A stretch of DNA of 64,000 nt from an uncultured Chloroflexia bacterium. GTDB lineage: Bacteria > Chloroflexota > Anaerolineae > Anaerolineales > UBA4823. The stretch covers positions 38,978 through 102,977 of the forward strand of contig CAVSBZ010000003.1 in the NCBI GenBank assembly GCA_963726315.1, written 5' to 3'. This document shows, piece after piece, positions 1-64,000 of this stretch. Numbering within the stretch: the first letter of the stretch is position 1; every line of letters begins with the position of its first letter. The notes beneath the pieces were generated by a model that worked only from the letters and a program-made list of their open reading frames with translations, was not told the DNA's origin and ran no database searches. A program made the translations under genes and the position numbers.

Positions 1-150
1 TGGGATGACGATTGTGGAAATATATTATCTTGATCATATATGAAGAGTAGAGAGGAGGTAAAACGGGTAATTTTCCAACTCGAGTTAGTAAAACAAAACC
101 AATATTTATCTCGACAATGTCAAATCATAAACTAGAGGAGAATTAAAGCA

Positions 151-1272
151 ATGAATAAGATAATAAATCTATTATTGTGCCTCACTATGGTGTTTGGCGT
201 AATTGCATGTACACAAGCTACGCCGACCCAGGTAGCCACCGAGGCAGCCCCTACCACTGCTCCTGCAGCCAATCCTTCAGGGTATCCGGATTTTACCGGC
301 AAGACAATCACCATTGGACTCTGGGGTGGTGCTTTCTCTGAGAATGTACAGAAAGCCTACATTGTCCCGTTTGAAGCAGATACCGGCGCAACAGTCATCG
401 TCGAAGAATACGGCAGTGATGTCACAGCCATGGTTAAGGGACAGGTTGAGCAGAACATACCCGGTTTTGACCTCATTTCTGGTGTGGGTATACTTGACCA
501 GGTTGCAGTTATGAGAGATGCAGGAGCAATACAGAAACTCGATTGGAGCAAGATACCCAATTCTGGTGATTTAACTGATAATGCAAAGTACGATTATGCG
601 ATGGGGCAGTATGTTATCTCCACAAACTTTGTCTGGAATACCAATGCCTACCCCAGTGGTGGACCGGATGACGCTAAGACGTGGTACGACGTCGCTACAT
701 ATCCCGGACCACGTGCACTCGTTAACTTTTCTCCAACCGGCATCCTTGAACAGGCACTGATTGCAGATGGTGTTGCTGTCAAAGATCTATATCCATTGGA
801 TGTGGACCGTGCCTTCGCGATGCTCGACAAAGTCAAACCATCGATTGTTAAGTGGTGGGGTTCTGGTGCTGAGATCTATCAAACACTAATCTCTGAAGAA
901 TCCACTTCAGGTGTTTTCTGGATTGCACATGCCTACAGAGCCCAAACTGCGGGTGCTCCAATTGTTGTCTCAATGAAAGATATGTTCCTCATCGTAGATT
1001 GTTGGGCAATCCCGACTAATGCTCAGAATTTAGATGTCGTCTACGCATTTCTTAACTATACCGTCGACGGTCAGCGTGCTGCCAACTACACTAGACTGAT
1101 GGGCTATGCTCCTGTAGTTAAAAGTGCATACGATTATTTAACTGAGGCAGAACAGGAGAAGTTAGCTACATACCCAGCGAATGAAGCACAAGGTTTTTGG
1201 GCAGATGTCGCTTACTGGCAGGAAAATTTTGCCGCGATCTCTGAGAGATACCTTGCATGGATTGGAGAGTAA
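151..1272 (+). CDS. ABC transporter solute-binding lipoprotein (PotD/PotF-like family)
   Basis: 373-aa ORF. N-terminal signal peptide ends in a lipobox-like VFGVIAC. GGAG-type RBS upstream. Two ABC permease genes follow directly. Confidence 0.8.
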   Translation: MNKIINLLLCLTMVFGVIACTQATPTQVATEAAPTTAPAANPSGYPDFTGKTITIGLWGGAFSENVQKAYIVPFEADTGATVIVEEYGSDVTAMVKGQVEQNIPGFDLISGVGILDQVAVMRDAGAIQKLDWSKIPNSGDLTDNAKYDYAMGQYVISTNFVWNTNAYPSGGPDDAKTWYDVATYPGPRALVNFSPTGILEQALIADGVAVKDLYPLDVDRAFAMLDKVKPSIVKWWGSGAEIYQTLISEESTSGVFWIAHAYRAQTAGAPIVVSMKDMFLIVDCWAIPTNAQNLDVVYAFLNYTVDGQRAANYTRLMGYAPVVKSAYDYLTEAEQEKLATYPANEAQGFWADVAYWQENFAAISERYLAWIGE

Positions 1273-1308
1273 TTCTGAAGTAGACCCTAACGATCTCAAT
1301 AATCAAAT

Positions 1309-1344
1309 GATCTCTTGGGGATTATCAATGATCCCCAAGAGATC
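1309..1344 (+). other. Perfect 14-bp stem / 8-nt loop hairpin between the binding-protein and permease genes; no U-tract
   Basis: gatctcttggggat (1309-1322) is the exact reverse complement of atccccaagagatc (1331-1344). Its position suggests an intra-operon mRNA stabiliser or attenuator. Confidence 0.55.
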
Positions 1345-1360
1345 GGTAATCAGATAATTA

Positions 1361-2281
1361 ATGTGGAGAGGTGAGACTTTGATAGCAGAAGCAACTGAAG
1401 CTGAAAGTAAAAATAGGCGAGTTCCAGCATGGTATATCAGGTTACGTTCGCCATGGACTTCTGCATTTCTGATGATATTACCTGCCCTGATTCTATATGC
1501 AATCTTTTATTTTTATCCCCTTTTTAGACTGCTCCCTGAAAGTATTTTTGAAAATGGGAGATTTACAGTACTATACTTTAAACGAATTTTTTCCGAACCC
1601 CTGTATCTCGGTACGCTTCTCAGAACTATTTGGATTTGTCTCGCTTGTACTGGAATCAATCTATTACTTGGGTATCCTGTCGCTTACACGCTTTCAAAAG
1701 TATCATCGAAGTGGGCGAATGTTATTCTTGCCGTGATATTGTTGTCTCTTTGGACAAGTATACTTGTTAGAACGTATTCCTGGATGGTTATTCTCCAGCG
1801 AACTGGAGTAATCAATCAGATACTTCTGAAATTAGGAATTATCGACAAATCCATACAAATCATGTATACCCCAACAGCAGTATTGATTGGTATGGTGCAC
1901 ATACTATTGCCTTTTATGATCATGCCAATATATAGTGTGCTTCGTGGGATTGACCCAAATCTTCCCCTGGCAGCCTCGTCATTAGGTGCATCCAAGACAA
2001 CAGCGTTTTTAAAAATTACCCTCCCCTTGAGCATCCCTGGTATCGCTGCTGGTGTTTTGTTGGTTTTCATTCAAGGACTTGGCTTTTATGTTACGCCGAT
2101 GCTACTTGGAGGTCCACCAACATTGATGATGTCCGGTTTGATTGATAGGCAAATGTTTAATTTCCTGAATTGGTCTTTCGGCTCTGCTATCGGGGTAGTC
2201 CTATTAATCATTACTACAATATTTTTAGTGATTTTCGATCGTTTCTTTGGTATGGATTCTCTACAAAAGAGACTTGTGTGA
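1361..2281 (+). CDS. ABC transporter permease (PotB-like)
   Basis: 306-aa multi-TM ORF with a typical binding-protein-dependent permease layout. The true start may be slightly downstream (TTG near 1378 after GGAGAGGTGAG). Confidence 0.8.
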   Translation: MWRGETLIAEATEAESKNRRVPAWYIRLRSPWTSAFLMILPALILYAIFYFYPLFRLLPESIFENGRFTVLYFKRIFSEPLYLGTLLRTIWICLACTGINLLLGYPVAYTLSKVSSKWANVILAVILLSLWTSILVRTYSWMVILQRTGVINQILLKLGIIDKSIQIMYTPTAVLIGMVHILLPFMIMPIYSVLRGIDPNLPLAASSLGASKTTAFLKITLPLSIPGIAAGVLLVFIQGLGFYVTPMLLGGPPTLMMSGLIDRQMFNFLNWSFGSAIGVVLLIITTIFLVIFDRFFGMDSLQKRLV

Positions 2282-2293
2282 GGACTAATATTT

Positions 2294-3124
2294 ATGTTTT
2301 TAAAATCGCGCCATCGTCGTTGGGATAGAAATCCAATATGGTTATACATCGTTTGTGCACTCGTACTGTTCTTCTTACTCGTGCCGGTATTGATCATTAT
2401 CCCAATGTCATTCGGTGGTTCGTCATTTCTTGAGTTTCCTCCCAGAAGTTTATCGATACAGTGGTATCAAAAATTCTTTACAGATTCACATTGGCTACGT
2501 GGGGCATGGAACAGCCTGAGGGTAGCAATAAGTACGACTATTTTCGCCAGCTTACTCGGAATCTCAGCAGCGATAGGTATAACAAGTAAAGCGATGCAGA
2601 AAAAAGGTGGCAGGTTTTTTAATATTATTTTACTTATTCCATTAATTTTACCAAGCATTATCGTTGCAGTTGCTATGTACATGATATATGGTCAATGGAA
2701 GCTTGTAGGTACATTTCCGGGTTTGATACTTGCCCATACTTGCCTGGCAATTCCTATGGTTGTTACCTTAATATCCGCTTCATTATATGGAGTGGATACT
2801 GACCTATATAATGCTGCGCGGAGTCTGGGTGCTAATCATTTAACTGCCCTTATCAAGATCGTATTGCCATTAATCAAACCAGCCATTTTCACCAGCATGT
2901 TATTTGCATTTATTACATCCTTTGATAAATCCGTTGTAACCATGTTTATTGCAAAACAACAAACGACCACTTTACCAAAGATGATATTTGACAGCTTGAA
3001 ATATGAGATCAGTCCTGCTGTCTCAGCCATTTCAGCTATCCTGATTTATCTAACCCTCATCCTTTTTATTCTGAGAGGTGTAACGGGTACGAAAAATGGA
3101 AATAAACCAGCTTCGGCTGAGTAG
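2294..3124 (+). CDS. ABC transporter permease (PotC-like)
   Basis: 276-aa multi-TM ORF, 12 nt after the previous permease. Contains an EAA-like loop (NAARSLGANHLTALIKIVLP). Confidence 0.8.
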   Translation: MFLKSRHRRWDRNPIWLYIVCALVLFFLLVPVLIIIPMSFGGSSFLEFPPRSLSIQWYQKFFTDSHWLRGAWNSLRVAISTTIFASLLGISAAIGITSKAMQKKGGRFFNIILLIPLILPSIIVAVAMYMIYGQWKLVGTFPGLILAHTCLAIPMVVTLISASLYGVDTDLYNAARSLGANHLTALIKIVLPLIKPAIFTSMLFAFITSFDKSVVTMFIAKQQTTTLPKMIFDSLKYEISPAVSAISAILIYLTLILFILRGVTGTKNGNKPASAE

Positions 3125-3275
3125 ATCTGAACCGTGATAATAATATTGATTACCGACAATGATATACGACGATGCCAAGCCACACCAAGTGACTGTTTAT
3201 AGATAATCAACAATTTTTTATAATTCCCGAAAAGGCGGGAAATACATTAAAACAATATGGTTAAGGAGTAATCAG

Positions 3276-4280
3276 GTGAAAAAGTTCATCAATAAACCCG
3301 AGGATTTTGTTGACGAAATGATCGAAGGGATTGTTGCAGCTCATCCAAAGCAATTAGAATATCTTGAAAACAACACTCGTTGCATCGTAAAAAAAGATCG
3401 AAGTAAAACTAAAGTAGGGATTGTCACTGGCGGAGGTTCCGGTCATCTTCCCCTGTTCCTTGGCTATGTCGGCGAAGGTTTGCTGGATGGCTGTGCTGTT
3501 GGCGGGGTTTTTCAATCTCCTGGTGCAGATAAAGTTTATGAGATCACAAAAGCAGTAAATAAGGGTAAGGGTGTCCTTTATATAATCGGAAATTACATGG
3601 GAGATAAAATGAATTTTGATATGGCGGCTGAAATGGCAGAGATGGAGGGAATTGAAACCAAAACGATTATTGGCATGGACGATGTCGCTTCGGCTCCAAA
3701 GTCAGAAACACATAAACGTAGAGGTGTCGCTGGTATTTTTTATGTGTATAAGACAGCAGGTGCAATGGCAGATTTAGGAAATTCACTTGATGAGGTCTAT
3801 CGCGTTGCAGAGAAAGCTGCAAAAAATGTTCGCACCATGGGAGTGGCTTTGTCACCTTGCATTATCCCAGAAGTTGGAAAACCATCTTTTATGCTTGAAG
3901 ATGATGAGATGGAGATCGGGATGGGCATCCATGGAGAGCCAGGTGTTCGTAGGGGTAAACTGCGTCCTGCTGATGAGGTTGTCACAGAGATGTTGTCAGC
4001 AATTCTAACTGACCTAGAGCTCGATACTGGTGATGAGGTTTCGGTATTGGTCAACGGTTTAGGAGCTACATGTAAGGAAGAGCTTTATATCATCAACAAG
4101 AAAATTTCTGAGATATTGAAAGAGAATGGAATCTCAATTTTTTCAACATACGTTGGTGAATTTGCAACATCTATGGAAATGGCGGGGTTTTCAATTTCAA
4201 TAATTAAGCTAGATAACGAGTTGAAATCCATGCTTGGTAAAAGTGCAAACACACCATTCTTCACACAATTTGCTTCTTAA
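3276..4280 (+). CDS. dhaK: Dihydroxyacetone/ketose kinase, DhaK (substrate-binding) subunit, copy 1
   Basis: GTG start after AAGGAG. Motifs GGGSGHLP (variant of GGGSGHEP) and GMGIHGEPG are present. 334 aa. Confidence 0.85.
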   Translation: MKKFINKPEDFVDEMIEGIVAAHPKQLEYLENNTRCIVKKDRSKTKVGIVTGGGSGHLPLFLGYVGEGLLDGCAVGGVFQSPGADKVYEITKAVNKGKGVLYIIGNYMGDKMNFDMAAEMAEMEGIETKTIIGMDDVASAPKSETHKRRGVAGIFYVYKTAGAMADLGNSLDEVYRVAEKAAKNVRTMGVALSPCIIPEVGKPSFMLEDDEMEIGMGIHGEPGVRRGKLRPADEVVTEMLSAILTDLELDTGDEVSVLVNGLGATCKEELYIINKKISEILKENGISIFSTYVGEFATSMEMAGFSISIIKLDNELKSMLGKSANTPFFTQFAS

Positions 4281-4299
4281 TTGACTGAGGGAGGTAATT

Positions 4300-4929
4300 G
4301 TGCAGTATTTTACGAAAGAAAATTTGGTAGATGCAATGGATCACATCTCTCGTTTAATGGAAACAAATCGCGACTACTTGTGTGAATTAGACAGCCATAT
4401 TGGCGACAGCGATCTTGGATTAACCATGACACGAGGATTTTCAGCAGCACACAATGCAGCGAAGACCAATAACAATAATGACATAGGTACCATGCTTAAA
4501 GTGATTGGATTCGCGATCAGTAAAGATGCACCCTCAACAATGGGAACCTTGATTGGATCAGCATTCATCGGTGCTGGGAAATCCTTGGCCGGTCGTGAGC
4601 AGCTTGATGCGGATGGGATTGCTTTTTGTTTTCGCAACATGGCAGAAGCAGTAGCAAAACGAGGCCAATCAGCTGAAGGCGAAAAGACAATGCTTGACGT
4701 GCTTTTTCCTGTTCCGCGTGCTTTAGAAGCAAGTGATAGCGAAGACATTACAGCCCGAATGCAAATCGCTCTCGACAATGCTAAGAAAAGTCTAGAGAAT
4801 ACAAAAAGCCTTCAAAGTCAGCACGGTCGAGCTTCTGTTTTTAGAGAAAAGACCATCGGATTGATCGATCCAGGCGCTGCTGCTGCTTGTTTGATGATAG
4901 AAGGATTTTCTAGGTCTTGTGGAGTATAA
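4300..4929 (+). CDS. dhaL: Dihydroxyacetone/ketose kinase, DhaL (nucleotide-binding) subunit, copy 1
   Basis: GTG start after GAGGGAGG. Contains LDSHIGDSDLG, a variant of the D-x3-GDGD-x-G DhaL motif. Lies 19 nt after dhaK. Confidence 0.8.
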   Translation: MQYFTKENLVDAMDHISRLMETNRDYLCELDSHIGDSDLGLTMTRGFSAAHNAAKTNNNNDIGTMLKVIGFAISKDAPSTMGTLIGSAFIGAGKSLAGREQLDADGIAFCFRNMAEAVAKRGQSAEGEKTMLDVLFPVPRALEASDSEDITARMQIALDNAKKSLENTKSLQSQHGRASVFREKTIGLIDPGAAAACLMIEGFSRSCGV

Positions 4930-4981
4930 CGAAAATATTCATAAAATCGTTTGGAGATACCTAATTTTGCAATAAGGAGAG

Positions 4982-5728
4982 ATGAAAATGGATAAAGTAC
5001 AACAAGAAAAGATTAAAAAAATATACCGCGAAGATGCTGCACTGGAAGCAAAAATTAGGGAAGAAAAGGCAAAAGCGTCTAAAGTAAAAGATATATACAT
5101 GGAAGAAGCCGCTCGTGGAACGAGAATGTTATACGAAAGGGGATTCTCCCCAGATGGTGATAACGGCGATGTAAGTGTGAGAGATCCAGAAACGGGTTAT
5201 ATTTACATATCCGCTTCCCCAGTCCCTGTCGATTACAGAAATCTAGGTGAATATCGTGCCTCCGATATGTGCGTGGTGGACATCGACGGTAATCGCATTA
5301 CAACGTGGTCCAGACCAACAATAGAAATGCCAATGCATATTGCTATATTAAAAGCACGCCCTGATGCAAATGCAGTCGTACACACCCACGGTGATTGGTC
5401 ATCAGTATTTGCGATATGTGGCAAAAATATTCCATTAACTTTGGCAGAGCATTACGCACATCTTGGACCAGGTGAAATCGTCTGTGCAGACTATGGTAAA
5501 GCAGGTTCATTTGAATTGGCTGAGGTCATCGTCAAAGCGATGGGTAAAAATAATGCGGCAATAATGCGTAACCATGGTGCTGTAATTGTCGGAAGAACTT
5601 TGGACGAAGCGTTTACCAACGCCCAGTTCCTCGAATCTATTGCTCAAAAGACACTATTCGGATTGCTTCTTGGTGGGCTTACACCGGTGAAACCAGAAGA
5701 TGTGCTTGATGATTGGATGTATCAATAG
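4982..5728 (+). CDS. Class II aldolase/adducin-family protein (fuculose-P aldolase / ribulose-5-P epimerase-like)
   Basis: Zn-ligand-type histidines sit in VVHTHGDW, HYAHLG and MRNHGAVIVG. There is a lysine/glutamate-rich N-terminal extension of about 45 aa. Confidence 0.8.
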   Translation: MKMDKVQQEKIKKIYREDAALEAKIREEKAKASKVKDIYMEEAARGTRMLYERGFSPDGDNGDVSVRDPETGYIYISASPVPVDYRNLGEYRASDMCVVDIDGNRITTWSRPTIEMPMHIAILKARPDANAVVHTHGDWSSVFAICGKNIPLTLAEHYAHLGPGEIVCADYGKAGSFELAEVIVKAMGKNNAAIMRNHGAVIVGRTLDEAFTNAQFLESIAQKTLFGLLLGGLTPVKPEDVLDDWMYQ

Positions 5729-5811
5729 CACCTACTTTATTTTAATCCAATAAACAGGGTATTTCATTCACCAGTGGGTATTGAATGATTATCGACAGGA
5801 GATAGTGACCA

Positions 5812-7329
5812 TTGAAATATCTTCTTGGTGTTGACCTAGGAACGACGGCAATCAAAATTGGTCTTTTTGATGAAAATATAAACAAAATTGGCACAAGTAT
5901 TCAGGAACATAAGCTAATTACTGACACAAAGTTTGCTGTTGAGCAAAAAGTTGCAGTATATTGGGAATCGTTTAAAACATGCCTCAAGAATGTGATACAC
6001 AAAACGGATATATCCCCAAGCGACATCCTGGCATTAAGTATTTCCGCTCAAGGCGAAACTATGGTTTTCTTGGGGGCAGATGGAGAGCCACTCTATAACG
6101 CAATCGTATGGATGGATAATCGTCCACAAGAAGAAGCAAAAATCCTTGAGGAGCGATTTGATCCAGATGAAATCCATAAAATTACGGGCCAGTCAGATGT
6201 AATCCCACTATCTCCTGGATGTAAGATTTTATGGTTTAAACGAAACCATCTAAAATTATTCGAAAAAACTAGAAAAATACTTCTCATTGAAGACTACTTC
6301 TTTTACCGAATGTGCGGTGAATTCTATGGAGAAGGATCTCTTTGGTGTTCGACCCATATGTGGAACATCAACACCAAGGAGTTTTGGCAACCAATGCTCG
6401 ATGAGCTTGGTCTTACCCCAAAGCAATTACCAATGGTAGTAGAGTCAGGTACTCCGTTAGGTAAAATCTCACCTTCCGTTGCGTTGGAATTAGGACTTAG
6501 TAGAGATACAGTTTTAGTAATGGGCGCTCTCGACCAGTCCTGTGGTGCGATTGGAGTTGGCAATGTTATCCCTGGGATCTTCTCCGAAAGTACAGGAGCT
6601 GCAATGGTCGTATGCACTATGACCGAAAAACCAGCGATAGATCCCAACCGGAAATTATCATGCTTCTATACCGGAATACCTAATATGTATATGATCCATG
6701 GTTTCAGCAGTGGCGGAATAGCCTTGAAATGGCTACGTGACGTACTGTGCAGTGAAGAGGTTGCCATTGGCGAGCGGACTGGAAAAAATGGGTATATATT
6801 CATGGACATGGAGGCGAGTTCCATACCTGCAGGTAGTGATGGGCTCGTTGTATTGCCTCATTTTCAAGGATCCGGCCCTCCTGACACCAATGCATCTGCG
6901 AAATGCGTCATATATGGATTGACACTACAGCACACTAAAGCACATATTATTAGGAGTTATTTGGAAGCTATTGCCATGTCGCTTTGCCGTATCGTAGAAG
7001 CGGTTGAGGAGATGGGAATAGAGGTTAAAGAGATCCGTTCTCTCAGTGGAGGAGCTAAAAGCGATCTTTGGTGCCAAATTAAAGCTGATGCCCTTGGAAA
7101 ACCCGTGGTCACAATGAAAAACACAGAAGATGCGGCATGCCTTGGAGCTGCAATAATCGCAGGAGTAGGGATTAAGTTATGGCCATCAGTACAGGAAGCT
7201 GCTTTAAGGATTGCAACAGAGGATAAACGGTATCTACCAAATATTAACAACCGTAAGGCATACGATGAGTTATTAGTGAAATACAAGATGCTTACGGAAA
7301 ACCTAAAACCCATAACTATAAAAATGTGA
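5812..7329 (+). CDS. FGGY-family carbohydrate kinase (xylulokinase-like)
   Basis: TTG start after AGGAGA. N-terminal LGVDLGTTAIK ATPase motif. C-terminal GGAKSDLWCQIKADALG motif. 505 aa. Confidence 0.85.
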   Translation: MKYLLGVDLGTTAIKIGLFDENINKIGTSIQEHKLITDTKFAVEQKVAVYWESFKTCLKNVIHKTDISPSDILALSISAQGETMVFLGADGEPLYNAIVWMDNRPQEEAKILEERFDPDEIHKITGQSDVIPLSPGCKILWFKRNHLKLFEKTRKILLIEDYFFYRMCGEFYGEGSLWCSTHMWNINTKEFWQPMLDELGLTPKQLPMVVESGTPLGKISPSVALELGLSRDTVLVMGALDQSCGAIGVGNVIPGIFSESTGAAMVVCTMTEKPAIDPNRKLSCFYTGIPNMYMIHGFSSGGIALKWLRDVLCSEEVAIGERTGKNGYIFMDMEASSIPAGSDGLVVLPHFQGSGPPDTNASAKCVIYGLTLQHTKAHIIRSYLEAIAMSLCRIVEAVEEMGIEVKEIRSLSGGAKSDLWCQIKADALGKPVVTMKNTEDAACLGAAIIAGVGIKLWPSVQEAALRIATEDKRYLPNINNRKAYDELLVKYKMLTENLKPITIKM

Positions 7330-7390
7330 TTTATATAGCATTCAAGCACATCAACAATTTTAGGAAATTAGATATGGTTTTGAAAGGAAT

Positions 7391-8056
7391 ATGATCATGC
7401 GCTATCCTCGATTAATCGTCATGCTGACACATCATGACCTCACCGTACAAGATTCCAAAAAAATATTTTTAGAAGCCAAGAATGCTCCGTGCGATTATTG
7501 GGGTTTTAAAGATGTTGGCTTGCCAGAGGAACAAATGCGCGATCTAGTTGCTTGCATGAAGGAAGCGGGCAAAACTACTTTCATAGAAAGCTTGGCGTAT
7601 ACAGAAGAAGAGGGGTTAAAAAGTGTGCAGCTTGCAGCTGACTGTAGATTTGACTTTGTCCTTGGAACACATTATTCCAAAAGCATCCTTGATCTCACGA
7701 ATGAGAATGGGATTAAGTATCTTCCATTTGTGGGCAAGCGGAAAGAACACAGATTATATGGAGAGATCGATGAGATTATTGCTGAAGCAAAACAAGTCCT
7801 TTCTTACGGTACCTACGGTGTAAATTTACCAGGTTTCCGTTATGTCGGCGATGCGATTACCTTAATCACCAAACTGGTTAAATCCGTTGATAAACCCGTA
7901 AGTGTCGTAGGAAGTATCAACAACTTTGAACGCCTTGATCTGATCAAGCAAACAAACCCTTGGATGTTTACCATCGGAAGTGCATTCTTTGAAAAGAATT
8001 TCGGAGATACTTTCACTAAACAGATTGAGGTTGTCACTGAATATATGAAAAGCTGA
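7391..8056 (+). CDS. Hypothetical protein, possibly a small TIM-barrel enzyme; function unknown
   Basis: 221-aa ORF in operon context with no competing ORF. I recognise no diagnostic motif. Confidence 0.5.
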   Translation: MIMRYPRLIVMLTHHDLTVQDSKKIFLEAKNAPCDYWGFKDVGLPEEQMRDLVACMKEAGKTTFIESLAYTEEEGLKSVQLAADCRFDFVLGTHYSKSILDLTNENGIKYLPFVGKRKEHRLYGEIDEIIAEAKQVLSYGTYGVNLPGFRYVGDAITLITKLVKSVDKPVSVVGSINNFERLDLIKQTNPWMFTIGSAFFEKNFGDTFTKQIEVVTEYMKS

Positions 8057-8228
8057 TAAAAGAACAGCTGCTAACCTGTGATTTGAAGAGAATTATCAAA
8101 GATGTTAATGATTTCACGATATACATGCTGCAATAGCAGAAAATTATGACCATAGGCCGAGATATACAAACAATAAGGTTATAAGTTCACATAAATATAA
8201 ATTTACTCTGTATCACTTGAGGTAACCA

Positions 8229-9047
8229 ATGAAAATTTCATTCCTGTCCGCCCTGTTTTGTAGATATCCATTGGAAAAGTCATTCGAAATTGCTAGCATA
8301 CAGGGCTATGATGGGGTTGAAGTCTGGGGGGCTCGTCCACATGCATACGCTTATGACATGAACGAAGCAAGGATAGAGCAGGTGTTAAAGCTGAAAGAGG
8401 AATATAAACTTGAAATACCTATGTACTGTCCTGAGATATTGATGTATCCCTATAACATCCCAACAACTGATCTCAAAGAACGCCAGGATACGATTGATTA
8501 CTTAAAGCGCTCTATCGAGGTCGCAAAGGCTATTGGTGCCCCACGCATTCAAATGACCAGTGGTCATGCAGGTTATGGCACAAATCGAAAGACAAATATT
8601 AAAAACATATCAAATGTAATGCGAATTTTGGTCGAGCACGCTGAAAAAATTGAAGTAGATATTGTTTTTGAAGTCCTCACAATAATGGAGAGTAATACTA
8701 TCTTTCTGCTTGATGACTTCATCGATTTGATGAACAAGATCGGTAGCCCTCGCTTGAAAGGAATGCTTGATACAGTCATGCCGATGACCAATTGGGAGAC
8801 ATTTTCTGAATATTTCGAAAAACTCGGTGACAAGCTGGCATATGTTCATTTTGAAGATACTAATGGAATAAATCAATTTCATCAGCCGATTGGCAAGGGG
8901 ATTTTAGATATGCCAGAACTGATTGCCATGTTTCGAAGATATGGTTATGATGGCTGGCTCAGCCTGGAATTGTTCTCAAGTTTCATCCGTGAACCTGAAA
9001 TGTACATTGGTCAAGAGATTCGTAAATTGCGATTGTTATTAAAATAA
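8229..9047 (+). CDS. Sugar phosphate isomerase/epimerase (xylose isomerase-like TIM barrel), tandem copy 1
   Basis: 272 aa. Shares YDGVEVWGARPHAY, the EVAKAIGAPR.Q block and the C-terminal YDGWLS.ELFSSFIREPEMY block with the next gene. Confidence 0.8.
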   Translation: MKISFLSALFCRYPLEKSFEIASIQGYDGVEVWGARPHAYAYDMNEARIEQVLKLKEEYKLEIPMYCPEILMYPYNIPTTDLKERQDTIDYLKRSIEVAKAIGAPRIQMTSGHAGYGTNRKTNIKNISNVMRILVEHAEKIEVDIVFEVLTIMESNTIFLLDDFIDLMNKIGSPRLKGMLDTVMPMTNWETFSEYFEKLGDKLAYVHFEDTNGINQFHQPIGKGILDMPELIAMFRRYGYDGWLSLELFSSFIREPEMYIGQEIRKLRLLLK

Positions 9048-9075
9048 TTATCAAATTTTACAAGGAGAAACATTT

Positions 9076-9900
9076 ATGAAAATAGCAACATTAACAGTCT
9101 TGTTCTGCAGGCATCCTTTAGAGAAAGTATTCCAAATTGTTTCTGCTCAAGGGTATGATGGAATTGAACTTTGGGGGGCGCGTCCACATGCGTATCCGTA
9201 TGATATGGATAAAAAAAGGATAGCCGATATACTGAGGATGAAAGAGCAGTATCACCTAGAGGTCCCGATGTATACTCCAGAGCTGCTCGCATATCCTTAT
9301 AATGTTGCCTCGCAAGATCCAAAAGAACGGCAGGAAACTATTGATTATCTTAAGCGTTCTGTTGAAGTGGCAAAGGCGATTGGCGCTCCTCGTATGCAAG
9401 TGACTTGCGGACATGCTGGATACGCAACAGAGCGACGTAAGAATTTAGAGAATGTTCGAACGGTGCTACGTCAAATCGTAGACCATGCCGAGAAGATCGG
9501 TGTTGATATCATCATCGAACCCGTCACAATGATGGAAAGTAACACAATCTATCTATTAGACGATTTAGTGGAATTGCTTGAATACCTGGATAGTGATCGT
9601 GCGAAGACTATGATGGATACAGTCACGCCTTTGGTTCATTGGGAACCATACTCTGATCATTTTGAGAGGCTAGGCAAGAAATTAGATTATATACACTTCG
9701 TTGACAGCAATGGTGTCAATCAAAGCCATATGTCCCTTGGTACAGGAATTATTGATTTACCGGGCTTAATTTCAATAATGCGCCGTCACGGCTATGACGG
9801 CTGGTTATGTATAGAGTTAATCTCATCATTTATTCGTGAACCTGAAATGTATGCTGGTAAAGATATCAGGACCTTGCGACAAATGCTTGCAGAAGGGTAA
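9076..9900 (+). CDS. Sugar phosphate isomerase/epimerase (xylose isomerase-like TIM barrel), tandem copy 2
   Basis: 274 aa. Collinear paralogue of 8229-9047, with roughly half or more identical residues by eye. Confidence 0.8.
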   Translation: MKIATLTVLFCRHPLEKVFQIVSAQGYDGIELWGARPHAYPYDMDKKRIADILRMKEQYHLEVPMYTPELLAYPYNVASQDPKERQETIDYLKRSVEVAKAIGAPRMQVTCGHAGYATERRKNLENVRTVLRQIVDHAEKIGVDIIIEPVTMMESNTIYLLDDLVELLEYLDSDRAKTMMDTVTPLVHWEPYSDHFERLGKKLDYIHFVDSNGVNQSHMSLGTGIIDLPGLISIMRRHGYDGWLCIELISSFIREPEMYAGKDIRTLRQMLAEG

Positions 9901-10068
9901 GGGCAGTTTTAGGCATTTGCTAGAATGGAATGACATTTAATGGTTGATGGAGTATTTTCGGAATAACAAAAACTCTGGTCTACGTTGGTGCAATTGATGC
10001 TACCACAAGCAATTGCCAACCTGTCGTACGATCGGAAGGTTACATAAAGTCGATTAAGGAATAAGATA

Positions 10069-10686
10069 ATGAAAAGAGATGTTGAATATATTGTCCGGGT
10101 CATCTCAGATGCTGTACTTAAAAACGAAGCATACTTTAGCGAGCTGGATGGTGTGGTTGGTGATGGTGATTTTGGTTATTCGATCGCACGTGGTTTTGAG
10201 AAAGTCTTAATGGAATGGGATAACTTGGATCACACCTCACCAGGAAATTTCCTTAAGAAAATTTCTTCGACCATTATTAGCACTGTTGGAGGTGTCTCTG
10301 GAACCATCTGGGGTACATCCTTCTTACGCGCCGGCATGACCATGGGGACCAAAACGGAAATTACTCGCCCAGAAGTCATCGACGTGTTCCGCTCAGTCAT
10401 CGAGGGAATTAAAAAACGGGGTAACTGTGATCTAGGCGATAAGACTTACCTCGATGCACTGGTACCGGCAATTAATACGCTTGAAAAAGCCTTCATTGAG
10501 GGTAAAGAAACAAAAGTAGCTTTAAATGACGCTGCGCTTGTTGCCCGGGAAAGTGCTGAAGCCACACGCGAGATGATAGCCAAACGTGGCCGGGCAGCAT
10601 ACACAGGAGAGCGAAGTATCGGAACCCTGGATGCTGGTGCTGTTGCGGTGGCTGTCTTATTCGAAGCTGTTAGTAAGTCTTGGTAA
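10069..10686 (+). CDS. dhaL: DhaL subunit, copy 2
   Basis: Canonical LDGVVGDGDFG motif. 205 aa. It precedes its dhaK partner, the reverse of the order in copy 1. Confidence 0.8.
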   Translation: MKRDVEYIVRVISDAVLKNEAYFSELDGVVGDGDFGYSIARGFEKVLMEWDNLDHTSPGNFLKKISSTIISTVGGVSGTIWGTSFLRAGMTMGTKTEITRPEVIDVFRSVIEGIKKRGNCDLGDKTYLDALVPAINTLEKAFIEGKETKVALNDAALVARESAEATREMIAKRGRAAYTGERSIGTLDAGAVAVAVLFEAVSKSW

Positions 10687-10724
10687 ATTTAAGTATATCC
10701 TAACGAGTTTACAAGGAGAAAATA

Positions 10725-11720
10725 ATGAAGAAGTTCGTGAATAACCCGAAGGATTTTGTTCCAGAAATGTTGAAGGGGATCGCGTTAGCTAATCCGAATA
10801 CACTGAAATATATTCCCGAATACAATTTAATCATGAGAAGTGATATCCCGAAGGCAGATAAGGTTTCAATCATGCAGGGTTCGGGATCTGGACATGAGCC
10901 TGCTCATGTTATGGTGGTTGGCAAAGGGATGCTAGATGCAGCTTGCCCAGGTAATGTCTTTGCAGCTCCCCCGGCAGATTTTGTTTATCAAACCACCAAA
11001 CTTATTGCGTCCCCGAAAGGCGTCTTGCATTTATTAAATAACTATACTGGTGACACTATGTCCTTCGATATGGGGCGCGAAATGGCTGAAGTGGACGGAA
11101 TTGAGGTTCGAACGGTGGTGATCAATGACGATGTGGCCGTGAAAGATTCGCTTTATACTGTAGGTCGACGCGGCGTGGCTGGTAATTTCTTTGTCATCAA
11201 AGCGGTAGGTGCCGCATCTGAAAAAGGCTTCGGACTAGAAGAGCTGGAAACGCTGGGTAACCGGGTTGTTTCTGTCACGCGAACAATGGGAATAGCATTG
11301 ACCGGCTGCACACCTCCTGCTAAGGGTTCGCCAATTTTCACACTAGCTGAAGATGAGATGGAAATGGGAATCGGTATACATGGAGAACCAGGACGCAAGC
11401 GTGTTACATTGACATCCGCGAACGAAATCGTTGATGGACTGTTAGATGCTGTATCCAGTGACCTACCTTATAAAGCCGGCGACGAAGTGGCGTTAATGAT
11501 CAATGGCATGGGTGGCACACCAATATCTGAATTATATTTACTCTACGGCTATGCTCATGAGCAAGTCGTAAAGCGAGGAATGAAAATAAAACGAAACTAT
11601 ATCGGTGAGTACTGTACCTCATTGGAGATGGCTGGTTTCTCACTGACTCTGGTCAGGCTTGATCCTGAGCTGGAGGATCTTTTAGCTGCTCCTGCTGAGG
11701 CTGCTGTCCAAATCTTCTGA
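10725..11720 (+). CDS. dhaK: DhaK subunit, copy 2
   Basis: Canonical GSGSGHEPAH and GIGIHGEPG motifs. 331 aa. Confidence 0.85.
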   Translation: MKKFVNNPKDFVPEMLKGIALANPNTLKYIPEYNLIMRSDIPKADKVSIMQGSGSGHEPAHVMVVGKGMLDAACPGNVFAAPPADFVYQTTKLIASPKGVLHLLNNYTGDTMSFDMGREMAEVDGIEVRTVVINDDVAVKDSLYTVGRRGVAGNFFVIKAVGAASEKGFGLEELETLGNRVVSVTRTMGIALTGCTPPAKGSPIFTLAEDEMEMGIGIHGEPGRKRVTLTSANEIVDGLLDAVSSDLPYKAGDEVALMINGMGGTPISELYLLYGYAHEQVVKRGMKIKRNYIGEYCTSLEMAGFSLTLVRLDPELEDLLAAPAEAAVQIF

Positions 11721-11756
11721 TTTGTTCAGTTAGTTTGATTTGTTCTTTTTTAATAG

Positions 11757-11779
11757 GGTGTGCATTGACAATGCACACC
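11757..11779 (+). terminator. Weak candidate terminator hairpin after dhaK copy 2
   Basis: ggtgtgcat / atgcacacc form a 9-bp stem with a 5-nt loop. The downstream T-tract is poor. Confidence 0.3.
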
Positions 11780-11936
11780 TCAAATATTTTAAATTCTTCT
11801 CCTAAAAGTGTAGGCGAAGAGTTGATTAAGATTATTGTTGATAAACAAGGAGTTGAAAGCTAAACCAATCTAGCGGATACTATCAAAGCATACTAAGATG
11901 TAAAACAACCCTTCATTTACTTTGTGAAATTGCACA

Positions 11937-13145
11937 ATGGTATTAGTAGACAAGATCACTAAACTATCGTTTGAACCCCAAATTCAGCGCACATTAGGCT
12001 ATTACTGGTTAATTTTGTGCATGGGCATGAATATGGGTGTACTAGGACCATTACTTCCATCGCTAGCTACTCAAACTCAATCGCACCTGGGTGATATGGG
12101 CAAGCTATTTCTATTCAGCTCTGGTGGAGCCATAATTGGCACGCTATTTGGTGGGCAGATCTTTGACCGGTTACGCGGCCATGTTGTTTTGGGTGCTTCG
12201 CAAATAATTTCGGGTTTGCTGTTTTTGTGCACACCGTTTATACCCACATTAGGTTTATTGCTGGGCGTGGTTGCATTAAAAGGTGTTATGGACGGTCTTA
12301 TCAACAATGGAGTCAACACGTTGCTGGTCTGGACACATCGTGAAAAAGTGTCACCTTATATGAATGGTTTACACTTTTGTTATGGACTGGGGGCATTTCT
12401 CGCGCCATTATTTGTGGCTCAGGTAGTGGATATCTCGGGTGCATATCGATGGGTTTTCGTGGGTCTGGCCGGATTTGCTATTCTGGCTGGCATATGCATG
12501 ATGCTGATTACAGGTAGCCCACATGCCTTACCCTTGATGGTGAGTTCATTCAACACTGTTCAGCCCCGAAATATTCCGTACAATGTCGTACTTGCAGCAG
12601 CGTTAGTTTTATTCTTCTGTGTTGGCGCAGAGATCGCTTTTGGTGATTGGGTATTCAGTTACGCTGTAGTGCTTAAATTAGTGTTGGGAGTGCAGGCTGC
12701 CTATATCACTTCGCTATATTGGTTATCTTTCACAATTGGACGTCTATTCTCAATTCCATTAGCCATTCGCTTCTCGCCGCGCCAAATTATTACTGTGGCA
12801 TTGCTTGGTTGTGTATTCTTTATGAGTTTGATGTTTGTATTCGCTGATTCAAAGGTGGTATTGTGGGTAACAGCACTGGGGGTGGGTTTTTGTATTGCCC
12901 CGGTTTATCCTTCCAGCTTTACATTAGCAGTGCAGGGGTTTAAGCTCACAGCTCAAGCGAGCAGCATTATTCTCTTGGGTGATACATTGGGTTGTATGAT
13001 TTTACCGTGGTTGGTGGGACAGATGTTCGACATGACGGGTCCACGAGCTCTGTTATATTTGGTGTCTGTTAGTTTAATATTTTGTTTATTGGCATTTGTT
13101 GTCTTACTACGTGCACGTTCCAAAATGATTATGACATTCATTTGA
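11937..13145 (+). CDS. MFS transporter
   Basis: 402-aa ORF with about 12 hydrophobic segments. An MFS-like loop (GGQIFDRLRG) follows TM2. Confidence 0.75.
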   Translation: MVLVDKITKLSFEPQIQRTLGYYWLILCMGMNMGVLGPLLPSLATQTQSHLGDMGKLFLFSSGGAIIGTLFGGQIFDRLRGHVVLGASQIISGLLFLCTPFIPTLGLLLGVVALKGVMDGLINNGVNTLLVWTHREKVSPYMNGLHFCYGLGAFLAPLFVAQVVDISGAYRWVFVGLAGFAILAGICMMLITGSPHALPLMVSSFNTVQPRNIPYNVVLAAALVLFFCVGAEIAFGDWVFSYAVVLKLVLGVQAAYITSLYWLSFTIGRLFSIPLAIRFSPRQIITVALLGCVFFMSLMFVFADSKVVLWVTALGVGFCIAPVYPSSFTLAVQGFKLTAQASSIILLGDTLGCMILPWLVGQMFDMTGPRALLYLVSVSLIFCLLAFVVLLRARSKMIMTFI

Positions 13146-14050
13146 TAGATCGAATAGTAAAATTGATAGTAGTTTTTGGCTTGCCCTACTAAACACTCCA
13201 TCGATCATGTCAGCCTTCACACTCTTGATAGCAGAAAAAGATCCTTAAAACTGAGATACTTACAAAAAACATATGACCCGAGGATATCCTCACAAAAACC
13301 ACTCTTATAATCTCCACTGTCCAGGTCATAGATTATATGCATACTATTATGACTGTTGTTTATACAGGTTTAGGGGGGACGCCACATAACCCTTTCTAAT
13401 AATATCATCTATTCAGGAGTTCTTGCTGAGGCTCAAGCGATTATTGAAACAAACAATGGTTCGAAATCAATTAAATCCTTGCTTGTAATACTTGGATTTT
13501 ACGCATGGTTATAAAAGTTGACCTACCGGAAGGAACCAGGTCCAAATATCGCCTACCTATTTGTATGAATCTTAATCAGCTGGCAGACGGTTTGTCAATA
13601 GATAAAGAGATTTATAATGATATTGAGGGACAAGCGCATTAGTTCTTGCTGAATGGATATCCGTTGGTTCAAACAAAATCACGCTTCGCTGCAACGGAAA
13701 GTATAACCATTATCCTGAGTGACGCTCAGATCAAATAAATCCGCAAAGAATAACGTAAAAATATCCCTATTCGGGTTATTAAATTTCATAGGGGTATTAT
13801 TTGGAAAAAAGTCTCAACCCTCCTGGCACCTTACCAACTAGGAATAGGACTTTTACTTGCTCTCCTTGCTTCATATCGTGATTACCAATATTTGTTGCAA
13901 CGTGCTGCAACCGGCTGCAACGCCAATAACACGGTATGGGAAATAAGGACTTCTTGGACATACATACCCCCATATATGGGGATAATAAGTATATCCAACC
14001 ACCATATGTAGGCTATGTATCCAGTGGACAACCTTCCAATAAAAATCGCA

Positions 14051-14086
14051 CTGAAGAGGCCGCGGGTTCGAATCCCGCCAGGTCCA
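14051..14086 (+). other. Orphan tRNA 3' half (variable region, T-arm, 3' acceptor strand); no 5' half
   Basis: T-stem/loop GCGGG-TTCGAAT-CCCGC (14062-14078), then CAGGTCC-A. No complementary GGAYYTG 5' acceptor strand and no D or anticodon arm within 100 nt upstream. Confidence 0.5.
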
Positions 14087-14418
14087 TATCAAAGGATGTA
14101 GCATCTATTATTGTGAATCGCGATCCAAACTGACACAACACTCCCAAAAGGTACTAATTTTTTTTTGAGTGTATAATAATATTTACGCTCCTTATAGATA
14201 TTTAATAATATTATTATTAACTCCAGACTAATTGAGCCATTATTTAGAATCCCCTGCTTGAGAAATTCCGATTTCCATAGGCGTATCCCTTAACGATTAA
14301 CTATCATATCGCCGAAATTGCATCAAGCAAAATATAACGGGAATAGATTCACGCTCCGTCTTTCTCTAGTGTCTACAAGAATGTTGTATCAACCATTTGT
14401 AAGGATCGCGGTCGACAT

Positions 14419-17211
14419 ATGGAAAAGGCTGACAATCTCATACGTACCAAGTTACACCCACCACTCACACGGCTGGAGTTAGTCTCCCGTCCGAGACTCG
14501 AGGTACGGATAGCGGAAGGATTACGTGGACCACTCACGCTCATTACCGCACCGGCAGGTTTTGGTAAAACCACTTTGGTGGCATCCTTCATCGCAAATTG
14601 TGGTTTTCCGATCGCCTGGCTGTCTCTTGATAAGGATGATAATCAGGTGGAGCGTTTTCTGAGCTATCTGGTCGCTGCCTTACAAGAAACTGATAATACG
14701 ATTGGGAACGGCGCTGCACAGCTACTGGCAGCTGCACGCCAGGCACCCCCTGAAGCTGTCATGACCAGCCTGATCAATGATCTGGATGCTTCCGGTGTGG
14801 AGATTGGTCTGGTGTTGGATGACTATCAGTTTATTACTAGCCAGTCAGTACATGATGAAGTGGCTTTTTTACTCGAGCACTGCCCGAAGGCATTCCATCT
14901 GGTAATCGCCAGCCGCTCTGACCCCCCACTCCCCTTAGTCCGTCTCCGAGCGCGTGGCAAAATGGTTGAACTACGGGCAGGTGATCTTCGCTTTTCTGAG
15001 TCTGAGGCGGCTCAGTTTCTAAACAACGTCATGGCTCTCAGTTTGAATGCAGGATCAATCGCCATGCTCGAAGAACGCACGGAAGGTTGGATTACAGGCC
15101 TGCAGATGGCGGCTCTCTCCATGCGCCATAGGGAAGATGTATCCGGTTTTATTAAAGGTTTTTCAGGCACGAATCGTTACATTCTGGACTACTTGCTAGA
15201 GGAGGTCATGGCAAGTCAGCCACAGGAAATTCAGCAATTTCTTCTATGTACCTCGATTTTGGAGCGTCTGACGGCTCCCCTGTGCGAAGCGGTTCTGGAA
15301 CCTGAAAAATTGGATGGTTGGATCATTGAAAAAATTTCTGAAAACTTTCAGCCTCCCAACCAGCTTAACTGCCAATCAATCCTCGAATACCTTGAACGGG
15401 CAAACCTCTTTCTAGTACCTCTGGATGATGAGCGAATCTGGTACCGCTACCACCATCTGTTTGCCGACTTACTGCATGCCCGCTTGCAACAAACCCTCAA
15501 AATCCAAGATATTGATGCATTACATACACGGGCAGCTCAATGGTACAAACAAAATGGATTTACCCTTGAGGCGATCCATCATGCTTCTTTGACTTCAAAC
15601 AATGAGTGGGTTGAGCAATTGATAGAACAAAATTATATGGAGATGTTCCACCGAGGAGAAGCTTCGTCCATGCGGTTTTGGACTGGCAAGTTGAGTAAAG
15701 AATTGATATATAGGAGGCCTTTGTTATGCATCTATGAAGCCCAGAGCCATGCTTTATTCGGACAACTTGATGAAGCGGATATACTATTGGCTAAAGTGGA
15801 GGAGCATCTTCAATCAGAGAATCAGTCTGCTGACACTAAATCCATGTTGGGTCACCTTTCTTATGTTAAAAGCAGGGTCACTGGCATGCGGGGTGATGTG
15901 CAACAGGCGATCGAGTTAAGTCTTACCGCCCGTGAAAATACTCCTGCCAGTAATCAGGCCTTGCAATCAGGTATTGGGGTTAACCTTGGTGTTGTATATT
16001 TCTTGAATGGTGATTTCACTGCCGCAGCACAGACCTTTAATGAGACGATACGATCAAGTAAAGCTGCCAACGCGATCAATGGTACTATGGCGGCATATTG
16101 CCACCTGGCGAGGTTGTATGCTATCCAGGGTCAGTTACATAAATCATACAATTTATACCAAGAAGCAAGGAAATTTGCCCTTGACGCTGGTGGACGGAAT
16201 CTGGGCGCAATGAGCCTGGTTGATTTGGGGATTGCGAATGTATTATATGAGTTGAACGATCTTGAGAATGCTCTTGCTCACATTAAGAAAGCATTGGAGT
16301 TCATCCCCTTATGGGGCAATGCGGACGATATGGCACTGGCATACACAACCAATGCCCAAATTCTACAAGCACAAGGGGACAAAACTGGTGCTATAGATGC
16401 TTTAGAGAAAGGGATCCACTTGATCGAGACTAACGGCGTTTTTACAGAAGCACGTGATGCTGTGAGGACTGCTGAGGTAAAAATTTGGCTGATAAAAGGA
16501 GATTTACAATCAGCTGAACGCTGGGCGGCAGACCAGGAGCAGCGATTGACCTCAGATAGGGGATTCAGGTTTGAAAATGAGCTGACTCGCATCACACTTT
16601 CACGGGTTTATATTACTCAGAAAAAACCGGATGATACCTTAAAATTATTGAATCGCCTTGAGGAAAGTGCAAAATCAGGTGGAAGGACGGGCAGTCTCAT
16701 TGAAATCTTGATCCTCAAGGCACTGACACTAAAGATATTGGGTGCTGATACTCAAGCGTTTTCAGCATTAGAGAAAAGCCTATCATACGCTGAACCAGAG
16801 GGATATATTCGGATTTTTATAAATGAAGGTCCACCCATGAAGCGGCTGCTTACTCTATGGACGGCCCATGCCAGCGACGGTTCATTGCGAGACTACTCGA
16901 TCAATTTGCTCTCCCAATTCAATGCCGAACCGCACCAAATCATGGCAACGCACGAAGGCGTCTCTCTGATCGGAGACCCGCCGAAGATCCCGGCAGGTGG
17001 CCTGGTCGAGCCATTAACGGTCCGCGAGCTGGAAGTGCTGCAGCTTATTTGCGCAGGTGATTCTAATCAGGTAATCGCGAACAAGCTCGTAATATCGATA
17101 AAAACAGTAAAGAAACACACCAGCAACATTCTTGGCAAGCTGGGAGTTACAAGCCGGGCACAGGCGATGGTTAAGGCACGTCAATTAGGATTGGTTACAA
17201 TAGACAATTAG
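14419..17211 (+). CDS. MalT-like LuxR-family transcriptional regulator (STAND NTPase + TPR-like region + C-terminal LuxR HTH)
   Basis: 930 aa. Walker A APAGFGKTTL lies near the N-terminus. The C-terminal LTVRELEVLQLICAGDSNQVIANKL...TVKKHTSNILGKLGV is a LuxR/GerE HTH. Confidence 0.85.
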   Translation: MEKADNLIRTKLHPPLTRLELVSRPRLEVRIAEGLRGPLTLITAPAGFGKTTLVASFIANCGFPIAWLSLDKDDNQVERFLSYLVAALQETDNTIGNGAAQLLAAARQAPPEAVMTSLINDLDASGVEIGLVLDDYQFITSQSVHDEVAFLLEHCPKAFHLVIASRSDPPLPLVRLRARGKMVELRAGDLRFSESEAAQFLNNVMALSLNAGSIAMLEERTEGWITGLQMAALSMRHREDVSGFIKGFSGTNRYILDYLLEEVMASQPQEIQQFLLCTSILERLTAPLCEAVLEPEKLDGWIIEKISENFQPPNQLNCQSILEYLERANLFLVPLDDERIWYRYHHLFADLLHARLQQTLKIQDIDALHTRAAQWYKQNGFTLEAIHHASLTSNNEWVEQLIEQNYMEMFHRGEASSMRFWTGKLSKELIYRRPLLCIYEAQSHALFGQLDEADILLAKVEEHLQSENQSADTKSMLGHLSYVKSRVTGMRGDVQQAIELSLTARENTPASNQALQSGIGVNLGVVYFLNGDFTAAAQTFNETIRSSKAANAINGTMAAYCHLARLYAIQGQLHKSYNLYQEARKFALDAGGRNLGAMSLVDLGIANVLYELNDLENALAHIKKALEFIPLWGNADDMALAYTTNAQILQAQGDKTGAIDALEKGIHLIETNGVFTEARDAVRTAEVKIWLIKGDLQSAERWAADQEQRLTSDRGFRFENELTRITLSRVYITQKKPDDTLKLLNRLEESAKSGGRTGSLIEILILKALTLKILGADTQAFSALEKSLSYAEPEGYIRIFINEGPPMKRLLTLWTAHASDGSLRDYSINLLSQFNAEPHQIMATHEGVSLIGDPPKIPAGGLVEPLTVRELEVLQLICAGDSNQVIANKLVISIKTVKKHTSNILGKLGVTSRAQAMVKARQLGLVTIDN

Positions 17212-17237
17212 CTGACTGCATTATTTGCTGTTCAGCT

Positions 17238-17281
17238 GAGAGGGAAGGTAGACCAAAGTCTACCTTCCCTCTCTCTTTTTC
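17238..17281 (+). terminator. Rho-independent terminator of the LuxR-family gene
   Basis: 16-bp perfect stem gagagggaaggtagac / gtctaccttccctctc with loop caaa, followed by tcttttt. Confidence 0.75.
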
Positions 17282-17305
17282 AATAGAAGTTACTACTTCC
17301 GCTCA

Positions 17306-17334
17306 CTGACATTCGGGTTTTTAACATGTATAGT
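17306..17334 (+). promoter_or_regulatory. Candidate sigma70-type promoter (CTGACA-N17-TATAGT) inside a conserved block repeated at 18676-18716
   Basis: Hexamers and the 17-nt spacer were read directly from the sequence. It lies about 150 nt upstream of the 17487 ORF. Confidence 0.4.
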
Positions 17335-17486
17335 GTAATCGTAAATTGATCCCAAAAGATCCGGCAGAAATTTCTTCCGGGGTTGAAATAGAAAATCATT
17401 GCAGAAGATTAAATCTTGGCTTTAAAAGCAATGATTGATTATGCAAGAAACCTTCATAGGAGTAGAAACGATACAAGAGAACCCAT

Positions 17487-17726
17487 ATGCCAGAATATTA
17501 TGAAATCAAAATCAAGGGTCAATTAGATCCACACTGGTCAGATTGGTTTACAGGTATGAATCTGACACATCTAGAAGGGGATGGTACCCTACTCTCTGGG
17601 GTCCTGCCTGACCAGGCGGCACTGTATGGACTGATCGAGAGAATCCGAGATCTGAATCTGACCTTGGTCTCGGTTACCAGTGGCAGTCCATCCACGGAGC
17701 ATCTCGATCAGGAAGACAAGCCTTGA
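17487..17726 (+). CDS. Small conserved hypothetical protein (79 aa)
   Basis: ATG preceded by an AGGAG-like site. The pattern YEIKIKGQLDPHWSDWF...DQAALYGLIERIRDLNLTLVSV resembles a small uncharacterised family I recall from Actinobacteria and Chloroflexi. That recollection is unverified. Confidence 0.5.
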   Translation: MPEYYEIKIKGQLDPHWSDWFTGMNLTHLEGDGTLLSGVLPDQAALYGLIERIRDLNLTLVSVTSGSPSTEHLDQEDKP

Positions 17727-17760
17727 GAATGAATTCCTGAAACCAAAATATTCGTGAAAG

Positions 17761-18654
17761 GTGATGAAAATGAAAACTCTAATTGCAGGAGCAAGTGGCA
17801 TGATCGGTTCAGCTGTTGCCCCTTACTTGGAAAGCCAGGGGCATGAGATTATCCGGCTGGTTCGCCGTGAGGCAGGTGCTGGGGAGGTATTTTGGGATCC
17901 AGATGGTGGGAAAATCGATTCTGCAGGTCTGGAAGGATTTGACGGGGTCTTAAACCTGGCAACGATGCAGTGGCCGGCCAGGTGGACGACATCAGCCAAG
18001 CAAAAAATCCGTGCCAACCGCCTGGCTACGAATGGCCTTTTGGCAGAAAACCTGGCGAAATGCAATAATAAACCCAAAGTCCTGATATGCTCATCCGGAA
18101 TGGGCATTTATCCCTCCTGCGGAGAGCAGATCATCACAGAGGACAGCGTGATTGGTACTGATTTTTTGGCTACACTTCAACGGGATGGAGAAGCTGCTGC
18201 AATGAAAGCTTCCGCAGCAGGGATACGGGTAGTAAATCTGCGCACGCCTGCAGTCCTGGGAACGGAGGCAATTCAGCGCAATATTGGACGAATAGGTGAT
18301 GGAAGGCAGTGGTCGCCATGGATCAGCCGGGATGAACTGGCTATGATTATCGATTATATACTCAAGAACGATGCGATTATTGGCCCAGTAAATCCGGTTG
18401 GCCCAAATGCGGTGCGTAATTCTGAATTTATTGAGACAGTGAGCAGTGTGCTCGGTCGCAAGCCCGGCTCACCTATACCGGCTTTTATGATACAACTCAT
18501 GGTCGGTGAGATGGCTGATGCGTTGATATTAGCCAGCCGGCGTATAGAACCGAAGAAGCTGCTGGAGAATGGCTATCAATTCCGCTTCCCTAAACTTGAA
18601 GATGCGTTGAATCACGAGCTGGCAGGAGTGAGCGAACTTATTAATTCGAAGTGA
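17761..18654 (+). CDS. YfcH-like (TIGR01777-type) NAD-binding epimerase-family protein
   Basis: N-terminal Rossmann motif IAGASGMIGSAV. About 295 aa with a DUF1731-like C-terminus. Start is ambiguous among GTG 17761, ATG 17764 and ATG 17770. Confidence 0.75.
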   Translation: MMKMKTLIAGASGMIGSAVAPYLESQGHEIIRLVRREAGAGEVFWDPDGGKIDSAGLEGFDGVLNLATMQWPARWTTSAKQKIRANRLATNGLLAENLAKCNNKPKVLICSSGMGIYPSCGEQIITEDSVIGTDFLATLQRDGEAAAMKASAAGIRVVNLRTPAVLGTEAIQRNIGRIGDGRQWSPWISRDELAMIIDYILKNDAIIGPVNPVGPNAVRNSEFIETVSSVLGRKPGSPIPAFMIQLMVGEMADALILASRRIEPKKLLENGYQFRFPKLEDALNHELAGVSELINSK

Positions 18655-18808
18655 GTCATCGGAAATCAACCCATTCTTCCGCTTCACACTGACGGGGTTT
18701 ACCTTTCATATAGATACGACCATAGAATGTCTGAGTATAGAATAAGAATCAAATATACCGAAGCAAGAACTGAAATGTCCTTCATGCAAGGAAAATAAGG
18801 ATAATAAC

Positions 18809-20014
18809 ATGAACACTCTAATCGCAAGTTCAAATAAGACAGCCAGTGTCGTGCCCACTAGTGGCAGAGGGGTGCGCGACTGGCAGCGTTGGACGCCTTA
18901 CATGGCAGTGACATGGTCGATAATCTACGCTGCTATAGGGGTCTATTGGGCGGTGAGCGGGCGCGGGTTCCCTTACGCCCCCGAAACCGGGTCTAACGTT
19001 ATGGGGCCGGTGGTTGGACGGTTTGGATCGTTCGTTGCCTGGATTGTGGTGATACTGGCAGGGATCCCTGCGGCGGTGGTAGGCGTAGCGATGCTGCGCG
19101 GGGTGCGGAGCAGGGTGCTGCGACCTCTCTTCATTGCATGCGGTGCAATGCTGGCTGGAGTTCTACTGCTGTTCATGGCTGATCTCACTTTGCTGGAAAT
19201 GCTCGGTTACATTCCTTATTCCATCTTCGGGCTGCTCACAGGTGGCAAGATGGGTCAGATCTTCCTGGACACCCTGGCTCAAATCAAGTGGATTATCGTG
19301 TACCAATTATTTTGTATCATCGGTGGATTCCTCTGGCTAGCGGCCACAATTAGCTATGCCCGCCTTAGTGGAGATGCCTGCCTGTATTGCGGTCGCCGAG
19401 ATGGCCTAGAAGGTTGGAATAGCCCACACAACGCCGCGCGTTGGGGTCGGATCGCAGTGTACGTAGCGCTGGTGGCGCCAGTTTTCTATACCCTTACCCG
19501 TTACGCCTGGGCGCTGGGGATCCCGCTGGGGATGACTATGGAGCACCTGCGTAGCGGACAGGAGCGTGGGTTGTGGATTTCGGGACTCTTCCTAGCGACC
19601 TTTGGCCTTGTGGGGGCCATCCTGATGCTCGGATTGTACCAGCGTTGGGGTCAGGTTTTCCCGCACTGGATGATTGGCCTGGCTGGACGGCGTGTTCCAA
19701 TTGCATTAGCCCTAATCCCGGCTTCGATAATCTCGGTGGTGCTAATTGTGGGGGGCATCGCGATTTGGTCCGGCTTACACCAGATGATCGTTAATTATTC
19801 AGCCACAGGAGCGTCGGATGGAGAAATCATCGGGGCAGTAATCTTCGAGGTCGGCCCTACCTTGTTGTTTCCACTTTGGGGTGTAGCGCTAGCGGTGGCG
19901 ACGCTGGGTTACTATTTCCGGCGGCGTGGATCGTGTAGCGTGTGTGGCCGTGGCACCTCCGAAGAACCTGGGGAGTCGTCTGTGACCAACAGCTCAACCG
20001 CTCAGGAGCTTTGA
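18809..20014 (+). CDS. Integral membrane protein of unknown function with two CxxC pairs
   Basis: 401 aa with many hydrophobic segments. CLYCGRRDG sits mid-protein and CSVCGRG near the C-terminus. Confidence 0.6.
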   Translation: MNTLIASSNKTASVVPTSGRGVRDWQRWTPYMAVTWSIIYAAIGVYWAVSGRGFPYAPETGSNVMGPVVGRFGSFVAWIVVILAGIPAAVVGVAMLRGVRSRVLRPLFIACGAMLAGVLLLFMADLTLLEMLGYIPYSIFGLLTGGKMGQIFLDTLAQIKWIIVYQLFCIIGGFLWLAATISYARLSGDACLYCGRRDGLEGWNSPHNAARWGRIAVYVALVAPVFYTLTRYAWALGIPLGMTMEHLRSGQERGLWISGLFLATFGLVGAILMLGLYQRWGQVFPHWMIGLAGRRVPIALALIPASIISVVLIVGGIAIWSGLHQMIVNYSATGASDGEIIGAVIFEVGPTLLFPLWGVALAVATLGYYFRRRGSCSVCGRGTSEEPGESSVTNSSTAQEL

Positions 20015-20137
20015 GAAATGCTTATACGCCATTTTCTCGCTGTTTGTGTGCATTTCTAACAATTAGAGCTGGTACAAGGAAAACCCCAATACTTAGGCAT
20101 ATGAGACTCCAATAACTGGTAAATCCTTGAGTGCAGT

Positions 20138-20182
20138 AAAAAAAAACGGTGCGGTTTGCCTCAATCGGGAAACCGCACCGTT
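20138..20182 (-). terminator. Strong intrinsic terminator oriented for the minus strand, with no annotated minus-strand gene feeding it
   Basis: 13-bp perfect stem aacggtgcggttt / aaaccgcaccgtt. Nine A residues precede it on the plus strand, which gives a 9-U tail on the minus strand. There is no T-run on the plus-strand side. Confidence 0.6.
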
Positions 20183-20414
20183 GGAATCCCTGCTAATATG
20201 CGACCAGCTACAGTTCCAAGGGTATGTTGCTTGAAAATTGAAACAGATAAATCGGGTGGACCCTTGTGGATAGACTCTTGTGAATTTTCTTGCATTCATA
20301 TGATATTCTTCCAAGTATAATGATTCCGTGAACCTGATTGCGGATATTGTGGTCAAGAAGATGTAAATTTAACAGCTACTAATAACCTGATGTCTCCCAT
20401 CATTATTGCTGTAA

Positions 20415-21374
20415 TTGGGCTTGCCCTTATCGCCAGTTTCATTACTGGCATCCATGATTTCGAGCAACATTGCCACGACTATCTCCTCGCGAGCATTCTC
20501 ACCCCATACTGCCTTACTCATTACAGCCATCGCAGAGTTTTTCGGTCCCATGATTTTTGGAGTGGCGGTTGCATATACAATTGGTATCGACGTGGTCTCG
20601 CCAGAGGCGATAAACATCCACGTCATCTTGGCAGCGTTACTTAGTGCCATCCTGTGGATCCTGCTTACTTGGTTTTTACGCATCCCCAGCAGCTACTCAC
20701 ATGCCCTGGTGGGAGGATTTATCGGCTCGGTTCTGGTTGAGGCGGGCTGGCAGGCTATACAGATGCACGGCTTTGTGACTATTCTGGTCGGTTTGTTTAT
20801 CTCGCCCCTGCTAGGATTCGCCTTAGGCTGGCTACTCCTCAGTCTGATCCTCATACTCAGCTGGAATGCCAGCCCACGAATCAATAATTTTTATAAACGA
20901 AGCCAGCTAGTCAGTGTGGTTGCTATGGCCATGGGTCAAGGCGCCAATGACAGCGCCAAATCGATGGGAATGATCACCCTGGCCCTCGTTATTGAAGGGT
21001 ATTTACAATCCTTTGTGGTTCCTGTATGGGTGCTAGTAATTTGCTCAGCGGCACTGGCGCTGGGAACAGGACTGGGTGGGATGCGCTTGATCCGTACGGT
21101 TGGCGGGAAGTTCTTCAAAATTCACCCAGTGGATGGATTTGCGACTCAATTTGCCTCTGCAATCGTCATCATCAGTGCCAGCTTGCTCGGAGGTCCGGTG
21201 AGCACAACCCAGGTGGTAATCTCCTCTGTTATGGGTGTAGGTGCTGGTGAGCGACTAAATAAAGTGCGCTGGAATCTCGGGCGAGACATTGCTATTTCAT
21301 GGGTGATCACCATTCCAGCGAGCGCCTTGTTATCAGCAGGCTTATATTGGTTGATCATCCGGTTCCTAGCATAA
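20415..21374 (+). CDS. PiT-family inorganic phosphate transporter; N-terminus split by an apparent +1 frameshift near 20459
   Basis: The body shows PiT features (SNIATTISSRA, GQGANDSAKSMG). The expected N-terminal TM plus GIHD motif is encoded in another frame (ORF 20390-20644: MSPIIIAVIGLALIASFITGIHD). Confidence 0.8.
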   Translation: MGLPLSPVSLLASMISSNIATTISSRAFSPHTALLITAIAEFFGPMIFGVAVAYTIGIDVVSPEAINIHVILAALLSAILWILLTWFLRIPSSYSHALVGGFIGSVLVEAGWQAIQMHGFVTILVGLFISPLLGFALGWLLLSLILILSWNASPRINNFYKRSQLVSVVAMAMGQGANDSAKSMGMITLALVIEGYLQSFVVPVWVLVICSAALALGTGLGGMRLIRTVGGKFFKIHPVDGFATQFASAIVIISASLLGGPVSTTQVVISSVMGVGAGERLNKVRWNLGRDIAISWVITIPASALLSAGLYWLIIRFLA

Positions 21375-21410
21375 TCTGATTTCCCCTTGACGTTGGACTT
21401 TTCATCTCGT

Positions 21411-21974
21411 CTAAGCGCTTGGGATCAGCAAGCGTTTTGGTTGATAAATCCTTAGAACCTGCATCATGGATGGCTTACCCAGGTACCAGAATAATAGCTG
21501 GATGAACCAGCCGCTGAAAGCTATTTCACCACGTTCGATGAACGTCTCAAGCTCTGCCAACTGGTAACTCTCTACCCGCTCCACTTCCTTGGGATCAAAA
21601 TGGACCAAGGTGGGGTTCACACTGCCTTCATAAAGTATGCATATCTCAAAATCATTGGGACCATAGACCATCCTAAATTTGACCAAAGGATTGATTCGCA
21701 TACCCTTAAGACCAAGTTCCTCTTCTAAACCACGGTGGGCTGCCTGCAGGTAATTTTCGTCGGATTTAACATGCTCCGAAACTGAACAATCAAGTGCAAG
21801 TGGGAAAGTCTCCCGTAGCTTGCCGCGTTGCTGCACAAGCAACAGTCCCTCCGATGTAACCAGGAAAACGTGAATACCTCGGTGTTGGAGGCCAAGCTGG
21901 TGGACAACAGATCTCATCTCCTGGGAGACTACCACATCATCGTCATTGACAACATCAAGCAGCTCGTCGGGCAT
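21411..21974 (-). CDS. NUDIX hydrolase
   Basis: Nudix-box-like SEHVKSDENYLQAAHRGLEEELGL. I moved the start to ATG 21974 because the ORF-track start at 22010 lies inside the upstream terminator hairpin. Confidence 0.7.
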   Translation of the reverse strand: MPDELLDVVNDDDVVVSQEMRSVVHQLGLQHRGIHVFLVTSEGLLLVQQRGKLRETFPLALDCSVSEHVKSDENYLQAAHRGLEEELGLKGMRINPLVKFRMVYGPNDFEICILYEGSVNPTLVHFDPKEVERVESYQLAELETFIERGEIAFSGWFIQLLFWYLGKPSMMQVLRIYQPKRLLIPSA

Positions 21975-21998
21975 ACGATTTATTATAGTATTGGATGT

Positions 21999-22032
21999 AA
22001 AAAGACGCAAAGATAATTCTTTGCGTCTTTTT
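21999..22032 (-). terminator. Rho-independent terminator ending the minus-strand operon (after the HAD gene)
   Basis: aaaaagacgcaaag / ctttgcgtcttttt with a 6-nt loop. A-run and T-run flank it, so it is potentially bidirectional. Confidence 0.7.
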
Positions 22033-22052
22033 GGTCTTTATAGGTAATATGA

Positions 22053-22817
22053 TTAACTCGAGAAGATATCAACCACCTGTTTAATATGCAGAACGCCGTC
22101 AAATTCCAGCTTTTTATCACCTTTGAGTAAGCGGCCTTTCTCACCGTCAGGGTCGCCCAGACAGGTGACAATGATATCTCCGCTGTTGACATCTTCATTC
22201 TCCGTATAATAATTGGTGGTCACTACCACAAACGTTCCGGCGGCTTTTCCGGCTAACACACCGTTCTTGGAATCCTCAACCACAATGACCTCTTCCGGTT
22301 TTAGTCCGGTGCGGCTAAGCGCCAAATTGTATATTTCGGGATCGGGTTTTTTCTTACTGACCACATCCCCTGCCAGCACAATGTCAAACTTGATGTCTGA
22401 TAGGATTTTTTCGGTTATGGCTTTGGCAGCCTGTTCATTGGAAGTGGTGCAAACACCGATCATTAACCCCGCATCCATGGCTTCTTTCATAAAGCGGTGG
22501 ATGCCCGGGCGTAAGGGTAACTTACCCGTCTCGATCAGATCAACAAAGATTGCAGTTTTACGTTTGTGCATATCCTTGATGAGATCATCCACCTGTTCGG
22601 GCGGTACAGGTCTGCTGAAACCCTGGGTCTGCAGGTGATGCTTCATGCGTTCTTTACCCCCAGCAATTTGAAGCAGCTCATGATAATAATCAACAGACCA
22701 TTCGTCAGTGAAACCGAACTCCTTAAAGGTTAGATTAAAGGATACACGGTGACCATCCCGCTCGGTATCGATGATCACACCGTCCTGATCGAAGAACACA
22801 GCTTTAATTTTTCCCAT
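22053..22817 (-). CDS. HAD-superfamily phosphatase (subfamily IA, CbbY-like)
   Basis: N-terminal FFDQDGVIIDTE (DxDG) motif and a later VVEDSKNG motif. 254 aa. Confidence 0.8.
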   Translation of the reverse strand: MGKIKAVFFDQDGVIIDTERDGHRVSFNLTFKEFGFTDEWSVDYYHELLQIAGGKERMKHHLQTQGFSRPVPPEQVDDLIKDMHKRKTAIFVDLIETGKLPLRPGIHRFMKEAMDAGLMIGVCTTSNEQAAKAITEKILSDIKFDIVLAGDVVSKKKPDPEIYNLALSRTGLKPEEVIVVEDSKNGVLAGKAAGTFVVVTTNYYTENEDVNSGDIIVTCLGDPDGEKGRLLKGDKKLEFDGVLHIKQVVDIFSS

Positions 22818-22871
22818 TCTAGCCTCCTCATTGGGACCCCACCGGTCGACTTGACCTAGGTGGTTAGGTTC

Positions 22872-23975
22872 TCAGCTCTTGGTTAAAAATTCGCGCACCG
22901 TATCGACGGCCATACGGTTCTCTTCCTTGGTACCGATGGTGATGCGGAACCAGCCATCGGAGCCATATTTCTCGGTCTCTGGGCGGAAAATTAAGCCTTT
23001 CGATTCAGCATAAGCTACCACGTCTTTACCCTTTTTGCCTGTTGCACCACAATCAAACAGGATGTAGTTGGCCTTTGAAAGGAATACTACCAGGTTGGGA
23101 ACCTCGCTGAGCGCTTCTGTGATGAAATCCACCTCAGCATTGTTGAACTTCACTCGATAGTTTAGGGCTTCGGTATCCTCGAGTGACGCTAATGCCGCCC
23201 ACATCGGGATGGTACCCACATTCCAGGGCAATAACGCAGCGGATATTTGACTGATCACATCTTTATCACCCATGGCGTAGCCGAAGCGTAAACCAGCCAA
23301 ACCATAAGCTTTGGAAAGCGTACGTGTGATTAGCACGTTTTTATAGGTCTTGGTCAGCTCTACTTGCGACAGCTTTAATCCAGAGTACTCTACATATGCC
23401 TCATCAATCACAAAGGGGATACCTGTCTCAGCGATACGGACGAAATCCCCTGCATCCATGAAATTACCGGTTGGGTTGTTGGGATTAGCCACTGCAATGA
23501 TCTTGGTCTTTTCGGTAATGGCATTCAAGATTCCAGTCGCGTCGTAATGGAGGTACTTATCTTTATAAATCATCGGAACAGACACCATCTTGCCACCCAG
23601 GATGGTGCCACGCAGTTTATAAATGCCGAAGCAAGGTGTGTGCTGGATGACTTCTTCCCCAGGTGCCAGGAAGCAGCGGAAGATGTTATCGAACACCTCG
23701 CTGGAGCCATTTCCGAGCATAACATTCTCAGGACCATTTAAATGATTGATCTCAGCGATCTTACTGCGCACGATCAGTCCCTGATCTGGGTAACGATTAG
23801 CCATCTTGGCATATTTGATTAGCGCTTCCAACACCTTCTCGGAAGGCGGGTTAGGGTTCTCATTAGACATCATACGGTGGAGCTCAGGTTTTCGCCAGGC
23901 TAACTCAATGTGTCCCGAGACGTACATCGGAATCCCTTTTACCCAGGGTACAAAATAATCCTCTATCTTTTTCAT
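22872..23975 (-). CDS. Class I/II PLP aminotransferase, HisC/CobD-like
   Basis: 367 aa. Contains the TLSKAYGLAGLRFGY PLP-lysine motif typical of histidinol-phosphate aminotransferase-family enzymes. Confidence 0.85.
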   Translation of the reverse strand: MKKIEDYFVPWVKGIPMYVSGHIELAWRKPELHRMMSNENPNPPSEKVLEALIKYAKMANRYPDQGLIVRSKIAEINHLNGPENVMLGNGSSEVFDNIFRCFLAPGEEVIQHTPCFGIYKLRGTILGGKMVSVPMIYKDKYLHYDATGILNAITEKTKIIAVANPNNPTGNFMDAGDFVRIAETGIPFVIDEAYVEYSGLKLSQVELTKTYKNVLITRTLSKAYGLAGLRFGYAMGDKDVISQISAALLPWNVGTIPMWAALASLEDTEALNYRVKFNNAEVDFITEALSEVPNLVVFLSKANYILFDCGATGKKGKDVVAYAESKGLIFRPETEKYGSDGWFRITIGTKEENRMAVDTVREFLTKS

Positions 23976-24017
23976 ATCAATACTTAACTCCTCTGCAGTG
24001 AATGGTTATTCAAGTTA

Positions 24018-24048
24018 AAGAGTGATGGGGTTGTTACCCATCACTCTT
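24018..24048 (-). other. Perfect 12-bp hairpin between the aldolase and aminotransferase genes
   Basis: aagagtgatggg / cccatcactctt with a 7-nt loop. The U-tract on the minus strand is poor, so it may be an intercistronic processing or stability element rather than a full terminator. Confidence 0.4.
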
Positions 24049-24064
24049 GAATTCTTTCTCAGGC

Positions 24065-24940
24065 TCACACCTTGTCAGCGCTGCCGAGCATATCGATCCA
24101 ATGTCCTACCGCCTCACGAATGGCTTTCCTCACGGCTTCGTCGACTTTTCCAGGATCATATTCTTCACGGTGGGTGTTGATATAATCGTATTGGGCGTCG
24201 ATCATGGTGCGTTTAAGCTCGGTGGAAACGTTGAATTTCGCTCCGCCCATCTCGATCAACTTCTTGATGTAATCTTCTGGCAGACCTGTGCCACCATGGA
24301 CTACCAGGGGTGTTTTAATGGTCTTGCCGTTCAGTAATTGGTTGATCTTGCCCAGTCGCTCAAAATCTACCTTTGGGTTTTTCGTTTTGTAAACCCCATG
24401 AGCAGTACCAATGGCAGGCGCAAAGATATCCAGACCGGTCCGCTCGACAAACTCAACTGCTTGAACCGGATTTGCCAGCTGAGTTTCATCCTCAGCCACT
24501 TTTATCTGATCCTCCACCCCGCTTACCGTACCCAGCTCGCCCTCTACAGAAATCTTACCGAGCTTATGACAGTAATCGACAATTTCCTTTGTTTGACGGA
24601 TATTCTCCTCATACGCTTGCTTGGAGGCGTCAACCATGATATTCGTATAGCCAGCGTCAGCACACTTCTTACAGTGTTCGATATCCGTACAATGATCCAG
24701 GTGTAAACAAATCGGGATTGGTGCTGCAGCAGCGAGGGTGCGGTAAATTGCTACCAACACGTCGACGCCTAGAAACTTGGATGGTTTCACCGAGGTCTGA
24801 ATGATTAAGGGTGATTTCTTGGCGACTGCCGCTTCGATCACACCTTCCATTTGGTTTACGTCAGTGATATTAAAAGCACCAATGGCATATTTACCCTTGG
24901 CAGCTTCCACCATGATTTCTTTTGCGTTGACAATCGACAT
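24065..24940 (-). CDS. Class II ketose-bisphosphate aldolase (fructose/tagatose-1,6-bisphosphate aldolase family)
   Basis: 291 aa with the motifs LHLDHC, EGELG and VVHGGTG. Confidence 0.85.
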   Translation of the reverse strand: MSIVNAKEIMVEAAKGKYAIGAFNITDVNQMEGVIEAAVAKKSPLIIQTSVKPSKFLGVDVLVAIYRTLAAAAPIPICLHLDHCTDIEHCKKCADAGYTNIMVDASKQAYEENIRQTKEIVDYCHKLGKISVEGELGTVSGVEDQIKVAEDETQLANPVQAVEFVERTGLDIFAPAIGTAHGVYKTKNPKVDFERLGKINQLLNGKTIKTPLVVHGGTGLPEDYIKKLIEMGGAKFNVSTELKRTMIDAQYDYINTHREEYDPGKVDEAVRKAIREAVGHWIDMLGSADKV

Positions 24941-25085
24941 ATTAGCCTCCTTAGTTGATTTAAATTGGTTTTATGAGCTAGTTGCCTCAGAATCTATGAA
25001 TGGACTACCGTCATTCTATCATGAATGAATCCCTTCCCTGGCTTCAAGCGCGTTGTAGCCTGGTGTTGAGCCCACCAGAAATTGG

Positions 25086-27521
25086 TTATGCCTTAATTCT
25101 CTCTCCTTTTGGATCCCACAACGGTGATTGAACGACCACAGCACCGACCTGTTCTCCAAAGAATTCTACCTCAAATTCTGTCCCTGCTTTAGCATATTCG
25201 ATCGGCAGGTATGCATAGATGATACTCTTTTCTACAGAGTAGCCGTACCCGCCCGCAGCAACCCAACTGATGACATTGCCTTCCTTGGTCCGTATGGGTT
25301 CCTTGCCCAATGCAATGGTTCGGTTATCGGAGAGGGTGAGGCAACATAGCTTCCGCTTCAGACCGGAGCTCTTTTGCTCCAACAAGGCTTCCTTACCGAT
25401 AAATTCGGCTTTTTCGAGCCTGACTGCAAACCCCAGACCAGCTTCGAGGGGAGAATAGTCAGGGCTGATCTCGCTGCTCCAGTAACGATAGCCTTTTTCG
25501 AGTCGCAGCGTATCGATAGCTTTATATCCAGCGGCGACCATCCCTTCAGGTTGTCCGGCTTCCCATAATGTATCCCACAAGCGCAAGCCATATTCCATTG
25601 GGCAATAAAACTCCCAGCCTAATTCACCAACATAGGTTACTCTACTGGCAATTACAGGAACATCGCCCACCATAATCCGTCGAGCTGTCATGTATGGGAA
25701 ACCCTCATTGGATACATCAGCCAGGGTAACTTTTTCCAGGATCTTGCGAGCTTTAGGTCCCCACAAACCCAGACAGGCAAATGAAGAGCTAACATCTTCA
25801 ATGGCAACTGAGCCATCTTCAGGCATGTTCAAGGAGAGCCACGATAGGTCATGCTGCCCAAAGGCAGTACCGGTAATGATGAAGAACCGGTCTTCTGCCA
25901 AACGGGTGACCGTAAAGTCGCACTCGATTCCACCGTGCTTGTTCAAGCATTGAGTGTAAATAATTGTTCCAACCGACTGATCTATATTATTGGCGCAAAC
26001 ATAGTTGAGGAAGGCCAGCGCTCCAGGGCCGCGCACTTCGAACTTATTGAAGGATGTTTCATCAAAGAGACCAGCGTTGAGGCGGGTCATTAAGTGTTCG
26101 TAGCCAATGGCGCGTGACCAGTTATGGTGTGACCATCCTTTTGGTTCATGTCCATGGCGTGCCTTCTCTTCGTAAGGTTTGAACCAGTTGGGACGCTCCC
26201 AGCCAGTCTTCTCACCAAAATAGCAGCCCAACGCCTGCAGACGGTTGTAAGTAGGGGAGAGACGTAAGCCTCGGCGGGAAAGACGTTCTTCACCAGGATA
26301 ATGGATATCGTAGTATTGAGTATAAGTTTCGATCGTTCGGGCGACTGTATAATCCTGGCTGTTGTAATTGGATCCGAACCGACGCACATCCAATCGCCAA
26401 ACATCCCATTCAGGATGCCCATCGATGATCCATTCTGCCATGGTCTTCCCAATCCCACCTGCTCCAGCCAACCCATGGGCACAGAAAGCGCAAGCTACCC
26501 AAAATCCTTTCACCGAAGTAGGTCCTAATAAAAATTCACCGTCTGGGGTAAAGCCTTCAGGTCCGTTGAGAAGTTGAATCACCTCAGCAGTTTCAACTGC
26601 AGGCACCCGTTTAATGGAATTTTCCATCAGCGGAGTGAAGCGGTCCCAATCAGGAGGCAAAAGCTTGTATTTAAAATCGCGTGGGATGCCAGTCAATCCG
26701 AATGGCAGTGGGTTGCGCTCGTAACCGCCGGTGACCAGACCCCCAACTTCCTCCCGCCAGTAAACCAGCAAGTCGGGGTCGCGCAAGGTGGGGAAATCAT
26801 GTCCAACACCCTCGATGGGTCTGGTGATAATGTAAAGATGTGCCATGGGGACAACGGGCAAGCTGAGCCCAACCATCTTACCAACCTCGTTTCCCCACTG
26901 ACCGGCAGCGTTCACCACGATTTCGGTTTCGATCGTACCCAGGTTGGTGACCACATCATGGACGCGTCCGTTCTTCAGGTTAATCTTCTCCACATTCGTG
27001 TCAACGAAAATCTGCGCCCCACGTAGTTTGGCTCCTTTCGCGAGGGCATTCGTCAGACCGGTCGGATCAATCACACCATCATTAGGGGTGTAGGCTGCCC
27101 CAACAATTCCGTCCATGTTCATGAGTGGGAAAAGGTCGAAGGCTTCCTTGGGCGATATGAGGTCCATGGGTACGCCGAAAGATTTTGCCATTCCCACCAG
27201 TCGCTTGATGTCTTCCATCCGTTCTGGAGAAGAAGCCAGACGAAGACCGCCTACCTCACGCCAACCTGGGTCTTGTTCGGTCTCTTGTTTTAGCTTACGG
27301 TAAAGGTCCGTGCTGTAATGCATCATCCGGGTGAGATTTGCATCGGAGCGCATCTGTCCTATCAGACCAGCAGAGTGCCAGGTTGAACCGCTGGTCAGCT
27401 CATGACGTTCGAGGATGATGATGTCTTTCCAACCCATGAGAGTTAAATGATAAGCAATACTACATCCACCGACGCCACCGCCAATGATGACCACCTGAGC
27501 ATGAGCAGGAAGATCAGCCAT
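25086..27521 (-). CDS. FAD-dependent oxidoreductase fused to a GcvT/aminomethyltransferase folate-binding domain (dimethylglycine/sarcosine dehydrogenase-like), copy A
   Basis: 811 aa. Has the VVIIGGGVGGCS dinucleotide fold and STWHSAGL, which matches the covalent-FAD histidine motif of DMGDH/SARDH. The C-terminal half is GcvT-like (RLEKGYRYW). Confidence 0.85.
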   Translation of the reverse strand: MADLPAHAQVVIIGGGVGGCSIAYHLTLMGWKDIIILERHELTSGSTWHSAGLIGQMRSDANLTRMMHYSTDLYRKLKQETEQDPGWREVGGLRLASSPERMEDIKRLVGMAKSFGVPMDLISPKEAFDLFPLMNMDGIVGAAYTPNDGVIDPTGLTNALAKGAKLRGAQIFVDTNVEKINLKNGRVHDVVTNLGTIETEIVVNAAGQWGNEVGKMVGLSLPVVPMAHLYIITRPIEGVGHDFPTLRDPDLLVYWREEVGGLVTGGYERNPLPFGLTGIPRDFKYKLLPPDWDRFTPLMENSIKRVPAVETAEVIQLLNGPEGFTPDGEFLLGPTSVKGFWVACAFCAHGLAGAGGIGKTMAEWIIDGHPEWDVWRLDVRRFGSNYNSQDYTVARTIETYTQYYDIHYPGEERLSRRGLRLSPTYNRLQALGCYFGEKTGWERPNWFKPYEEKARHGHEPKGWSHHNWSRAIGYEHLMTRLNAGLFDETSFNKFEVRGPGALAFLNYVCANNIDQSVGTIIYTQCLNKHGGIECDFTVTRLAEDRFFIITGTAFGQHDLSWLSLNMPEDGSVAIEDVSSSFACLGLWGPKARKILEKVTLADVSNEGFPYMTARRIMVGDVPVIASRVTYVGELGWEFYCPMEYGLRLWDTLWEAGQPEGMVAAGYKAIDTLRLEKGYRYWSSEISPDYSPLEAGLGFAVRLEKAEFIGKEALLEQKSSGLKRKLCCLTLSDNRTIALGKEPIRTKEGNVISWVAAGGYGYSVEKSIIYAYLPIEYAKAGTEFEVEFFGEQVGAVVVQSPLWDPKGERIKA

Positions 27522-28431
27522 TTTTACTTACCTCCTTAAGATATTCATTCCAATATGGGTTATAGATATTATCCATGGCACGACCGAAGAACTTTTCGGA
27601 ATATTCATGGAAGTCGAAATCGAGCTTCGAAATCCCAATTTGTACAAGCCCCCAGGTGGCTTCACGCAGATCGGAGATGACTTTCATGATTTTTAGATGA
27701 GCCCAGTGTAAAGGGTTTATCTGTCCATCAAAATAGCAAATCAGCATCCAGCGATCTTGTTCGTCTGAGAAATTATGGTGGTCGGAGAAATTTGCCAGAT
27801 CGAAAAAAGCATCACCCATGCCAGCATATTCCCAATCGAGAATGTAGAGTTGACCATTGGTGAGGAAATTTGCATTGAGAAGATCATTGTGGCATGCACA
27901 AGGCTGATATGGATGAACAGATAGCGCTTTCTCGGCTCCTTGCAGGCGCTCGTTCAGCCAATCAAAGTCTTTTGGGAAGCCAACATTATTACGCTGGGCA
28001 ATTTCGGTATAATCCCGGACAACGTGAAAGGGGTCGAATATTCCAGGAATCGTTGGCATGGCGTGGATTTGATGGACTTTGTCCATTACCCGACGAATGT
28101 TCTCCGGTTCTGAAATCTCATCAGGAGAGATGGGTCGTCCATCAATAAAGCGTGTCACCAGGTAACCTTCAGGTCGGATGAAGTAATACACTTCGGGGGC
28201 GATACCTAGCTTTCCCGCGGCCAGATTTGCCGCATACTCATGCTCGCGGTTGATTCCCAAGAGCTCGGTATTCGCGCCAACGATCCGAAGGACATAAGAC
28301 TGTCCGCCTGTATCGATGCGGAAATTGTTGTTGGTAATTCCTCCGCCCAGAGGCGTAGCTTTCAAGTCACTGGCACCTACCCATTGAGGCACGCGGGCTA
28401 TCGCCTCCTCCAGAGTTAATTCCATATACAA
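27514..28431 (-). CDS. Choline/ethanolamine-kinase-like phosphotransferase (APH fold), copy A
   Basis: Contains GGITNNNF, CHNDLLNANFL (Brenner motif) and ILDWEYAGMGD. Its stop overlaps the downstream FAD enzyme start by 8 nt. Confidence 0.8.
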   Translation of the reverse strand: MYMELTLEEAIARVPQWVGASDLKATPLGGGITNNNFRIDTGGQSYVLRIVGANTELLGINREHEYAANLAAGKLGIAPEVYYFIRPEGYLVTRFIDGRPISPDEISEPENIRRVMDKVHQIHAMPTIPGIFDPFHVVRDYTEIAQRNNVGFPKDFDWLNERLQGAEKALSVHPYQPCACHNDLLNANFLTNGQLYILDWEYAGMGDAFFDLANFSDHHNFSDEQDRWMLICYFDGQINPLHWAHLKIMKVISDLREATWGLVQIGISKLDFDFHEYSEKFFGRAMDNIYNPYWNEYLKEVSKNG

Positions 28432-28505
28432 AAATCCCCAGCCAATAATAAATAAGTATCACAAGTGCGAGGTTGTGATAGTTTATTGATCAACTCGGAA
28501 GGTTC

Positions 28506-29315
28506 CTATTTCTGCCAGATTGAATCAGGTTTGGCCATCTCTGCCACGATATCATTCGAAGAGATAATACCCAGCGGAAAAGCTTGCGGGTGTTCATGGT
28601 CGATTACCACCAGGCGGTGATGGTGTTTTTGGATCATCAAGTCAGCGGCTTCACGCAGATGGACGTGAATGTCAATGGTCAGTGCAGGATGCATAATATC
28701 GCTGACAGTCAGATTTTCATCCACTCCATTAGTCACATAGGGTAGAAAATCCTTACCGCTAACCACACCTACAGGCGTGCCGTTCGCATTGACCACCAGC
28801 ACTGACCGCCATCCTGCCTGGGTCATGGTGCGGGCAGCGGAGGTGAGCGGGGTTTTATCTCTGCAAACCAGGATGGAATCTGACATCACATCTGCAACTG
28901 TCTCACGTAGGGGTTTTTCTTCGCGAGCCAGGCTGGCAACAAAATCAGAAATCGAAATAATACCCGCTGGTACGGAATTTTCGGTAACCAACAGGCGTTG
29001 GATGTCCTTTTCGATCAGCACGTGGGCAGCAATTTTGAGGGAGACTTCAGCTTCAACCGATTCGATCGGAGTGGACATAAGTTCACCAGCCGTCAGCTTG
29101 CGCATCGTCTTAAGGTCATGCGTATCAGCTGCCAGCCATTCGCCCGCCAGTAGATCATAATCGGAGATGATCCCCTGGGGATGACCTTGCTGGTCGACCA
29201 CCACCAATGCATGGATGTGGTTTTGGGTGAGTAAAACAGCCACCTGGCCTAAAGTAGCATGTAAATCACAGGTGTGGATCCCTGTATGCATCAAATCGCG
29301 GACAATATTTTTCAT
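28506..29315 (-). CDS. CBS-domain protein (four CBS repeats)
   Basis: 269 aa built from repeated CBS-type segments (e.g. HALVVVDQQGHPQGIISDYDL, RLLVTENSVPAGIISISDF). Confidence 0.8.
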   Translation of the reverse strand: MKNIVRDLMHTGIHTCDLHATLGQVAVLLTQNHIHALVVVDQQGHPQGIISDYDLLAGEWLAADTHDLKTMRKLTAGELMSTPIESVEAEVSLKIAAHVLIEKDIQRLLVTENSVPAGIISISDFVASLAREEKPLRETVADVMSDSILVCRDKTPLTSAARTMTQAGWRSVLVVNANGTPVGVVSGKDFLPYVTNGVDENLTVSDIMHPALTIDIHVHLREAADLMIQKHHHRLVVIDHEHPQAFPLGIISSNDIVAEMAKPDSIWQK

Positions 29316-29327
29316 CTCAGCCTCCTG

Positions 29328-30155
29328 CTATCCCACTTCATCCACATCCCGGTACCATTTCACCCGGTCGCCCACCCGAGCACGTAAGCGCCATGCCATT
29401 GATTTCGGCTCATGTTCGATGCGTGACTTGGCAGTTTTTACCTGCTGGTTGACTTTTTCCTTTTGTTCAACGCTGAGCTGTGAATATCCCTGGGCGAGGC
29501 GATCCACCTTGTCGAGATTCATGGTTGTTGTCCTCCACAACCCCCAATCATTACTGCAGAGATTAGCGACGTACTTGATATTGATGGTTTCATGATCGAT
29601 ATCACCAAGTGGATGTTCGAGCAGTAACATGATCGTGTCGATGACATCTTTTTCGTTGATCTTCACAATTTGCATTTTTTCCAGCAGCATCTCTGCCAGT
29701 GGAATGCTTGGGTTATCCACCTCAAGCCGGTTATTCCAATAGATGATGTGACTAAAGGCAAGCTTTTCGTAGAACACGTCGATATGGATGCCAATTTCCG
29801 ACCTCTCGAAGATGGCGCGATCGCCTTCAGAAACGATGAAGACTTCACGGTTTTCACGGTAGCCAAGTCCAGCCATTAATACCTGGATTTCCTTCGTCTG
29901 CCGGTGGTAAGCGGCAAAGTCGATATCGGTATATGCGCGGCCCATAGCGGCTTGTAAATATCCAAATTGTGGGCAATGTAGCTGAAAAGCCAATGAGCCG
30001 ATGACCCGCATAATAATGCCAGCATTACTGCTGGCTGTAAGAATGCGCTTTAATTCATTTTCAAACTTGTCACGTTCCGCTCGATCTTGCTCACCCATCC
30101 CGATTGAACTGCTTAACATACCCTGCTCCTGTGCTGATACTTCAGCAATCGGCAT
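29328..30155 (-). CDS. Hypothetical protein with a possible Pol-beta-type nucleotidyltransferase fold
   Basis: 275 aa. G-S...D-x-D-like pattern (VIGSLAF...YTDIDF). The assignment is tentative. Confidence 0.5.
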   Translation of the reverse strand: MPIAEVSAQEQGMLSSSIGMGEQDRAERDKFENELKRILTASSNAGIIMRVIGSLAFQLHCPQFGYLQAAMGRAYTDIDFAAYHRQTKEIQVLMAGLGYRENREVFIVSEGDRAIFERSEIGIHIDVFYEKLAFSHIIYWNNRLEVDNPSIPLAEMLLEKMQIVKINEKDVIDTIMLLLEHPLGDIDHETINIKYVANLCSNDWGLWRTTTMNLDKVDRLAQGYSQLSVEQKEKVNQQVKTAKSRIEHEPKSMAWRLRARVGDRVKWYRDVDEVG

Positions 30156-30229
30156 AATGTTGACTGAATGTCATTAAATAGTAGACTACGGGAATATTTT
30201 CAAGCAATTATAATAAAAAAGGCAAAATC

Positions 30230-30258
30230 TTGCAAATTTCTTCATATTCTTTTATAAT
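30230..30258 (+). promoter_or_regulatory. Candidate sigma70 promoter of the DeoR gene (TTGCAA-N17-TATAAT)
   Basis: Hexamers and the 17-nt spacer were read directly. It sits in the 160-bp divergent intergenic region, which also holds three TTATAAT(A/T)AA-like repeats. Confidence 0.45.
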
Positions 30259-30315
30259 TAATCTTGATAATAAACAAATCCCTTACCTAACCGACCGATA
30301 ATTATATGTAAATTA

Positions 30316-31110
30316 ATGAGTAAATCTCTCATTCCAGCTCAACGGCGAGAGCGAATCCAGGAATATCTGGCAATCCATAAAATCGTCCGGATGGACGAAT
30401 TGTATAAGATGCTGGATACCTCTGAAGCGACTGTGAGACGGGATTTGGAATGGTTGGAACGCGAAGGAGTTTTAGAACGAACTCATGGGGGGGCAATTCT
30501 TAATCAACGGATGACTCTCGAGCCCGAATATGTCCAAAGAGCATCCTTAAACCCTGAAGAAAAACATCTAATTGGAGAACTGGCGGCCTCACTAATCGGT
30601 GATGGTGAAGTTGTATTCATCAATAGCGGCACGACGACTGCTCAGGTGATTCACCACATCCGAGGGAATGTTGGCATCATTGTGTTCACCAATAATCTGG
30701 CTGCAGTGCTGGAGGTCGGCGATACCGGGTTCAAATCCTATGTACTGGGTGGTGAGTTCCAGCCTCATTCCAACTCGGTTGCCGGTCGCTTTGGTCTTGA
30801 AAATCTGCGCCAGGTATATGCCAACAAGGCGATCCTGGGCGTCGACGGCATCAGTTTGATCCACGGCTGTACCGTGCCTTCGAATGCCGAAGCTGAAATG
30901 ATGAAATTGATGATTGAGCGCACGAAAGGGGAAATAATGATTGTGGCTGATCACACCAAATGGGGTGTGGTTTCAAATTTTCAAATCGCAAGCATCGATG
31001 AGCTCGACAAGCTGATCACGGATGCTCAAATAGATCCCACCACCCTTGATACTTTGGCTGAACATTCCGTGCAGATACATATTGCCTCAGCAAGCCAGGT
31101 AAAAGTTTAG
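30316..31110 (+). CDS. DeoR-family transcriptional regulator
   Basis: 264 aa. N-terminal wHTH (RRERIQEYL...SEATVRRDLEWLEREG) and a C-terminal DeoR sugar-phosphate-sensor domain. Confidence 0.85.
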   Translation: MSKSLIPAQRRERIQEYLAIHKIVRMDELYKMLDTSEATVRRDLEWLEREGVLERTHGGAILNQRMTLEPEYVQRASLNPEEKHLIGELAASLIGDGEVVFINSGTTTAQVIHHIRGNVGIIVFTNNLAAVLEVGDTGFKSYVLGGEFQPHSNSVAGRFGLENLRQVYANKAILGVDGISLIHGCTVPSNAEAEMMKLMIERTKGEIMIVADHTKWGVVSNFQIASIDELDKLITDAQIDPTTLDTLAEHSVQIHIASASQVKV

Positions 31111-31153
31111 CCTTGTTTGTGTAAATTACGGAATTATTTTCAAGGAGATCCGT

Positions 31154-32149
31154 ATGCCATTATTTTCCAAGAAGGAAAAAAAGAGGGCAACCCGGCTTTT
31201 TTTTGCTACTGATTTGCACGGCTCTGAGCGAACTTACCGGAAATTCATCAACGCGGGAAAATTTTATGACGTTGATATCCTGGTGATGGGAGGAGATATC
31301 ACCGGCAAACTCCTTATCCCGATCATCAAAGAAAGCAACGACCATTACCGCGCTACCTTGCAAGGCAGAGTTGAAGAGATCACCACGCAATCAGAGCTTG
31401 AAAACCTGGTTAATCGTTTGGGAACACTGGGGTTCTATCACAAGATTATGGATGAAGACGAGTTTCGTTCACTCTCAACAAACGAGAAGGCGGTTAACGA
31501 GCTGTTTCACCAGGTAGCCCATGAACGTTTAAACGCCTGGGTGGATCTGGCGGAAGAACGCCTGGCGGGAACTGGCAAGAAATGTTTTGTGACCGGTGGA
31601 AACGATGATGACCCCATGGTGTTAACAGCCATTAAGAAAGAAGGTACACAAAGTTTTTTTGCTTGTGAAAATGAAGTGGTTCAAGTTGATGCGGATCACA
31701 CCATGATATCTGTCGGTTACAGCACACCAACCCCGTGGAAGACCCCTCGGGAAATTTCAGATGAACAATTGGGCGAAATGATCGAAGAAATGATTGGGCA
31801 TGTAACCGATTCAAGTCATGCAATTTTTAACTTCCATGACCCTCCTGTTGATTCATCACTGGATACCTGCCCAATGCTGGACTGGAGCAAAGATCCACCC
31901 GAACCCATCATCCAAAGTGGACAAGTGGTCATGTATGGTGCTGGGAGTAAATCGGTCCGTAAAGCCATCGAGAAATACCAACCCATGTTAGGCTTGCATG
32001 GCCATATCCATGAATCACAATCTGTAGCTAGGATCGGACGAACCACCTGCATTAACCCTGGGAGTGAATATGGGGAAGGAATATTACGCGGATGTCTGGT
32101 GACTTTTGTGGATGGTAAGGTGGAAGGTTACCAGATGACCAGCGGGTGA
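31154..32149 (+). CDS. Calcineurin-like metallophosphoesterase, copy 1 (cytoplasmic; no signal peptide)
   Basis: Motifs ATDLHGSE, GGDITGK, TGGNDD and LHGHIHES are present. 331 aa. Confidence 0.75.
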   Translation: MPLFSKKEKKRATRLFFATDLHGSERTYRKFINAGKFYDVDILVMGGDITGKLLIPIIKESNDHYRATLQGRVEEITTQSELENLVNRLGTLGFYHKIMDEDEFRSLSTNEKAVNELFHQVAHERLNAWVDLAEERLAGTGKKCFVTGGNDDDPMVLTAIKKEGTQSFFACENEVVQVDADHTMISVGYSTPTPWKTPREISDEQLGEMIEEMIGHVTDSSHAIFNFHDPPVDSSLDTCPMLDWSKDPPEPIIQSGQVVMYGAGSKSVRKAIEKYQPMLGLHGHIHESQSVARIGRTTCINPGSEYGEGILRGCLVTFVDGKVEGYQMTSG

Positions 32150-32297
32150 CAGACCACTTTTAGAAAGGAGACTCATCAAGAATAAGGTAATCAGATCGTA
32201 ATGGTTGCGAAATTGTGTGAATGATAGGTTGAGCTTTAATTATCTGAGCAAATAAAAGCCAATCTGTTCGGATTGGCTCTACCAAAGGAGGAACACA

Positions 32298-34157
32298 ATG
32301 TCTGAAATTGCAGCAGCCAAACCAGAAGTCTTCACCAGGAAGGCCTCTGGACTCGTGCGTGTCATGTCTCCGTATTCAGCGTTTATCTATAATATATTAA
32401 CCATGGGCTTGATCTTTCCATGGACTTACCTGTGGGCACCCGGTTCACTGCCTGGCGGTCAGCTCGTTTGGGGGATCCTCCTGGCAATGATCATCGAGAT
32501 ACCGATTGCCTTCGTCTATGTTTGGCTTTCAACTGCCCTTCCACGGTCAGGTGGTGATTATGTATTTCAAAGCCGTGTTTTCGGTGGTGGCTTAGCATTT
32601 ACCGTGGTGATGTCGGGTTTTGTGATCTGGATCCTACAGTGGGTGGCGCTCTCAGGCTGGCTGGTTTCATACCTGGGGTTTGCACCGCTCTTCCTCGGTC
32701 TAGGGGCGACGATGCACGTTGCTTCCTTATCCAGCCTGGGGATCTGGTTCACGACGCCAACAGGTATCATCATAGTCAGCCTCTTAAATGCCTTGGTTGC
32801 ACTTATCCTGCTGGCAACAGGGTTTAAGAACTATGTTCGTTTCCAGCACGTCATATTTTGGGGCACAATTTTGTGCTTTGCAACTGTATTCGGTGTCCTA
32901 TTTCTCACACCGGCTTCGCAATTCGTAGATCGGTTAAACGCTTTTGCGTTATCCACGAGCGGGGTAGAAAATTTCTACCAAACCGCGGTTGCTGCTGTAA
33001 CGGCCGCTGGTATCGATCTCCACCCGCCGTTCAGCTTAATGGCTACCCTGTTAATCGCACCAATTGCATGGACCAGCTTGCAGTGGGCTACATACTCCGC
33101 TGAGCAGAACGGGGAGATCAAAGATGCCCGCAGTTTTAAGTCGCAGACGTTCATCATGGTTGGCTCGCTGATTGTCACCGGCTTACTACTGGCGCTATTG
33201 GCTTTTGGCATCCAACGTGTGGCTGGATCTGAATTTCTCTACGTTGCAGGAGCAGGTTATTGGTCGCTGATAGCTGAAGCCAATATCAGCGGATTTAACC
33301 TTTGGCCACCTATCCTGGCGGTTGCTCTCACTGCCAGTCCAATTATTGTGTTGATCATTGGACTTGGCTATTTACTCAATGGCTTCCAGATTGTGTGCAA
33401 CTGCTACATCGGTATGACGCGTGTGATGGTCGCCATGGCGCTCGACCGACTCCTGCCAGAGTGGTTTAGCAAGGTTAATGAGAAATTTCACACCCCGGTC
33501 AACGCCCACCTGGGTTACTTCCTCGCCAGTATTCCAATAATCTTTGGCTATAGTCTGGTGACCAAACCATTCACATGGACGAGTCTCACTCTGGGTGTGA
33601 CATTCGGTTGTGGTTATGTATTCATCATCACTTGCCTGGCTGGAGCTCTCCTCCCTTACCGCGCCAAGGAGGTATATGAAGCTTCCCCCGGAGCTAAGTA
33701 TAAAGTAAGCGGTATTGTTGGCTTGCTGTTCACCCTGCTCGGAGCAGGCGCTTTCGTTGGGTTAACCTGGGAGCTGGCGCCACAAGCCTTTGCGAACTAT
33801 CCGACTCTTTCCTGGTTGGTAAGGTTGGGTTCCATCGTGGCGGTGATCATCTTCCTTTACCCGATGCGTCGATACCTGGCAGAGTGGATAAACGGAAAGC
33901 CGATGCCCTGGCTCTCTGCCCTGGGCATGTTAGGTGGTGGGTTTGGTATGGCCATGGTAGTGGCGTTCCTGCTTTCACCGGCACTGGGCGTGCTCGGGAA
34001 TTGGAACTTCACCGACTTTCCTAAGAACATGCTGGCGCAGATCATCGCAATTGGAATCATCGTAATATCTGCGATATGGTATGTGTTAGTCAAGTCACGC
34101 CAGAAATCCAAGGGTATCAACGTGGATTACGCTTTCAAGGAGATTCCGCCAGAATAA
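32298..34157 (+). CDS. APC-superfamily permease, copy 1
   Basis: 619 aa with at least 12 hydrophobic segments. Contains PRSGGDYVFQSR, an APC signature-like segment. Confidence 0.8.
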   Translation: MSEIAAAKPEVFTRKASGLVRVMSPYSAFIYNILTMGLIFPWTYLWAPGSLPGGQLVWGILLAMIIEIPIAFVYVWLSTALPRSGGDYVFQSRVFGGGLAFTVVMSGFVIWILQWVALSGWLVSYLGFAPLFLGLGATMHVASLSSLGIWFTTPTGIIIVSLLNALVALILLATGFKNYVRFQHVIFWGTILCFATVFGVLFLTPASQFVDRLNAFALSTSGVENFYQTAVAAVTAAGIDLHPPFSLMATLLIAPIAWTSLQWATYSAEQNGEIKDARSFKSQTFIMVGSLIVTGLLLALLAFGIQRVAGSEFLYVAGAGYWSLIAEANISGFNLWPPILAVALTASPIIVLIIGLGYLLNGFQIVCNCYIGMTRVMVAMALDRLLPEWFSKVNEKFHTPVNAHLGYFLASIPIIFGYSLVTKPFTWTSLTLGVTFGCGYVFIITCLAGALLPYRAKEVYEASPGAKYKVSGIVGLLFTLLGAGAFVGLTWELAPQAFANYPTLSWLVRLGSIVAVIIFLYPMRRYLAEWINGKPMPWLSALGMLGGGFGMAMVVAFLLSPALGVLGNWNFTDFPKNMLAQIIAIGIIVISAIWYVLVKSRQKSKGINVDYAFKEIPPE

Positions 34158-34243
34158 AGAAGTTTCTCCCCTTCATAAAAGTGGTCAGCGCACAGGCGCT
34201 GACCACCATTTTCCTGAGCTTATAGTAGAATTTAAAATACCTC

Positions 34244-35143
34244 ATGCAGAGCATCGAAGAGATCATCGCCAGAATAGAAGATTGGAAAGGAAGCAATATT
34301 TCGATTCAGCCGATGACGGGAGGCCTGACCAACTCGAATTATAAGGTGACCGTGGATGGGGCACCTTTCTTTGTCCGCGTGCCTGGTGAGGGCACTGAAT
34401 TATTGGCAATAGACCGGAACAACGAATATTTTAATACCGATACGGCTGCAGCGACTGGGGTAGGTCCGAAAGTTCTTTATTATTTACCTGATTTACAGGT
34501 CATGGTTCTGGAATATCTCGAGGGCACAACCATGTCAAACGCTCTACTTAATGCAACAGGCATGCCTGCGAATATTGCCACGGCGATCAGGCGCCTGCAT
34601 GGCGGCTCTCGTTTTCTTACTGATTTCAATATGTTTCGATTGACCGAGTATTACCTTGAGATCTGTAAAAAGTACACTATTACCATCCCGGAAGGCTATC
34701 CAGTGAGACTTCATACGGTCAAGCAGATCGAGCAGGCAATGGCGGTCCATCCACTGCCTGCTGTGCCCTGTAATAATGATTTGCTGGCTGAGAATTATAT
34801 CTACGATGGAAATTCCATGCGCATCATTGATTATGAATATAGTGGGAACAATGATCCATGTTTTGAGCTGGGAAACACCTGCCAGGAATTACAATATAAC
34901 GAAGAAAGCATCGCTGAGGTGTGTGAAGCCTATTTTGACTACCGCAGGGTGGACATGATCTCTCGCATGAAGCTCTATATGATCATGTCTGATGTTGGCT
35001 GGGCGCTTTGGGCAGCGATCCAGGCGAAGATATCCAAGATTAATTATAATTTTTGGGGATGGGCGGTGGAACGCTGGGGAAGAGCAATTGAAAAAATGGA
35101 TTCGCCTGCATTCCCGCAATGGCTTGAAGATGTTCAAAATTGA
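34244..35143 (+). CDS. Choline/ethanolamine-kinase-like phosphotransferase, copy B
   Basis: Contains GGLTNSNY, CNNDLLAENYI and IIDYEYSGNND. 299 aa. Confidence 0.8.
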   Translation: MQSIEEIIARIEDWKGSNISIQPMTGGLTNSNYKVTVDGAPFFVRVPGEGTELLAIDRNNEYFNTDTAAATGVGPKVLYYLPDLQVMVLEYLEGTTMSNALLNATGMPANIATAIRRLHGGSRFLTDFNMFRLTEYYLEICKKYTITIPEGYPVRLHTVKQIEQAMAVHPLPAVPCNNDLLAENYIYDGNSMRIIDYEYSGNNDPCFELGNTCQELQYNEESIAEVCEAYFDYRRVDMISRMKLYMIMSDVGWALWAAIQAKISKINYNFWGWAVERWGRAIEKMDSPAFPQWLEDVQN

Positions 35144-35165
35144 ATTGGAAAGGCGGAATGGATAG

Positions 35166-37592
35166 ATGAAAGATCAAGCACGCGTCGTAATTGTGGGCGG
35201 AGGAATTGTCGGAGCAAATGTTGCTTATCATCTAGCACTGCTGGGTTGGACGGATGTGGTTCTGTGTGAAAAAGGTGAGATTGCAAGTGGCGAGTCATCG
35301 CATGCCGCCGGGCTGGTGACCCAGTTTGCCACTTCGCAAACCTTAATGCAATTCCGCAAATACAGCATTGAGTTGTACAGTGGGCTACGCCTTTTTGATT
35401 ACGTGGGTAGTTTGCGCGTGGCTTCATCGAAGGACCAGCTTACTGAGATGCACCGCAGCGTAAGCCGTGCTAAAGGGATTGGAATGGATGCGGAGGTCAT
35501 CTCGCCCGAGGAAGCGATCTCGATCATGCCCCAGCTGAGCAAAAAAGACCTATATGGGGCAATTTACCTGCCCCGAGATGGACAGCTGGACCCGTATACC
35601 ACCACAACCACGATGGTTCGCCTGGCCAAGGAGATGGGCGTAGAGGTGAAAACCTGTGTACGCGTGACCGGGTTCGAGCTCTCTTCCAAGGGTGAGATAA
35701 AGCGAGTGCTCACTAACCAGGGGGACATCCATACAGAAATCGTGGTCAATGCAGCCGGTATGTGGGCACCCCAGGTGGCTGCCATGGCTGGGGTGCACAT
35801 CCCGACCACACCGGTGGACCATCAGCACATTGCATTGAAAGCTGTGACCGGAAATGAGTTCCCGCCCTCCACCCCCTGCCTGCGTGACCCGGATAACCTG
35901 GTATATATGCGCCAGGAAGCAGGCGGACTGGTGATCGGTGGCTATGAGCCCAACCCACTGGCACGCTGGATTGATGGGGTACCCTGGGAGCACGGGGATA
36001 CCACCTTACCGGCTGATTATGACCGTTTCGAACAACTTCTGGAAGGTGCTATCCGGCGCATCCCATTCCTTGACCATGCGGGCATCATCACCCTGGTCTG
36101 TCACCCAGGTGCTTATACCCCCGACAGCCAACCCATGCTAGGGCCGGTGGCAGGAGTACGCGGTATGTGGATTGCGGCGGGAATGTCATTGAATGGCTAT
36201 GGCGGAGCAGGTGGGATTGGCAAGCTGATGGCAGAGTGGATTGTTGAAGGCGAACCTTCACTGGATGTGTATGCCTATAAAGCGACGCGGTTCGGGAATT
36301 ATTATGCCAACCCGGAATACGCCGCGGAGCGCACCCGCGAGGGGGTCAAGTACTATTACCGCTTACGCTTCCCCAATGATGAGAATGAGTGGGCCCGCCC
36401 CCACCGGGTAAGCCCGGTGCACTACCGCTTGCAGGAAATGGGTGCGGTGTTTGGTGAGAAGTTTGGCTGGGAGCGGGTCAATTACTTTGAGCCTGATAAA
36501 CCCTGGCGCAGGATGGGCGCCGACCAGCGTGCCTGGGGTTGGAAAAAGCCCCCCTATTTTGAGCGGCTTGGACAGGAACACCAGGCTACACGTGAGCGCG
36601 TGACATTGTTTGATATGACCTCATTTGGAAAGATCGAGGTGAGCGGTGCGGGAGCCCTGGCGCTATTGCAGCGGGTGGCAGATAATAATATCGATAAACC
36701 GGTGGGTTCGACAATTTACACTCAATTCTTAAATACCAACGGTGGTGTAGAAGCGGACGTGACTGTCGCCCGCCTCGGAACAGAGCGGTTCTGGGTGATC
36801 ACCGGTTCGGCTTTCATCGGGAATGAGCTGGCATGGCTGCGGATGAGTCAACAGGAGCAGGATGACTCGGTGAGCATTCGCGATATCACCCAGGAACTTG
36901 GTTGCCTGGCACTATGGGGACCCAAAGCGCGTTTCGTCTTGCAGAAGCTGACAACGGACGATATCTCGAATGAAGGTCTGCCCTACTTGCACGCCGGAAT
37001 AATCCACATTAATGGAGTTTCCATTTGGGCGCAGCGTGTCAGCTACGTAGGAGAATTAGGATGGGAATTATACATACCAAATGAACGCTGCGAGCTGGTT
37101 TGGGATGCCATTCTGAATGCGGGTGCGGAATTTGGTATCGAGGTGGGCGGTTATAAGGTGCTGGACTCCCTGCGCCTGGAAAAGGGTTACCGCTACTACA
37201 CCGCCGATGTCACCCAGCTTGAGACTCCTTATGAGGCGGGTCTTGGTTTCTGCGTGGATCTCAACAAGGAAGATTTTATCGGAAAACAAGCTTTGCTGAA
37301 ACAGAAGCAGGACGGAGTAAATCGCAAGCTGTGCACCCTGGTGCTTGATGAGGCGTCTTACACTCAAATCTATGGCGGCGAGGCAGTCTATTACCAGGGG
37401 AAGGTCATCGCCCGGGTACGCAGTGGGGGGTATGGATTTACAGTGCAGAAAAATATTCTGTATGCCTATTTGCCGATTGAGCTGGCGAAGACAGGCACAG
37501 ACCTCGAGATTGACTTGATCGAAGGTAAATTCCCAGCAAAGGTCACCCAGGCAGTATTATATGACCCGAAGGGTGAGAACTTGCGGATTTAA
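35166..37592 (+). CDS. FAD-dependent oxidoreductase + GcvT domain (DMGDH/SARDH-like), copy B
   Basis: 808 aa with VVIVGGGIVGANV, ESSHAAGL and RLEKGYRYY. It is collinear with copy A. Confidence 0.85.
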   Translation: MKDQARVVIVGGGIVGANVAYHLALLGWTDVVLCEKGEIASGESSHAAGLVTQFATSQTLMQFRKYSIELYSGLRLFDYVGSLRVASSKDQLTEMHRSVSRAKGIGMDAEVISPEEAISIMPQLSKKDLYGAIYLPRDGQLDPYTTTTTMVRLAKEMGVEVKTCVRVTGFELSSKGEIKRVLTNQGDIHTEIVVNAAGMWAPQVAAMAGVHIPTTPVDHQHIALKAVTGNEFPPSTPCLRDPDNLVYMRQEAGGLVIGGYEPNPLARWIDGVPWEHGDTTLPADYDRFEQLLEGAIRRIPFLDHAGIITLVCHPGAYTPDSQPMLGPVAGVRGMWIAAGMSLNGYGGAGGIGKLMAEWIVEGEPSLDVYAYKATRFGNYYANPEYAAERTREGVKYYYRLRFPNDENEWARPHRVSPVHYRLQEMGAVFGEKFGWERVNYFEPDKPWRRMGADQRAWGWKKPPYFERLGQEHQATRERVTLFDMTSFGKIEVSGAGALALLQRVADNNIDKPVGSTIYTQFLNTNGGVEADVTVARLGTERFWVITGSAFIGNELAWLRMSQQEQDDSVSIRDITQELGCLALWGPKARFVLQKLTTDDISNEGLPYLHAGIIHINGVSIWAQRVSYVGELGWELYIPNERCELVWDAILNAGAEFGIEVGGYKVLDSLRLEKGYRYYTADVTQLETPYEAGLGFCVDLNKEDFIGKQALLKQKQDGVNRKLCTLVLDEASYTQIYGGEAVYYQGKVIARVRSGGYGFTVQKNILYAYLPIELAKTGTDLEIDLIEGKFPAKVTQAVLYDPKGENLRI

Positions 37593-37609
37593 TTGAGCCC
37601 AGAGAGGAT

Positions 37610-38890
37610 TTGTGCGTGAAGAAGAGTCATCAGGTGCGTATGGACAAGCATGAAATAACAAGCATAAAAAATTTATTAAATTCTCGTGAACCGAACCACG
37701 ACTTGCCGAGACCGTTTTATCACAATGAAATCCTGTATCAAGCAGAGATGGAAGCCATCTGGAGGCAGGGATGGCTATTTGCCGGTCACTCATGCCAGAT
37801 CCCCAACCCGGGCGATTACTTTGTTTATGCCGTGGAAGATGATTCGGTGATCGTGGTGCGCGCTGATGACGGTCAGATCAACGCCCTTTACAACGTCTGC
37901 CGGCACCGGGGAATGGTGATCTGCCAGGTACCTGAAGGAAATATCAAGCGCTTTATTTGCCCTTATCACCAATGGACCTATGACCGCAGTGGGCACTTGC
38001 TGCTCCAGCATGGCATGCAGGAAGGTCTGGATAAGACCCAGCTCGGAATGCATCCTCTCCATGCCCGTGAGGTTGAGGGGCTGATCTTCATCAGCCTTGC
38101 CCAAGAACCGCTCGATTTCGATCCGGTTAAGTCGGCGATCGCCCTGGTTGCGAAACCTCAAAGACTGAGCCGAGGCAGGGTAGCTAAGATTATGGATTTT
38201 AATATCGAATCTAATTGGAAGCTGGTGTGGGAAAATAACCGTGAATGTATGCATTGTAACGTAAACCACCCGCAATATATCAAAGCTAACTTCGACCATT
38301 ACAACGCGGATGACACAACACCTCGAGTCGCGGAGAGGTTGGAAAGGGTCACAGCTCGTCTTGAAGCGAAACTGGCCGCCCAAGGCATGTCTCTGCGCGC
38401 AGAAACAGGCATGACCGAATTTCCTGACCCAGATCACGGGCTCTGGTATGCTGCCAACCGCACTCCTAATGAGCAGGGTTATGTTAGCGAAACCATGGAT
38501 GGCAAGCAGGTGGCACCCCTGATGGGTGATTACACCGACCCTGAAGTGGGCACGTTGCGTATCCGCAGCCTGCCAAACTTTTGGATTCATGCCAGCTGTG
38601 ACCATAGTGTGGCGGTGCGTCTCACCCCGAACGGACTCACCCACACCCACATCCGCATGATCTGGTTGGTGGCTGGGGAAGCGCAGGAAGGTCGGGATTA
38701 CGATTTGACTGAACTGCTTCCGTTCTGGCAATTAACCGCGGAGCAGGATTGGAAAATTTGCACCAACCAACAAAAGGGTGTCAGCTCACACGCATACACA
38801 CCGGGACCATTATCGACTTATAAGGAGTACAACCTTGACCGGTTCCTTCGTTGGTACCTGCAGGAAATGAAAGCGTACATCGAGGCATGA
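37610..38890 (+). CDS. Rieske [2Fe-2S] non-heme-iron oxygenase alpha subunit, GbcA/Stc2-like (N-demethylase-type)
   Basis: Rieske motif CRHRG...CPYHQW. Catalytic-domain motif NWKLVWENNRECMHCNVNHPQY. Start is uncertain among TTG 37610, GTG 37616 (better RBS spacing) and ATG 37640. Confidence 0.8.
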   Translation: MCVKKSHQVRMDKHEITSIKNLLNSREPNHDLPRPFYHNEILYQAEMEAIWRQGWLFAGHSCQIPNPGDYFVYAVEDDSVIVVRADDGQINALYNVCRHRGMVICQVPEGNIKRFICPYHQWTYDRSGHLLLQHGMQEGLDKTQLGMHPLHAREVEGLIFISLAQEPLDFDPVKSAIALVAKPQRLSRGRVAKIMDFNIESNWKLVWENNRECMHCNVNHPQYIKANFDHYNADDTTPRVAERLERVTARLEAKLAAQGMSLRAETGMTEFPDPDHGLWYAANRTPNEQGYVSETMDGKQVAPLMGDYTDPEVGTLRIRSLPNFWIHASCDHSVAVRLTPNGLTHTHIRMIWLVAGEAQEGRDYDLTELLPFWQLTAEQDWKICTNQQKGVSSHAYTPGPLSTYKEYNLDRFLRWYLQEMKAYIEA

Positions 38891-39807
38891 GCCAGCCTCA
38901 ACCGGTCTACGTTGGTTTTGGCATGCTCACCCCTGTGGCAATCATGGTGGTTGATCAGTTGCCACAACATAATTGCGGGGCATTGGTTAAGGAGGTAAGT
39001 GAATTCGTCTTTGACGATGCAGCCATCATCGCCTGCTTGCTACGCCAATGGGATATGCCGACTGCCATGATCGGTACTACTTTGGGGGACGACCCGCGCG
39101 GCCACCTGTTGGCCGAGCAGCTGGGAGAATGGGGGGTGGATGGAGAGGTACGTTTTTCAAAGGAAATAAAAACCCCCTGGGAAGTGGACGTCTCTGATGA
39201 AACCGGGGCACGCACTTATTTCTGGCAGAGGGAACCGAAAGTGTTAGCCACCCTCGATACAGCTGACTTATCGCTGGTTCGAGAGGCGCGGATGTTATAC
39301 GTGGATTGGTATGATGGTGACCACATCCTGCGCGCCATGGATGAGGCACTTAGGTACAACGTGCCGGTATTCCTGAATTTTGAACATGGACATGCAGACC
39401 CTGAACTATTGAAGCGTTATGCGAGTCGGGCACTGATCTGCCAGGCGACCACAGATGCCGCTCAACACGGGAAGGTATCCCCGTTGGAGGTGACGAGGAA
39501 ACTGTTGGATAATGGTGTGCAGACAGCTTTAATTACAATGGCGGAAGAAGGCAGCCTGGTTGCACAGGGCGAGCAAGTCATCCGTGTCAAAGCTCCCCAT
39601 GTTCATGTCGTGGATGGATGTGGAGCGGGTGCTACTTTTTCAGCTGGTTTCATCTATGGGCACCTGAGGGGTTGGATGCTTGAAGAATCGGTCCGCTTTG
39701 CGACCGCTGCAGCATCCTTAAAAGTGACCCACCCTGGACTGAAAATGTCCACCATTCCAGAGATCCAGGAACTAGCTGGTCGTCTCGCCGTTGAGCATTT
39801 GGGTTAG
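38886..39807 (+). CDS. PfkB (ribokinase-fold) family protein with an atypical active-site motif
   Basis: ATG overlaps the Rieske stop (ATGA). The C-terminal motif reads DGCGAGATF instead of the canonical DTxGAGDxF. Confidence 0.7.
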
Positions 39808-39835
39808 CTGATCATCATGTAACCAGGAGAGACCC

Positions 39836-41287
39836 TTGATCAATTTTGCCACCCTTCTATCGCAGGAACAGGTTGAACGCACACACGCAGCCTCGCTTGA
39901 AATCCTTGAAAGCGTGGGTCTGCTGGTGCGAAATGAGCAAGCACGTGCGATCTTCAAACATGCGGGCTGCCGTGTAGATTCAGAGACACACAATGTAAAA
40001 TTGCCAACCGCGGTGGTCGATGAGTTCCGCCAGATGCTACCAACGACCTTCACCTTTTGTGGTCGCGATCCACAGTTTGACCGGACAATTCCGCAAGATG
40101 GTCCGGTGATTGTCACTGGCAGCTCGGCTCCGGATGTAATCGACTTGGTGACCGGTCGCCCAAGACGCGCCCGATCAGACGATATCGCCCGTATTGCCCA
40201 CCTGATCCAGGAGCTGCCGGCTTATGACATCTTTTCGATCTCAACCCTGGCAGATGACGCGCCGCCTGGGCAGTTCACCCTGGCTCGCCTGTATCCATCG
40301 CTGAAGTATTGCCTTAAGCCGGTGCGCAGTACCACCAAGGACATGGCGGACATACAGGCGATCCTGCATTTTCTATACACCATTGCAGGAAGTGAAGCCG
40401 CCTATCGCGATCACCCTTTTGTGACCCATCACTATTGTCCGGTCGTCTCTCCTCTAACGATGGATCAGCTCTCCACTGAAGCGGTCATTTTTTTCTGCCA
40501 GATGGGGCTGCCAGTCTATCCGAGTATCGTTCCTAATGCTGGTCTGACATCACCCATGTCCATGGCAGGTACCCTTGCGCAGGGCAATGCTGAATTCCTT
40601 GCCATAGCAGTGTTGATGCAGATGGTGCGTGAAGGCACACCCACGATCTACTCCACCTTGCCAACCGTCGCCGATATGCGCACGGGCGCGTATGCCTCGG
40701 GTGGCATTGAGTGCGGCATGCTGCACATGGCTTTTGCTCAAATGGCGCGCTTCTACAACGTGCCTTGTGGCGGATATATCGGATTATCCAATGCCAAGGT
40801 CAACGACGCCCAGTCTGGATACGAGACCGGAATGTCCACTGTGGCCAGCGTCTTGGGGGGTGCGGACATGCTTAATATGGGCGGTCTGCTGGATGCCCTC
40901 AAAGCTTTTGATTTTGCCAAAGCGGTAATTGACGATGAGATAGCCCAAATGCTCAAGCGTATGAAACGCGGTATTCTCTTTGGAGAAGAGGAACTTGCGC
41001 TGGAAGTGATTTCACAAGTAAAACCAGGGGGAAACTTCATGCTCAGCCCGCATACCAAAAAACGAATGAAGACCGAAGCTGTGCTCACCCGGATATCTGA
41101 ACGCGAAGCTCGCGAATCATGGGAAAAGCGCGGCTCCCTGGATACAAACGCCCGCGCTATGCAGCGAGTGCGTGAGATACTGGCGCGTGAAAGTATGTCG
41201 ATATTCGACGAAGAGGTTGAAGGTCGCATCCGCAAGCAGTTCAGAGATTTAATCCCTGGAAAATTGGAAATACCTCCAGGTTTATAG
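39836..41287 (+). CDS. MttB-superfamily methyltransferase, non-pyrrolysine type
   Basis: 483 aa. The N-terminus (LSQEQVERTHAASLEILESVGLLVRNEQARAIFKHAGCRVD) is typical of the family. There is no in-frame TAG. Confidence 0.8.
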   Translation: MINFATLLSQEQVERTHAASLEILESVGLLVRNEQARAIFKHAGCRVDSETHNVKLPTAVVDEFRQMLPTTFTFCGRDPQFDRTIPQDGPVIVTGSSAPDVIDLVTGRPRRARSDDIARIAHLIQELPAYDIFSISTLADDAPPGQFTLARLYPSLKYCLKPVRSTTKDMADIQAILHFLYTIAGSEAAYRDHPFVTHHYCPVVSPLTMDQLSTEAVIFFCQMGLPVYPSIVPNAGLTSPMSMAGTLAQGNAEFLAIAVLMQMVREGTPTIYSTLPTVADMRTGAYASGGIECGMLHMAFAQMARFYNVPCGGYIGLSNAKVNDAQSGYETGMSTVASVLGGADMLNMGGLLDALKAFDFAKAVIDDEIAQMLKRMKRGILFGEEELALEVISQVKPGGNFMLSPHTKKRMKTEAVLTRISEREARESWEKRGSLDTNARAMQRVREILARESMSIFDEEVEGRIRKQFRDLIPGKLEIPPGL

Positions 41288-41338
41288 GATCATTATAGAA
41301 GGAGCAGGATTGAAATCCTGACAGGAGAGAGGTATTCA

Positions 41339-42277
41339 ATGAAGTTATATTTCGCGACGGATGTGCACGGGTCGGAGATTTGTTGGAAGAAGTTCCTGGC
41401 GGCAAGCAAGTTTTACGAGGTGGATACCCTCGTCCTGGGGGGTGATATGACCGGTAAAGCCATCGTCCCAATCATTGCCCAGGGTGATGACGAATATAAG
41501 GTGACCCTGTTGGAGCAAGTGAGCATGCTGCACGGCAAAGAGGAAGTTGACAAGATGGTGCAGACCATCCAGAACCGCGGATATTATCCGTATTTGACAA
41601 ATCCAGACGAAGTTCAAGAGATTGTTTCCTCTCCAGGCAAGATGGACGAGCTATTTATGGACGAAGTGCTTACAACCGTTCAACGCTGGATGGAATACGC
41701 AGATGCGAAGTTGGAGGGGACCGGTATTCGCTGCATCGTCTGCCCGGGCAACGATGATGTCTTCGAGATTGACGCCGTGATCGCAGCCTCCAAGTGCGTG
41801 CGCAGCCTGGAAGGTCAGGTTATTGAGCTGGATGAATACCACGAGATGGCAAATTCAGGCTGGTCCAACCCGACCCCTTGGAACACTCATCGCGAGGAAC
41901 CAGAGGAGGCATTGCTCAAGCGCCTGGAATCAGTGATCAGCCAGGTCAAAAATCCCTCCCAGGCAGTCTTCAACTTTCACCCCCCGCCATACGGGAGTGG
42001 TCTGGATGAAGCCCCTGAGCTGACCAAAGACCTTCGCCAAGCGTATGCTGGCCGGTCCATGATACCGGTTGGTAGCAAAGCCGTCATGGCTATGATTGAT
42101 AAGTATCAGCCTTTGCTTGGGCTCCACGGTCATATCCATGAAGGTAAGGGTACGCGCAAGTATAAGAAGACGTTGTGCGTCAACCCGGGCAGTATGTACG
42201 AACAAGGGATGTTGTCCGGTGCGGTCATCGAACTAAAACCCCAAAAGGTGGGCAATTATCTGCTCACAACGGGGTAA
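41339..42277 (+). CDS. Calcineurin-like metallophosphoesterase, copy 2
   Basis: Motifs ATDVHGSE, GGDMTGK, CPGNDD and LHGHIHEG. It is collinear with copy 1. Confidence 0.75.
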   Translation: MKLYFATDVHGSEICWKKFLAASKFYEVDTLVLGGDMTGKAIVPIIAQGDDEYKVTLLEQVSMLHGKEEVDKMVQTIQNRGYYPYLTNPDEVQEIVSSPGKMDELFMDEVLTTVQRWMEYADAKLEGTGIRCIVCPGNDDVFEIDAVIAASKCVRSLEGQVIELDEYHEMANSGWSNPTPWNTHREEPEEALLKRLESVISQVKNPSQAVFNFHPPPYGSGLDEAPELTKDLRQAYAGRSMIPVGSKAVMAMIDKYQPLLGLHGHIHEGKGTRKYKKTLCVNPGSMYEQGMLSGAVIELKPQKVGNYLLTTG

Positions 42278-42433
42278 GGTTAGGTGATTAGCAGGGATTT
42301 GCGAAAGGAGGCGTGTGACTGAGATTGAAATTCCGGGTGAGAAGTAGCGGGTTTAGTCCGAAGATTATTTTAAACCAAGGCTTCCCAGGAGCTCTTCAGG
42401 AAGCTGCAAATTGAATACAATAAGGAGATTGCA

Positions 42434-44320
42434 ATGAGTGACGTTTCTTTATTCGTTCGCAAAGCAAGTGGCTTGGTGAGAGCCTGGTCAGTGTTCGATG
42501 CGTTCATCTACGCCACTTTCTCGATCAACTTGATCACCCTCGGGCTTTTTATCTTCTCATATTGTTATTACCTCCAGGGCAGTCTGATCAGCGGGGTTGT
42601 AATTGGAGCTATCTTCACCATCTTTGAAGTGATTGTATACGCCAGTCTGATTTCCGCCATGCCGCGTGCAGGGGGTGACTACGTCTGGCAAAGCCGCATA
42701 TTAGGTCGAATGATCGGTTTTGTGCTGGCGGTAACTGGCTGGTGGTTCATCCTATGGCTGTGGACTCCACTTTATGGTCAGATGCTGACTTATGAGGTTT
42801 ACACGCCTCTTCTGGCGATCGCAGGATTCAAAGATGCTGCTTTATGGTTTACGACAACATCGCAGGGACAGTTCGTTGGTATGCTGTCGGTGTGCCTGAT
42901 CGTATTCATTTATATTACCGTTGGAATGAAATGGTACGCCCGAGTGCAGAAATTCTGTTTTTGGGGTGGGTTAGTAGGCTTGGCGATTGTTTTCGGGCTG
43001 CTGCTATTTGGCAACCATGATACATTCGTGACTAATTACAATGCCATGGCTCCCACCTTTGGCGCTACCGGCGGGGATGTGTATTCAGCGACTATGCAGG
43101 CAGGTGAAGACGCTGGCACTGTGGCAGGTCCGCTCTTCCCTCTGGCGATTGGTGCCAGCCTTTTGCTCGTTCCAATGTTGACTTTCTTCAATCTGTGGCC
43201 AAATTGGGGTTCCACCCTATATGGCGAGGTGCGTGGCGCATCGGATTACAAGCGCAACTTCCTGGGCATGTTCATGGCAATTATCATAACCATGGTGGGT
43301 GCTGTGGTTTTGTTCTTGCTGATTGCTAAAACGATCGGTTGGGATTTTTATAACCATTCCAATGGTGCCTTTTGGAACTGGGGCTTTGGCTATACTACCA
43401 CACCCCCACCACTGCCCATATGGCCTTACCCGGCTCTATTCGCCACCTTCATGGTGAAGAGCCCGGCGTTGATGTTCATCGTCGTGCTGCTGATGAGCCT
43501 GTGGTGGTTTGGCTGGTCGGGGACGCTCTTCCTGAGCTCAACACGCGTGATCTTTGCAGCCGCGATCGACCGCATGCTGCCAGAGTGGGTATCCAAGATT
43601 GAACCACGCACGAAGACACCTATATTCGCCCTCTTGCTTATGGTTATTCCGGCGGCAATCATCTCCTACCTTTATGCATTCAAGATATTTAATTTCAACA
43701 CCCTGGCTCTTGATGCAACAGTGGTGATTGCCATTACTTTCCTTGGTTCTACAATTGCAGGCATCATTATGCCGTGGAAAGCAAAAGATGTGTATGATGG
43801 TTCTCCGATTGCCAAGTATAAAGTTCCTTCCTGGTTGGGGTGGATCGTCACCATCATTTATGCTGGCTTTTCTTTATACCTCATTTATATCTCGCTGAGA
43901 TATGGCTATGATATCGTGAGCGGGATCGGAACTCTTGACCCAAACACAGCAACCTGGATTGTGGTGATCCTTCTGTCGATCCTGACGGTCGTCAATGCGG
44001 CGGTCTTGATCTGGATCTTTTTCCAGGTTGTCAAGGGTTTATTAAGCAGCAAAGCTATGCCACTCGTTACATTGGCGGGTTTGATCTTCCTGGGTTTCCT
44101 GGACTGGTTGCTGGTGAAGTGGTTTTGGGATCCGAATGTCCTCCCCGAGTCATTACCAACCGTCGGAACCTATGGCATCGGCTGGTCTAACGTGAACTCG
44201 ATGATCTTTATGCTGTTGAACTATATCGTGGCAGCTGTGATCTATTTCGGTTTCAGCGCTTACCGCCGCCGACAGGGCATCCAGATCGAAAAAGTCTATA
44301 AGGAGATCCCGGTCGAGTAA
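42434..44320 (+). CDS. APC-superfamily permease, copy 2
   Basis: 628 aa. Contains PRAGGDYVWQSR. Shares the N-terminal RKASGLVR motif with copy 1. Confidence 0.8.
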   Translation: MSDVSLFVRKASGLVRAWSVFDAFIYATFSINLITLGLFIFSYCYYLQGSLISGVVIGAIFTIFEVIVYASLISAMPRAGGDYVWQSRILGRMIGFVLAVTGWWFILWLWTPLYGQMLTYEVYTPLLAIAGFKDAALWFTTTSQGQFVGMLSVCLIVFIYITVGMKWYARVQKFCFWGGLVGLAIVFGLLLFGNHDTFVTNYNAMAPTFGATGGDVYSATMQAGEDAGTVAGPLFPLAIGASLLLVPMLTFFNLWPNWGSTLYGEVRGASDYKRNFLGMFMAIIITMVGAVVLFLLIAKTIGWDFYNHSNGAFWNWGFGYTTTPPPLPIWPYPALFATFMVKSPALMFIVVLLMSLWWFGWSGTLFLSSTRVIFAAAIDRMLPEWVSKIEPRTKTPIFALLLMVIPAAIISYLYAFKIFNFNTLALDATVVIAITFLGSTIAGIIMPWKAKDVYDGSPIAKYKVPSWLGWIVTIIYAGFSLYLIYISLRYGYDIVSGIGTLDPNTATWIVVILLSILTVVNAAVLIWIFFQVVKGLLSSKAMPLVTLAGLIFLGFLDWLLVKWFWDPNVLPESLPTVGTYGIGWSNVNSMIFMLLNYIVAAVIYFGFSAYRRRQGIQIEKVYKEIPVE

Positions 44321-44606
44321 GGGTTTGATAAGATCTGTGAGAGAGAATAATGAGACTTTATCGATTTATTCATAAAGTCCCTTCTCCATAAGATCTTAAT
44401 TGTGGTTTAATAATATAATTCACTAAAGAACCATGCACCTTAATCAAAAGCTAGTTAATATCTCTATCTCGTATCTATTTGAAAAAATGAGTAGATATCC
44501 AGCGGTTAGATGGGAGGTGAAATCACAAAAAATTTCATCATGTTCCTAGCAAACCATAGATTTCTGATCTATTCACAATAATATATTTCGAGGAGAGAAT
44601 AAGAAT

Positions 44607-45795
44607 ATGCTTACCAGCAAGAACGCGTTTCAAAATAATTACATTGATTTTGGTCATCACTTTCGTGCTTGCCGGCTTGCGGTGGCGCACCTACACCTAA
44701 TGTTGCTGAGGGTTACACGGGCACAGTCGTTAAAAGTGTGCCGCAGGATCTCGTTGACGCCTGTAAAAAAGAAGGCATGGTTACGATCATCGCCACCCCA
44801 CCAGACTGGGCGAATTATGGCGAGATTTTTGCCGATTTCCAGGCAACAACCGGAGTGGGGATCAATTCCCTGGATCCGAACGCCGGTTCAGCGGATGAGC
44901 TCGCTGCCATTGAAGCCAATAAGAACAATAAAGGTCCACAGGCTCCAGACATTGTGGATGTAGGTTACGCCTACGGAGCAACCGGTATTGCGGCTGGTGA
45001 CTACATGCCCTATAGAGTATCCACCTGGGATAAAATCCCTGACACTCTATTAGGTATTCCTGCCAAAGATCCGAACGGTTTTTGGACGGGTGGTTACTAC
45101 GGCGTCATGGCCTTTTTAGTGAATACCGCAGTAGTGCAGAATGTCCCCCAGAATTGGACTAGACCTGCTCAAACCCGAGTATAAAGGACAGGTTGCCTTG
45201 TCAGGGCCTGCTACCACTTCAAACCAGGCTATCCAGACAATTTATGCATCTGGTTTAGCTAACGGCGGCTCATTGGATAATGCCCAACCGGGCCTCGACT
45301 TCTTCAATGAATTGAATAAGGCAGGAAACTTCGTACCTGTAGTTGCCAAAGTGGGTACTGTTGCACAGGGTGCAACTCCCATCGTTCCATTCTGGGACTA
45401 TCTGGCTTTTGGTTATCGAGACTCATTTGCCGGGAATCCACCGGTCCAGGTTGATCTACCCCTCCCCGACCATTGCCAGCATGTATGTGCAGGCGATCAG
45501 CGCCTATGCACCTCATCCCAATTGTGCCAAAGTATGGATGGAAATCCTCCATTCAGACGAGGGTCAGATGGCATGGATGAAGGGTTATGCCCATGGCGTT
45601 CAGCAAGCCGACTTGGAATCACGCGGTGTCATTCCCGCCGACCTGGCAGCTAAATTACCTGCCTCAAGTTCCTATGCCTCCGCAGTTGCCCCCAGCCCTG
45701 CCCAATTAGATGCCGCACTGGCATTGATCAAAGCAGGCTGGATGACCACCGTTGGTGTGGCTCAATCCACCGCAACACCGGAACCGACACCATAA
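44607..45795 (+). pseudogene. ABC transporter solute-binding lipoprotein, interrupted by four apparent +1 frameshifts
   Basis: The coding signal moves through frames 0>1>2>0>1 at about 44622, 44677, 45161 and 45456. Stitching restores a lipoprotein signal (MLTSK-TRFKIITLILVITFVLAG-CGGAP) and a continuous binding-protein sequence. Confidence 0.7.
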
Positions 45796-45802
45796 ATTAG
45801 TT

Positions 45803-46706
45803 ATGGCCGTGATAGATAGTGAAACGCGGGACGCGCCTCAGGCGCGTCCCGCAAGAACCAAAATGTCGTGGGCATGGCTCGGGGTAGTGCCCTTCTTTAT
45901 ATTTACATTTGCTTTTCTTCTTTATCCATCTTCGACCATCGTCATTAAGCAGTTTTCAGGATTTGATCACAAAATCCTTTACTTTCCAAAATATAAATAC
46001 GCTGCTCCACTCTCAGTACCTGATGCAGTCTTATTGGATCAGCATCAAGCTCAGCTTGATTACTGCTATCGGCGGTGGGATATTCGGTTTCCTGTTAGCC
46101 TATTCCGCCATTCGCGGCAGCTTACCCAGGTTCATGGCTGCCAGTCTGATGACTTTCTCTGGAGTCGCTTCCAACTTTGCCGGGGTACCGCTGGCATTTG
46201 CTTTCATCGCTCTGCTGAGTCCCACCGGTTTATTAATTGGCTGGATGAGAACTCTGGGATATAACCCTTACTTCCATGGGTTTACGCTATACACCTTTAC
46301 CGGGTTAGCGATTGTTTATATGTATTTCCAATTTCCGTTGATGGTTTTGGTGATCGCGCCAGCGATTGAAGGTATGCGGCGTGAATGGCTGGAAGCATCC
46401 GAGAATTTGGGTGCCAGCTCTTTCCAATATTGGCGCTACGTTGCTTTACCCATCCTGGGTCCTGCCTTAGCAGGTACGATGATCCTGCTTTTTGGGAATG
46501 CCTTCGGTGCCTTTGCCACAGCTCAAGCTCTTACCGGTGGTCAGATAAACCTGGTTACGATCGTGATTGGCTCAGAACTGCGCGGAGATGTATTGGGTAA
46601 TCAGGGTGTCGGATATGCCTTGTCATTGGGGATGGTGGTGGTGATGGCTTTGGCAATTATTGGTTATACCGTCCTGCAACGGCGGACGGAGAGGTGGCTG
46701 CGATGA
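45803..46706 (+). pseudogene. ABC transporter permease, one apparent +1 frameshift (about 45950)
   Basis: The N-terminus (MAVIDSE...WLGVVPFFIFTFAFLLYPSSTIVIK) is in frame 2. The rest (SFQDLITKSF...EAA-loop...RRTERWLR) is in frame 0. Confidence 0.7.
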
Positions 46707-47487
46707 AGAACAGGGGTAAACTATGGGCATGGTTTATCATGTTCCTTGGCATTCTTTATTTCTTCCTTGCCGCTGGTAGCAACCTTTATTTTTTCATTCA
46801 AAGCCAGGCTTGGTGAGCTGAGTTTTCAAGCATATACAAATATCTTTCGAAGCCCCACATTTTTATATAATTTCGGTGCTTCGGTAGTTTGGGCAATCTT
46901 CACAATCATCGTTGGAATCTTGATATTTGTTCCGACCGCGTTTGTCATCCGCTTGAGAGTACCAAAAGCCCGCAGCCCAGTCGAGTTCATCACCTTGCTG
47001 CCATTTGTCATTCCACCGATTGTGTATGTCTTCGGTCTGGTACGCACTTACAGCCAGCCTCCGCTTTCTTATCGTCAATAGTCCTTTATTGCTCATTGCT
47101 GGATATACGATATTATCCATGCCTTATATGTACCGCTCGGTCGACACCGGATTACGCTCTATTGACGTACGCACATTAACCGAAGCAGCTCAAAGCCTTG
47201 GAGCCGGTTGGGGGACGATTTTATTCAGCGTCATCCTACCCAACATCCGTACCGCTATCTTGAGTGGTGCGTTTCTGAGTTTCGCCATCGTAATTGGCGA
47301 ATTAATTCTTGCCCAATATCTGGTCAAGCCAGCCTTTGCCCCTTATATGGCTTATGTGATGCAGCAAAAAGCGTATGAACCAGCTGCCATGGCCATCGTC
47401 AGTTTTGCTCTTACCTGGATTGCCATGGGGATCATTCAGATGGTCGGTCGCGGCAGAGGTGCAGCGCAGGTTGGTGGTGGACATTAA
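46703..47487 (+). pseudogene. ABC transporter permease, two apparent +1 frameshifts (about 46769 and about 47055)
   Basis: The start ATG overlaps the upstream stop (ATGA). The coding signal moves through frames 2>0>1. The last segment carries the EAA-like loop (TEAAQSLGAGWGTILFSVILP). Confidence 0.7.
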
Positions 47488-47508
47488 ATCGATGCAGAGT
47501 GAACAAGC

Positions 47509-48570
47509 ATGATACATTTATCCCTTAAAAACATCTCCAAGCAATTTGCAAATAACACCGTGGTAAAAGACTTTAACCTGGACGTGGATCGGGGCGAGTT
47601 CGTCTCGTTCCTTGGACCTTCGGGTTGTGGAAAAACAACCACCTTGCGCATGATCGCCGGTTTTGAAATCCCCACAACGGGTACGGTTACGCTGGAAGGC
47701 AACGATATAACCAACAAGGCTCCCAACCAACGTAACGTGGGCATGGTCTTCCAGGCATATGCCCTGTTCCCGAATATGACCGTGGCTGGGAATATTGGTT
47801 TCGGTCTAAAAATCCGCGGGGAGAAGAAGGAAATTATCCAGGAGACGGTGAAGGAAATGCTGGCGCTGATCCATCTTGAGCAAAGGGGAGACAGCTACCC
47901 TTACCAGCTTTCAGGTGGGCAACAGCAACGTGTGGCGCTGGCCCGTGCCCTGGCCATTCACCCCGAAGTTCTTTTGCTTGACGAGCCCCTTTCAGCATTG
48001 GATGCAAAAATCCGCGTTCAGCTGCGCGCGGAAATTCGCGCGATCCAGAAAAAACTGGGTATCACCGCCATCTATGTTACGCATGACCAGGAAGAAGCCC
48101 TCTCAATCTCTGACCGCATTGTGGTCATGTTCGATGGAAAGATCGAACAGGTGGGCTCTCCGTTTGAGATTTATAACTTCCCCACAACCACTTTTGTGGC
48201 TGGTTTTGTGGGCACATTGAACACCACCACCGCTGAAGTGGTCGATCCGGTCGCCCGCTTGCTCCGTATCGATGGTGTCACTCTGCAGGCTGCTGAGGGG
48301 TTGGATGACAAACAAAAAGGCGACAAGGTTACCATCGCCATCCGCCCAGAGCGCTTCAATTTTGTTGCCCAGGAAATGAAGGCTAATCTCCTGGATTGTA
48401 TCGTTGAAAATATCACCTTTCTCGGCTCTGTCGTCCGCATCCAGGTGTCGGTTGGCAGCAACCGTTTCTATATGGATACGTTCAACAATCCATTTCTTGA
48501 GCTGCCTAAGATTGGTGATAAAGACCAGGTGACCTGCTCACGTGAGGCAGTCCTGGTGCTCAGGCAGTAA
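47509..48570 (+). CDS. ABC transporter ATP-binding protein (PotA/MalK-like with a C-terminal TOBE-type domain), intact
   Basis: Walker A GPSGCGKTT, signature LSGGQQQRV and Walker B LLLDEPLS. The 353-aa ORF is uninterrupted. Confidence 0.9.
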   Translation: MIHLSLKNISKQFANNTVVKDFNLDVDRGEFVSFLGPSGCGKTTTLRMIAGFEIPTTGTVTLEGNDITNKAPNQRNVGMVFQAYALFPNMTVAGNIGFGLKIRGEKKEIIQETVKEMLALIHLEQRGDSYPYQLSGGQQQRVALARALAIHPEVLLLDEPLSALDAKIRVQLRAEIRAIQKKLGITAIYVTHDQEEALSISDRIVVMFDGKIEQVGSPFEIYNFPTTTFVAGFVGTLNTTTAEVVDPVARLLRIDGVTLQAAEGLDDKQKGDKVTIAIRPERFNFVAQEMKANLLDCIVENITFLGSVVRIQVSVGSNRFYMDTFNNPFLELPKIGDKDQVTCSREAVLVLRQ

Positions 48571-48610
48571 TTAGAGTCAACCACACAGAGATAGTTGAAG
48601 AGACGTACTT

Positions 48611-48645
48611 ATCCCCGACCGGTAAATGTGGTTGGGGATTTTTTA
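48611..48645 (+). terminator. Rho-independent terminator after the ABC ATPase gene
   Basis: atccccgacc / ggttggggat form a 10-bp stem with one G-U pair and a 9-nt loop, followed by tttttt. It sits between convergent genes. Confidence 0.7.
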
Positions 48646-48651
48646 TCCGAT

Positions 48652-49506
48652 TTACCCGAACACCGCGATCATGACGATCCCAGCGAAGATCACCACTGCG
48701 CCGAAAATGCGGATTTTTCCCATCTGTTCCCCCAGGAAATACCACCCAGCAAATGCGCCCATCACCACGCTTACCTCACGGATGGCTTCCGAATAATTCA
48801 CAGGGGCGATCGAGTAAGCAAAGAGAGCAGACAGATAAGCAACCACGGCCAGGATACCGACCAGGATAAGACGAGCTGGCTGCTTCTTAAATGTGTTGAG
48901 GCTTTGCTCCCAACCATAATGCCGGACGATCAGGGGTGTGGTAAATACCGGCATCAGCATGAACAGGCTCAAGCCATACGATAACGCTGGACCATGTTTG
49001 ACTGCGTATCCATCCACCAGGGTATATATCGAGATGACCAATGCAACCGATAGCGCAATCGCAATCCCGCGCAAATGTGGTTTACCGGTGGGATTCTGGA
49101 GCAAACTGGTGGCACCGATAATTGCTAAACCGCACACGATTAGGAAAATGCCCAGCAAGCCACCGATGCTGGGGATCTCGTTAAGGAATAATGCGCTCCA
49201 AATTACAACCAGAGCAGGCGCAGCTCCACGCGCCACCGGGTAGACGAGGGAAAAATCATTGTCATGATAGGCGTAAGTAAGGATGCCGAAATAAATGGCC
49301 TCCAGAATCGTGCTGATTAACACCAAAAGCCACATGCTACGGGGTGGTAAACCGATAAATAAAAGGGCAAAAATCGAAACGATACTGCCAATGATGACCT
49401 GCCAACCCATGGCAAGATATTTTTCGTTGGATTTTTTAAGCAGCAGGTTCCATAGGGCATGCAGGGCAGCGGAGGAAAGCAGCAATGCGATGGCAAGGCC
49501 GGACAT
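48652..49506 (-). CDS. EamA/DMT-family transporter
   Basis: 284 aa with about 10 hydrophobic segments arranged as two similar halves. Confidence 0.75.
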   Translation of the reverse strand: MSGLAIALLLSSAALHALWNLLLKKSNEKYLAMGWQVIIGSIVSIFALLFIGLPPRSMWLLVLISTILEAIYFGILTYAYHDNDFSLVYPVARGAAPALVVIWSALFLNEIPSIGGLLGIFLIVCGLAIIGATSLLQNPTGKPHLRGIAIALSVALVISIYTLVDGYAVKHGPALSYGLSLFMLMPVFTTPLIVRHYGWEQSLNTFKKQPARLILVGILAVVAYLSALFAYSIAPVNYSEAIREVSVVMGAFAGWYFLGEQMGKIRIFGAVVIFAGIVMIAVFG

Positions 49507-49636
49507 AGCCTGTATTAAATCATAAACTGCCCGCCCTTGCTAGTAATTCATCGTTATGAGGAGAGCATTCACCCTATATACTTCATGTCTGGGGTAATTC
49601 TCAATCACGCCGTTATGAAAATTGACAATTTTGCTG

Positions 49637-50572
49637 TCAACTTCCACCGATCACCGCACGAATAAGTTTATAACCTTCCTTATCGAAAGCTGAGGCGACC
49701 GTATCCTGGAGTTTTTCTCCGGGGGTTAAAGCTACCATATAGCCTCCTCTGCCTCCTCCAGTGACCTTTGCTCCCCACGCCCCTTTTTCTAGGGCTAACT
49801 TGCATAGATAGTCCAGTGTTTCGTGGGAGAATTGCATATCGATCAGGATTTTGTGATTATTCGACATGATCTCTCCCACGTGTTCCAATTCGCCAGCGGA
49901 GAGTGCTTGTTTCATGTCATAAGCCTGGTCGGTGATCATTTTAAGACGCGATAAAAATAGCTCGGGATTTTCTTTCTTTTGCTTCTCGCTAACTTCATCC
50001 AATAAGGCAGTGTTCGCTGTGATCCCGCTGTTGGCTAATACGATTTCAAATGGTTTTGGAGTTTTAATTCTCTCGAAATGTTGTTGACCATTTATTAATT
50101 GGAAAAGAAGCAGTCCGCCATAGGTCGATGCGGTATTGTCAACGCCACTGGCAATCCCATGGTACGGAAATTCACCCTGCCACGCCACCCGGTTGATCTC
50201 TTCAATTGGATAGCCCAAATTGAATTCGGCGTTCAAGGCTCGCGCCAACGACACGCAGCTGGCTGCACTGGCACCCACCCCGCTGCCAGCAAGCAAGGTT
50301 CCTTCAAAGGTAATCTTTATCGCTTGCTTTTTGACGTCAATATTCATGACTTCTAGAATTCTATCTATTGAGCGCCTCTGCTGTTCCTTTTTCTTTTCTT
50401 TGTAACCGGGGACTTCGATACGATTATCTACCAGTGTCCAACCTTCTCCCGCGGTTCTTTCCACAATCGCCACAGTTTCATAGGAAATTGCTGAAACAAT
50501 CGCAGGTACCGCTTCCAGGACAAATTGATCACCGATTAAGATTGTTTTTCCAAAACCAGTTCCTTTAGCCAT
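49637..50572 (-). CDS. GHMP-family kinase (mevalonate-kinase-like)
   Basis: Contains GKTILIGDQFVL, the GHMP motif AGSGVGASAAS and a C-terminal KVTGGGRGG. I moved the start to ATG 50572 (MAKGTGFGK), which overlaps the upstream stop by 8 nt. Confidence 0.65.
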   Translation of the reverse strand: MAKGTGFGKTILIGDQFVLEAVPAIVSAISYETVAIVERTAGEGWTLVDNRIEVPGYKEKKKEQQRRSIDRILEVMNIDVKKQAIKITFEGTLLAGSGVGASAASCVSLARALNAEFNLGYPIEEINRVAWQGEFPYHGIASGVDNTASTYGGLLLFQLINGQQHFERIKTPKPFEIVLANSGITANTALLDEVSEKQKKENPELFLSRLKMITDQAYDMKQALSAGELEHVGEIMSNNHKILIDMQFSHETLDYLCKLALEKGAWGAKVTGGGRGGYMVALTPGEKLQDTVASAFDKEGYKLIRAVIGGS

Positions 50573-51779
50573 TAGATTTCCTTTCGATGATATGTTCCAT
50601 TTCCTCAATCAGTTTTTCTTCTTTGCCAATAGCTACCGTGGTTGCCGCCGTCAAGCTGTGGCATGCATCAGAAAATCCACCTAGTTTGTCGGTCGCTTCG
50701 GGGAGCATAATGTTGAGTCCTATAGCTCTGGCCGCCCTGATTTCTCCTTCCATGTATGGAGAGACTCTCATGGAGACCTTCACATCATTAAACTTAATTG
50801 CTCCAAACCCAGGGATTTCATCGGGGATAATTTGAAATCCTGCAATATATTTCCGGGGATCAATCAGGTTGGTATCCTTGATCGCATCACAAAATGCACC
50901 GATCATTTTTACCCCCATCGGGAAAAAGCGCTTTTCGACATTAAACCACTGGATGTGAGCTGATTGTTTCATATCGCCAGATCGAAGTCTTGAAATCTCA
51001 TCAGTAAAAATTTTCGTACGGATCGTTTTTAATTCTTCTACCATCCGATCTGCCTGGGGTGAAAATCCCTCGAGGCATACCCTGACCCCCATGTCTGGTC
51101 CATTCTGATAATAGCCCACCCCTCCCAATAGATCGAGATAATCACCCACTTCAATACAGGATATTTTGCCTTTGGAGCTGATTAATAGATACTCCTCCCC
51201 ATGAGCCTGTTTTCTGATCTCGAGCTGCCCTTGCTGAACGGCTTCTAAAGCTACATCGCGGTTCTGACTCACCAGCTTGCCATCCACAAAAAAACCATCA
51301 CCCACCGCTCCAATCGCTGCGATATGAGCCATATCACGGTTGAGTGCATTCATCGCCAGTGCGAAGAGATAGCACGTTGTCGACCCTGAAATATCTCGGT
51401 CCCCCTTCAATCCAAACAAATCTGGGTCAAGATTAAGCACACGTTCATCGGTAGAGGCTTCAGCCACATGGTGGTCAAGGATCAGGGTTAAATTTCTGCC
51501 CTTGTTCAACTCGGAAAGCAGGGGTGCGATCCTTCCGGCAAAATCAGCAAAAATAAGGATTTGGCCCTCCTGCTCGTAAACCTTTCTCAGTACAGCGGGA
51601 TAAGGTTTTTCCAAACAGAAACGATGGACCTTAAATCCTTGCCTTTCGAATGCGCGGTTGAGGATGGCACCCGAAGTAAGCCCATCCGAATCGTTATGGT
51701 GAAAGATCTGGACAGTCTTTTCAGGCCAATGCATGATTTCTTGTACGGCTCGTTCCATCGCATCAGTTAGGGTAGTCAA
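50565..51779 (-). CDS. DHH/DHHA1-family phosphoesterase (RecJ/NrnA-like)
   Basis: Contains HHNDSDGLTSGAIL (DHH motifs I/II), ILDHH and GGFSDACH near the C-terminus. 404 aa. Confidence 0.75.
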   Translation of the reverse strand: MTTLTDAMERAVQEIMHWPEKTVQIFHHNDSDGLTSGAILNRAFERQGFKVHRFCLEKPYPAVLRKVYEQEGQILIFADFAGRIAPLLSELNKGRNLTLILDHHVAEASTDERVLNLDPDLFGLKGDRDISGSTTCYLFALAMNALNRDMAHIAAIGAVGDGFFVDGKLVSQNRDVALEAVQQGQLEIRKQAHGEEYLLISSKGKISCIEVGDYLDLLGGVGYYQNGPDMGVRVCLEGFSPQADRMVEELKTIRTKIFTDEISRLRSGDMKQSAHIQWFNVEKRFFPMGVKMIGAFCDAIKDTNLIDPRKYIAGFQIIPDEIPGFGAIKFNDVKVSMRVSPYMEGEIRAARAIGLNIMLPEATDKLGGFSDACHSLTAATTVAIGKEEKLIEEMEHIIERKSNG

Positions 51780-52192
51780 TATTAATCTCCTTTACCTCAT
51801 TTTTAGCCCCCAAATCATAACACAACAGAAATATATTTCAAGACGACTAAAATAAGCTAGCTTATCCGCGAAAATCCAGCGCATATTATGAAATAGGCAT
51901 GGATCGGTGTGGGTGAGTCGTGGGAAGCAATTTTATAAGCTAAACTGTGCCTGGATAACGGTCAAAGCTCGGAAATAAAAAGATCAACTCAGCTGTTATA
52001 GGCCAATCGCATTTGTGCCTCCACAATAAGTTACTGGAATGTTTTCACCATCTTCTCCATCGGGATTAATTAAGGAAGTGGTACAATCCTGGCTGTTAAG
52101 TTAGTCCTTTTTGTCGATTTGTTTCTTCTCTTGTTCGTCGTCACTCAAAGCGCAATCGTAATAAGTATGATCATTCTTAGAAAAGGGTCTAT

Positions 52193-52999
52193 ATGATCGA
52201 TGGCATTGAGAAATTGAGCACGGTTCGTGGCTTCCTGCTGGATATGGATGGCACTTTCTACCTGGGTGATCACTTACTCGAGGGTGCATTGCGATTTATT
52301 GATCTCTTGCATGCTCAAAAGAAAGAGTTCCTCTTCCTGACGAATAATTCTTCCAAGCATCGTCGCCAATATGCGGAAAAGATCAATCGGCTCGGACTTC
52401 CGATTAGCGAAGAAGCGGTGTTGACCTCTGGAGAGGCGACAGCATTATATTTGAGGGAACAGCATCCTGGGGCTAATCTCTTTTTGGTCGGTACCCCATC
52501 CCTTGAGGCAGAATTCCGTCAATACGGTTTTCAACTTGTTCAGCAGGACCCACAATTCCTGGTGCTCGGATTCGACACAACCCTGACCTATCAAAAGCTG
52601 TGGGCGTTATGTGATTTTGTGAGGGCAGGTATTCCTTACATCGCCACGCATCCAGATTTCAACTGTCCCACGGAAAAGGGTTTTATGCCAGATGTCGGCG
52701 CGATGATCGCCTTCGTCGAAGCTGCCACAGGCCGGCAGCCCGACTTGGTGGTAGGTAAGCCGAATCGACTGATCGTAGATTCTGCAGCAGTCAAGATGGG
52801 CTTGCAGGTAGGCCAGTTGGCTATGATAGGCGACCGGTTATATACGGATATCGCCCTCGGTCAGACGAGTGGGATTGTCACCGTTTTGGTCTTGAGCGGC
52901 GAAACGAAATTCGAAGACCTGAAAGACTCGCCTTTTCAACCGGATTACACATTCGAGAACCTGGCCGGAGTGGCTGATTGGCTGGAACAGAACTGTTAG
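52193..52999 (+). CDS. HAD-IIA phosphatase (NagD-like)
   Basis: Contains FLLDMDGTFYLG, FLTNNSS and IGDRLYTDI. 268 aa. Confidence 0.8.
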   Translation: MIDGIEKLSTVRGFLLDMDGTFYLGDHLLEGALRFIDLLHAQKKEFLFLTNNSSKHRRQYAEKINRLGLPISEEAVLTSGEATALYLREQHPGANLFLVGTPSLEAEFRQYGFQLVQQDPQFLVLGFDTTLTYQKLWALCDFVRAGIPYIATHPDFNCPTEKGFMPDVGAMIAFVEAATGRQPDLVVGKPNRLIVDSAAVKMGLQVGQLAMIGDRLYTDIALGQTSGIVTVLVLSGETKFEDLKDSPFQPDYTFENLAGVADWLEQNC

Positions 53000-53068
53000 C
53001 CTGATCTACCCGGATGTTACCATTGGATCCAATCCTAAAAGGTCTTGCTGCTGCTGATGGGGGTTTGG

Positions 53069-53097
53069 TTGACGGATTACCTGAATGGGATTACAAT
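53069..53097 (+). promoter_or_regulatory. Candidate sigma70 promoter (TTGACG-N17-TACAAT) upstream of tRNA-Ala
   Basis: Hexamers and the 17-nt spacer were read directly. The -10 element ends 15 nt before the tRNA 5' end. Confidence 0.5.
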
Positions 53098-53112
53098 TCT
53101 GGCTACATTTTT

Positions 53113-53185
53113 GGGCCCATAGCGCAGTTGGGAGCGCGTCTCAATGGCATTGAGAAGGCCGAGGGTTCGAATCCCTCTGGGTCCA
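53113..53185 (+). tRNA. tRNA-Ala: tRNA-Ala (anticodon GGC)
   Basis: A 73-nt cloverleaf folded by hand. Acceptor GGGCCCA/TGGGTCC with G3:U70. D-arm GCGC-AGTTGGGA-GCGC. Anticodon arm TCTCA-ATGGCAT-TGAGA with U33 and A37. T-arm GAGGG-TTCGAAT-CCCTC. Discriminator A. CCA is not encoded. Confidence 0.9.
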
Positions 53186-53197
53186 CTAAAAAGTCAT

Positions 53198-53478
53198 GGC
53201 AGGAGTAATAAGCCATCCTTCAGCGAGCCGGGAGAGCGAGGTGTGAGCCCGGCATGGTGCCCAAGGAGCACAATCAATAGGGTTGAACTCGCCTGCCGTC
53301 CTGAGTGATCAGGACAGACTTCAACAGTGAAAACCGTTCATGTGGAATGTAGCTGTTGGCAGGTTTCGCCTGTTATTGCGAATCTGAGTGGCTGAATAAT
53401 CCATAAGTTGATGGATTATGCTGCAACCAGGGTGGTACCGCGGAGATAACCTTCGTCCCTGAATGGACGAAGGTTTTT
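53198..53478 (+). promoter_or_regulatory. T-box riboswitch leader (probable Leu, CUC specifier) with terminator/antiterminator
   Basis: Exact T-box core AGGGTGGTACCGCGG (53429-53443). The antiterminator folds as CAGGG-[UGGUACC bulge]-GCG...CGU-CCCUG. The terminator is ccttcgtcc/ggacgaagg plus TTTTT (53450-53478). The Stem I base is GGCAGG/CCUGCC with 5' AGUA and 3' GAA-CUC-G in the specifier loop. Confidence 0.8.
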
Positions 53479-53511
53479 GTTCTTTAACAAGCGTTATGAT
53501 AGATATGTGGA

Positions 53512-54099
53512 TCAGAAAACGGCATCTGTATTGACGACGTTCAAAAATACATCCACGACTTCCGGATCGAATTGCGTACCTCTGACCCTTTGCAGCTCAG
53601 CGACGGCTTCCTCGTGGGTATACGCCGGTCGATAGTAGCGCTCTTCGACCATCGCCTGATAAGCGTCAGCGATACCAAGGATACGGGCACCGAGAGGAAT
53701 ATTCTTACCGCTTAGACCTTTGGGGTAACCTGTTCCATCAAATTTTTCCTGATGGGCTGAAATGGTTGGGGCGAGCGATGGATAGGCATCGATCGAGCTA
53801 ACGATATTCGAGCCGATCGTGGGATGCATTTTGATGAGCACCCAATCTTGATCGGAGAGGATTGACTTCTTCCGTAAAACGCGATCGGAAATGCCGATTT
53901 TACCGATATCGTGAAGGATGGATGCCCAATACACATTTTCAATTTCGTCATCGCTCATTTTGAGCTCACGCGCTGTGGTGCTTGCCCATTTAGCCACCTT
54001 TGCGCTGTGTTCACCGCTTCTTGAGACACGACGATCGACGAATTTGGCGATGCTGATCAATAATTGAAGCCAAAGTGCCTGTTTTTGCGAGTTGGTCAT
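53512..54099 (-). CDS. Stand-alone HD-GYP domain protein (putative c-di-GMP phosphodiesterase)
   Basis: Contains the HDIGK and FDGTGYPKGL motifs. I moved the start to ATG 54099 (MTNSQKQ...) because the 43 codons upstream in the ORF track look non-coding. Confidence 0.8.
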   Translation of the reverse strand: MTNSQKQALWLQLLISIAKFVDRRVSRSGEHSAKVAKWASTTARELKMSDDEIENVYWASILHDIGKIGISDRVLRKKSILSDQDWVLIKMHPTIGSNIVSSIDAYPSLAPTISAHQEKFDGTGYPKGLSGKNIPLGARILGIADAYQAMVEERYYRPAYTHEEAVAELQRVRGTQFDPEVVDVFLNVVNTDAVF

Positions 54100-54219
54100 A
54101 TTGTCTCTTCTCTGGATGAGTTGGTTTCTGGTTTCACTGATGCAAAATCTGTACCAGCTTATAAAACAAAAATGAGGAGTTATCAAGGATTTAGCGAGTA
54201 ATTTGAAGGAGCATGAAAA

Positions 54220-57200
54220 ATGAAACAAATAATCCAGGCTGACCCCGAAATTATTCGGACCGAACAGACTGAGGCGCGAAAAATAATCGCTTCGCCCATA
54301 GAGTTTGATTTTAAAGCTGTGTTCGACGTGGATGATTATATGTATTTTTACAGCGAGCAGCTAACTGACGAGCGTACTGAAATTGAAGTAAGTACGCTGG
54401 TCAGCTTGCTTGAGTTGGACGCTCCAAAAACCATCCTCGACCTGGCTTGCGGGTATGGCAGGCATACCAACCGCCTGGCAGCCCTGGGTCACACGATGAC
54501 GGGCATCGATTTGATGCCGGGCTTCCTGGAGATTGCCTGGTTGAACGCATTCCAGCAAAAGGTTGATGTAAACTATCAGCAGGGTGATATGCGATCAATC
54601 AGTTTTGAGGATGAATATGACTTCGTCCTGTTGCTCTTCACTGCGTTTGGTTATTTTAGTGATGAGGAGAACCTCAAGGTGTTGGTCAATGCGAAGCGAG
54701 CTTTGAAACCAGGCGGTAAATTGATCTTTGATACGCTTAACCGGGATACATTCTTACGCGAGATGCGCCCATATCTCGTGGTTGAGAAGCAAGGAAACCT
54801 GATGATCGATCGCATTTCTTTCGATAGCGCACAGGGGAGGTTATATAATAAACGGATTGTAATCCGGGATGGAATCCGAAAGGATAAACCGTATTTTACC
54901 CGGTTATATAATCCGAGTGAAATCAGCGCATTGGTCACGCAGGCTGGGTTCGAGATGTCACAAATTTATGGAGGCTGGGAGGCGAGCGAATTAACCGCAG
55001 CATCACGTAGAATGGTGATAATCGCCCAAAAGCCAGAACGAGCTAATAATTTGACAATTAATACTATTGATAAAACGGAGATCCGAATGTCTGAATTACC
55101 AGTTTATAACCCAACAAAAATTGAACCCAAATGGCAGAAAAAATGGGAAAATGACGGTCTTTACCATGCGGTGATTGATCATTCCATTCCAAAGTACTAT
55201 GCCTTGACTATGCTACCGTATACTTCGGGAGACCTACACATTGGGCATTGGTACGCCATGACCCCTCCTGATGCCAGGGCACGTTTTAAACGCATGCAGG
55301 GATTCAACGTAGTGTTCCCAATCGGGTTTGATGCCTTTGGATTGCCTGCTGAAAATGCGGCGATAAGTAAAAGTATCCACCCAAAAATCTGGACCTACGC
55401 CAATATTGACCATATGCGCAAGCAGCTGAAAAGCATGGGTGCGATGTGGGATTGGCAGCGGGAAATGGTATCGTGTGACCCTGAGTATTACCGCTGGACA
55501 CAATGGTTTTTTATTCAGCTGTATAAACAGGGGTTAGCTTACCGAAAATATTCACCTGTTGATTGGTGTCCGAAGGACCAGACCACATTGGCGCGCGAGC
55601 AGGTAATTGGCGATGACCGCCGTTGTGATCGATGCGGTACACCAGTAATTAAAAAAGATCTGGATCAATGGTTTTTCAAGATCACCGATTACGCCGACGA
55701 ATTATTGGATTATTCCACCATCGATTGGCCGGACCGCGTTCGAACTCTTCAGACGAACTGGATTGGCCGATCAGAAGGCGCATCGGTTACCTTCCATACA
55801 GAGCAGGGTGACCCAATCGAAGTCTTTACCACCCGACCGGATACCCTGTGGGGCGTTACTTTCATGGTCCTGGCACCGGAGCATCCTTTGGTCAAGAAAA
55901 TAACTGCTCCAGGCATGAGCTGGGGTATCGAATCGTACATCCAGCAGGCTGGTCGGCAATCAGATAGAGACCGTGAAGCCACTGACAAAGAAAAAACCGG
56001 TGTATTTACAGGCGGATATGCGATCAATCCAATAAACAATGAGAAGATCCCAATCTGGATTGCAGACTACGTGCTGATGACGTATGGCACGGGTGCCATT
56101 ATGGCGGTGCCTGCCCACGACCAGCGAGATTTTGAGTTTGCGCGTAAGTACGGTCTGGAAGTGCGTATAGTCATCCAACCTCCGGATTCTGAGCCACTGG
56201 ATGGCGCCACGATGGAAGCATCTGTCCCTGCGAGTGGTGTAATGGTTAATTCAGGCTCACTGACCGGGACACCTGCTGATAAGGCATTTAATACTGCTAT
56301 TGCCTATATCAAGGAAAGAGGAATTGGTGAAGCGACGGTGAATTATAAGCTACGTGACTGGTTGATATCGCGCCAGCGTTATTGGGGAGCACCTATCCCG
56401 ATGGTCTTTTGTGAAGATTGCGGTTGGAATCCTGTTCCTGACGATCAGCTGCCAGTGTTGCTACCCGATGATGTCGAATGGCAACCCACCGGTGTAAATC
56501 CATTAACCATCCATCCTACCTGGAAGAATACCACGTGTCCAGTCTGTAACAAGCCTGCAATCCGTGAGACAGACACGATGGATACATTCATGTGCTCCTC
56601 CTGGTACCACTTGCGTTATACAAGTCCACATAACAAACAGGCACCATTTGATCGTGCTGATTATGATTATTGGATGCCTGTGGATACCTATACCGGTGGA
56701 ATTGAGCATGCTACGATGCACTTGATGTACACCCGTTTCTTCCATAAGGCGCTGAGGGATATGGGTATTACGAAAGGACCCGAACCCATGATGCAGCTGC
56801 GCAACCAGGGAATTGTCCTCGGTGAGGACAACGATAAAATGTCAAAAAGCAAAGGTAACGTCATTGCGCCCGATGAGCTGGTAGCTCGTTATGGAGCAGA
56901 TACAGTCAGGGCGTATCTGATGTTCTTCGCCCGATGGGATATGGGTGCACCCTGGAGTAGCAGTGGAATGGAGGGTGTTTTCCGCTGGCTACGACGGGCA
57001 TGGACGTTGTTCACCGACCCGGTGGAAAAAGGAAACCCTGAACCCGAGGTGCTGCGTCAATTAAGGCGTAAGCTGCACCAAACATTGAAGCAAGTAACAC
57101 ATGATTTTGAGGTGTTTGAGTTCAACACGATCGTCTCCGGCTTGATGGAGCTGCTCAACGATATGTACAAGGCGCGCGAGAAAGGCGCTGTCGGATCTGC

Positions 57201-57537
57201 CGAATGGGATGAAGCAGTGAATATTTATATCCGCATGATGGCTCCAGTAACCCCTCATATCGCAGAAGAGTTATGGGAGTTCTTAGGCAAACCGTACTCC
57301 ATCCACCAGCAATCCTGGCCGGAAGCTGACCTGGCGGCTGCAGCAGAAGAGATGGTCACCTTGATCGTCCAGGTGGATGGTAAGCTGCGTGACCGTATCA
57401 TGGTACCGGTTGGAATCAGTGAAGATGATGCCAAACGGGCTGCACTGGAAAGTGAGGTCATCACGAAATTCCTCGAAGGTTCAACTCCCCGGAAAGTAAT
57501 CGTGGTCCCGGGAAGATTGGTAAATATAGTAAGGTAA
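54220..57537 (+). CDS. leuS: Single ORF fusing a class I SAM-dependent methyltransferase (about aa 1-280) to leucyl-tRNA synthetase (from the internal ATG at 55087)
   Basis: Methyltransferase motif I ILDLACGYGRH. The LeuRS part starts MSELPVYNPTKIEPKWQKKW and carries HIGH (LHIGH) and KMSKS. There is no stop codon between the two parts. GGAG lies 8 nt upstream of the internal ATG 55087. Confidence 0.85.
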   Translation: MKQIIQADPEIIRTEQTEARKIIASPIEFDFKAVFDVDDYMYFYSEQLTDERTEIEVSTLVSLLELDAPKTILDLACGYGRHTNRLAALGHTMTGIDLMPGFLEIAWLNAFQQKVDVNYQQGDMRSISFEDEYDFVLLLFTAFGYFSDEENLKVLVNAKRALKPGGKLIFDTLNRDTFLREMRPYLVVEKQGNLMIDRISFDSAQGRLYNKRIVIRDGIRKDKPYFTRLYNPSEISALVTQAGFEMSQIYGGWEASELTAASRRMVIIAQKPERANNLTINTIDKTEIRMSELPVYNPTKIEPKWQKKWENDGLYHAVIDHSIPKYYALTMLPYTSGDLHIGHWYAMTPPDARARFKRMQGFNVVFPIGFDAFGLPAENAAISKSIHPKIWTYANIDHMRKQLKSMGAMWDWQREMVSCDPEYYRWTQWFFIQLYKQGLAYRKYSPVDWCPKDQTTLAREQVIGDDRRCDRCGTPVIKKDLDQWFFKITDYADELLDYSTIDWPDRVRTLQTNWIGRSEGASVTFHTEQGDPIEVFTTRPDTLWGVTFMVLAPEHPLVKKITAPGMSWGIESYIQQAGRQSDRDREATDKEKTGVFTGGYAINPINNEKIPIWIADYVLMTYGTGAIMAVPAHDQRDFEFARKYGLEVRIVIQPPDSEPLDGATMEASVPASGVMVNSGSLTGTPADKAFNTAIAYIKERGIGEATVNYKLRDWLISRQRYWGAPIPMVFCEDCGWNPVPDDQLPVLLPDDVEWQPTGVNPLTIHPTWKNTTCPVCNKPAIRETDTMDTFMCSSWYHLRYTSPHNKQAPFDRADYDYWMPVDTYTGGIEHATMHLMYTRFFHKALRDMGITKGPEPMMQLRNQGIVLGEDNDKMSKSKGNVIAPDELVARYGADTVRAYLMFFARWDMGAPWSSSGMEGVFRWLRRAWTLFTDPVEKGNPEPEVLRQLRRKLHQTLKQVTHDFEVFEFNTIVSGLMELLNDMYKAREKGAVGSAEWDEAVNIYIRMMAPVTPHIAEELWEFLGKPYSIHQQSWPEADLAAAAEEMVTLIVQVDGKLRDRIMVPVGISEDDAKRAALESEVITKFLEGSTPRKVIVVPGRLVNIVR

Positions 57538-57785
57538 GTTGTAGGTGCTGCCTATAAACCAGGAGCGCGACCTGTCCGGTCTGATTTTTGACCGGAGGGT
57601 GGGATATTCAAACACAGAAATCCTCCCATGCGCTCCTGACGTATATATTAGCAAACAAGAACAATGCGATTCTGTCGGTGATTTGTTATATAACCCCAAC
57701 GTGATGATCAAATTAGTGAACCATAATCTTTCATTAAGGGTAGTTTGATAGAATAAAGGTAGATGGCTTCAAAAGCGATCGATTT

Positions 57786-60224
57786 ATGAACAAACTATTT
57801 TTCGATAAAACTGCCAAACGTAATTGGGATTGGCTTTCCGTGATTTTATTGGTTCTCATCATGGAAATTGCCGCCGCGCGGTTGGTGGCAACGTTATGGA
57901 CTTTAGACCTGAACCTGGTTTTGCTGGTCACTTTCTTGGGGACGGTATTAGGTCTGGCACTGGGGAAAAGCGTTTATCGTCGTGGATGGGTGGTAATTAT
58001 TGCGGTTGCTTATGGCGCAATATTGATCCCCTGGCAGCTGGGATTAACCCTCGATGCTGATCTCAGGTGGCGTGACCGGTTAGTCGATTTATGGGGGAGG
58101 CTGGGGATAGTCATCGAGGAGCTATTAACCAAAAAACCGGTAACCGATAGCATCCTGTTTCTCCTTCTGATGGCAATGCTGTTCTGGGCGTTGGCAATAT
58201 ATGCCGGGGTTGTTTTAATCCGAGAAGCAAACCCATGGAAGGTGGTCATACCCGCGGGGATTGCCGCATTTGTGATCAACTCTTTTGATCAGCTATTGCT
58301 GGTCCGCTCGCTGTACCTGGCAGTTTACCTGTTGTTTGCTCTTTTTTTGGTTGCCCGGTTGGAATATATTAAAAATACGGCAAAATGGAATGAGCGACGT
58401 ACCCATACACCCCCGGATATGGGTTTCGAATTATCACGGGTTGCCCTTGCGTTATCGATCATATTAGTGTTCTTCGCCTGGAATATTCCGGTAATCGCAG
58501 ACACATTCAGACCAGCCGCAGATCTATGGCAGACAACCTCCAAACCCTGGCTCTCACTTAAAGACCGGTTTAGTTACATGTTTGCATCATTATCAGCCTC
58601 GGCTACTTCAGTGCAGAACTATTATGGTTCGACATTGCCACTTGGGTTGGGCAACCCGCTGAGTGACCAGGTAGTCATGGAAGTGCAAGCCCCTGCCAAT
58701 CCACCTGAAGGAAGCAGGTACTATTGGGAAGCCCGTTCATATGATACCTACACCAATTTTGTCTGGTCTTCATCGATACAGACGCCAACCAATCTCAACG
58801 CCAGCAGCAAGGATTTAAGTCAGCCGGGAGTGGATTTACGCACAACGCTTCCCTTCACATTTTTCCCATACCAGCCAATATCAAATATTTATACAGTATC
58901 TGAACCTCTGTGGACCAGTGTTCCGACTCAGGCGTTTATGAAAAGTAATCCTGATGGAACGGTTAACCTGAGCGCACTGATGAGTAAGACTTATATCCGT
59001 CCCGGAGAACAATACACCGTGCGCTCTGCTCTTGATTCAGTGACGGTAAAACAGCTCAAGGACGCCGGGAATGAGTATCCTGTGTGGGTTACCGCTGAAT
59101 ACCTGCAGCTACCAGACAATATCACCACCAGAACAAAGGATTTGGCGAAGAGTATTGCTAAAGGCTTAAATAATCCTTACGATATCACCAATGCGATCAC
59201 AAACTATCTACGGGCAAATATTCAGTACACTTTAGCGATCGACCAACCTCCTGGTAGGCAAGAACGGATCGATTGGTTCTTATTTGACTATCAGAAAGGT
59301 TTCTGTAATTATTATGCCTCTGCTGAAGTCGTTTTATTACGCTCACTAGGGATCCCTGCGCGCATGGCGGTTGGTTTTGCCCAAGGGCAGCGCGAAGAAA
59401 ATGCTGCTGTGCAAACACCCGTTGGAGCAAGCAGCAATATCACCCAAGCAGATGTCGGTGCCACATCCACGTATGTCGTGCGCCAAAATAACGCCCATGC
59501 CTGGCCGGAAGTATATTTTCCAAAGATCGGATGGGTGATCTTCGAGCCGACTGCATCACAATCGGCATTATCACGACCATCTGGCGAGGATGCTGCTAGC
59601 TATGACTTGATCGAGTCAGGCAGAGGTCGTCCGGATCCGATAACCCGTGAAGAATTAGGTTCAGGACCCGAGCGACCTGCAGTCAACTCAAGCTCCAACG
59701 AACCGAAGAGCTTCTGGACTACCGGGAATATCATATTATTTATTTTTGCTCAAATCCTGATCGGTACGTCGATCATCCTTCTCGTGCAATTTCTGCGTGG
59801 GTTTAGAATTTATCCATTCCTGGAAAGGATTTCGGTCCAGGTACCTCAAACGATCGAAAAAAGCCTGCGTCGATTGGGTATCCAACCACCGGGTTTCCTC
59901 ACCAATTGGATTTATTACATGAAACTGCCTGCAACTTCCCGCTCCTATTTGGAGATTAATCATGCCCTTGACCGCGTAGGTAAAAAACCTGAAGTATACA
60001 GCACGCCTATGGAGCGAACCAACCTGCTCATATCCGCGATCCCTGCCGCAGCAGAGCCCGCAGCAGAGTTGTTGACCGAGTACCAAAGATCAGCCTATAG
60101 CCCCCGGCCAGGTAACGCCGAGATTGCCAGGATTTCTGCCACAGAAATCCGTAAACTCTCCTGGCGTGAGTGGATAAAGAAATATCTCTCCCGGTTTAGA
60201 ATTAAAAGTCGACACAATAACTAA
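57786..60224 (+). CDS. Transglutaminase-like domain membrane protein
   Basis: 812 aa. The N-terminal region is multi-TM. The core motifs are GFCNYYASAEVVLLRSLGIPARMAVGF (Cys) and NAHAWPEVYF (His). There is one late TM segment. Confidence 0.8.
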   Translation: MNKLFFDKTAKRNWDWLSVILLVLIMEIAAARLVATLWTLDLNLVLLVTFLGTVLGLALGKSVYRRGWVVIIAVAYGAILIPWQLGLTLDADLRWRDRLVDLWGRLGIVIEELLTKKPVTDSILFLLLMAMLFWALAIYAGVVLIREANPWKVVIPAGIAAFVINSFDQLLLVRSLYLAVYLLFALFLVARLEYIKNTAKWNERRTHTPPDMGFELSRVALALSIILVFFAWNIPVIADTFRPAADLWQTTSKPWLSLKDRFSYMFASLSASATSVQNYYGSTLPLGLGNPLSDQVVMEVQAPANPPEGSRYYWEARSYDTYTNFVWSSSIQTPTNLNASSKDLSQPGVDLRTTLPFTFFPYQPISNIYTVSEPLWTSVPTQAFMKSNPDGTVNLSALMSKTYIRPGEQYTVRSALDSVTVKQLKDAGNEYPVWVTAEYLQLPDNITTRTKDLAKSIAKGLNNPYDITNAITNYLRANIQYTLAIDQPPGRQERIDWFLFDYQKGFCNYYASAEVVLLRSLGIPARMAVGFAQGQREENAAVQTPVGASSNITQADVGATSTYVVRQNNAHAWPEVYFPKIGWVIFEPTASQSALSRPSGEDAASYDLIESGRGRPDPITREELGSGPERPAVNSSSNEPKSFWTTGNIILFIFAQILIGTSIILLVQFLRGFRIYPFLERISVQVPQTIEKSLRRLGIQPPGFLTNWIYYMKLPATSRSYLEINHALDRVGKKPEVYSTPMERTNLLISAIPAAAEPAAELLTEYQRSAYSPRPGNAEIARISATEIRKLSWREWIKKYLSRFRIKSRHNN

Positions 60225-60238
60225 ATTCGATAATTTAG

Positions 60239-60274
60239 AAAAAAACCGGTGGGCTTCCCAACTCACCGGTTTTT
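60239..60274. terminator. Bidirectional terminator between convergent genes
   Basis: An A-run, the stem accggtg/caccggt and a T-run (aaaaaaaccggtg...caccggtttt). Confidence 0.6.
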
Positions 60275-60341
60275 CGATTGATATACATTAAGATTTAAAA
60301 TTATCTCTCACTCCAAACGGAGGAACCTTCTTTCAACGTCA

Positions 60342-61316
60342 TTACGATATGCCTTCGGCAAGATGAGTATATTTTTCGGAAAATAATGCAGGTGTCCCAC
60401 CGGTATGCCAGAAGAGCACATTTTCATCCGCTTTGAAATAGTCCTTGCGGATAAGGTCCAGCAATCCTCCCGCGGCTCGACCGGTATAGACCGGGTCTAA
60501 TAAAAGTCCTTCTTCACGCGCAAATAACCGGATGGCTTCAATCTCAGCTGCGCCCATCACCCCATAACCACCGCCAAGGTAATCAGCGCACACCAGGATC
60601 TCTTGTGGCGTGAAATCAACTTTTTCACCAAGGAAATCTATCGTCGCGCTTGCCAGTGAAGCTACGTGCGCCTGAAGATCCGCTTCGGTCTCATCCACAC
60701 TGATACCAAGCACCTTGCCTTTGAAGTTGAAAAGTCGCGCTCCAGCCACCAACCCAGCCTGGGTGCCCGCAGAAGAAGAGGCAAAAACGATCCAGTCAGG
60801 CTGAAAACCTTGATCGAGCAGCTCCTTTATTGCGTAAACATACGCACTGGCACCGGTGGTATTTGAGCCTCCATAGGGGATCAGATAAGGACGTTTCCCG
60901 GCGCTCCAGGCATCTTTAAGAGTTCGGTCGAGAATATGATCACGTTCCTCGAGGGATGTCCACACGATTTCAGCACCGAACAACTGGTCTAACATCAGGT
61001 TTCCCGTGGCAACCAGCGGCTTTTCACCCGATAGCACCAGGATGCAGTCAAAGTTGAGCCGTGCACACGCTGCGGCAGTCTGGCGGCAGTGATTTGATTG
61101 TACCGCGCCGGCCGTAATGATTGTCCGCGCGCCATTTGCTTGAGCTTCGGCTAATAAATATTCCAGCTTGCGGGTCTTATTCCCTCCAAACCCAAGACCG
61201 GTGAGATCATCCCGTTTTACAAATAATTTTATTCCGCCTAATTTAGAGGTAAGGCGGGGTAGCGCTTCGATTGGAGTGGGGAGCTGAGCGAATTTAATCC
61301 GAGGAATTGTTCTCAT
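60342..61316 (-). CDS. PLP-dependent enzyme of the D-cysteine desulfhydrase / ACC deaminase family
   Basis: Contains KRDDLTGLGFGGNKTRKLEYLLAEA and QSNHCRQTAAA. I moved the start to ATG 61316, which overlaps the upstream stop (ATGA). Confidence 0.8.
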   Translation of the reverse strand: MRTIPRIKFAQLPTPIEALPRLTSKLGGIKLFVKRDDLTGLGFGGNKTRKLEYLLAEAQANGARTIITAGAVQSNHCRQTAAACARLNFDCILVLSGEKPLVATGNLMLDQLFGAEIVWTSLEERDHILDRTLKDAWSAGKRPYLIPYGGSNTTGASAYVYAIKELLDQGFQPDWIVFASSSAGTQAGLVAGARLFNFKGKVLGISVDETEADLQAHVASLASATIDFLGEKVDFTPQEILVCADYLGGGYGVMGAAEIEAIRLFAREEGLLLDPVYTGRAAGGLLDLIRKDYFKADENVLFWHTGGTPALFSEKYTHLAEGIS

Positions 61317-62533
61317 TTTGATTGTCCTATACTCTGTTTCGTGCTGGCTTGTCCATGTTGACGCATGATATCCAAAAGACCTGGCAGTGTTCGCGTATAC
61401 AACCGGTATAGCATTCGGTTTGTGGGTAAATCCCATGCGCCAAGGTAGCGGTGAACCGTGCCTCCGAGCCCCTCCTTAAACCTGAATACGCCCCACAATG
61501 GATCGGTTTCAACGAATTCGTCAGGTGCGCCCCATAAATCATACACAGTGCAGCCAGCAGCCCTGGCCCGCTTCATCGCCTCCCATTGGAGCAGGTAATT
61601 GGGCATCTTATCCCTGTGGGCTGTTCGAGACATGCCATATAAATACCAGGCTTTTTTTGCAAACCGAAAAATGATTACAGCTGCAATCGCTTCGCCATCC
61701 ACCTCAGCAATTAATGCCTCAGCCACCGGTTGGTCAAGGCGTAAGGATCCTTGCTGAAACATAAACGAATTCCAAACTTCGCGGTAATAGCCGTCACTCC
61801 GGATTACGAAACCATCGCGGACGGATGTTTCAGCATACATTTGGATAAGCTGGTCAAGATCTGCGGGTTTTGCTGTCCGGATTACCACTCCTTTACGCAG
61901 TGCCAGGTTTACGTTGTAGCGAGTTTTTTGTTTCATGCCGGCTAGAAGCTCATTTTCAACGGGCTCAAGATTGATTACCACTGTATTTCGGAATTGAACC
62001 TGTTCCTGTGAATACTGCCAACCAGCTTGTTTAAGGTCATTGATTACACTTTCAGCAAGCAAATTTTCATTTGAGCCAGGATTACCAGGTATTCCTACGC
62101 CAAGCTCAAAATCAGGGTCGATTTTTATGAATATGGCATTATATTTGTGGGCAAATTCCTTTAGGTCCTTCAATACTTGGTGGCGTAAGGGGACATCTTC
62201 CCAATCAAGTAACGGTCCTTTCGGCACGTAAATTACCCCCATCTTATGTGAAAATCCACCGATGCTGATATTGCGTTGCAGGATCAGCGCCGCGGCTACT
62301 AATTGTGCCTGGTTTCGTTCATCAGGATATTGATTAATTGAAATTGAATACCCACCGACCTGTTTAGACCATAGGACGTGAGTAGGCTGCCAACCGAATT
62401 GTGATTTTACTTTGCCCCATTCCCAGGTTTGAAGAATATGCGTCCCAGGCAGCTGTGATATAGCCGCGTTCCACTGGAGTGGATTTATCGGGGGTGGGGT
62501 AGTAGGCAGCATCTGATTGCCATCGATCATCAA
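61313..62533 (-). CDS. FemAB-family aminoacyl-tRNA-dependent peptidyltransferase (FemX-like), copy 2
   Basis: 406 aa. Contains ILQTWEWGKVKSQFGW, TRYNVNLALRKGV and MPNYLLQWEAMKRARAAGCTVYDLWG. Confidence 0.8.
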   Translation of the reverse strand: MMIDGNQMLPTTPPPINPLQWNAAISQLPGTHILQTWEWGKVKSQFGWQPTHVLWSKQVGGYSISINQYPDERNQAQLVAAALILQRNISIGGFSHKMGVIYVPKGPLLDWEDVPLRHQVLKDLKEFAHKYNAIFIKIDPDFELGVGIPGNPGSNENLLAESVINDLKQAGWQYSQEQVQFRNTVVINLEPVENELLAGMKQKTRYNVNLALRKGVVIRTAKPADLDQLIQMYAETSVRDGFVIRSDGYYREVWNSFMFQQGSLRLDQPVAEALIAEVDGEAIAAVIIFRFAKKAWYLYGMSRTAHRDKMPNYLLQWEAMKRARAAGCTVYDLWGAPDEFVETDPLWGVFRFKEGLGGTVHRYLGAWDLPTNRMLYRLYTRTLPGLLDIMRQHGQASTKQSIGQSK

Positions 62534-63534
62534 GCTTCAACTTTACGATACTTAAGCCACAATGTATACGCACGATATAGAATAGGATTATAGACCCGAT
62601 CCCATGAGCCAATCGACCGTTTTAATTGACCACCGAACCCGCGCTTGAAACGATACACTCCCCATAAGCCAACGTCGCGGGAGGAAAAATTCGCTTCTAA
62701 GGTGTCCAGGTTCTCGTCTGGAACACCCCACAGGTCATATTCCGTGCACCCCTGCGATTTTGCCCACCGCATTGCTTCCCATTGAAGAAGGTAGTTGGGC
62801 ATTCTATCACGGTGCAAATCAGACGAAGCCCCATAAAAATACCAGGCGCGATTCCCAACTCTGAAAACAATTAAGGCTGAGATAGGTGCACTCTCGAATT
62901 CTGCCAGGAGCAGCTGGCATTGATCACTGGCATGGAAGAGATCAAATGCACGCTGGTAGTACGCCAGGCTGTGAATACCAAACTGGTCTCGTTGACCCGT
63001 GGCTTTCATTAGTTCATAGAATGCAGATAAATCGGTGTGGGCCCGGGCGATTACATTTTTCTTAAGTGCCAGGTTGATATTGTAACGTGTCTTTTGTTTC
63101 ATGCGACCGAGGATTTGGGCTTCCTCCCCGGTTAAGTCAACCACCAGGGTGCGTTGGGGCTGGATAATATGGTTGGTTTGAATAAACCCGGAAGGAAAAC
63201 CTCCAGATATATTCGCATCATTCTCCTCTTCTGCTTCCCAAAAATCTGGCTCAACCTTTAAAAAAACACAATGCATTTTCCGGCAAATGGAATCAGTTTC
63301 TGGCCACAATTGATCCCATCCCGATCCAAGCGGTCCTTTGGGTATGTAAGCGAAATTTATCCCGGGGAAAATTCGTTTTACCAGGATTTGAGCCCCACAA
63401 TTTTGCTGAGCCTGATGTGCTAATTGCCACCCAAAATCAGCTTTTAGCTTTCCCCACGCAGATGTTTGGAGGATATGAGGATTGGGAAATTGAGTAATAA
63501 ATGCATCCCACTCGATTGGGCTCATCGATACCAT
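62530..63534 (-). CDS. FemAB-family aminoacyl-tRNA-dependent peptidyltransferase (FemX-like), copy 1
   Basis: 334 aa with the same motif set (ILQTSAWGKLKADFGW, TRYNINLALKKNV, MPNYLLQWEAMRWAKSQGCTEYDLWG). It overlaps the next gene by 4 nt. Confidence 0.8.
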   Translation of the reverse strand: MVSMSPIEWDAFITQFPNPHILQTSAWGKLKADFGWQLAHQAQQNCGAQILVKRIFPGINFAYIPKGPLGSGWDQLWPETDSICRKMHCVFLKVEPDFWEAEEENDANISGGFPSGFIQTNHIIQPQRTLVVDLTGEEAQILGRMKQKTRYNINLALKKNVIARAHTDLSAFYELMKATGQRDQFGIHSLAYYQRAFDLFHASDQCQLLLAEFESAPISALIVFRVGNRAWYFYGASSDLHRDRMPNYLLQWEAMRWAKSQGCTEYDLWGVPDENLDTLEANFSSRDVGLWGVYRFKRGFGGQLKRSIGSWDRVYNPILYRAYTLWLKYRKVEA

Positions 63535-63540
63535 ACCTGC

Positions 63541-64000
63541 TTATATCATTGATGTTATATCTGGGGCTGGAGTGCTGCTCACAACCGCTCCAGGGACGGT
63601 TTTATTTAGCATATTGACAATCTGTTCAGGATCGCCGTTTATTCCTAGCATGATAAGATTATTAATTGCTTCATCCAGAGCATTGCTCGCTAACATTCCA
63701 TTTTCATCCAGGCGAAGGATATCTGGATGGATTGTCGATAGATAATCAGCACCTTCGTCCCACAATGCTTCACTTAACTTTTCACCCGGTCGGATACCGG
63801 TGAACACGATTTCTATATCTTTATCCGGCTCTAGACCAGACAGGCGGATCAAATCATGGGCGAGGTCAAGGATCTTGATCTGTTCGCCCATATTTAGCAC
63901 GAATACTTCCCCACCTTTTCCCATGGCTGAGGCTTGCAGTACCAGGTGAACTGCCTCCGGAATCGTCATAAAATAGCGTTCCATATCCGGGTGAGTTATC
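63541..64000 (-). CDS. CapD/PglF-like polysaccharide biosynthesis protein (nucleotide-sugar dehydratase/epimerase), C-terminal part only; the gene runs off the window
   Basis: Contains [16 protein letters not shown]...[19 protein letters not shown], typical of the Polysacc_synt_2 C-terminus. The reading frame is open to position 64000. Confidence 0.75.

Follow-up and report, generated by a model that had tools for sequence, protein, structure and literature searches.

A DeoR-linked gene cluster of Anaerolineales as a candidate catabolic system for N-methylated amino alcohols

Background

The window analyzed in this study, a 64,000-nucleotide stretch of DNA from an uncultured Anaerolineales bacterium, contains two strings of genes that diverge from a DeoR-family regulator gene. 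Which compound would call for two choline-kinase-like enzymes, several demethylase-type enzymes, an aldolase, an aminotransferase, and a phosphatase under one regulator? The evidence favors a catabolic system, so far undescribed, in which N-methylated amino alcohols would be phosphorylated, demethylated step by step, and passed to an aminotransferase/aldolase tail, with DeoR as the regulator.

Part of this logic has a precedent for kinase-first demethylation. In Eubacterium limosum, the choline kinase MthK makes phosphocholine, and the MttB-family protein MthB demethylates phosphocholine only (2025; PMC12155760). A first-pass annotation of the window had named no described pathway that combines three demethylation routes with paired kinases and phosphoesterases and an aldolase and aminotransferase tail. 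Kinase-activated demethylation is now described; of the later steps, we found no description in the literature searched. The same literature gave no precedent for a phosphoethanolamine aminotransferase, a DMGDH-type enzyme specific for phospho-bases, or physiological synthesis of xylulose-1,5-bisphosphate (XuBP). If the proposal is true, amino-alcohol carbon would enter the pentose phosphate pathway by a path not yet described.

Results and Discussion

Gene content and shared promoter

All 17 genes of the first-pass annotation were recovered at their coordinates with the expected domains (ORF list and profile search), although both Metallophos matches were weak, below the Pfam cut-offs. No enzyme reached the equivalog cut-off of a characterized pathway. 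The features are as follows.

21411..22010, minus: NUDIX hydrolase, peripheral (PF00293 match)
21998..22033: terminator-like palindromic hairpin at the end of the minus-strand operon, past the HAD stop codon and before the NUDIX gene (16-pair stem, hairpin scan)
22053..22817, minus: CbbY-type HAD phosphatase, predicted XuBP 1-phosphatase (PDB matches and cap residues)
22872..23975, minus: subfamily I-beta (HisC/ArAT-like) aminotransferase (AT), predicted phosphoethanolamine:2-oxoacid aminotransferase (PF00155, Aminotran_1_2)
24018..24048: intra-operon hairpin in the aldolase/aminotransferase interval (12-pair stem, hairpin scan)
24065..24940, minus: class II ketose-bisphosphate aldolase, predicted to form XuBP from DHAP and glycolaldehyde phosphate (PF01116, F_bP_aldolase, 299 bits)
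25086..27521, minus: DMGDH-like FAD + GcvT demethylase 1 (DAO, FAO_M, GCV_T, GCV_T_C)
27514..28431, minus: LicA-type choline/ethanolamine-family kinase 1 (PF01633 and PF01636 matches)
28506..29315, minus: stand-alone 4xCBS protein (PF00571, four copies)
29328..30119, minus: pol-beta-type nucleotidyltransferase-like (NTase-like) protein, 263 aa (PF14907 below threshold)
30200..30260: conserved core of the predicted bidirectional promoter/operator (promoter scan and conservation)
30316..31110, plus: DeoR/GlpR-family regulator (HTH_DeoR and DeoRC domains)
31154..32149, plus: metallophosphoesterase 1 (MPE1), predicted cytoplasmic (weak Metallophos)
32298..34157, plus: APC-superfamily permease 1, 619 aa (PF13520, AA_permease_2)
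34244..35143, plus: LicA-type choline/ethanolamine-family kinase 2 (PF01633 match)
35166..37592, plus: DMGDH-like FAD + GcvT demethylase 2 (DAO, GCV_T)
37610..38890, plus: GbcA-like Rieske oxygenase alpha subunit (Rieske, Ring_hydroxyl_A)
38887..39807, plus: PfkB-fold protein without the catalytic Asp (PF00294, 92 bits)
39836..41287, plus: non-pyrrolysine MttB-superfamily protein, candidate phospho-base or quaternary-amine methyltransferase (PF06253, MTTB, 312 bits)
41339..42277, plus: metallophosphoesterase 2 (MPE2), predicted cytoplasmic (weak Metallophos)
42434..44320, plus: APC-superfamily permease 2, 628 aa (PF13520, AA_permease_2)

The hairpin that closes the minus-strand operon had been placed at 21999-22032 in the first pass. 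Of the 81 related loci, 10 contain the NUDIX gene, and it immediately follows the HAD gene in many metagenome contigs.

The DeoR gene was found in 24 of the 81 loci, invariably divergent from the minus-strand operon. The interval between them contains a core of about 60 bp (ATTATAAT...CAAAAACTTGCAAATTTCTTCAGATTCTTTTATAAT), which is kept in 21 of 22 species and whose motif occurs once in the window. In the promoter scan, the palindromic TTGCAA (30230-30235) was the -35 element for both divergent promoters; the -10 TATAAT box of the minus-strand promoter ended at 30207 and that of the plus-strand promoter at 30258. Both arms are predicted to be under one conserved bidirectional promoter, which makes the divergon a single regulatory unit, in line with the earlier view of a DeoR-centred divergon.

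Conservation of the cluster

Gene content, family membership, motif integrity, synteny, the shared promoter, and the CbbY type of the HAD protein are what the sequences show. The gene set was found again in dozens of independent assemblies of Anaerolineales (uncultured Chloroflexota, GTDB genomes) and in 80 metagenome contigs; the first-pass annotation had proposed such a search of gene neighborhoods. Of 81 kinase-anchored loci, which span Chloroflexota, Dormibacterota, Actinomycetota, and Acidobacteriota, 63 also contain a DMGDH-like gene. The two genes were within 300 bp in 44 loci, and in the window the start of demethylase 1 overlaps the stop of kinase 1 by 8 nt. The LicA-type kinase and the DMGDH-like FAD + GcvT demethylase are the conserved core, as the earlier choice of this pair as an anchor had anticipated.

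In Anaerolineales, this core is joined to an exit module of class II aldolase, HisC-like aminotransferase, and HAD phosphatase. Among AT-anchored contigs, the HAD gene was found in 63 of 64, the aldolase gene upstream of AT in 56 of 57, and the kinase and flavoenzyme genes upstream in 30 of 33. The aldolase, AT, and HAD genes are almost an inseparable trio, and the arrangement as a whole is far beyond chance. The minimal recurrent set contains exactly three demethylase-type genes (MttB and two DMGDH-like), a number that matches three methyl groups. Dormibacterota-type loci place the kinase/flavoenzyme pair beside polyamine-type genes (a Pot-like ABC importer, a class III AT, and an aminobutyraldehyde dehydrogenase), which suggests that the substrates of the family may vary by lineage.

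Proposed pathway

The reading that we prefer, and to which we give about an even chance, is a DeoR-controlled catabolism and assimilation of choline/ethanolamine-type amino alcohols in which each intermediate is a phosphate ester. The amine would be imported by the APC permeases, and the cytoplasmic metallophosphoesterases could possibly free the amine or its phospho-form from a phosphodiester. Both LicA-type kinases would phosphorylate the hydroxyl group and in this way supply the cationic amino alcohol with an acidic group, on which the enzyme families of the glycine betaine pathway depend. For the quaternary N-methyl group of the phospho-base, the MttB-like protein is a possible demethylase, as is, in some strains, the Rieske oxygenase. 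The two DMGDH-like flavoenzymes would take off the tertiary and secondary methyl groups, with transfer of the carbon to tetrahydrofolate, to leave phosphoethanolamine. The HisC-like aminotransferase would convert phosphoethanolamine to glycolaldehyde 2-phosphate, which the class II aldolase would join to DHAP as XuBP. The CbbY-type phosphatase would then strip the 1-phosphate, rendering the sequence irreversible, and xylulose-5-phosphate would pass to the pentose phosphate pathway.

All of the substrates, whether the kinase or the demethylase acts first, the direction in which the aldolase runs, and the roles of the MttB-like, Rieske, metallophosphoesterase, PfkB-like, CBS, and NTase-like proteins are predictions from sequence. 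The model itself gives no role to 6 of the 17 genes (the two metallophosphoesterases, PfkB-like, CBS, NTase-like, and one permease).

The proposed exit from phosphoethanolamine to xylulose-5-phosphate

The CbbY nature of the HAD protein was expected from the model first and then borne out by a test. Its best PDB matches were AtCbbYA (4UAV, 211 bits) and RsCbbY (135 bits), with the next family at 65 bits; the full-length identity to AtCbbYA was 47%. Of the 30 cap positions common to both proven XuBPases, 26 are kept, most of them invariant in 22 orthologues, and the DxD motif is invariant. By these comparisons, the protein is a CbbY-type phosphatase, a close homologue of CbbY. CbbY enzymes are about 1000- to 5000-fold selective for XuBP over RuBP, and XuBP has been obtained in vitro from DHAP and glycolaldehyde phosphate by aldol addition (PMC10212915). 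A CbbY-type HAD protein thus points to condensation of DHAP with glycolaldehyde phosphate as the aldolase reaction. RuBisCO and PRK in cluster-bearing genomes, if present, would permit a conventional repair role for CbbY.

The aldolase scored 263 with the ketose-bisphosphate aldolase subfamily model TIGR00167 (cut-off, 216) and below the cut-off with all FBA and TBA equivalog models. A ketose-bisphosphate aldolase and a bisphosphate 1-phosphatase form a classical condensing couple, e.g., FBA/FBPase. The first-pass annotation had taken the aldolase and aminotransferase tail as a route of cleavage or transamination; since the HAD protein is of the CbbY type, carbon assimilation is the better reading.

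AT is HisC-like but not taken as HisC: the hisC model scored 261 (cut-off, 276.6), and S92 and F116 occupy the imidazole-binding positions in 28 of 28 orthologues (residue roles from PMC4703992). Without the imidazole-binding residues, the enzyme would suit a substrate that resembles histidinol phosphate minus its side chain. K222, R331, and R344 are invariant; however, both arginines also occur in aromatic aminotransferases and Phe116 is an ArAT-type residue, so that the phospho-substrate is a prediction.

The PfkB fold named in the first-pass annotation was found. The resemblance to sugar kinases is confined to the C-terminal half, and in the motif DG[CS]GAGATF the position of the catalytic Asp is A261, invariant in 12 of 12 orthologues; the protein is probably not a kinase. 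Its ORF was called from 38851, and the likelier start is an ATG at 38887 that shares an ATGA with the Rieske stop codon.

These results bear on another pathway, already raised in the first pass, in which an N-methylated 2-amino-polyol or amino-sugar alcohol would be phosphorylated at C1, N-demethylated, transaminated to a ketose-1-phosphate, phosphorylated again, and cleaved by the aldolase to triose phosphates. This pathway would suit the sugar-phosphate-type (DeoR) regulator, the class II ketose-bisphosphate aldolase, and the PfkB-fold protein of the cluster, and HisC-type transamination of R-CH(NH2)-CH2-OP could yield a ketose-1-phosphate. However, the PfkB-like protein lacks its catalytic residue, the kinases are related to choline/ethanolamine kinases rather than sugar kinases, a CbbY-like phosphatase would be superfluous in cleavage, and a polyol dehydrogenase or isomerase was not found in the cluster. 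We regard this pathway as quite improbable.

Kinases and demethylation

In the family profile of the kinases, 3DXQ scored 205 bits and LicA (4R77) 123 bits, versus 28 bits for APH. Kinase 1 has intact Brenner and choline-kinase motifs; kinase 2, 27% identical to it, retains the catalytic D and N and the DxEY motif. Both are assigned to the choline/ethanolamine kinase clade with intact motifs, which agrees with the earlier naming. The DMGDH-like proteins scored 570-580 bits with mammalian DMGDH (demethylase 1 and rat DMGDH, 579 bits). Demethylase 1 contains GxGxxG and the motif STWH49SAG, whose His is kept in 53 of the 53 orthologues with a residue at that column; His49 is the putative flavinylation site (cf. 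human His91). Demethylase 2 is 44% identical to demethylase 1, with the motif SSH46AAG.

The first-pass annotation counted three stacked demethylation chemistries. This overstates the case. The Rieske protein has intact C97, H99, C117, and H120, and its iron site may be the pair H215/H220. Its gene is present in 4 of 81 related loci only, the closest ones, and no reductase partner was found in the cluster; the gene is accessory. The MttB homologue, in which the Pyl position is Leu, scored 221 bits with DhMtgB; Y97, R312, H348, and F356 of MtgB are replaced by S, G, N, and L, and S96, G312, and N347 of the homologue are invariant in nine orthologues. The acid-binding Arg312 is found in all characterized quaternary-amine MttB members, including MthB and its relatives, whereas it is Gly here. 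No corrinoid protein or MT2 gene was found near the homologue. With an MttB protein that lacks these features and a Rieske protein that lacks a reductase, removal of the quaternary methyl group, and hence the use of choline, is insecure.

Could the cluster be an ordinary route from glycine betaine via dimethylglycine and sarcosine to glycine (GbcA or MtgB, DMGDH, SARDH), beside unrelated sugar-phosphate and kinase genes? The family assignments are those of that pathway, and the DMGDH scores given above fit it. However, the GbcA model scored 362.5 with the Rieske protein (cut-off, 670), none of the four residues by which MtgB binds glycine betaine is kept, and the kinases are translationally coupled with the flavoenzymes. 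The whole set is also co-inherited through gene-order rearrangements with one conserved promoter, and glycine as the product would leave AT, the aldolase, and CbbY without explanation. This makes the ordinary route very unlikely.

A variant closer to the preferred pathway is that the demethylases act on free N-methylethanolamines or choline, and only the final ethanolamine is phosphorylated before the same tail. The kinase adjoins the demethylase, yet the order of action is unreadable from sequence; the MttB homologue without Arg312 would suit a non-acidic substrate. Two divergent kinases, each with its own demethylase, would be superfluous if ethanolamine alone were phosphorylated, the characterized substrates of DMGDH/SARDH and of MttB-family quaternary-amine enzymes are all acidic, and the sole studied choline case needs phosphorylation first (PMC12155760). 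We consider the variant unlikely, though the least so of the alternatives.

Metallophosphoesterases, permeases, and the NTase-like and CBS proteins

MPE1 has invariant metal-ligand motifs (D20xH22, GD48, GN150DD, H228, and GH282xH284xH286) and was modeled as a metallophosphoesterase fold (AF2 pLDDT 87), nearest to the uncharacterized aq_1956 and TT1561. MPE2, 39% identical to MPE1, likewise keeps every motif despite the sub-cut-off Pfam score of both. In some locus variants, MPE1 is located within the core operon. Permease 1 is paired with a metallophosphoesterase in about 15 loci, Limnocylindria included; permease 2 is 28% identical to it.

The cluster might instead scavenge phosphorus or head groups from phosphodiesters (glycerophosphocholine, glycerophosphoethanolamine), with phosphate release by the metallophosphoesterases as the central step and the amine as a by-product. 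Two such enzymes with intact motifs, each paired with a permease, and a GlpR-like regulator are consistent with this; in many loci, PHO4 and PhoU_div genes flank the cluster on one side or the other, although the PHO4 adjacency may be mere synteny. However, the metallophosphoesterase and APC genes are absent from many otherwise complete clusters, the kinases would reverse the phosphatase action, and conservation is highest in the demethylase, aldolase, AT, and HAD proteins (70-96% identity). Scavenging as the main function is hardly probable.

The NTase-like ORF was called as 275 aa (29328-30155) with no Pfam match; the likelier start is 30119, as in all homologues. All 26 family members gave sub-threshold PF14907 matches, with an invariant GS...DxD...D pattern (G41, S42, D65, D67, and D114); the AF2 model, at a pLDDT of 43, was of too low quality for use. 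The 4xCBS gene was found in 22 of the 81 loci, each time adjoining the operon start, and its product possibly senses a ligand.

Gene content and organization of the cluster

An ORF map and Pfam/NCBIfam profile scans bore out the gene list of the first-pass annotation; each gene was present where it had been placed, and the profile-HMM assignments gave the domains that had been named. Two strings of genes diverge, as follows.

Minus-strand operon, in order: NTase-like protein; 4xCBS protein; Choline_kinase/APH kinase (kinase 1); flavoenzyme 1 (DAO+FAO_M+GCV_T+GCV_T_C); class II aldolase; class I/II aminotransferase (AT, HisC-like); HAD phosphatase
29328-30119, minus strand: NTase-like protein, 263 aa, the length seen in all homologues
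21998-22033: 16-bp hairpin at the end of the minus-strand operon
Plus-strand string, in order: DeoR regulator; metallophosphoesterase (MPE) 1; APC permease 1; kinase 2; flavoenzyme 2; Rieske protein; PfkB-fold protein; MttB-family protein; MPE 2; permease 2

On the minus strand, the start of the flavoenzyme 1 gene overlaps the stop of the kinase 1 gene by 8 nt, and on the plus strand the most likely start codon of the PfkB-fold gene (38887) forms ATGA with the stop of the Rieske gene. The DeoR/GlpR regulator has both the HTH_DeoR domain and the DeoRC sensor domain. An internal hairpin of 12 bp with a T-rich tract after it (24018-24048) separates the aldolase gene from the aminotransferase gene; it may act in attenuation or in RNA processing or stability.

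Almost all the NCBIfam matches of the cluster proteins missed the equivalog cut-offs: the Rieske protein scored 362.5 bits with the GbcA model (cut-off 670), the AT 261 with the hisC model TIGR01141 (cut-off 276.6), and the two kinases 273 and 175 with the GntI model (cut-off 357), and the trimethylamine methyltransferase model gave 358 (cut-off 525). These proteins are therefore paralogues of the characterized enzymes, not those enzymes themselves. Guanitoxin-like biosynthesis was considered and rejected, as GntI, GntC, and GntE were merely the nearest NCBIfam models, all under the cut-off.

A core of about 60 bp in the intergenic region next to the DeoR gene was kept in 21 of 22 species, the exception being a more divergent related locus (L038) with three mismatches. 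The core consists of ATTATAAT, an A-rich stretch, CAAAAA, CTTGCAAATT, and then TCTTCAGATTCTTTTATAAT, and it occurs once in the window. Its palindromic TTGCAA (30230-30235) is the -35 element common to two back-to-back predicted promoters, both of which have a 17-nt spacer and a TATAAT -10 box; a consensus scan picked the same sites. On the DeoR side, the conserved segment from -35 to -10 may serve as an operator. As the two strings share this conserved bidirectional promoter core, the divergon appears to be one regulatory unit. An Rfam scan of the window found no riboswitch.

Recurrence in related genomes

Homologues of kinase 1 with 70-94% identity came from metagenome-assembled genomes of Anaerolineales/Chloroflexota, and the same divergon was seen on two long contigs. 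GTDB genomes, one for each species, were scanned with a kinase alignment as the seed; this returned 80 loci, and their six-frame ORFs were compared with the window proteins. A DMGDH-like gene shared the locus with the kinase gene in 63 of 81 loci, and in 27 of the 29 loci in which both flanks were at least 7 kb; the distance between the two genes was no more than 300 bp in 44 loci. The lineages with such loci include Anaerolineales, Limnocylindria, Ktedonobacteraceae, Dormibacterota, Gaiellaceae, and Acidobacteriota. The aldolase, AT, and HAD genes (hereafter, the trio) were found jointly in 22 of the 81 loci, with 63-96% identity. The other genes were found in the following numbers of loci (DeoR, 24; NTase-like, 23; CBS, 22; MPE, 19; APC, 15; PfkB-like, 11; MttB-like, 9; and Rieske, only 4). 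Between species, the gene order is reshuffled while the set is kept whole; for example, the kinase and flavoenzyme genes have swapped order, the trio is inverted in L038, and an MPE gene is placed inside the core operon.

Among metagenome contigs anchored on the AT gene and having sufficient flanks, the HAD gene was downstream in 63 of 64 and the aldolase gene upstream in 56 of 57, the kinase and flavoenzyme genes were present in 30 of 33, and the DeoR gene in 17 of 22. These contigs come from close relatives only (77-92% identity), so that the scan tested coupling within the family, and it revealed no independent contexts of the trio among these relatives. The cluster thus recurs in both the kinase- and the AT-anchored scans, and the gene arrangement is real and non-random.

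In ten loci of the Dormibacterota type (L041, L043, L045, L047, L048, L053, L063, L069, L074, and L081), the kinase/DMGDH-like pair is accompanied by genes for a Pot-like ABC importer, a class III aminotransferase resembling GSA aminomutase, and an enzyme of the aminobutyraldehyde dehydrogenase subfamily. This is an amine-catabolism context, in which the deaminated aldehyde is oxidized rather than aldol-condensed; the substrate may be different, and another N-methylated amine pathway is possibly built on the same core. In Limnocylindria, a gene for a divergent 480-aa class II aldolase adjoins the kinase gene, and its other neighbours, judged by eye, encode a MoxR ATPase, a VWA protein, and a small membrane protein. 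We downgraded this aldolase as independent support, since with MoxR/VWA-like neighbours plain synteny is possible.

Kinases and flavoenzymes

The profile of the kinase family matched the choline/ethanolamine kinases 3DXQ (205 bits) and pneumococcal LicA (123 bits), and aminoglycoside kinases with 28 bits. Both kinases scored above the PF01633 cut-off, and the Brenner and choline-kinase motifs are intact in both; judged by these profiles and motifs, they are members of the LicA-type choline/ethanolamine kinase family. Both flavoenzymes have the full DMGDH architecture (DAO, FAO_M, GCV_T, and GCV_T_C). Near the N terminus, each also has a motif of the flavinylation type whose His (H49 in flavoenzyme 1 and H46 in flavoenzyme 2) is putatively equivalent to His91 of the human enzyme. 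His91 is the flavinylation site in human (PMC5082570).

Aldolase, aminotransferase, and HAD phosphatase

The aldolase scored 263 bits with TIGR00167, the model of the ketose-bisphosphate aldolase subfamily (cut-off 215.6), and this subfamily model was the only one passed, all the FBA and TBA equivalog models being under the cut-off.

The AT belongs to subfamily I-beta and keeps the PLP lysine and both arginines. In HisC, the imidazole ring is held by Tyr plus Asn/Asp (PMC4703992); the AT has Ser92 and Phe116 at these positions, and both are invariant in 28 orthologues. These residues and the TIGR01141 score rule out a canonical HisC. The arginine pair was also considered as a mark of a phosphate substrate, and this reading was withdrawn because aromatic aminotransferases retain the same pair (PMC4703992). 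The AT residues are thus less decisive for the proposed substrate than the features of the HAD phosphatase are for its own.

Reasoning from the gene set gave a CbbY-type xylulose-1,5-bisphosphate (XuBP) phosphatase as the expected identity of the HAD protein, and the later comparison agreed. Its best solved relatives are Arabidopsis CbbYA (4UAV, 211 bits in a match that spans the whole protein) and Rhodobacter CbbY (4UAR, 135 bits), and the next-best family reached only 65 bits. The two reference enzymes are only 40% identical to each other, and the window HAD keeps 66 of the 89 positions common to both. In a three-way conservation count of the cap, which determines specificity, it keeps 26 of the 30 shared positions, most of which are invariant in 22 orthologues; D10 and D12 of the DxD motif are also invariant. 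The protein is accordingly predicted, from its sequence, to be a CbbY-type XuBP 1-phosphatase. CbbY removes the 1-phosphate of XuBP, which it prefers to RuBP by about 1000-5000-fold (PMC10212915). While the full-length homology to the enzymes of Rhodobacter sphaeroides and Arabidopsis is close and the catalytic and cap residues are conserved, known CbbY repairs a by-product of RuBisCO, and its gene is in cbb operons or its product is targeted to the chloroplast (PMC10212915). The window gene, in contrast, is fixed together with the aldolase and aminotransferase genes in a catabolic operon, and no RuBisCO or PRK domain was found in the annotated ORFs of the 64-kb window or among the families that repeatedly occur as neighbours in the related loci.

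Removal of the quaternary methyl group

The MttB homologue has the PF06253 TIM-barrel domain (312 bits) and is closest to DhMtgB (221 bits), with Leu aligned with the Pyl position of 7XCL. At the four positions that bind glycine betaine in MtgB it has Ser, Gly, Asn, and Leu, and among nine orthologues S96, G312, and N347 are invariant. The acidic group is bound by Arg312 (MtgB numbering), which MthB and all the characterized relatives retain (PMC13080624); the window protein has Gly in place of this arginine, which MtgB, MtcB, MtpB, MtyB, and MthB share. No gene for a corrinoid protein or MT2 was found in the annotated ORFs of the window or adjoining the MTTB gene in related loci. The Rieske protein has intact cluster ligands and was found only in the closest relatives, and no GbcB-type reductase partner is encoded in the cluster. 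Removal of the quaternary methyl group is the weakest step of the model, because Arg312 is missing, no corrinoid protein or MT2 gene is nearby, and the Rieske protein has no reductase and a narrow distribution.

Other proteins of the cluster

Both MPEs have all five metal-ligand motifs, which are invariant, and no signal peptide; their Pfam scores are under the cut-offs. The predicted structure of MPE 1 (pLDDT 87) is an alpha/beta sandwich whose Foldseek match was 2YVT (E 7e-13). This fold search matched only uncharacterized metallophosphoesterases, and an MPE profile search against PDB sequences found nothing.

The resemblance of the PfkB-fold protein to sugar kinases is limited to its C-terminal half. 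It has GAGAT for GAGD, the PfkB motif that contains the catalytic Asp (PROSITE PS00584), and Ala261 replaces this Asp in all 12 orthologues (L005, L006, L010, L011, L020, L024, and L030-L035). Its gene invariably neighbours the MttB-like gene, and its translation is coupled to that of the Rieske gene. The motif of the protein makes a conventional kinase unlikely; a role as a pseudokinase or as a partner that binds a ligand is possible. The assignment of the NTase-like protein is at the level of fold motifs only; its structure prediction had a pLDDT of 43, which is too low to use.

Proposed pathway

We propose that an amino alcohol would first be phosphorylated, and the phospho-bases would then be N-demethylated to phosphoethanolamine. 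This compound, "histidinol phosphate without the side chain", would be converted to glycolaldehyde phosphate by the HisC-type enzyme, the class II aldolase would condense glycolaldehyde phosphate with DHAP to XuBP, and the CbbY-type HAD would yield xylulose-5-phosphate (Xu5P). The same aldol addition of DHAP and glycolaldehyde phosphate is used in the laboratory synthesis of XuBP (PMC10212915).

The first-pass annotation regarded the divergon as a candidate undescribed catabolic system for methylated amino alcohols; this general reading was supported, and four of its points were corrected. In general terms, the cluster probably encodes a phospho-amino-alcohol catabolic system. The specific route through phospho-base demethylation, glycolaldehyde phosphate, and XuBP to Xu5P is the likeliest mechanism, about evenly balanced between right and wrong. 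We put forward more tentatively, as slightly short of an even chance, that Anaerolineales and, in varied form, other soil and sediment phyla have a complete, undescribed "phospho-base" pathway, in which choline-type head groups are phosphorylated and, as esters, fully N-demethylated by paralogues of the glycine betaine enzymes and phosphoethanolamine is assimilated without B12 or free acetaldehyde; held jointly with this, and with the same reserve, phosphoethanolamine transamination, XuBP made by an aldolase, and a mainstream role of CbbY in place of repair would be without physiological precedent. The literature search gave a 2025 precedent for the first step and no description of the remaining steps.

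Two other readings were rejected. For catabolism of phosphonate (AEP), the PhnX and phosphonatase models gave only about 35 bits and the kinases would be superfluous; the biosynthetic direction was set aside, as neither the demethylases nor the phosphatase work in reverse.

Few nitrogen-containing products of lipid breakdown are more abundant in soils, sediments, and sludge than choline and ethanolamine head groups. The known bacterial routes release trimethylamine, convert choline oxidatively to glycine betaine, or depend on ethanolamine ammonia-lyase, a B12 enzyme. If the proposal is true, the cluster would be a fourth route in the widespread, mostly uncultured Anaerolineales, including the activated-sludge genus Ca. 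Villigracilis, by which the C2 skeleton would be kept as pentose phosphate and the methyl groups delivered to folate. It would also give new functions to the very large, poorly resolved DMGDH-like, MttB-like, and HisC-like families, provide the first non-photosynthetic pathway role of CbbY, and extend the 2025 discovery of obligatory choline phosphorylation ahead of MttB-type demethylation.

Comparison with known systems

The closest precedent is the choline:THF methyltransferase system of Eubacterium limosum, in which the LicA-like kinase MthK forms phosphocholine and the MttB-family enzyme MthB demethylates phosphocholine only, together with the corrinoid protein MthC and MthA (PMC12155760). 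The present cluster resembles it in the proposed activation by a LicA-like kinase followed by MttB-superfamily demethylation of a phospho-ester, and in co-localized, divergent kinase and methyltransferase genes (PMC12155760). Jiang et al. (JBC 2025; PMC12155760) argued that phosphorylation provides the acidic group needed by the MttB family; we propose the same phosphate handle for the DMGDH-like enzymes, because their known substrates are acidic. The E. limosum system, however, removes a single methyl group, after which dimethylaminoethanol is recycled or excreted, and requires MthC and the MT2 MthA, both of which are absent from the present cluster (PMC12155760). MthB keeps Arg312, whereas the window homologue has Gly. 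Beyond this, the present cluster encodes two DMGDH-like flavoenzymes and a proposed exit through the AT, aldolase, and CbbY, and its host belongs to Chloroflexota; the survey in that study named only Firmicutes and Deltaproteobacteria (PMC12155760).

Glycine betaine catabolism (GbcAB or MtgB, DMG dehydrogenase/oxidase, and sarcosine dehydrogenase/oxidase) uses the same three enzyme families, proceeds in the same order from quaternary to tertiary to secondary amine, and passes the methyl carbon to tetrahydrofolate. The cluster differs from it in the sub-cut-off equivalog scores and the replaced substrate residues of MtgB; moreover, the proposed substrates are phosphate esters instead of carboxylates, the kinases are integral, and the end product would not be glycine.

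Another known route, found in Erwinia and Pseudomonas and as the mycobacterial aminopropanol system, consists of an amino alcohol kinase, an amino-alcohol O-phosphate phospho-lyase, and an aldehyde dehydrogenase; the lyase, of the class III fold, eliminates phosphate to give acetaldehyde or propionaldehyde. There, too, an APH/ChoK-fold kinase acts first and a PLP enzyme deaminates the phospho-ester, whereas the class I HisC-like transaminase proposed here would leave the phosphate in place, and aldol condensation would be the means of assimilating the C2 unit. As in the couples of FBP aldolase with FBPase and SBP aldolase with SBPase, a 1-phosphatase acting after a ketose-bisphosphate aldolase would pull the condensation forward, but the acceptor would be glycolaldehyde phosphate (C2), the product a pentulose, and the phosphatase a HAD enzyme without the FBPase fold.

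Surroundings of the cluster

A PHO4 phosphate-transporter gene (20415-21374) flanks the cluster. PHO4 and, in related loci, PhoU_div genes flank it in L001, L002, L006, L024, L027, L030-L033, and many metagenome contigs, at either the HAD end or the MttB end; this adjacency may point to a link with phosphate or be no more than synteny. The position of PhoU_div in related loci is occupied in the window by a 401-aa ORF without a family assignment (18809-20014), which lies where the GC content of the window is highest (0.53).

Just downstream of the cluster (44607-47487) is a degraded-looking ABC importer, with the SBP_bac_6 solute-binding-protein gene split over three reading frames (44669-45184, 45141-45653, and 45343-45795) and one permease gene in two frames (46746-47081 and 47005-47487); the gene for the PotA-like ATPase (47509-48570) is uninterrupted. 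The broken genes are either pseudogenes or the result of local assembly indels.

Upstream is an unrelated sugar/dihydroxyacetone utilization cluster (151-11720), a possible local source of DHAP. It encodes an ABC importer, a dihydroxyacetone kinase of the Dak1/Dak2 type as two pairs lying apart from each other (3276-4929 and 10069-11720), a protein of the class II aldolase/adducin fold, an FGGY kinase, and two TIM-barrel proteins that resemble xylose isomerase. The window also encodes a 930-aa MalT-like TPR/LuxR regulator (14419-17211) and a 1105-aa ORF (54220-57537) with a SAM-dependent methyltransferase domain (residues about 40-250) and a complete leucyl-tRNA synthetase, which is either a true fusion or two adjacent in-frame genes. 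A single tRNA gene (53113-53185) was the sole Rfam match in the window.

Follow-up and report, generated by a model that had tools for sequence, protein, structure and literature searches.

Background

Choline, like the derivatives that arise when it is partly demethylated, is released abundantly in head-group breakdown, and these compounds occupy a branch point for fluxes of one-carbon units, trimethylamine and methane in soil, sediment and gut environments. Aerobic catabolism of choline, as far as it is known, passes through glycine betaine, and to our knowledge the only phosphorylation-dependent route is the MthK/MthB system, described in 2025, which ends after one methyl group. In Eubacterium limosum, MthK phosphorylates choline so that MthB, a member of the MttB family, can demethylate phosphocholine (Jiang et al., J Biol Chem 2025, PMC12155760), and the rationale given by its authors is that the phosphate supplies an acidic handle (PMC12155760).

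Several other described systems resemble parts of the locus reported here. The enzymes DMGDH, SARDH and DMGO (4PAB, 5L46, 1PJ5) share with our flavoenzymes the four domains, the covalent-FAD histidine, the His/Tyr dyad and the folate-binding GcvT domain; in contrast to them, the flavoenzymes here have a kinase gene as neighbour in three phyla, carry signature substitutions, and are predicted to act on a phospho-ester instead of a carboxylate. The LicA/LicB/LicC system of Streptococcus and Haemophilus likewise combines a permease with a choline kinase in which the Brenner motif, the ChoK motif and the W-x-x-W box recur, but the Lic system is anabolic (phosphocholine decoration) and lacks a demethylase, whereas the permeases here are of the APC or ChoXWV type; the fold of the LicC nucleotidyltransferase also differs from that of the NTase-fold protein here. 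GbcAB and MtgB, both of which demethylate a quaternary amine with an anionic group, are the best family matches of a Rieske oxygenase and an MttB homologue at this locus; however, these two proteins fall below the curated cut-offs, the substrate residues of MtgB are not kept, and GbcB and corrinoid partners are not found in the cluster.

The closest likeness is to the MthK/MthB/MthC/MthA system, in which a LicA-like kinase gene adjoins an N-demethylase gene as in our cassettes (MthK being compared by description), MthB acts only on the phospho-ester, so that phosphorylation comes first as in the pathway proposed below, and an MttB homologue is involved, one of which also lies near kinase B here. 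MthB depends on a corrinoid and takes off a single methyl, leaving dimethylethanolamine phosphate, whereas the kinases here are partnered by oxidative demethylases of the FAD/THF kind, to which removal of the second and third methyls would fall, and our MttB homologue is without Arg312 and has no corrinoid protein in its cluster. By analogy, phosphorylating before demethylating has a biochemical precedent in MthK/MthB (PMC12155760), and the pairing of kinase and flavoenzyme in three phyla points to an undescribed phosphorylate-then-demethylate route for choline-derived amino alcohols. In a literature search, no account of a DMGDH-like enzyme coupled to a kinase came up.

Organization of the two cassettes

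The window, a stretch of 64,000 nucleotides from a wetland Anaerolineales bacterium, contains two kinase-flavoenzyme cassettes. On the minus strand, kinase A (KinA type; choline/ethanolamine-kinase family, PF01633; 27514..28431) is followed by flavoenzyme A (FlavoA, 811 aa; DAO, FAO_M, GCV_T and GCV_T_C domains; 25086..27521) through an 8-nt overlap, ATGGCTGA, and an AAGGAGG Shine-Dalgarno sequence lies within the 3' end of the kinase A gene, upstream of flavoenzyme A. The more likely start of kinase A is the ATG two codons downstream, at 28425 (303 aa), which matches the homologues. On the plus strand, kinase B (KinB type, 299 aa; choline-kinase family, PF01633; 34244..35143) and flavoenzyme B (FlavoB, 808 aa, with the same four domains; 35166..37592) are separated by a 22-nt gap. 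The ORF and domain searches thus reproduced the coordinates, domains, overlap and gap given for the four genes in the original prediction. Its estimate that the paralogues share one third to two fifths of their residues was slightly low for the flavoenzymes (44%) and too high for the kinases (27%). DNA similarity between the cassettes is confined to stretches of 45-87 nt at 71-76%, and therefore a recent inverted DNA repeat is ruled out, in line with the original prediction. The other part of that prediction, an old duplication, did not hold in the simple form of one co-duplicated two-gene cassette, against which the trees speak: kinases A and B belong to two ancient clades, each with members in other phyla.

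Surrounding gene cluster

Both cassettes sit inside a cluster of about 24 kb that is kept in dozens of Anaerolineales species. A DeoR/GlpR-family regulator (30316..31110, plus strand) is divergent from a minus-strand arm consisting of an NTase-superfamily protein (PF14907-like; 29328..30155), a protein of four CBS domains (28506..29315), kinase A and FlavoA, and the intergenic region between them (30156..30315) contains, one per strand, the two top-scoring matches to sigma-70-like promoters (10/12). The true start of the NTase-superfamily protein is probably Met13 (263 aa), and its AlphaFold model is poor (pLDDT 52). In the Villigracilis minimal module, an NTase-fold protein follows the kinase.

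The plus strand continues with metallophosphoesterase 1 (MPE1, 31154..32149), which is cytoplasmic, without a signal peptide, and has an aq_1956/TT1561-like fold; its AlphaFold model is good (pLDDT 82), with uncharacterised phosphoesterases as structural neighbours. APC-superfamily permease 1 (32298..34157) is separated from kinase B by an interval containing an 11-bp GC-rich hairpin (34181..34206, plus strand), a possible terminator or attenuator. Downstream of cassette B, on the same strand, are the GbcA-like Rieske oxygenase alpha subunit (37610..38890), a divergent PfkB-family kinase (38851..39807) that always adjoins the MttB homologue in related genomes, the non-pyrrolysine MttB-superfamily methyltransferase homologue itself (39836..41287), metallophosphoesterase 2 (MPE2, 41339..42277; 40% identical to MPE1) and APC-superfamily permease 2 (42434..44320). 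MPE2 and permease 2 are a diverged direct duplicate of MPE1 and permease 1, offset by about 10.12 kb. An Rfam scan found no riboswitch, and a search for RNA-seq runs yielded none that covers the region.

Beyond FlavoA on the minus strand are a class II ketose-bisphosphate aldolase (24065..24940), which passes the cbbA subfamily cut-off only and is conserved beside FlavoA/KinA in Anaerolineales, a HisC-like class I/II aminotransferase (22872..23975), and a beta-phosphoglucomutase-like HAD-IA phosphatase (22053..22817), followed by a PHO4-family phosphate transporter (plus strand) and a NUDIX hydrolase (minus strand) at 20415..22010, which are syntenic with the cluster in closer relatives. The HisC-like enzyme scores narrowly below the TIGR01141 equivalog cut-off (261.2 vs 276.55 bits); it is a candidate phospho-amine transaminase, and it may have a housekeeping role.

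The Rieske protein is a candidate oxygen-dependent demethylase of a quaternary amine. It does not reach the GbcA equivalog cut-off (362.5 vs 670 bits), its gene is missing in many related clusters, and the domain scan found no GbcB-type Rieske reductase partner among the cluster genes. The best solved relative of the MttB homologue is the glycine betaine methyltransferase MtgB. [quoted passage not shown] When the homologue was aligned with MtgB for the residues given in that report (PMC13080624), Arg312, His348 and Phe356 were found to be replaced by Gly312, Met and Lys, respectively; its identity as an MthB orthologue was rejected since Arg312 is absent. Among the genes scanned at 18.8-44.3 kb there was no B12-binding (corrinoid) or pterin-binding domain, and no choline dehydrogenase or betaine-aldehyde dehydrogenase. 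In a deltaproteobacterial relative, kinases of the KinA/KinB types are paired with MttB.

Two types of kinase

Kinases A and B score 79 and 85 bits on the PF01633 Choline_kinase model (cut-off 29), and their best solved relatives are 3DXQ, LicA and the human choline kinases, 3DXQ being that of KinB (E 3.6e-42, about 34-36% identical). The top NCBIfam match is GntI, the guanitoxin N-oxide kinase, at 273 and 175 bits, below its cut-off of 357, and no guanitoxin gene context was found around the kinases. The Brenner motif reads HNDLLNAN in KinA (HNDLL at residue 181) and NNDLLAEN in KinB, and the ChoK motif reads LDWEYAG (at 198) and IDYEYSG, the latter within the stretch IDYEYSGNNDPCFELGN.

The two types differ in the quaternary-amine aromatic box. 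In KinB it is intact (W253-A-L-W256) and aligns with IWSLW of LicA and FWGLW of the human enzyme, whereas in KinA R-E-A-T-W (256-260) replaces W-x-x-W, with Glu at the position of the first Trp. The W-x-x-W box of LicA/ChoK is kept in KinB-type kinases (163 sequences), and [R/H]-E-x-x-W is found in KinA-type kinases (33 sequences, plus the rhizobial K1). In the trees, the subtypes of kinase and of flavoenzyme are combined differently from phylum to phylum, which weakens a strict reading in which one kinase feeds one flavoenzyme.

Residues of the flavoenzymes

In FlavoA and FlavoB all four Pfam domains exceed the cut-off, and both proteins match 4PAB, 5L46 and 1PJ5 over their full length (33-37% identity, E 1e-132 to 1e-172). 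The covalent-FAD residue of human DMGDH is His91 (PMC5082570). His49 of FlavoA and His46 of FlavoB, in the motif H-[AS]-A-G-L, align with the covalent-FAD His48 of DMGO and with the corresponding His of rat and human DMGDH, in agreement with the earlier assignment of this motif to the covalent-FAD histidine, and FAD is predicted from the alignment to be covalently attached at these residues. The His/Tyr dyad is present as His228/Tyr254 in FlavoA and His219/Tyr247 in FlavoB (His225/Tyr259 in DMGO).

The kinase-linked enzymes carry in addition a signature comprising an Asp to Gly substitution six residues past the catalytic Tyr and two invariant Arg, plus Pro, Gly, Asn and Tyr. Its residues are Pro249, Gly260, Gly266, Arg305, Arg395, Asn445 and Tyr666 in FlavoA, and Gly253, Arg298, Arg389, Asn439 and Tyr663 in FlavoB. 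The signature, taken from Chloroflexota and Actinomycetota, recurs in 91-93 of the 93 proteobacterial kinase-linked flavoenzymes and is absent from bona fide dimethylglycine enzymes, the contrast set being rat DMGDH and DMGO only. FlavoA shares 37% of its residues with rat DMGDH, much the same as with some kinase-linked relatives, and neighbor-joining trees do not resolve the kinase-linked flavoenzymes into a clade of their own that excludes rat DMGDH (bootstrap 7-30%).

Kinase-flavoenzyme adjacency in three phyla

Adjacency was defined as a DMGDH-like gene at most 1.2 kb from the kinase and was counted only for loci of a length sufficient to be informative; the loci were gathered via the kinase, so the rates give a kinase-side view. 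By this measure a DMGDH-like gene lies by the kinase at 71 of 83 loci in Chloroflexota, 79 of 79 of the Actinomycetota type and 76 of 76 in Alphaproteobacteria, almost always on the same strand and with junctions that overlap or are tightly spaced; the recurrence across phyla that had been anticipated was thus borne out by synteny. At 12 Chloroflexota loci the kinase occurs without a flavoenzyme.

Gene content around the pair varies. Actinomycetota keep the regulator, an APC permease, the kinase and the flavoenzyme, and no other genes of the window. The proteobacterial operons are also flanked by a DeoR regulator; for instance, the DeoR-controlled operon of Rhizobium rosettiformans has the order SBP - ATPase - permease - kinase 1 - flavoenzyme 1 - flavoenzyme 2 - kinase 2. 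With 411.5 bits, the permease of this operon lies above the ChoW equivalog cut-off of 363, as does that of the Delta-1 relative with 409.4 bits, and the ATPase of the R. rosettiformans importer exceeds the betaine/proline/choline subfamily cut-off. The binding protein of this ChoXWV-type importer is divergent, with ProX/ChoX matches far below cut-off, and the importer is found in the rhizobial and Delta-1 relatives and not in the window. Loci retrieved with the 3DXQ sequence have the arrangement DeoR - K1 - flavoenzyme - K2, and 3DXQ, a Mesorhizobium protein of the choline/ethanolamine kinase family solved by structural genomics, is K2 of the rhizobial operon, a kinase of the KinB type. In Ruegeria and Salipiger the flavoenzyme gene precedes the kinase gene, and in Shinella a formaldehyde-sensitive repressor lies 3' of the flavoenzyme. 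Glutamine-synthetase-like genes occur near the pair in Pseudonocardia and Shinella.

Proposed pathway

We propose, with a probability of roughly 55%, that the cassettes serve a phosphorylation-dependent catabolism of choline-type N-methyl amino alcohols to phosphoethanolamine. The permeases would import choline, N,N-dimethylethanolamine and/or N-methylethanolamine; KinB, with its intact aromatic box, would phosphorylate the more methylated alcohol, and KinA, in which Glu replaces the first Trp of the box, the less methylated one. Flavin amine oxidation requires a non-quaternary nitrogen. Since a flavin amine dehydrogenase cannot oxidise quaternary phosphocholine, a separate removal of the first methyl is proposed, by the Rieske oxygenase and/or the MttB homologue. 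FlavoB and then FlavoA would oxidise the N-methyls of phospho-dimethyl- and phospho-monomethyl-ethanolamine at the covalently bound FAD, with transfer of the one-carbon unit to tetrahydrofolate in the GcvT domain and phosphoethanolamine as the end product. In DMGDH and SARDH the substrates dimethylglycine and sarcosine are anchored through a carboxylate, and the phosphate ester would take its place. Effectors of the DeoR family are typically phosphorylated metabolites, and the DeoR regulator here would probably sense a phosphorylated intermediate.

We infer all of these steps, including the order of kinase before flavoenzyme and the phosphorylated nature of the flavoenzyme substrate, from sequence and gene context. 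That the two copies would serve successive methylation states fits the difference between W-x-x-W in KinB and Glu in KinA. The adjacency, the two box types, the signature residues, the ChoXWV-type importer, the missing choline and betaine-aldehyde dehydrogenases and the Shinella repressor were counted in favor of phosphorylation first; the closeness of FlavoA to DMGDH, the unresolved trees, the loss of Arg312 in the MttB homologue, the reassortment of subtypes and the 12 kinase-only loci were counted against it. The first demethylation is the weakest link of the pathway, because Arg312 is absent and no corrinoid protein or Rieske reductase was found in the cluster.

If the pathway is correct, kinase-coupled FAD/THF demethylases would explain the consumption of dimethyl- and monomethyl-ethanolamine, phospho-esters would be a new substrate class in a textbook enzyme family, and functions would be assigned to 3DXQ, an orphan structure, as well as to hundreds of genes annotated as 'FAD-dependent oxidoreductase' or 'phosphotransferase'. 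Cultured Mesorhizobium, Rhizobium, Shinella and Ruegeria have the same operon, and therefore the hypothesis is open to routine genetics and enzymology. An extension specific to Anaerolineales, which we consider improbable, is that the HisC-like enzyme would yield phosphoglycolaldehyde, the divergent class II aldolase would join this compound to DHAP, giving xylulose-1,5-bisphosphate, and the CbbY-like HAD phosphatase would release xylulose-5-phosphate. In that case the whole C2 skeleton would be assimilated into the pentose-phosphate pathway with its phosphate kept, forming a complete and previously unknown route from choline to a central sugar phosphate.

Alternative readings

Reaction order is not fixed by gene order, as the flavoenzyme-then-kinase arrangement in Ruegeria and Salipiger illustrates, and the flavoenzymes could demethylate free dimethyl- and monomethyl-ethanolamine first, with ethanolamine kinases acting last and feeding a phospho-lyase or lipid synthesis. 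Glutamine-synthetase-like enzymes handle free ethanolamine in some actinomycetes, which would suit the genes of this kind in Pseudonocardia and Shinella, and there is catabolic precedent for an amino-alcohol kinase whose product goes on to a PLP phospho-lyase. However, one ethanolamine kinase would be enough for this order, yet two ancient types with different amine pockets are co-conserved, one of which, KinB, retains the quaternary-amine box. Substrates of the DMGDH family are anionic, the kinase-linked enzymes gain two invariant Arg and lose an Asp, and the conserved gene sets contain no phospho-lyase-type class III aminotransferase. This order therefore appears rather unlikely.

The logic of phosphorylation first could also apply to a different amino alcohol with N-methyl groups, for example N-methylated serinol or aminopropanol or an amino-polyol, with the HisC-like enzyme yielding a ketose phosphate for PfkB and the class II aldolase. 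HisC-type enzymes make 2-oxo-alkyl phosphates, and DeoR, PfkB, class II aldolase, HisC-like and HAD proteins form a sugar-phosphate-type toolkit in the Anaerolineales cluster. We hold such a substrate to be rather unlikely as well, as the proteobacterial and actinobacterial units lack the sugar-phosphate-type genes, the proteobacterial importer is of the ChoXWV type, and the KinB pocket fits the choline-kinase box.

A third possibility is the ordinary glycine betaine route, in which the Rieske oxygenase and/or the MttB homologue would deliver dimethylglycine, FlavoB and FlavoA would be DMGDH and SARDH, and the kinases would belong to an unrelated choline salvage. The near-invariant adjacency in three phyla would then be left unexplained, and the Rieske and MttB genes are missing from actinobacterial and proteobacterial units that keep the kinase-flavoenzyme pair with its overlapping junctions. 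Although GbcA is the best family of the Rieske protein and MtgB the best solved relative of the MttB homologue, the former reaches only 362 of 670 bits and the latter misses all three checked betaine-binding residues. Similarly, the flavoenzymes match DMGDH/DMGO over their full length (E 1e-132 to 1e-172) with all catalytic residues kept, but the signature sets the kinase-linked enzymes apart from both bona fide dimethylglycine enzymes, and we judge this route to be quite unlikely.

Finally, the kinases might act on antibiotics (APH) or on thiamine and lie beside the flavoenzymes by chance, an identity the original prediction had considered; the PF01636 APH model also matches them, and JGI labels homologues 'thiamine kinase-like'. 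This reading is extremely improbable and was rejected, since both miss the ThiK cut-offs by a wide margin (79 and 89 bits vs 299.45; 38 bits vs 206), their Choline_kinase scores equal or exceed the APH scores, the ChoK motif and box are present, the adjacency is kept in three phyla, and their nearest structures are of the choline-kinase family.

The four cassette genes in the window

The four open reading frames of the original prediction were confirmed at their coordinates, namely the kinase KinA (27514-28431) and the flavoenzyme FlavoA (25086-27521) of cassette A, both on the minus strand, and KinB (34244-35143) and FlavoB (35166-37592) of cassette B, both on the plus strand. In a Pfam scan, both flavoenzymes displayed the full DAO, FAO_M, GCV_T and GCV_T_C architecture, and both kinases scored above the cut-off for Choline_kinase. 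The predicted 8-nt overlap of KinA and FlavoA (ATGGCTGA) and the 22-nt gap between KinB and FlavoB were likewise found, and the AAGGAGG ribosome-binding site for the cassette A junction lies within the 3'-terminal part of the KinA gene. The likeliest start of KinA is an ATG two codons downstream of the predicted one, matching its 303-aa homologues. The original prediction matched the H-[AS]-A-G-L motif to a covalent-FAD histidine, and in alignments its histidine (FlavoA His49, FlavoB His46) falls on His48, the covalent-FAD site of dimethylglycine oxidase (DMGO), and on the equivalent histidine of rat and human dimethylglycine dehydrogenase (DMGDH; PMC5082570). The catalytic His/Tyr dyad (His225/Tyr259 in DMGO) is also kept in both enzymes.

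FlavoA and FlavoB are 44% identical over ~800 residues, and KinA and KinB 27% over ~297 residues. DNA similarity between the cassettes is confined to stretches of 45-87 nt at 71-76%, which marks them as old paralogues rather than a recent repeat, as had been proposed. The idea of a single duplicated cassette did not hold, since kinase and flavoenzyme subtypes reassort in neighbor-joining (NJ) trees: Actinomycetota combine a KinB-type kinase with a flavoenzyme of the F1 type, named after one of two flavoenzymes (F1, F2) in a rhizobial operon. This weakens the case for strict one-to-one feeding of each flavoenzyme by its neighboring kinase.

Kinase-flavoenzyme pairing across phyla

Recurrence of the adjacency across phyla was borne out: in three phyla the distance from a kinase gene to a flavoenzyme gene is at most 1.2 kb, at 71/83 Chloroflexota, 79/79 Actinomycetota-type and 76/76 alphaproteobacterial informative loci, all of which were retrieved via the kinase and some of which, in Chloroflexota, are one region fetched twice. 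An actinobacterial kinase used as the query gave 215 relatives, for which 80 loci were examined. In every Actinomycetota-type locus with enough sequence, a FlavoA-like gene (~40% identity) is located downstream of the kinase on the same strand, and conserved neighbors otherwise comprise only an APC permease and a GntR/UTRA regulator transcribed divergently. The solved structure closest to KinB is 3DXQ, an uncharacterized rhizobial "choline/ethanolamine kinase family protein", whose sequence as a query found at least 582 relatives in Alphaproteobacteria. There, a DeoR gene is typically divergent from a KinA-like kinase, a FlavoA-like flavoenzyme and a KinB-like kinase, in this order, and several genera have a second flavoenzyme gene. 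Annotated plasmids show such arrangements directly. In Rhizobium rosettiformans p1, a DeoR gene borders an operon with overlapping stop and start codons that encodes a solute-binding protein, a betaine/proline/choline-family ATPase, a permease, a kinase, two FAD oxidoreductases and a phosphotransferase. Shinella pShin-01 (L257 1-12828) has the same importer-kinase-flavoenzyme unit followed by a formaldehyde-sensitive repressor, and in Ruegeria and Salipiger DeoR borders a flavoenzyme-kinase pair.

Other genes were seen near these pairs. Glutamine-synthetase-family genes occur in Shinella (L257) and Pseudonocardia (L015 11653-13482), and a SAM-methyltransferase gene adjoins, divergently, the KinB-like (K2) kinase of Shinella and Mesorhizobium. 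In Salipiger abyssi pPABY1 (L261 1-9840), genes for a TMAO-demethylase-like protein (1074 bits against a cut-off of 1100) and an ABC transporter are directly upstream of DeoR, placing this pair in a methylated-amine island.

The enzymes belong to known families, the DMGDH-like flavoenzymes and the choline/ethanolamine-family kinases. For their coupling, with the phospho-ester substrates that it implies, our literature searches yielded no description. The coupling is widespread and conserved, and can be tested directly in cultured rhizobia, with an orphan crystal structure (3DXQ) at hand.

Kinase types and likely substrates

Both KinA and KinB contain the Brenner and ChoK motifs and score below the NCBIfam cut-offs for ThiK and GntI. 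KinB-type kinases (78 Anaerolineales, 82 Actinomycetota and 3 other sequences, rhizobial K2 and 3DXQ) keep W-x-x-W, which in LicA and human choline kinase is a portion of the quaternary-amine box. In KinA-type kinases (33 sequences and the rhizobial K1) a conserved Glu replaces the first Trp, giving [R/H]-E-x-x-W. In a bootstrapped NJ tree, the KinA type formed a clade (80%) separate from the subclades of the KinB type (97-100%), with several phyla represented in each, and in a deltaproteobacterial symbiont both types are encoded side by side, adjoining MttB. The permease of the rhizobial operon and that beside the deltaproteobacterial kinases both score above the curated equivalog cut-off for ChoW, the choline ABC permease; the ATPase exceeds the betaine/proline/choline subfamily cut-off, and the binding protein is divergent. 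The kinase motifs, the tree and the importer point to choline-series amino alcohols as the probable substrates, and the two kinase types may be suited to different methylation states.

The locus of this symbiont (Olavius Delta-1, L092 2-12112) encodes a ChoW-type permease, one KinA-type and two KinB-type kinases, an MttB homolog 56% identical to that of the window, and a transketolase, with no flavoenzyme. It looks like an MttB-based variant of the kinase and demethylase theme.

Signature residues of the kinase-linked flavoenzymes

The kinase-linked flavoenzymes are 36-52% identical among themselves and 33-37% identical to rat DMGDH and DMGO. Several positions are invariant among the enzymes of Chloroflexota and Actinomycetota yet differ from both references: in FlavoA numbering, Gly260 (Asp in both references), six residues past the catalytic Tyr, Pro249 and Gly266 on either side of the Gly260 hairpin, Arg305 (references Met or Leu), Arg395 (references Lys or Thr), Asn445 and Tyr666. 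These residues recur in 91-93 of 93 proteobacterial kinase-linked enzymes, none of which was used to derive them. The net change is a gain of two Arg and a loss of one Asp, as would be needed to accept a dianionic phosphate; we regard this as a lead. In NJ trees containing rat DMGDH and no sarcosine dehydrogenase reference, these enzymes were not resolved from rat DMGDH as a separate clade (bootstrap 7-30%); the shared signature residues suggest that they may be a distinct set within the DMGDH family.

The surrounding cluster

Pfam and NCBIfam scans of the neighboring genes revealed two divergently transcribed arms. The minus arm comprises PHO4, NUDIX, a HAD phosphatase, a HisC-like aminotransferase, a class II ketose-bisphosphate aldolase, FlavoA, KinA, a four-CBS protein and an NTase-like protein, and the plus arm comprises a DeoR regulator, a metallophosphoesterase (MPE1), APC permease 1, KinB, FlavoB, a GbcA-like Rieske oxygenase, a PfkB kinase, a non-pyrrolysine MttB homolog, MPE2 and APC permease 2. 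Metagenomes from wetland, sediment and soil contain nearly identical sequence, and by tblastn synteny (96 loci) the whole cluster is kept in dozens of Anaerolineales species. Among these loci, KinA may be displaced or missing, FlavoB may precede KinB, an additional DeoR gene may lie between KinB and FlavoB, and the Rieske gene is frequently absent. Candidatus Villigracilis and relatives have a minimal MPE-permease-KinB-NTase module with no flavoenzyme gene (L050 7169-11659), which recalls choline activation of the LicB/LicA/LicC type.

The NTase-superfamily and four-CBS proteins adjoin KinA at 28506-30155 on the minus strand, and the former probably starts at Met13. The MPE and permease pair is also duplicated (31154-34157 and 41339-44320); the two diverged copies run in the same direction, with an offset that stays at ~10.12 kb. 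MPE1 and MPE2 share 40% identity and are cytoplasmic, and the only proteins of similar fold are uncharacterized (aq_1956, TT1561). The divergent PfkB kinase and the MttB homolog (38851-41287) adjoin in all related Anaerolineales clusters and could be a second kinase and demethylase pair with another kinase fold.

A probable route through phospho-esters

The original prediction took the coupling to suggest that the flavoenzymes act on a phosphorylated N-methyl compound, and a route of this kind is the likeliest reading. Flavin amine dehydrogenases are unable to oxidize a quaternary nitrogen, and phosphorylated choline would thus need another first demethylase, for which the window offers the Rieske oxygenase and the MttB homolog as candidates. 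The remaining methyl groups would next be stripped off the phospho-esters by FlavoB and FlavoA, with the one-carbon units passing to THF and phosphoethanolamine left behind. The Rieske and MttB genes are missing from the proteobacterial and actinobacterial units, which we count as fitting a role in the first demethylation, as those units would start at dimethyl- or monomethyl-ethanolamine. Phosphorylation before demethylation has a precedent in Eubacterium limosum, in which MthK phosphorylates choline and the MttB-family MthB demethylates phosphocholine only, halting at dimethylethanolamine phosphate (2025; PMC12155760).

On the limiting side, in the MttB homolog of the window Gly, Met and Lys take the place of MtgB Arg312, His348 and Phe356, respectively, and Arg312 is conserved in every characterized MttB member with an acidic substrate, MthB included (PMC13080624). 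Furthermore, neither a corrinoid protein nor a Rieske reductase was seen within the cluster.

DeoR-family regulators usually respond to phosphorylated intermediates, and the scans of the cluster genes detected neither choline dehydrogenase nor betaine-aldehyde dehydrogenase; together with the formaldehyde-sensitive repressor of Shinella, these features agree with the proposed route. The class II aldolase, HisC-like transaminase and HAD-IA phosphatase beside FlavoA (22053-24940, minus strand) score slightly under equivalog cut-offs, are conserved by tblastn synteny within Anaerolineales only, and may be housekeeping genes. Speculatively, they might turn phosphoethanolamine into xylulose-5-phosphate by way of phosphoglycolaldehyde and then xylulose-1,5-bisphosphate.

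Other features of the window

Upstream of the locus lies a triose/polyol cluster (5812-11720) that encodes an FGGY sugar kinase, two TIM-barrel proteins resembling xylose isomerase, and the Dak2 and Dak1 subunits of dihydroxyacetone kinase. At 44669-47487, ABC transporter binding-protein and permease genes are broken over overlapping frames (171, 170, 170, 265 and 160 aa) with an intact ATPase gene downstream, suggesting pseudogenization or assembly frameshifts. At 54220-57537, a single open reading frame of 1105 aa encodes a SAM-methyltransferase domain at its N terminus followed by a leucyl-tRNA synthetase, and may represent either a genuine fusion or in-frame readthrough of two genes.

Follow-up and report, generated by a model that had tools for sequence, protein, structure and literature searches.

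The closest described counterparts of the locus reported here are the GbcAB and MtgBCD systems of Phaeobacter inhibens and the MtgBCD system of Ruegeria pomeroyi (PMC12478193). As proposed here, one organism then possesses both a cobalamin-independent Rieske demethylase and a cobalamin-dependent MttB-family demethylase of a quaternary amine: in Phaeobacter, the supply of cobalamin decides whether MtgBCD or GbcAB demethylates glycine betaine (preprint 10.64898/2025.12.19.695462). Aerobic bacteria, too, can use MttB-family systems (PMC12478193); in these marine organisms the MttB enzyme functions in an O2-respiring bacterium and DMG-type flavoenzymes follow, as here. The MthK/MthB/MthC/MthA choline:THF system of Eubacterium limosum, compared here by description, similarly ties an MttB-superfamily enzyme to a choline-kinase-type kinase: MthB requires the kinase MthK and uses phosphocholine, a substrate without a carboxylate, as we propose here (PMC12155760). 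Among solved structures, the best relative of the methyltransferase is MtgB of Desulfitobacterium hafniense, also non-pyrrolysine, which binds glycine betaine through Y97, R312, H348, and F356 (PMC13080624).

We analyzed a 64-kb window (the whole stretch of DNA under study) from a soil or wetland bacterium of the Anaerolineae. Unlike in Phaeobacter, a single operon contains both the Rieske gene and the MttB gene, with 1 kb separating them; the GbcB reductase, the cobalamin riboswitch, and the betaine-binding residues are absent, and the host is an apparently corrinoid-auxotrophic member of the Chloroflexota rather than a B12-producing alphaproteobacterium. Unlike the E. limosum system, which stops at dimethylaminoethanol and has neither Rieske nor DMGDH-like enzymes, this operon is unlinked to genes for its corrinoid partners. 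With moderate confidence, we propose that a conserved operon of the Anaerolineales strips a choline-type amine, with MttB acting as a corrinoid-dependent enzyme and the Rieske protein as an O2-using alternative for the same first demethylation.

Gene content of the operon

At the core of the operon are three plus-strand genes, for a group-V Rieske oxygenase (37610 to 38890), a PfkB-fold protein (38887 to 39807), and a non-pyrrolysine MttB-superfamily methyltransferase (39836 to 41287), confirming the adjacency described in the initial annotation. That annotation had also recognized none of the usual partner genes in the 64 kb, and this extends to the whole contig carrying the window (C3): a whole-genome scan placed no match there to any of five partner families, namely, B12-binding (PF02310), RACo/RamA (PF14574), Pterin_bind (PF00809), NAD_binding_1 (PF00175), and Fer2 (PF00111).

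The PfkB-fold frame (PF00294, 92 bits) spans 38851 to 39807, with a probable ATG start at 38887 that overlaps the Rieske stop codon. In its product the catalytic GAGD is replaced by GAGA, within the sequence ...VVDGCGAGATFSAGF..., and the Asp-to-Ala change is present in all orthologues with a match spanning the motif (∼40). In most versions of the operon, though not in every one, this gene separates Rieske from MttB, and it is also found where the Rieske gene is missing.

A DeoR-family regulator (30316 to 31110, plus strand; Pfam HTH_DeoR and DeoRC) heads the plus-strand operon, a position conserved among relatives, and the best promoter-like sites fall in the divergent gap at 30207 to 30258. 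Farther along the same transcription unit is a choline/ethanolamine-kinase-family gene (34244 to 35143, plus strand; PF01633, E value of 9e-24) whose PDB matches include 3dxq (3.6e-42) and the LicA choline kinase 4r77 (6.6e-19); no terminator-like site beyond chance was found downstream of it. Directly upstream of the Rieske gene, a DMGDH-like flavoenzyme (35166 to 37592, plus strand) combines the Pfam domains DAO, FAO_M, GcvT, and GcvT_C, and its gene is retained in Rieske-less operons. Downstream of MttB are a metallophosphoesterase (41339 to 42277, plus strand; Pfam) and an APC-family permease (42434 to 44320, plus strand; Pfam), both of which lie 3′ of MttB in most loci. The locus holds phosphoesterase, APC permease, kinase, and DMGDH-like genes in two copies each. 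A PDB sequence search with the phosphoesterase gave no match, and a literature search on DUF5690 returned nothing useful.

The Rieske protein

The likely true start of the Rieske frame is GTG 37616 or ATG 37640. Its product matches PF00355 and PF00848 (Ring_hydroxyl_A), being the sole match to the latter in the genome, and carries the motifs CRHRG, CPYHQW, and ENNRECMHCNVNHP. The C-x-H ... C-x-x-H ligands of the [2Fe-2S] cluster are present, and the mononuclear-iron site consists of E-C-M-H-C-N-V-N-H plus the Asp of AEQDW, that is, a 2-His-1-carboxylate site with the bridging Glu and Cys-x-x-Cys pair characteristic of group V (PMC10952381). The C-x-H, C-x-x-H, E-C-x-H-C-x3-H, and Asp motifs are kept across the orthologues. 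The best PDB matches are 3n0q, 4qup, and 3vca (Stc2), all full length with E values of ∼1e-75. Like Stc2 and GbcA, the protein has an alpha-only fold with the Rieske and 2-His-1-carboxylate ligands, the bridging Glu, and Cys-x-x-Cys. It differs from them in scoring 362.5 bits against the NCBIfam GbcA model NF058607, under the equivalog cut-off of 670, and in having no cognate reductase found in the genome. Based on the conserved metal ligands and E-C-x-H-C motif, and because its nearest solved relatives are Stc2-type N-demethylases, the protein looks functional, and we infer that it is a quaternary-amine oxygenase of the N-demethylase type.

Orthologues in more than 40 species share 65 to 86% identity, a range equal to that of the neighboring genes. 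Members of the wider clade (53 to 86% identity) were found only among Anaerolineae and marine Planctomycetaceae. The planctomycete members (53 to 59% identity) neighbor genes for ETF, an Fe-S oxidoreductase, and a DAO flavoprotein, in loci that have neither the kinase nor MttB; therefore, their substrate need not be phosphorylated. An apparent GcvT-Rieske fusion (P0243, 49% identity) looks like a gene-call artefact, as its central and C-terminal parts are rich in Arg and cannot be aligned, like an out-of-frame translation; all that can be taken from it is that, in another lineage, the Rieske gene follows a GcvT-type gene. Fusions of reductase and Rieske domains were found only at 37% identity. 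Separately, SIS-Rieske fusions occur at 39% identity.

Conservation of the gene pairing

The count covered 46 loci in which the Rieske orthologue shows 60% identity or more. An MttB orthologue lies no more than 2.6 kb 3′ of the Rieske gene in every locus having at least 3 kb of downstream sequence (31/31), and the PfkB gene sits between them in 24 of these. A DMGDH-like gene is directly 5′ of the Rieske gene in 38 of the 41 loci with enough upstream sequence. The Rieske-MttB pairing exceeds chance.

The operon also occurs without the Rieske gene, even within the host's genus: one genome there (G069) has DMGDH followed directly by PfkB in an otherwise identical operon. In the MttB tree, operons with and without the Rieske gene are intermingled, and this gene has been gained or lost several times. 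Given the constant downstream MttB, this Rieske-less operon, the interleaved tree, and the identical pocket positions described below, the Rieske gene would be an accessory to the same pathway as MttB.

The initial annotation had called the combination of an oxygenase with such a methyltransferase unusual. This is tempered by the haem-copper and cytochrome bd oxidases encoded in the genome, by MttB enzymes in aerobes, and by the Phaeobacter precedent; full-text literature searches found no direct operonic juxtaposition of Rieske and MttB genes for a nonbetaine substrate without a reductase.

The methyltransferase and its corrinoid partners

The MttB frame is open for 483 amino acids with no in-frame UAG, and its product matches PF06253 over residues 5 to 466 (311.7 bits). 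Its score against the trimethylamine MttB model TIGR02369 is 357.6 bits, under the cut-off of 525. The best PDB match is D. hafniense MtgB (9yce and 2qne), full length at an E value of ∼3e-64, but all four betaine-binding residues are replaced: S96, G312, N347, and L355 stand at the positions of Y97, R312, H348, and F356. The same four residues occur in 44 of 44 MttB orthologues, whether the Rieske gene is present or absent. We therefore read the protein as a putative quaternary amine:corrinoid protein Co-methyltransferase that is not of the glycine-betaine type.

The genome encodes 12 MttB paralogues, ∼13 small corrinoid proteins (210 to 245 amino acids), two MtgA-like Pterin_bind methyltransferases, and RamA activases. 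The small corrinoid proteins came from the genome-wide search for B12-binding domains that had been recommended earlier. In a tree, the window's MttB falls in a clade apart from the genome's 11 other paralogues, and orthologues within that clade have these partners in cis in other Anaerolineales. One genome (G101) has the operon order DeoR, DMGDH, PfkB, MtxC, RamA, MttB, and six further genomes have the order MttB, RamA, MtxC, ..., MtxA; in three of these six, a choline-kinase-like and/or DMGDH-like gene adjoins within the fetched stretch. The MttBs of these operons form one clade (SH-aLRT of 100). These sister-clade operons, with MttB, RamA, MtxC, and MtxA together and a kinase-like gene next door in three, resemble the E. 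limosum Mth system.

RamA and small corrinoid proteins are also encoded in all 20 of the other cluster-bearing genomes searched. RamA itself does not discriminate, since it occurs in 83 of 121 genomes of the order as well, which makes its presence consistent but not specific. Contig C3 (118 kb) has a GC content of 45.7%, compared with 49 to 52% for the large contigs, a caveat for binning; the statement that cluster and partners share a genome therefore rests partly on relatives with both on one large contig.

According to the initial annotation, the partners might be encoded elsewhere, and canonical partners found elsewhere in the genome and co-expressed would make the arrangement ordinary. 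This is supported for MttB, with its corrinoid proteins, MtgA-like enzymes, and RamA; for the Rieske protein, no reductase was found genome-wide or in relatives. By that standard, the partners in trans and the orthologues beside MtxC, RamA, and MtxA make the MttB half look ordinary, and the view that it is an ordinary corrinoid-dependent methyltransferase is well supported by these genomic comparisons.

Oxygen, B12, and the Rieske electron donor

The genome-wide check for cobalamin biosynthesis was negative, with CbiC found in 0 of the 10 genomes searched and CobS in none of the host's contigs. The host is thus predicted to be unable to make corrinoids and to depend on imported B12. A cobalamin riboswitch gating the Rieske gene was considered, but none occurs in the window; the single one in the genome precedes an ECF-type transporter. 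Nor is the Rieske gene tied to aerobic respiration, as haem-copper oxidase is about as frequent in Rieske-bearing genomes (15/20) as in Rieske-less ones (14/19).

The reported absence of a Rieske reductase holds across the genome and among the relatives searched. Searches of the 95%-complete genome, of the neighborhoods of ∼50 Rieske orthologues, and of 39 related genomes (20 Rieske bearing and 19 Rieske less) turned up no GbcB/CntB-type reductase, and Fer2-fused reductases had no match in the 39; in proteobacterial relatives of the Rieske gene, the reductase is adjacent. The FNR-like inventory of the genome comprises one 266-amino-acid protein that lacks an Fe-S domain, plus two PyrK-like proteins. 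With a proteobacterial GbcB-like sequence as the query, only weak FNR-like matches appeared, in 8 of the 20 Rieske-bearing and none of the 19 Rieske-less genomes, but none of the matched proteins has a ferredoxin domain, and 12 Rieske-bearing genomes lack any match. Two candidate electron carriers are unlinked to the cluster: a 116-amino-acid Rieske ferredoxin located in the SUF operon and the 266-amino-acid FNR-like protein, whose gene adjoins one for a molybdoenzyme domain.

Plant and cyanobacterial Rieske oxygenases use a general ferredoxin, and a generic ferredoxin or flavoprotein is the candidate donor here. A more specific version, which we regard as quite unlikely, is that the reductase-less Rieske protein, in the same operon as MttB, is a cobalamin-independent bypass that draws its electrons from the ever-adjacent flavoprotein demethylase rather than from an NAD(P)H reductase. 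The flavoprotein beside the Rieske gene is the DMGDH-like enzyme in Anaerolineae and DAO plus ETF in Planctomycetes. With two Rieske electrons from a flavoprotein demethylase, the second demethylation would pay for the first.

Substrate and proposed pathway

The substrate is probably not glycine betaine, because S/G/N/L occupy the MtgB betaine-binding positions in all 44 orthologues. Based on the choline-kinase-like genes in the operon, it is most likely a phosphorylated quaternary amine of the choline type, e.g., phosphocholine; the linkage known from MthB is seen here as the same-strand LicA/choline-kinase-family gene at 34244 to 35143. That the Rieske and MttB enzymes share this substrate is suggested by genomic context.

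In the proposed pathway, MttB would transfer a methyl group to a Co(I) corrinoid protein whose gene lies elsewhere in the genome. An MtgA-like pterin methyltransferase would hand this group on to THF, while a RamA-type activase would return the corrinoid cofactor to its reduced state. The most likely role of the Rieske enzyme would be to carry out the same first demethylation as MttB, but with O2, releasing formaldehyde, and so to offer a cobalamin-independent route in an organism unable to make corrinoids. The remaining methyl groups would be moved to THF by two DMGDH-like flavoenzymes, the one at 35166 to 37592 probably handling a later N-methyl group.

Alternative explanations

It is possible, but in our view unlikely, that the two enzymes act on different substrates or steps, with MttB taking the main substrate and the Rieske enzyme taking either a second quaternary amine, delivered through the other permease/phosphoesterase/kinase module, or a tertiary intermediate. 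The duplicated genes at the locus would fit this, as would the planctomycete orthologues, which work without MttB or a kinase, and Stc2 is able to take off two methyl groups successively (PMC10952381). However, the Anaerolineae Rieske gene is never without its MttB orthologue in the 31 loci, the MPE1-APC1-ChoK_a module comes and goes independently of the Rieske gene, and the closest Rieske relatives use quaternary amines. A different chemistry for the Rieske protein, either CntA-like C-N cleavage with trimethylamine release or hydroxylation of the carbon skeleton, seems very unlikely. CntA shares group V and the Cys-x-x-Cys motif (PMC10952381), and one MttB paralogue of the genome has an in-frame TAG, like the genes for trimethylamine-specific MttB; yet Stc2 and GbcA are far closer than CntA (E value of only 3e-27 in the PDB search), and the constant DMGDH-like neighbor requires an amine with one or two methyl groups. 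A search of the genome detected no PylD gene, which leaves a pyrrolysine trimethylamine methyltransferase unsupported.

The missing reductase in genome and relatives, together with the dispensability of the Rieske gene in many lineages, could also mean that the gene is a functionless remnant or is inoperative for want of a reductase. We consider this highly improbable given its intact frame, its conserved metal ligands and identity across so many species, and the use of general ferredoxin by other Rieske oxygenases. As for MttB, the absence of corrinoid protein, MtgA, and RamA genes from both window and contig would be explained if the enzyme were corrinoid independent and passed its methyl group directly to THF, perhaps via the adjoining GcvT-domain proteins. 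This idea, raised in the initial annotation, is barely tenable, since orthologues of the same clade with the identical four pocket residues are encoded beside MtxC, RamA, and MtxA, the 20 cluster-bearing genomes all have RamA and small corrinoid proteins, and every characterized member of the MttB superfamily uses a corrinoid protein (PMC12155760, PMC13080624).

Implications

For annotation, the locus teaches that an MttB gene lacking adjacent corrinoid genes is no proof of new chemistry, while a conserved Rieske clade without a recognizable reductase poses a concrete question for biochemistry. Were the flavoprotein-powered version true, it would be a new way of powering a Rieske oxygenase, and the operon would be the first to combine two isoenzymes, one O2 dependent and one B12 dependent, that act on a phosphorylated quaternary amine.

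Anaerolineales abound in soils, peat, and groundwater. The operon suggests that they are able to demethylate a choline-type compound completely, by a route so far undescribed, with two alternative entry enzymes, one needing oxygen and the other imported vitamin B12. The GbcAB/MtgBCD switch recently described for marine alphaproteobacteria would thereby gain a counterpart in a different phylum and for a different substrate. The turnover of methylated amines in wetlands, which supplies C1 units and, indirectly, methane precursors, would be tied to the availability of oxygen and B12.

Operon organization

We identified three plus-strand genes at positions 37610 to 41287, encoding a Rieske oxygenase alpha subunit (37610 to 38890; Pfam Rieske and Ring_hydroxyl_A), a PfkB-fold protein (38887 to 39807), and an MttB-family protein (39836 to 41287; PF06253, 311.7 bits) whose gene contains no in-frame stop. 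They belong to a longer plus-strand run, in which they are preceded by genes for a DeoR regulator, a metallophosphoesterase, an APC permease, a choline-kinase-family kinase, and a DMGDH-like flavoenzyme (DAO plus GcvT) and followed by those for a metallophosphoesterase and an APC permease. A divergent, minus-strand operon encodes an unknown protein, a CBS-domain protein, a second kinase, a second DMGDH-like enzyme, a class II aldolase, a HisC-like aminotransferase, a HAD phosphatase, and a NUDIX protein. Spacing around the Rieske, PfkB, and MttB genes is 17 to 51 nt, the Rieske stop codon is overlapped by the probable PfkB start (ATG at 38887), and no terminator-like site above chance was detected between 35166 and 41339. 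Based on this arrangement, the three genes are likely cotranscribed, and we found no riboswitch or separate promoter in the window that would set the Rieske gene apart from MttB.

In the PfkB-fold protein, GAGA replaces the catalytic GAGD of ribokinase-family kinases, and the same Asp-to-Ala change occurs in every ortholog with a match spanning the motif (∼40). The gene is also kept in operons that lack the Rieske gene. Conservation of the altered motif and this retention make the protein a conserved and probably noncanonical pathway component. Farther downstream, the interval from 44607 to 47487, which separates the second APC permease gene from an intact ABC ATPase gene (47509 to 48570), contains many short overlapping open reading frames (110 to 265 amino acids) in different frames; relatives have the same interval, ∼3.2 kb long, ahead of the ABC ATPase.

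Partners of MttB

The initial annotation noted that partner genes for both enzymes were absent from the window and, consistent with this, whole-genome domain scans placed no matches to B12-binding, RACo/RamA, Pterin_bind, NAD_binding_1, or Fer2 on C3, the contig that includes it. The further idea that the partners may be encoded elsewhere in the host genome (G000) is supported for MttB, as corrinoid proteins, MtgA-like proteins, and RamA activases were found outside C3; a Rieske reductase was not found in G000. The genome encodes 12 MttB homologs, ∼13 small corrinoid proteins (210 to 245 amino acids), three pterin-binding proteins (two MtgA-like and one FolP-like), and several RamA-type activases. 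Candidate partners for the window MttB include the corrinoid proteins at C2:202205, C5:193597, and C5:1883333, the RamA at C7:943496, and the MtgA-like proteins at C7:942746 and C5:191297. Five of the 12 MttB genes, four of them in tandem on contig C7, have no adjoining corrinoid gene; in Eubacterium limosum, a single corrinoid protein serves several MttB paralogs (PMC12478193; PMC12155760).

Of 120 other genomes in the order, 19 encode an ortholog of the window MttB (54 to 80% identity), and none of these 19 has the Rieske gene. In a quick maximum-likelihood tree, these orthologs and the window MttB form one clade (SH-aLRT, 100) that is separate from the other 11 G000 paralogs. The operon of one of these genomes (G101) has the order DeoR, DMGDH, PfkB, corrinoid protein (MtxC), RamA, MttB, and six further genomes have the order MttB, RamA, MtxC, homocysteine-methyltransferase domain, DUF1638, MTHFR, pterin methyltransferase (MtxA). 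Within the stretch covered, a choline-kinase-like and/or DMGDH-like gene adjoins the latter set in three of the six. RamA and small corrinoid proteins were present in all 20 other cluster-bearing genomes searched, which is consistent with but not specific to the cluster, as RamA occurs in 83 of 121 genomes across the order. Given that the partners are encoded in trans in G000 and in cis beside same-clade orthologs, direct methyl transfer from MttB to tetrahydrofolate or the GcvT domains, an alternative raised initially, is without support. We conclude that trans-encoded partners explain the MttB puzzle and that this half of the pair is ordinary.

Several other features of these gene families were observed. 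In locus L094 (2835 to 7724; genome G095), the MttB ortholog occurs with RamA, a corrinoid protein, a homocysteine S-methyltransferase-domain protein, DUF1638, MTHFR and its C-terminal partner, and a pterin methyltransferase. This layout, repeated in L093, L095, L097, and L102 of the sister subclade, resembles the split methionine synthase/MtgBCDE module of aerobic alphaproteobacteria. One of the 12 MttB paralogs (G000:C5:1886733-1888136), in a tandem array with an adjoining corrinoid protein gene, has a single in-frame TAG. PylD was not found in G000, and the assembly thus gives no support for pyrrolysine use; the gene may be a pseudogene or an assembly error, or pyl genes may be unassembled. 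A RamA/RACo paralog (G000:C5:1633929-1634666) has an in-frame stop within its RACo_C_ter match, as does the matching paralog in many independent Anaerolineales genomes; the codon is mostly TAA and at times TGA or TAG. Its repeated occurrence would fit a conserved split or a site of recoding better than random damage.

The Rieske oxygenase and its missing reductase

The Rieske protein has the Rieske ligands, a 2-His-1-carboxylate site, a bridging Glu, and a Cys-x-x-Cys pair, features typical of group V quaternary-amine oxygenases (PMC10952381). Among solved structures, it best matches Stc2-type N-demethylases (E value, ∼1e-75), with CntA far weaker (3e-27), and its score against the GbcA model, 362 bits (362.5), is under the 670 cutoff. 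Orthologs occur in >40 Anaerolineae assemblies (65 to 86% identity) and in marine Planctomycetaceae (53 to 59%), beyond which identity falls to ≤37%. Two independent metagenome proteins (P0244 and P0245; 39% identity to the window protein) fuse a phosphosugar-binding SIS domain to a Rieske oxygenase, a hint that the substrates of some relatives are phosphorylated or sugar-like.

The lack of a Rieske reductase, as first reported for the window, extends to the whole of G000 (94.9% complete). Two of its three NAD_binding_1 proteins are PyrK-like, in hydrogenase- or sulfite-reductase-like contexts, and the third is a 266-amino-acid FNR-like protein without an Fe-S domain that adjoins a molybdopterin-oxidoreductase domain gene. 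Fer2 domains occur only in RamA, xanthine-dehydrogenase-type proteins, and a NuoG-like protein. As a positive control, proteobacterial relatives (∼30% identity) have an FNR-like reductase directly beside the oxygenase; none was found beside the oxygenase in loci L001 to L060. Queries with the proteobacterial reductases matched only the weak FNR-like protein in G000 and yielded no ferredoxin-domain match in 39 related genomes. The Planctomycete orthologs adjoin ETF beta and alpha, a CCG-type Fe-S oxidoreductase, DUF5690, and a DAO flavoprotein, with no reductase beside them. Thus, the absence of the reductase is real, yet not an uncommon situation among enzymes of this class. G000 also encodes a SUF-linked Rieske ferredoxin, which is not linked to the cluster. 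The window protein is the sole Ring_hydroxyl_A protein in G000; one further Rieske oxygenase, a VanA/PaO-type protein of 331 amino acids (G000:C5:605568-606563), likewise has no adjoining reductase gene, and one shared, unrecognized electron donor may serve both.

Contig C3 is 118,004 bp with a GC content of 45.7%, compared to 49 to 52% for the three largest G000 contigs, and its place in the bin is not certain given its short length and lower GC content, though several cluster-bearing relatives carry the cluster and corrinoid partners on one megabase contig. The Rieske gene is missing in three same-genus genomes, two of which possess the MttB operon. The cluster may be part of an accessory island; imperfect binning of C3 is another possibility.

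Predicted substrate

The betaine-binding residues of Desulfitobacterium hafniense MtgB are Y97, R312, H348, and F356 (PMC13080624). The aligned residues of the window MttB are S96, G312, N347, and L355, and S/G/N/L occupy these positions in all 44 orthologs, with or without the Rieske gene. Judged by these residues, glycine betaine is probably not the substrate of the window MttB. The operon kinase genes are of the choline/ethanolamine kinase family (PF01633; match to LicA choline kinase 4r77 at 6.6e-19), and the sole MttB-family enzyme known to require a kinase, MthB of E. limosum, uses phosphocholine from MthK (PMC12155760). Phosphorylated intermediates would also fit the operon phosphoesterases, the phosphate-transporter-family gene that adjoins MttB in some operon versions, and the HisC-like aminotransferase, a member of a family that uses amino-alcohol phosphates as substrates. 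Based on the missing betaine residues, the kinase genes, the MthB precedent, and these neighbors, our best guess for the substrate is phosphocholine or a close analog. The substrate of the Rieske enzyme may not be phosphorylated, because the Planctomycete orthologs occur without a kinase.

On the minus strand (22053 to 24940), the second DMGDH-like gene is followed by genes for the HisC-like aminotransferase (261 bits; cutoff, 276.55), a class II ketose-bisphosphate aldolase, and a HAD-IA phosphatase. We speculate that this trio could form phosphoglycolaldehyde from phosphoethanolamine, join it with DHAP to give a pentulose bisphosphate, and then dephosphorylate the product.

Proposed oxygen- and B12-dependent alternatives

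MttB lies downstream of the Rieske gene in all 31 loci with ≥3 kb of downstream sequence, and a DMGDH-like gene precedes the Rieske gene in 38 of 41 loci with sufficient upstream sequence. Rieske-less versions of the operon also exist, including in the same-genus genome G069, where PfkB comes immediately after DMGDH and leaves no space for a Rieske remnant. The two versions are interleaved in the MttB tree, whose well-supported branches force at least four Rieske gains or losses. The Rieske gene is therefore dispensable to the pathway, a module that can be present or absent, in keeping with a parallel way to carry out a step that the pathway already performs. For the first demethylation of a quaternary amine of the choline type, probably in phosphorylated form, the two enzymes are best read as alternatives, the Rieske oxygenase dependent on O2 and MttB on B12.

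Oxygen exposure is expected, as G000 encodes both a heme-copper oxidase and a cytochrome bd oxidase; the presence of a heme-copper oxidase is not linked to that of the Rieske gene (found in 15 of 20 Rieske-bearing and 14 of 19 Rieske-less genomes). CbiC is absent from G000 and nine related genomes, and CobS is absent from G000. The single cobalamin riboswitch of the genome (C5:364190-364341) precedes an ECF-type transporter, with genes for a 537-amino-acid protein (weak squalene-hopene-cyclase C-terminal repeat match), an ECF S-component, and a CbiQ-type T-component. Finished corrinoids must therefore be imported to run the many MttB systems, and the organism, with 12 MttB genes and ∼13 corrinoid proteins, seems to use corrinoids heavily and to depend entirely on uptake. 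In Phaeobacter inhibens, glycine betaine demethylation toggles between MtgBCD and GbcAB with cobalamin supply (preprint 10.64898/2025.12.19.695462). For a corrinoid importer, an O2-dependent, B12-independent first-step enzyme would be useful.
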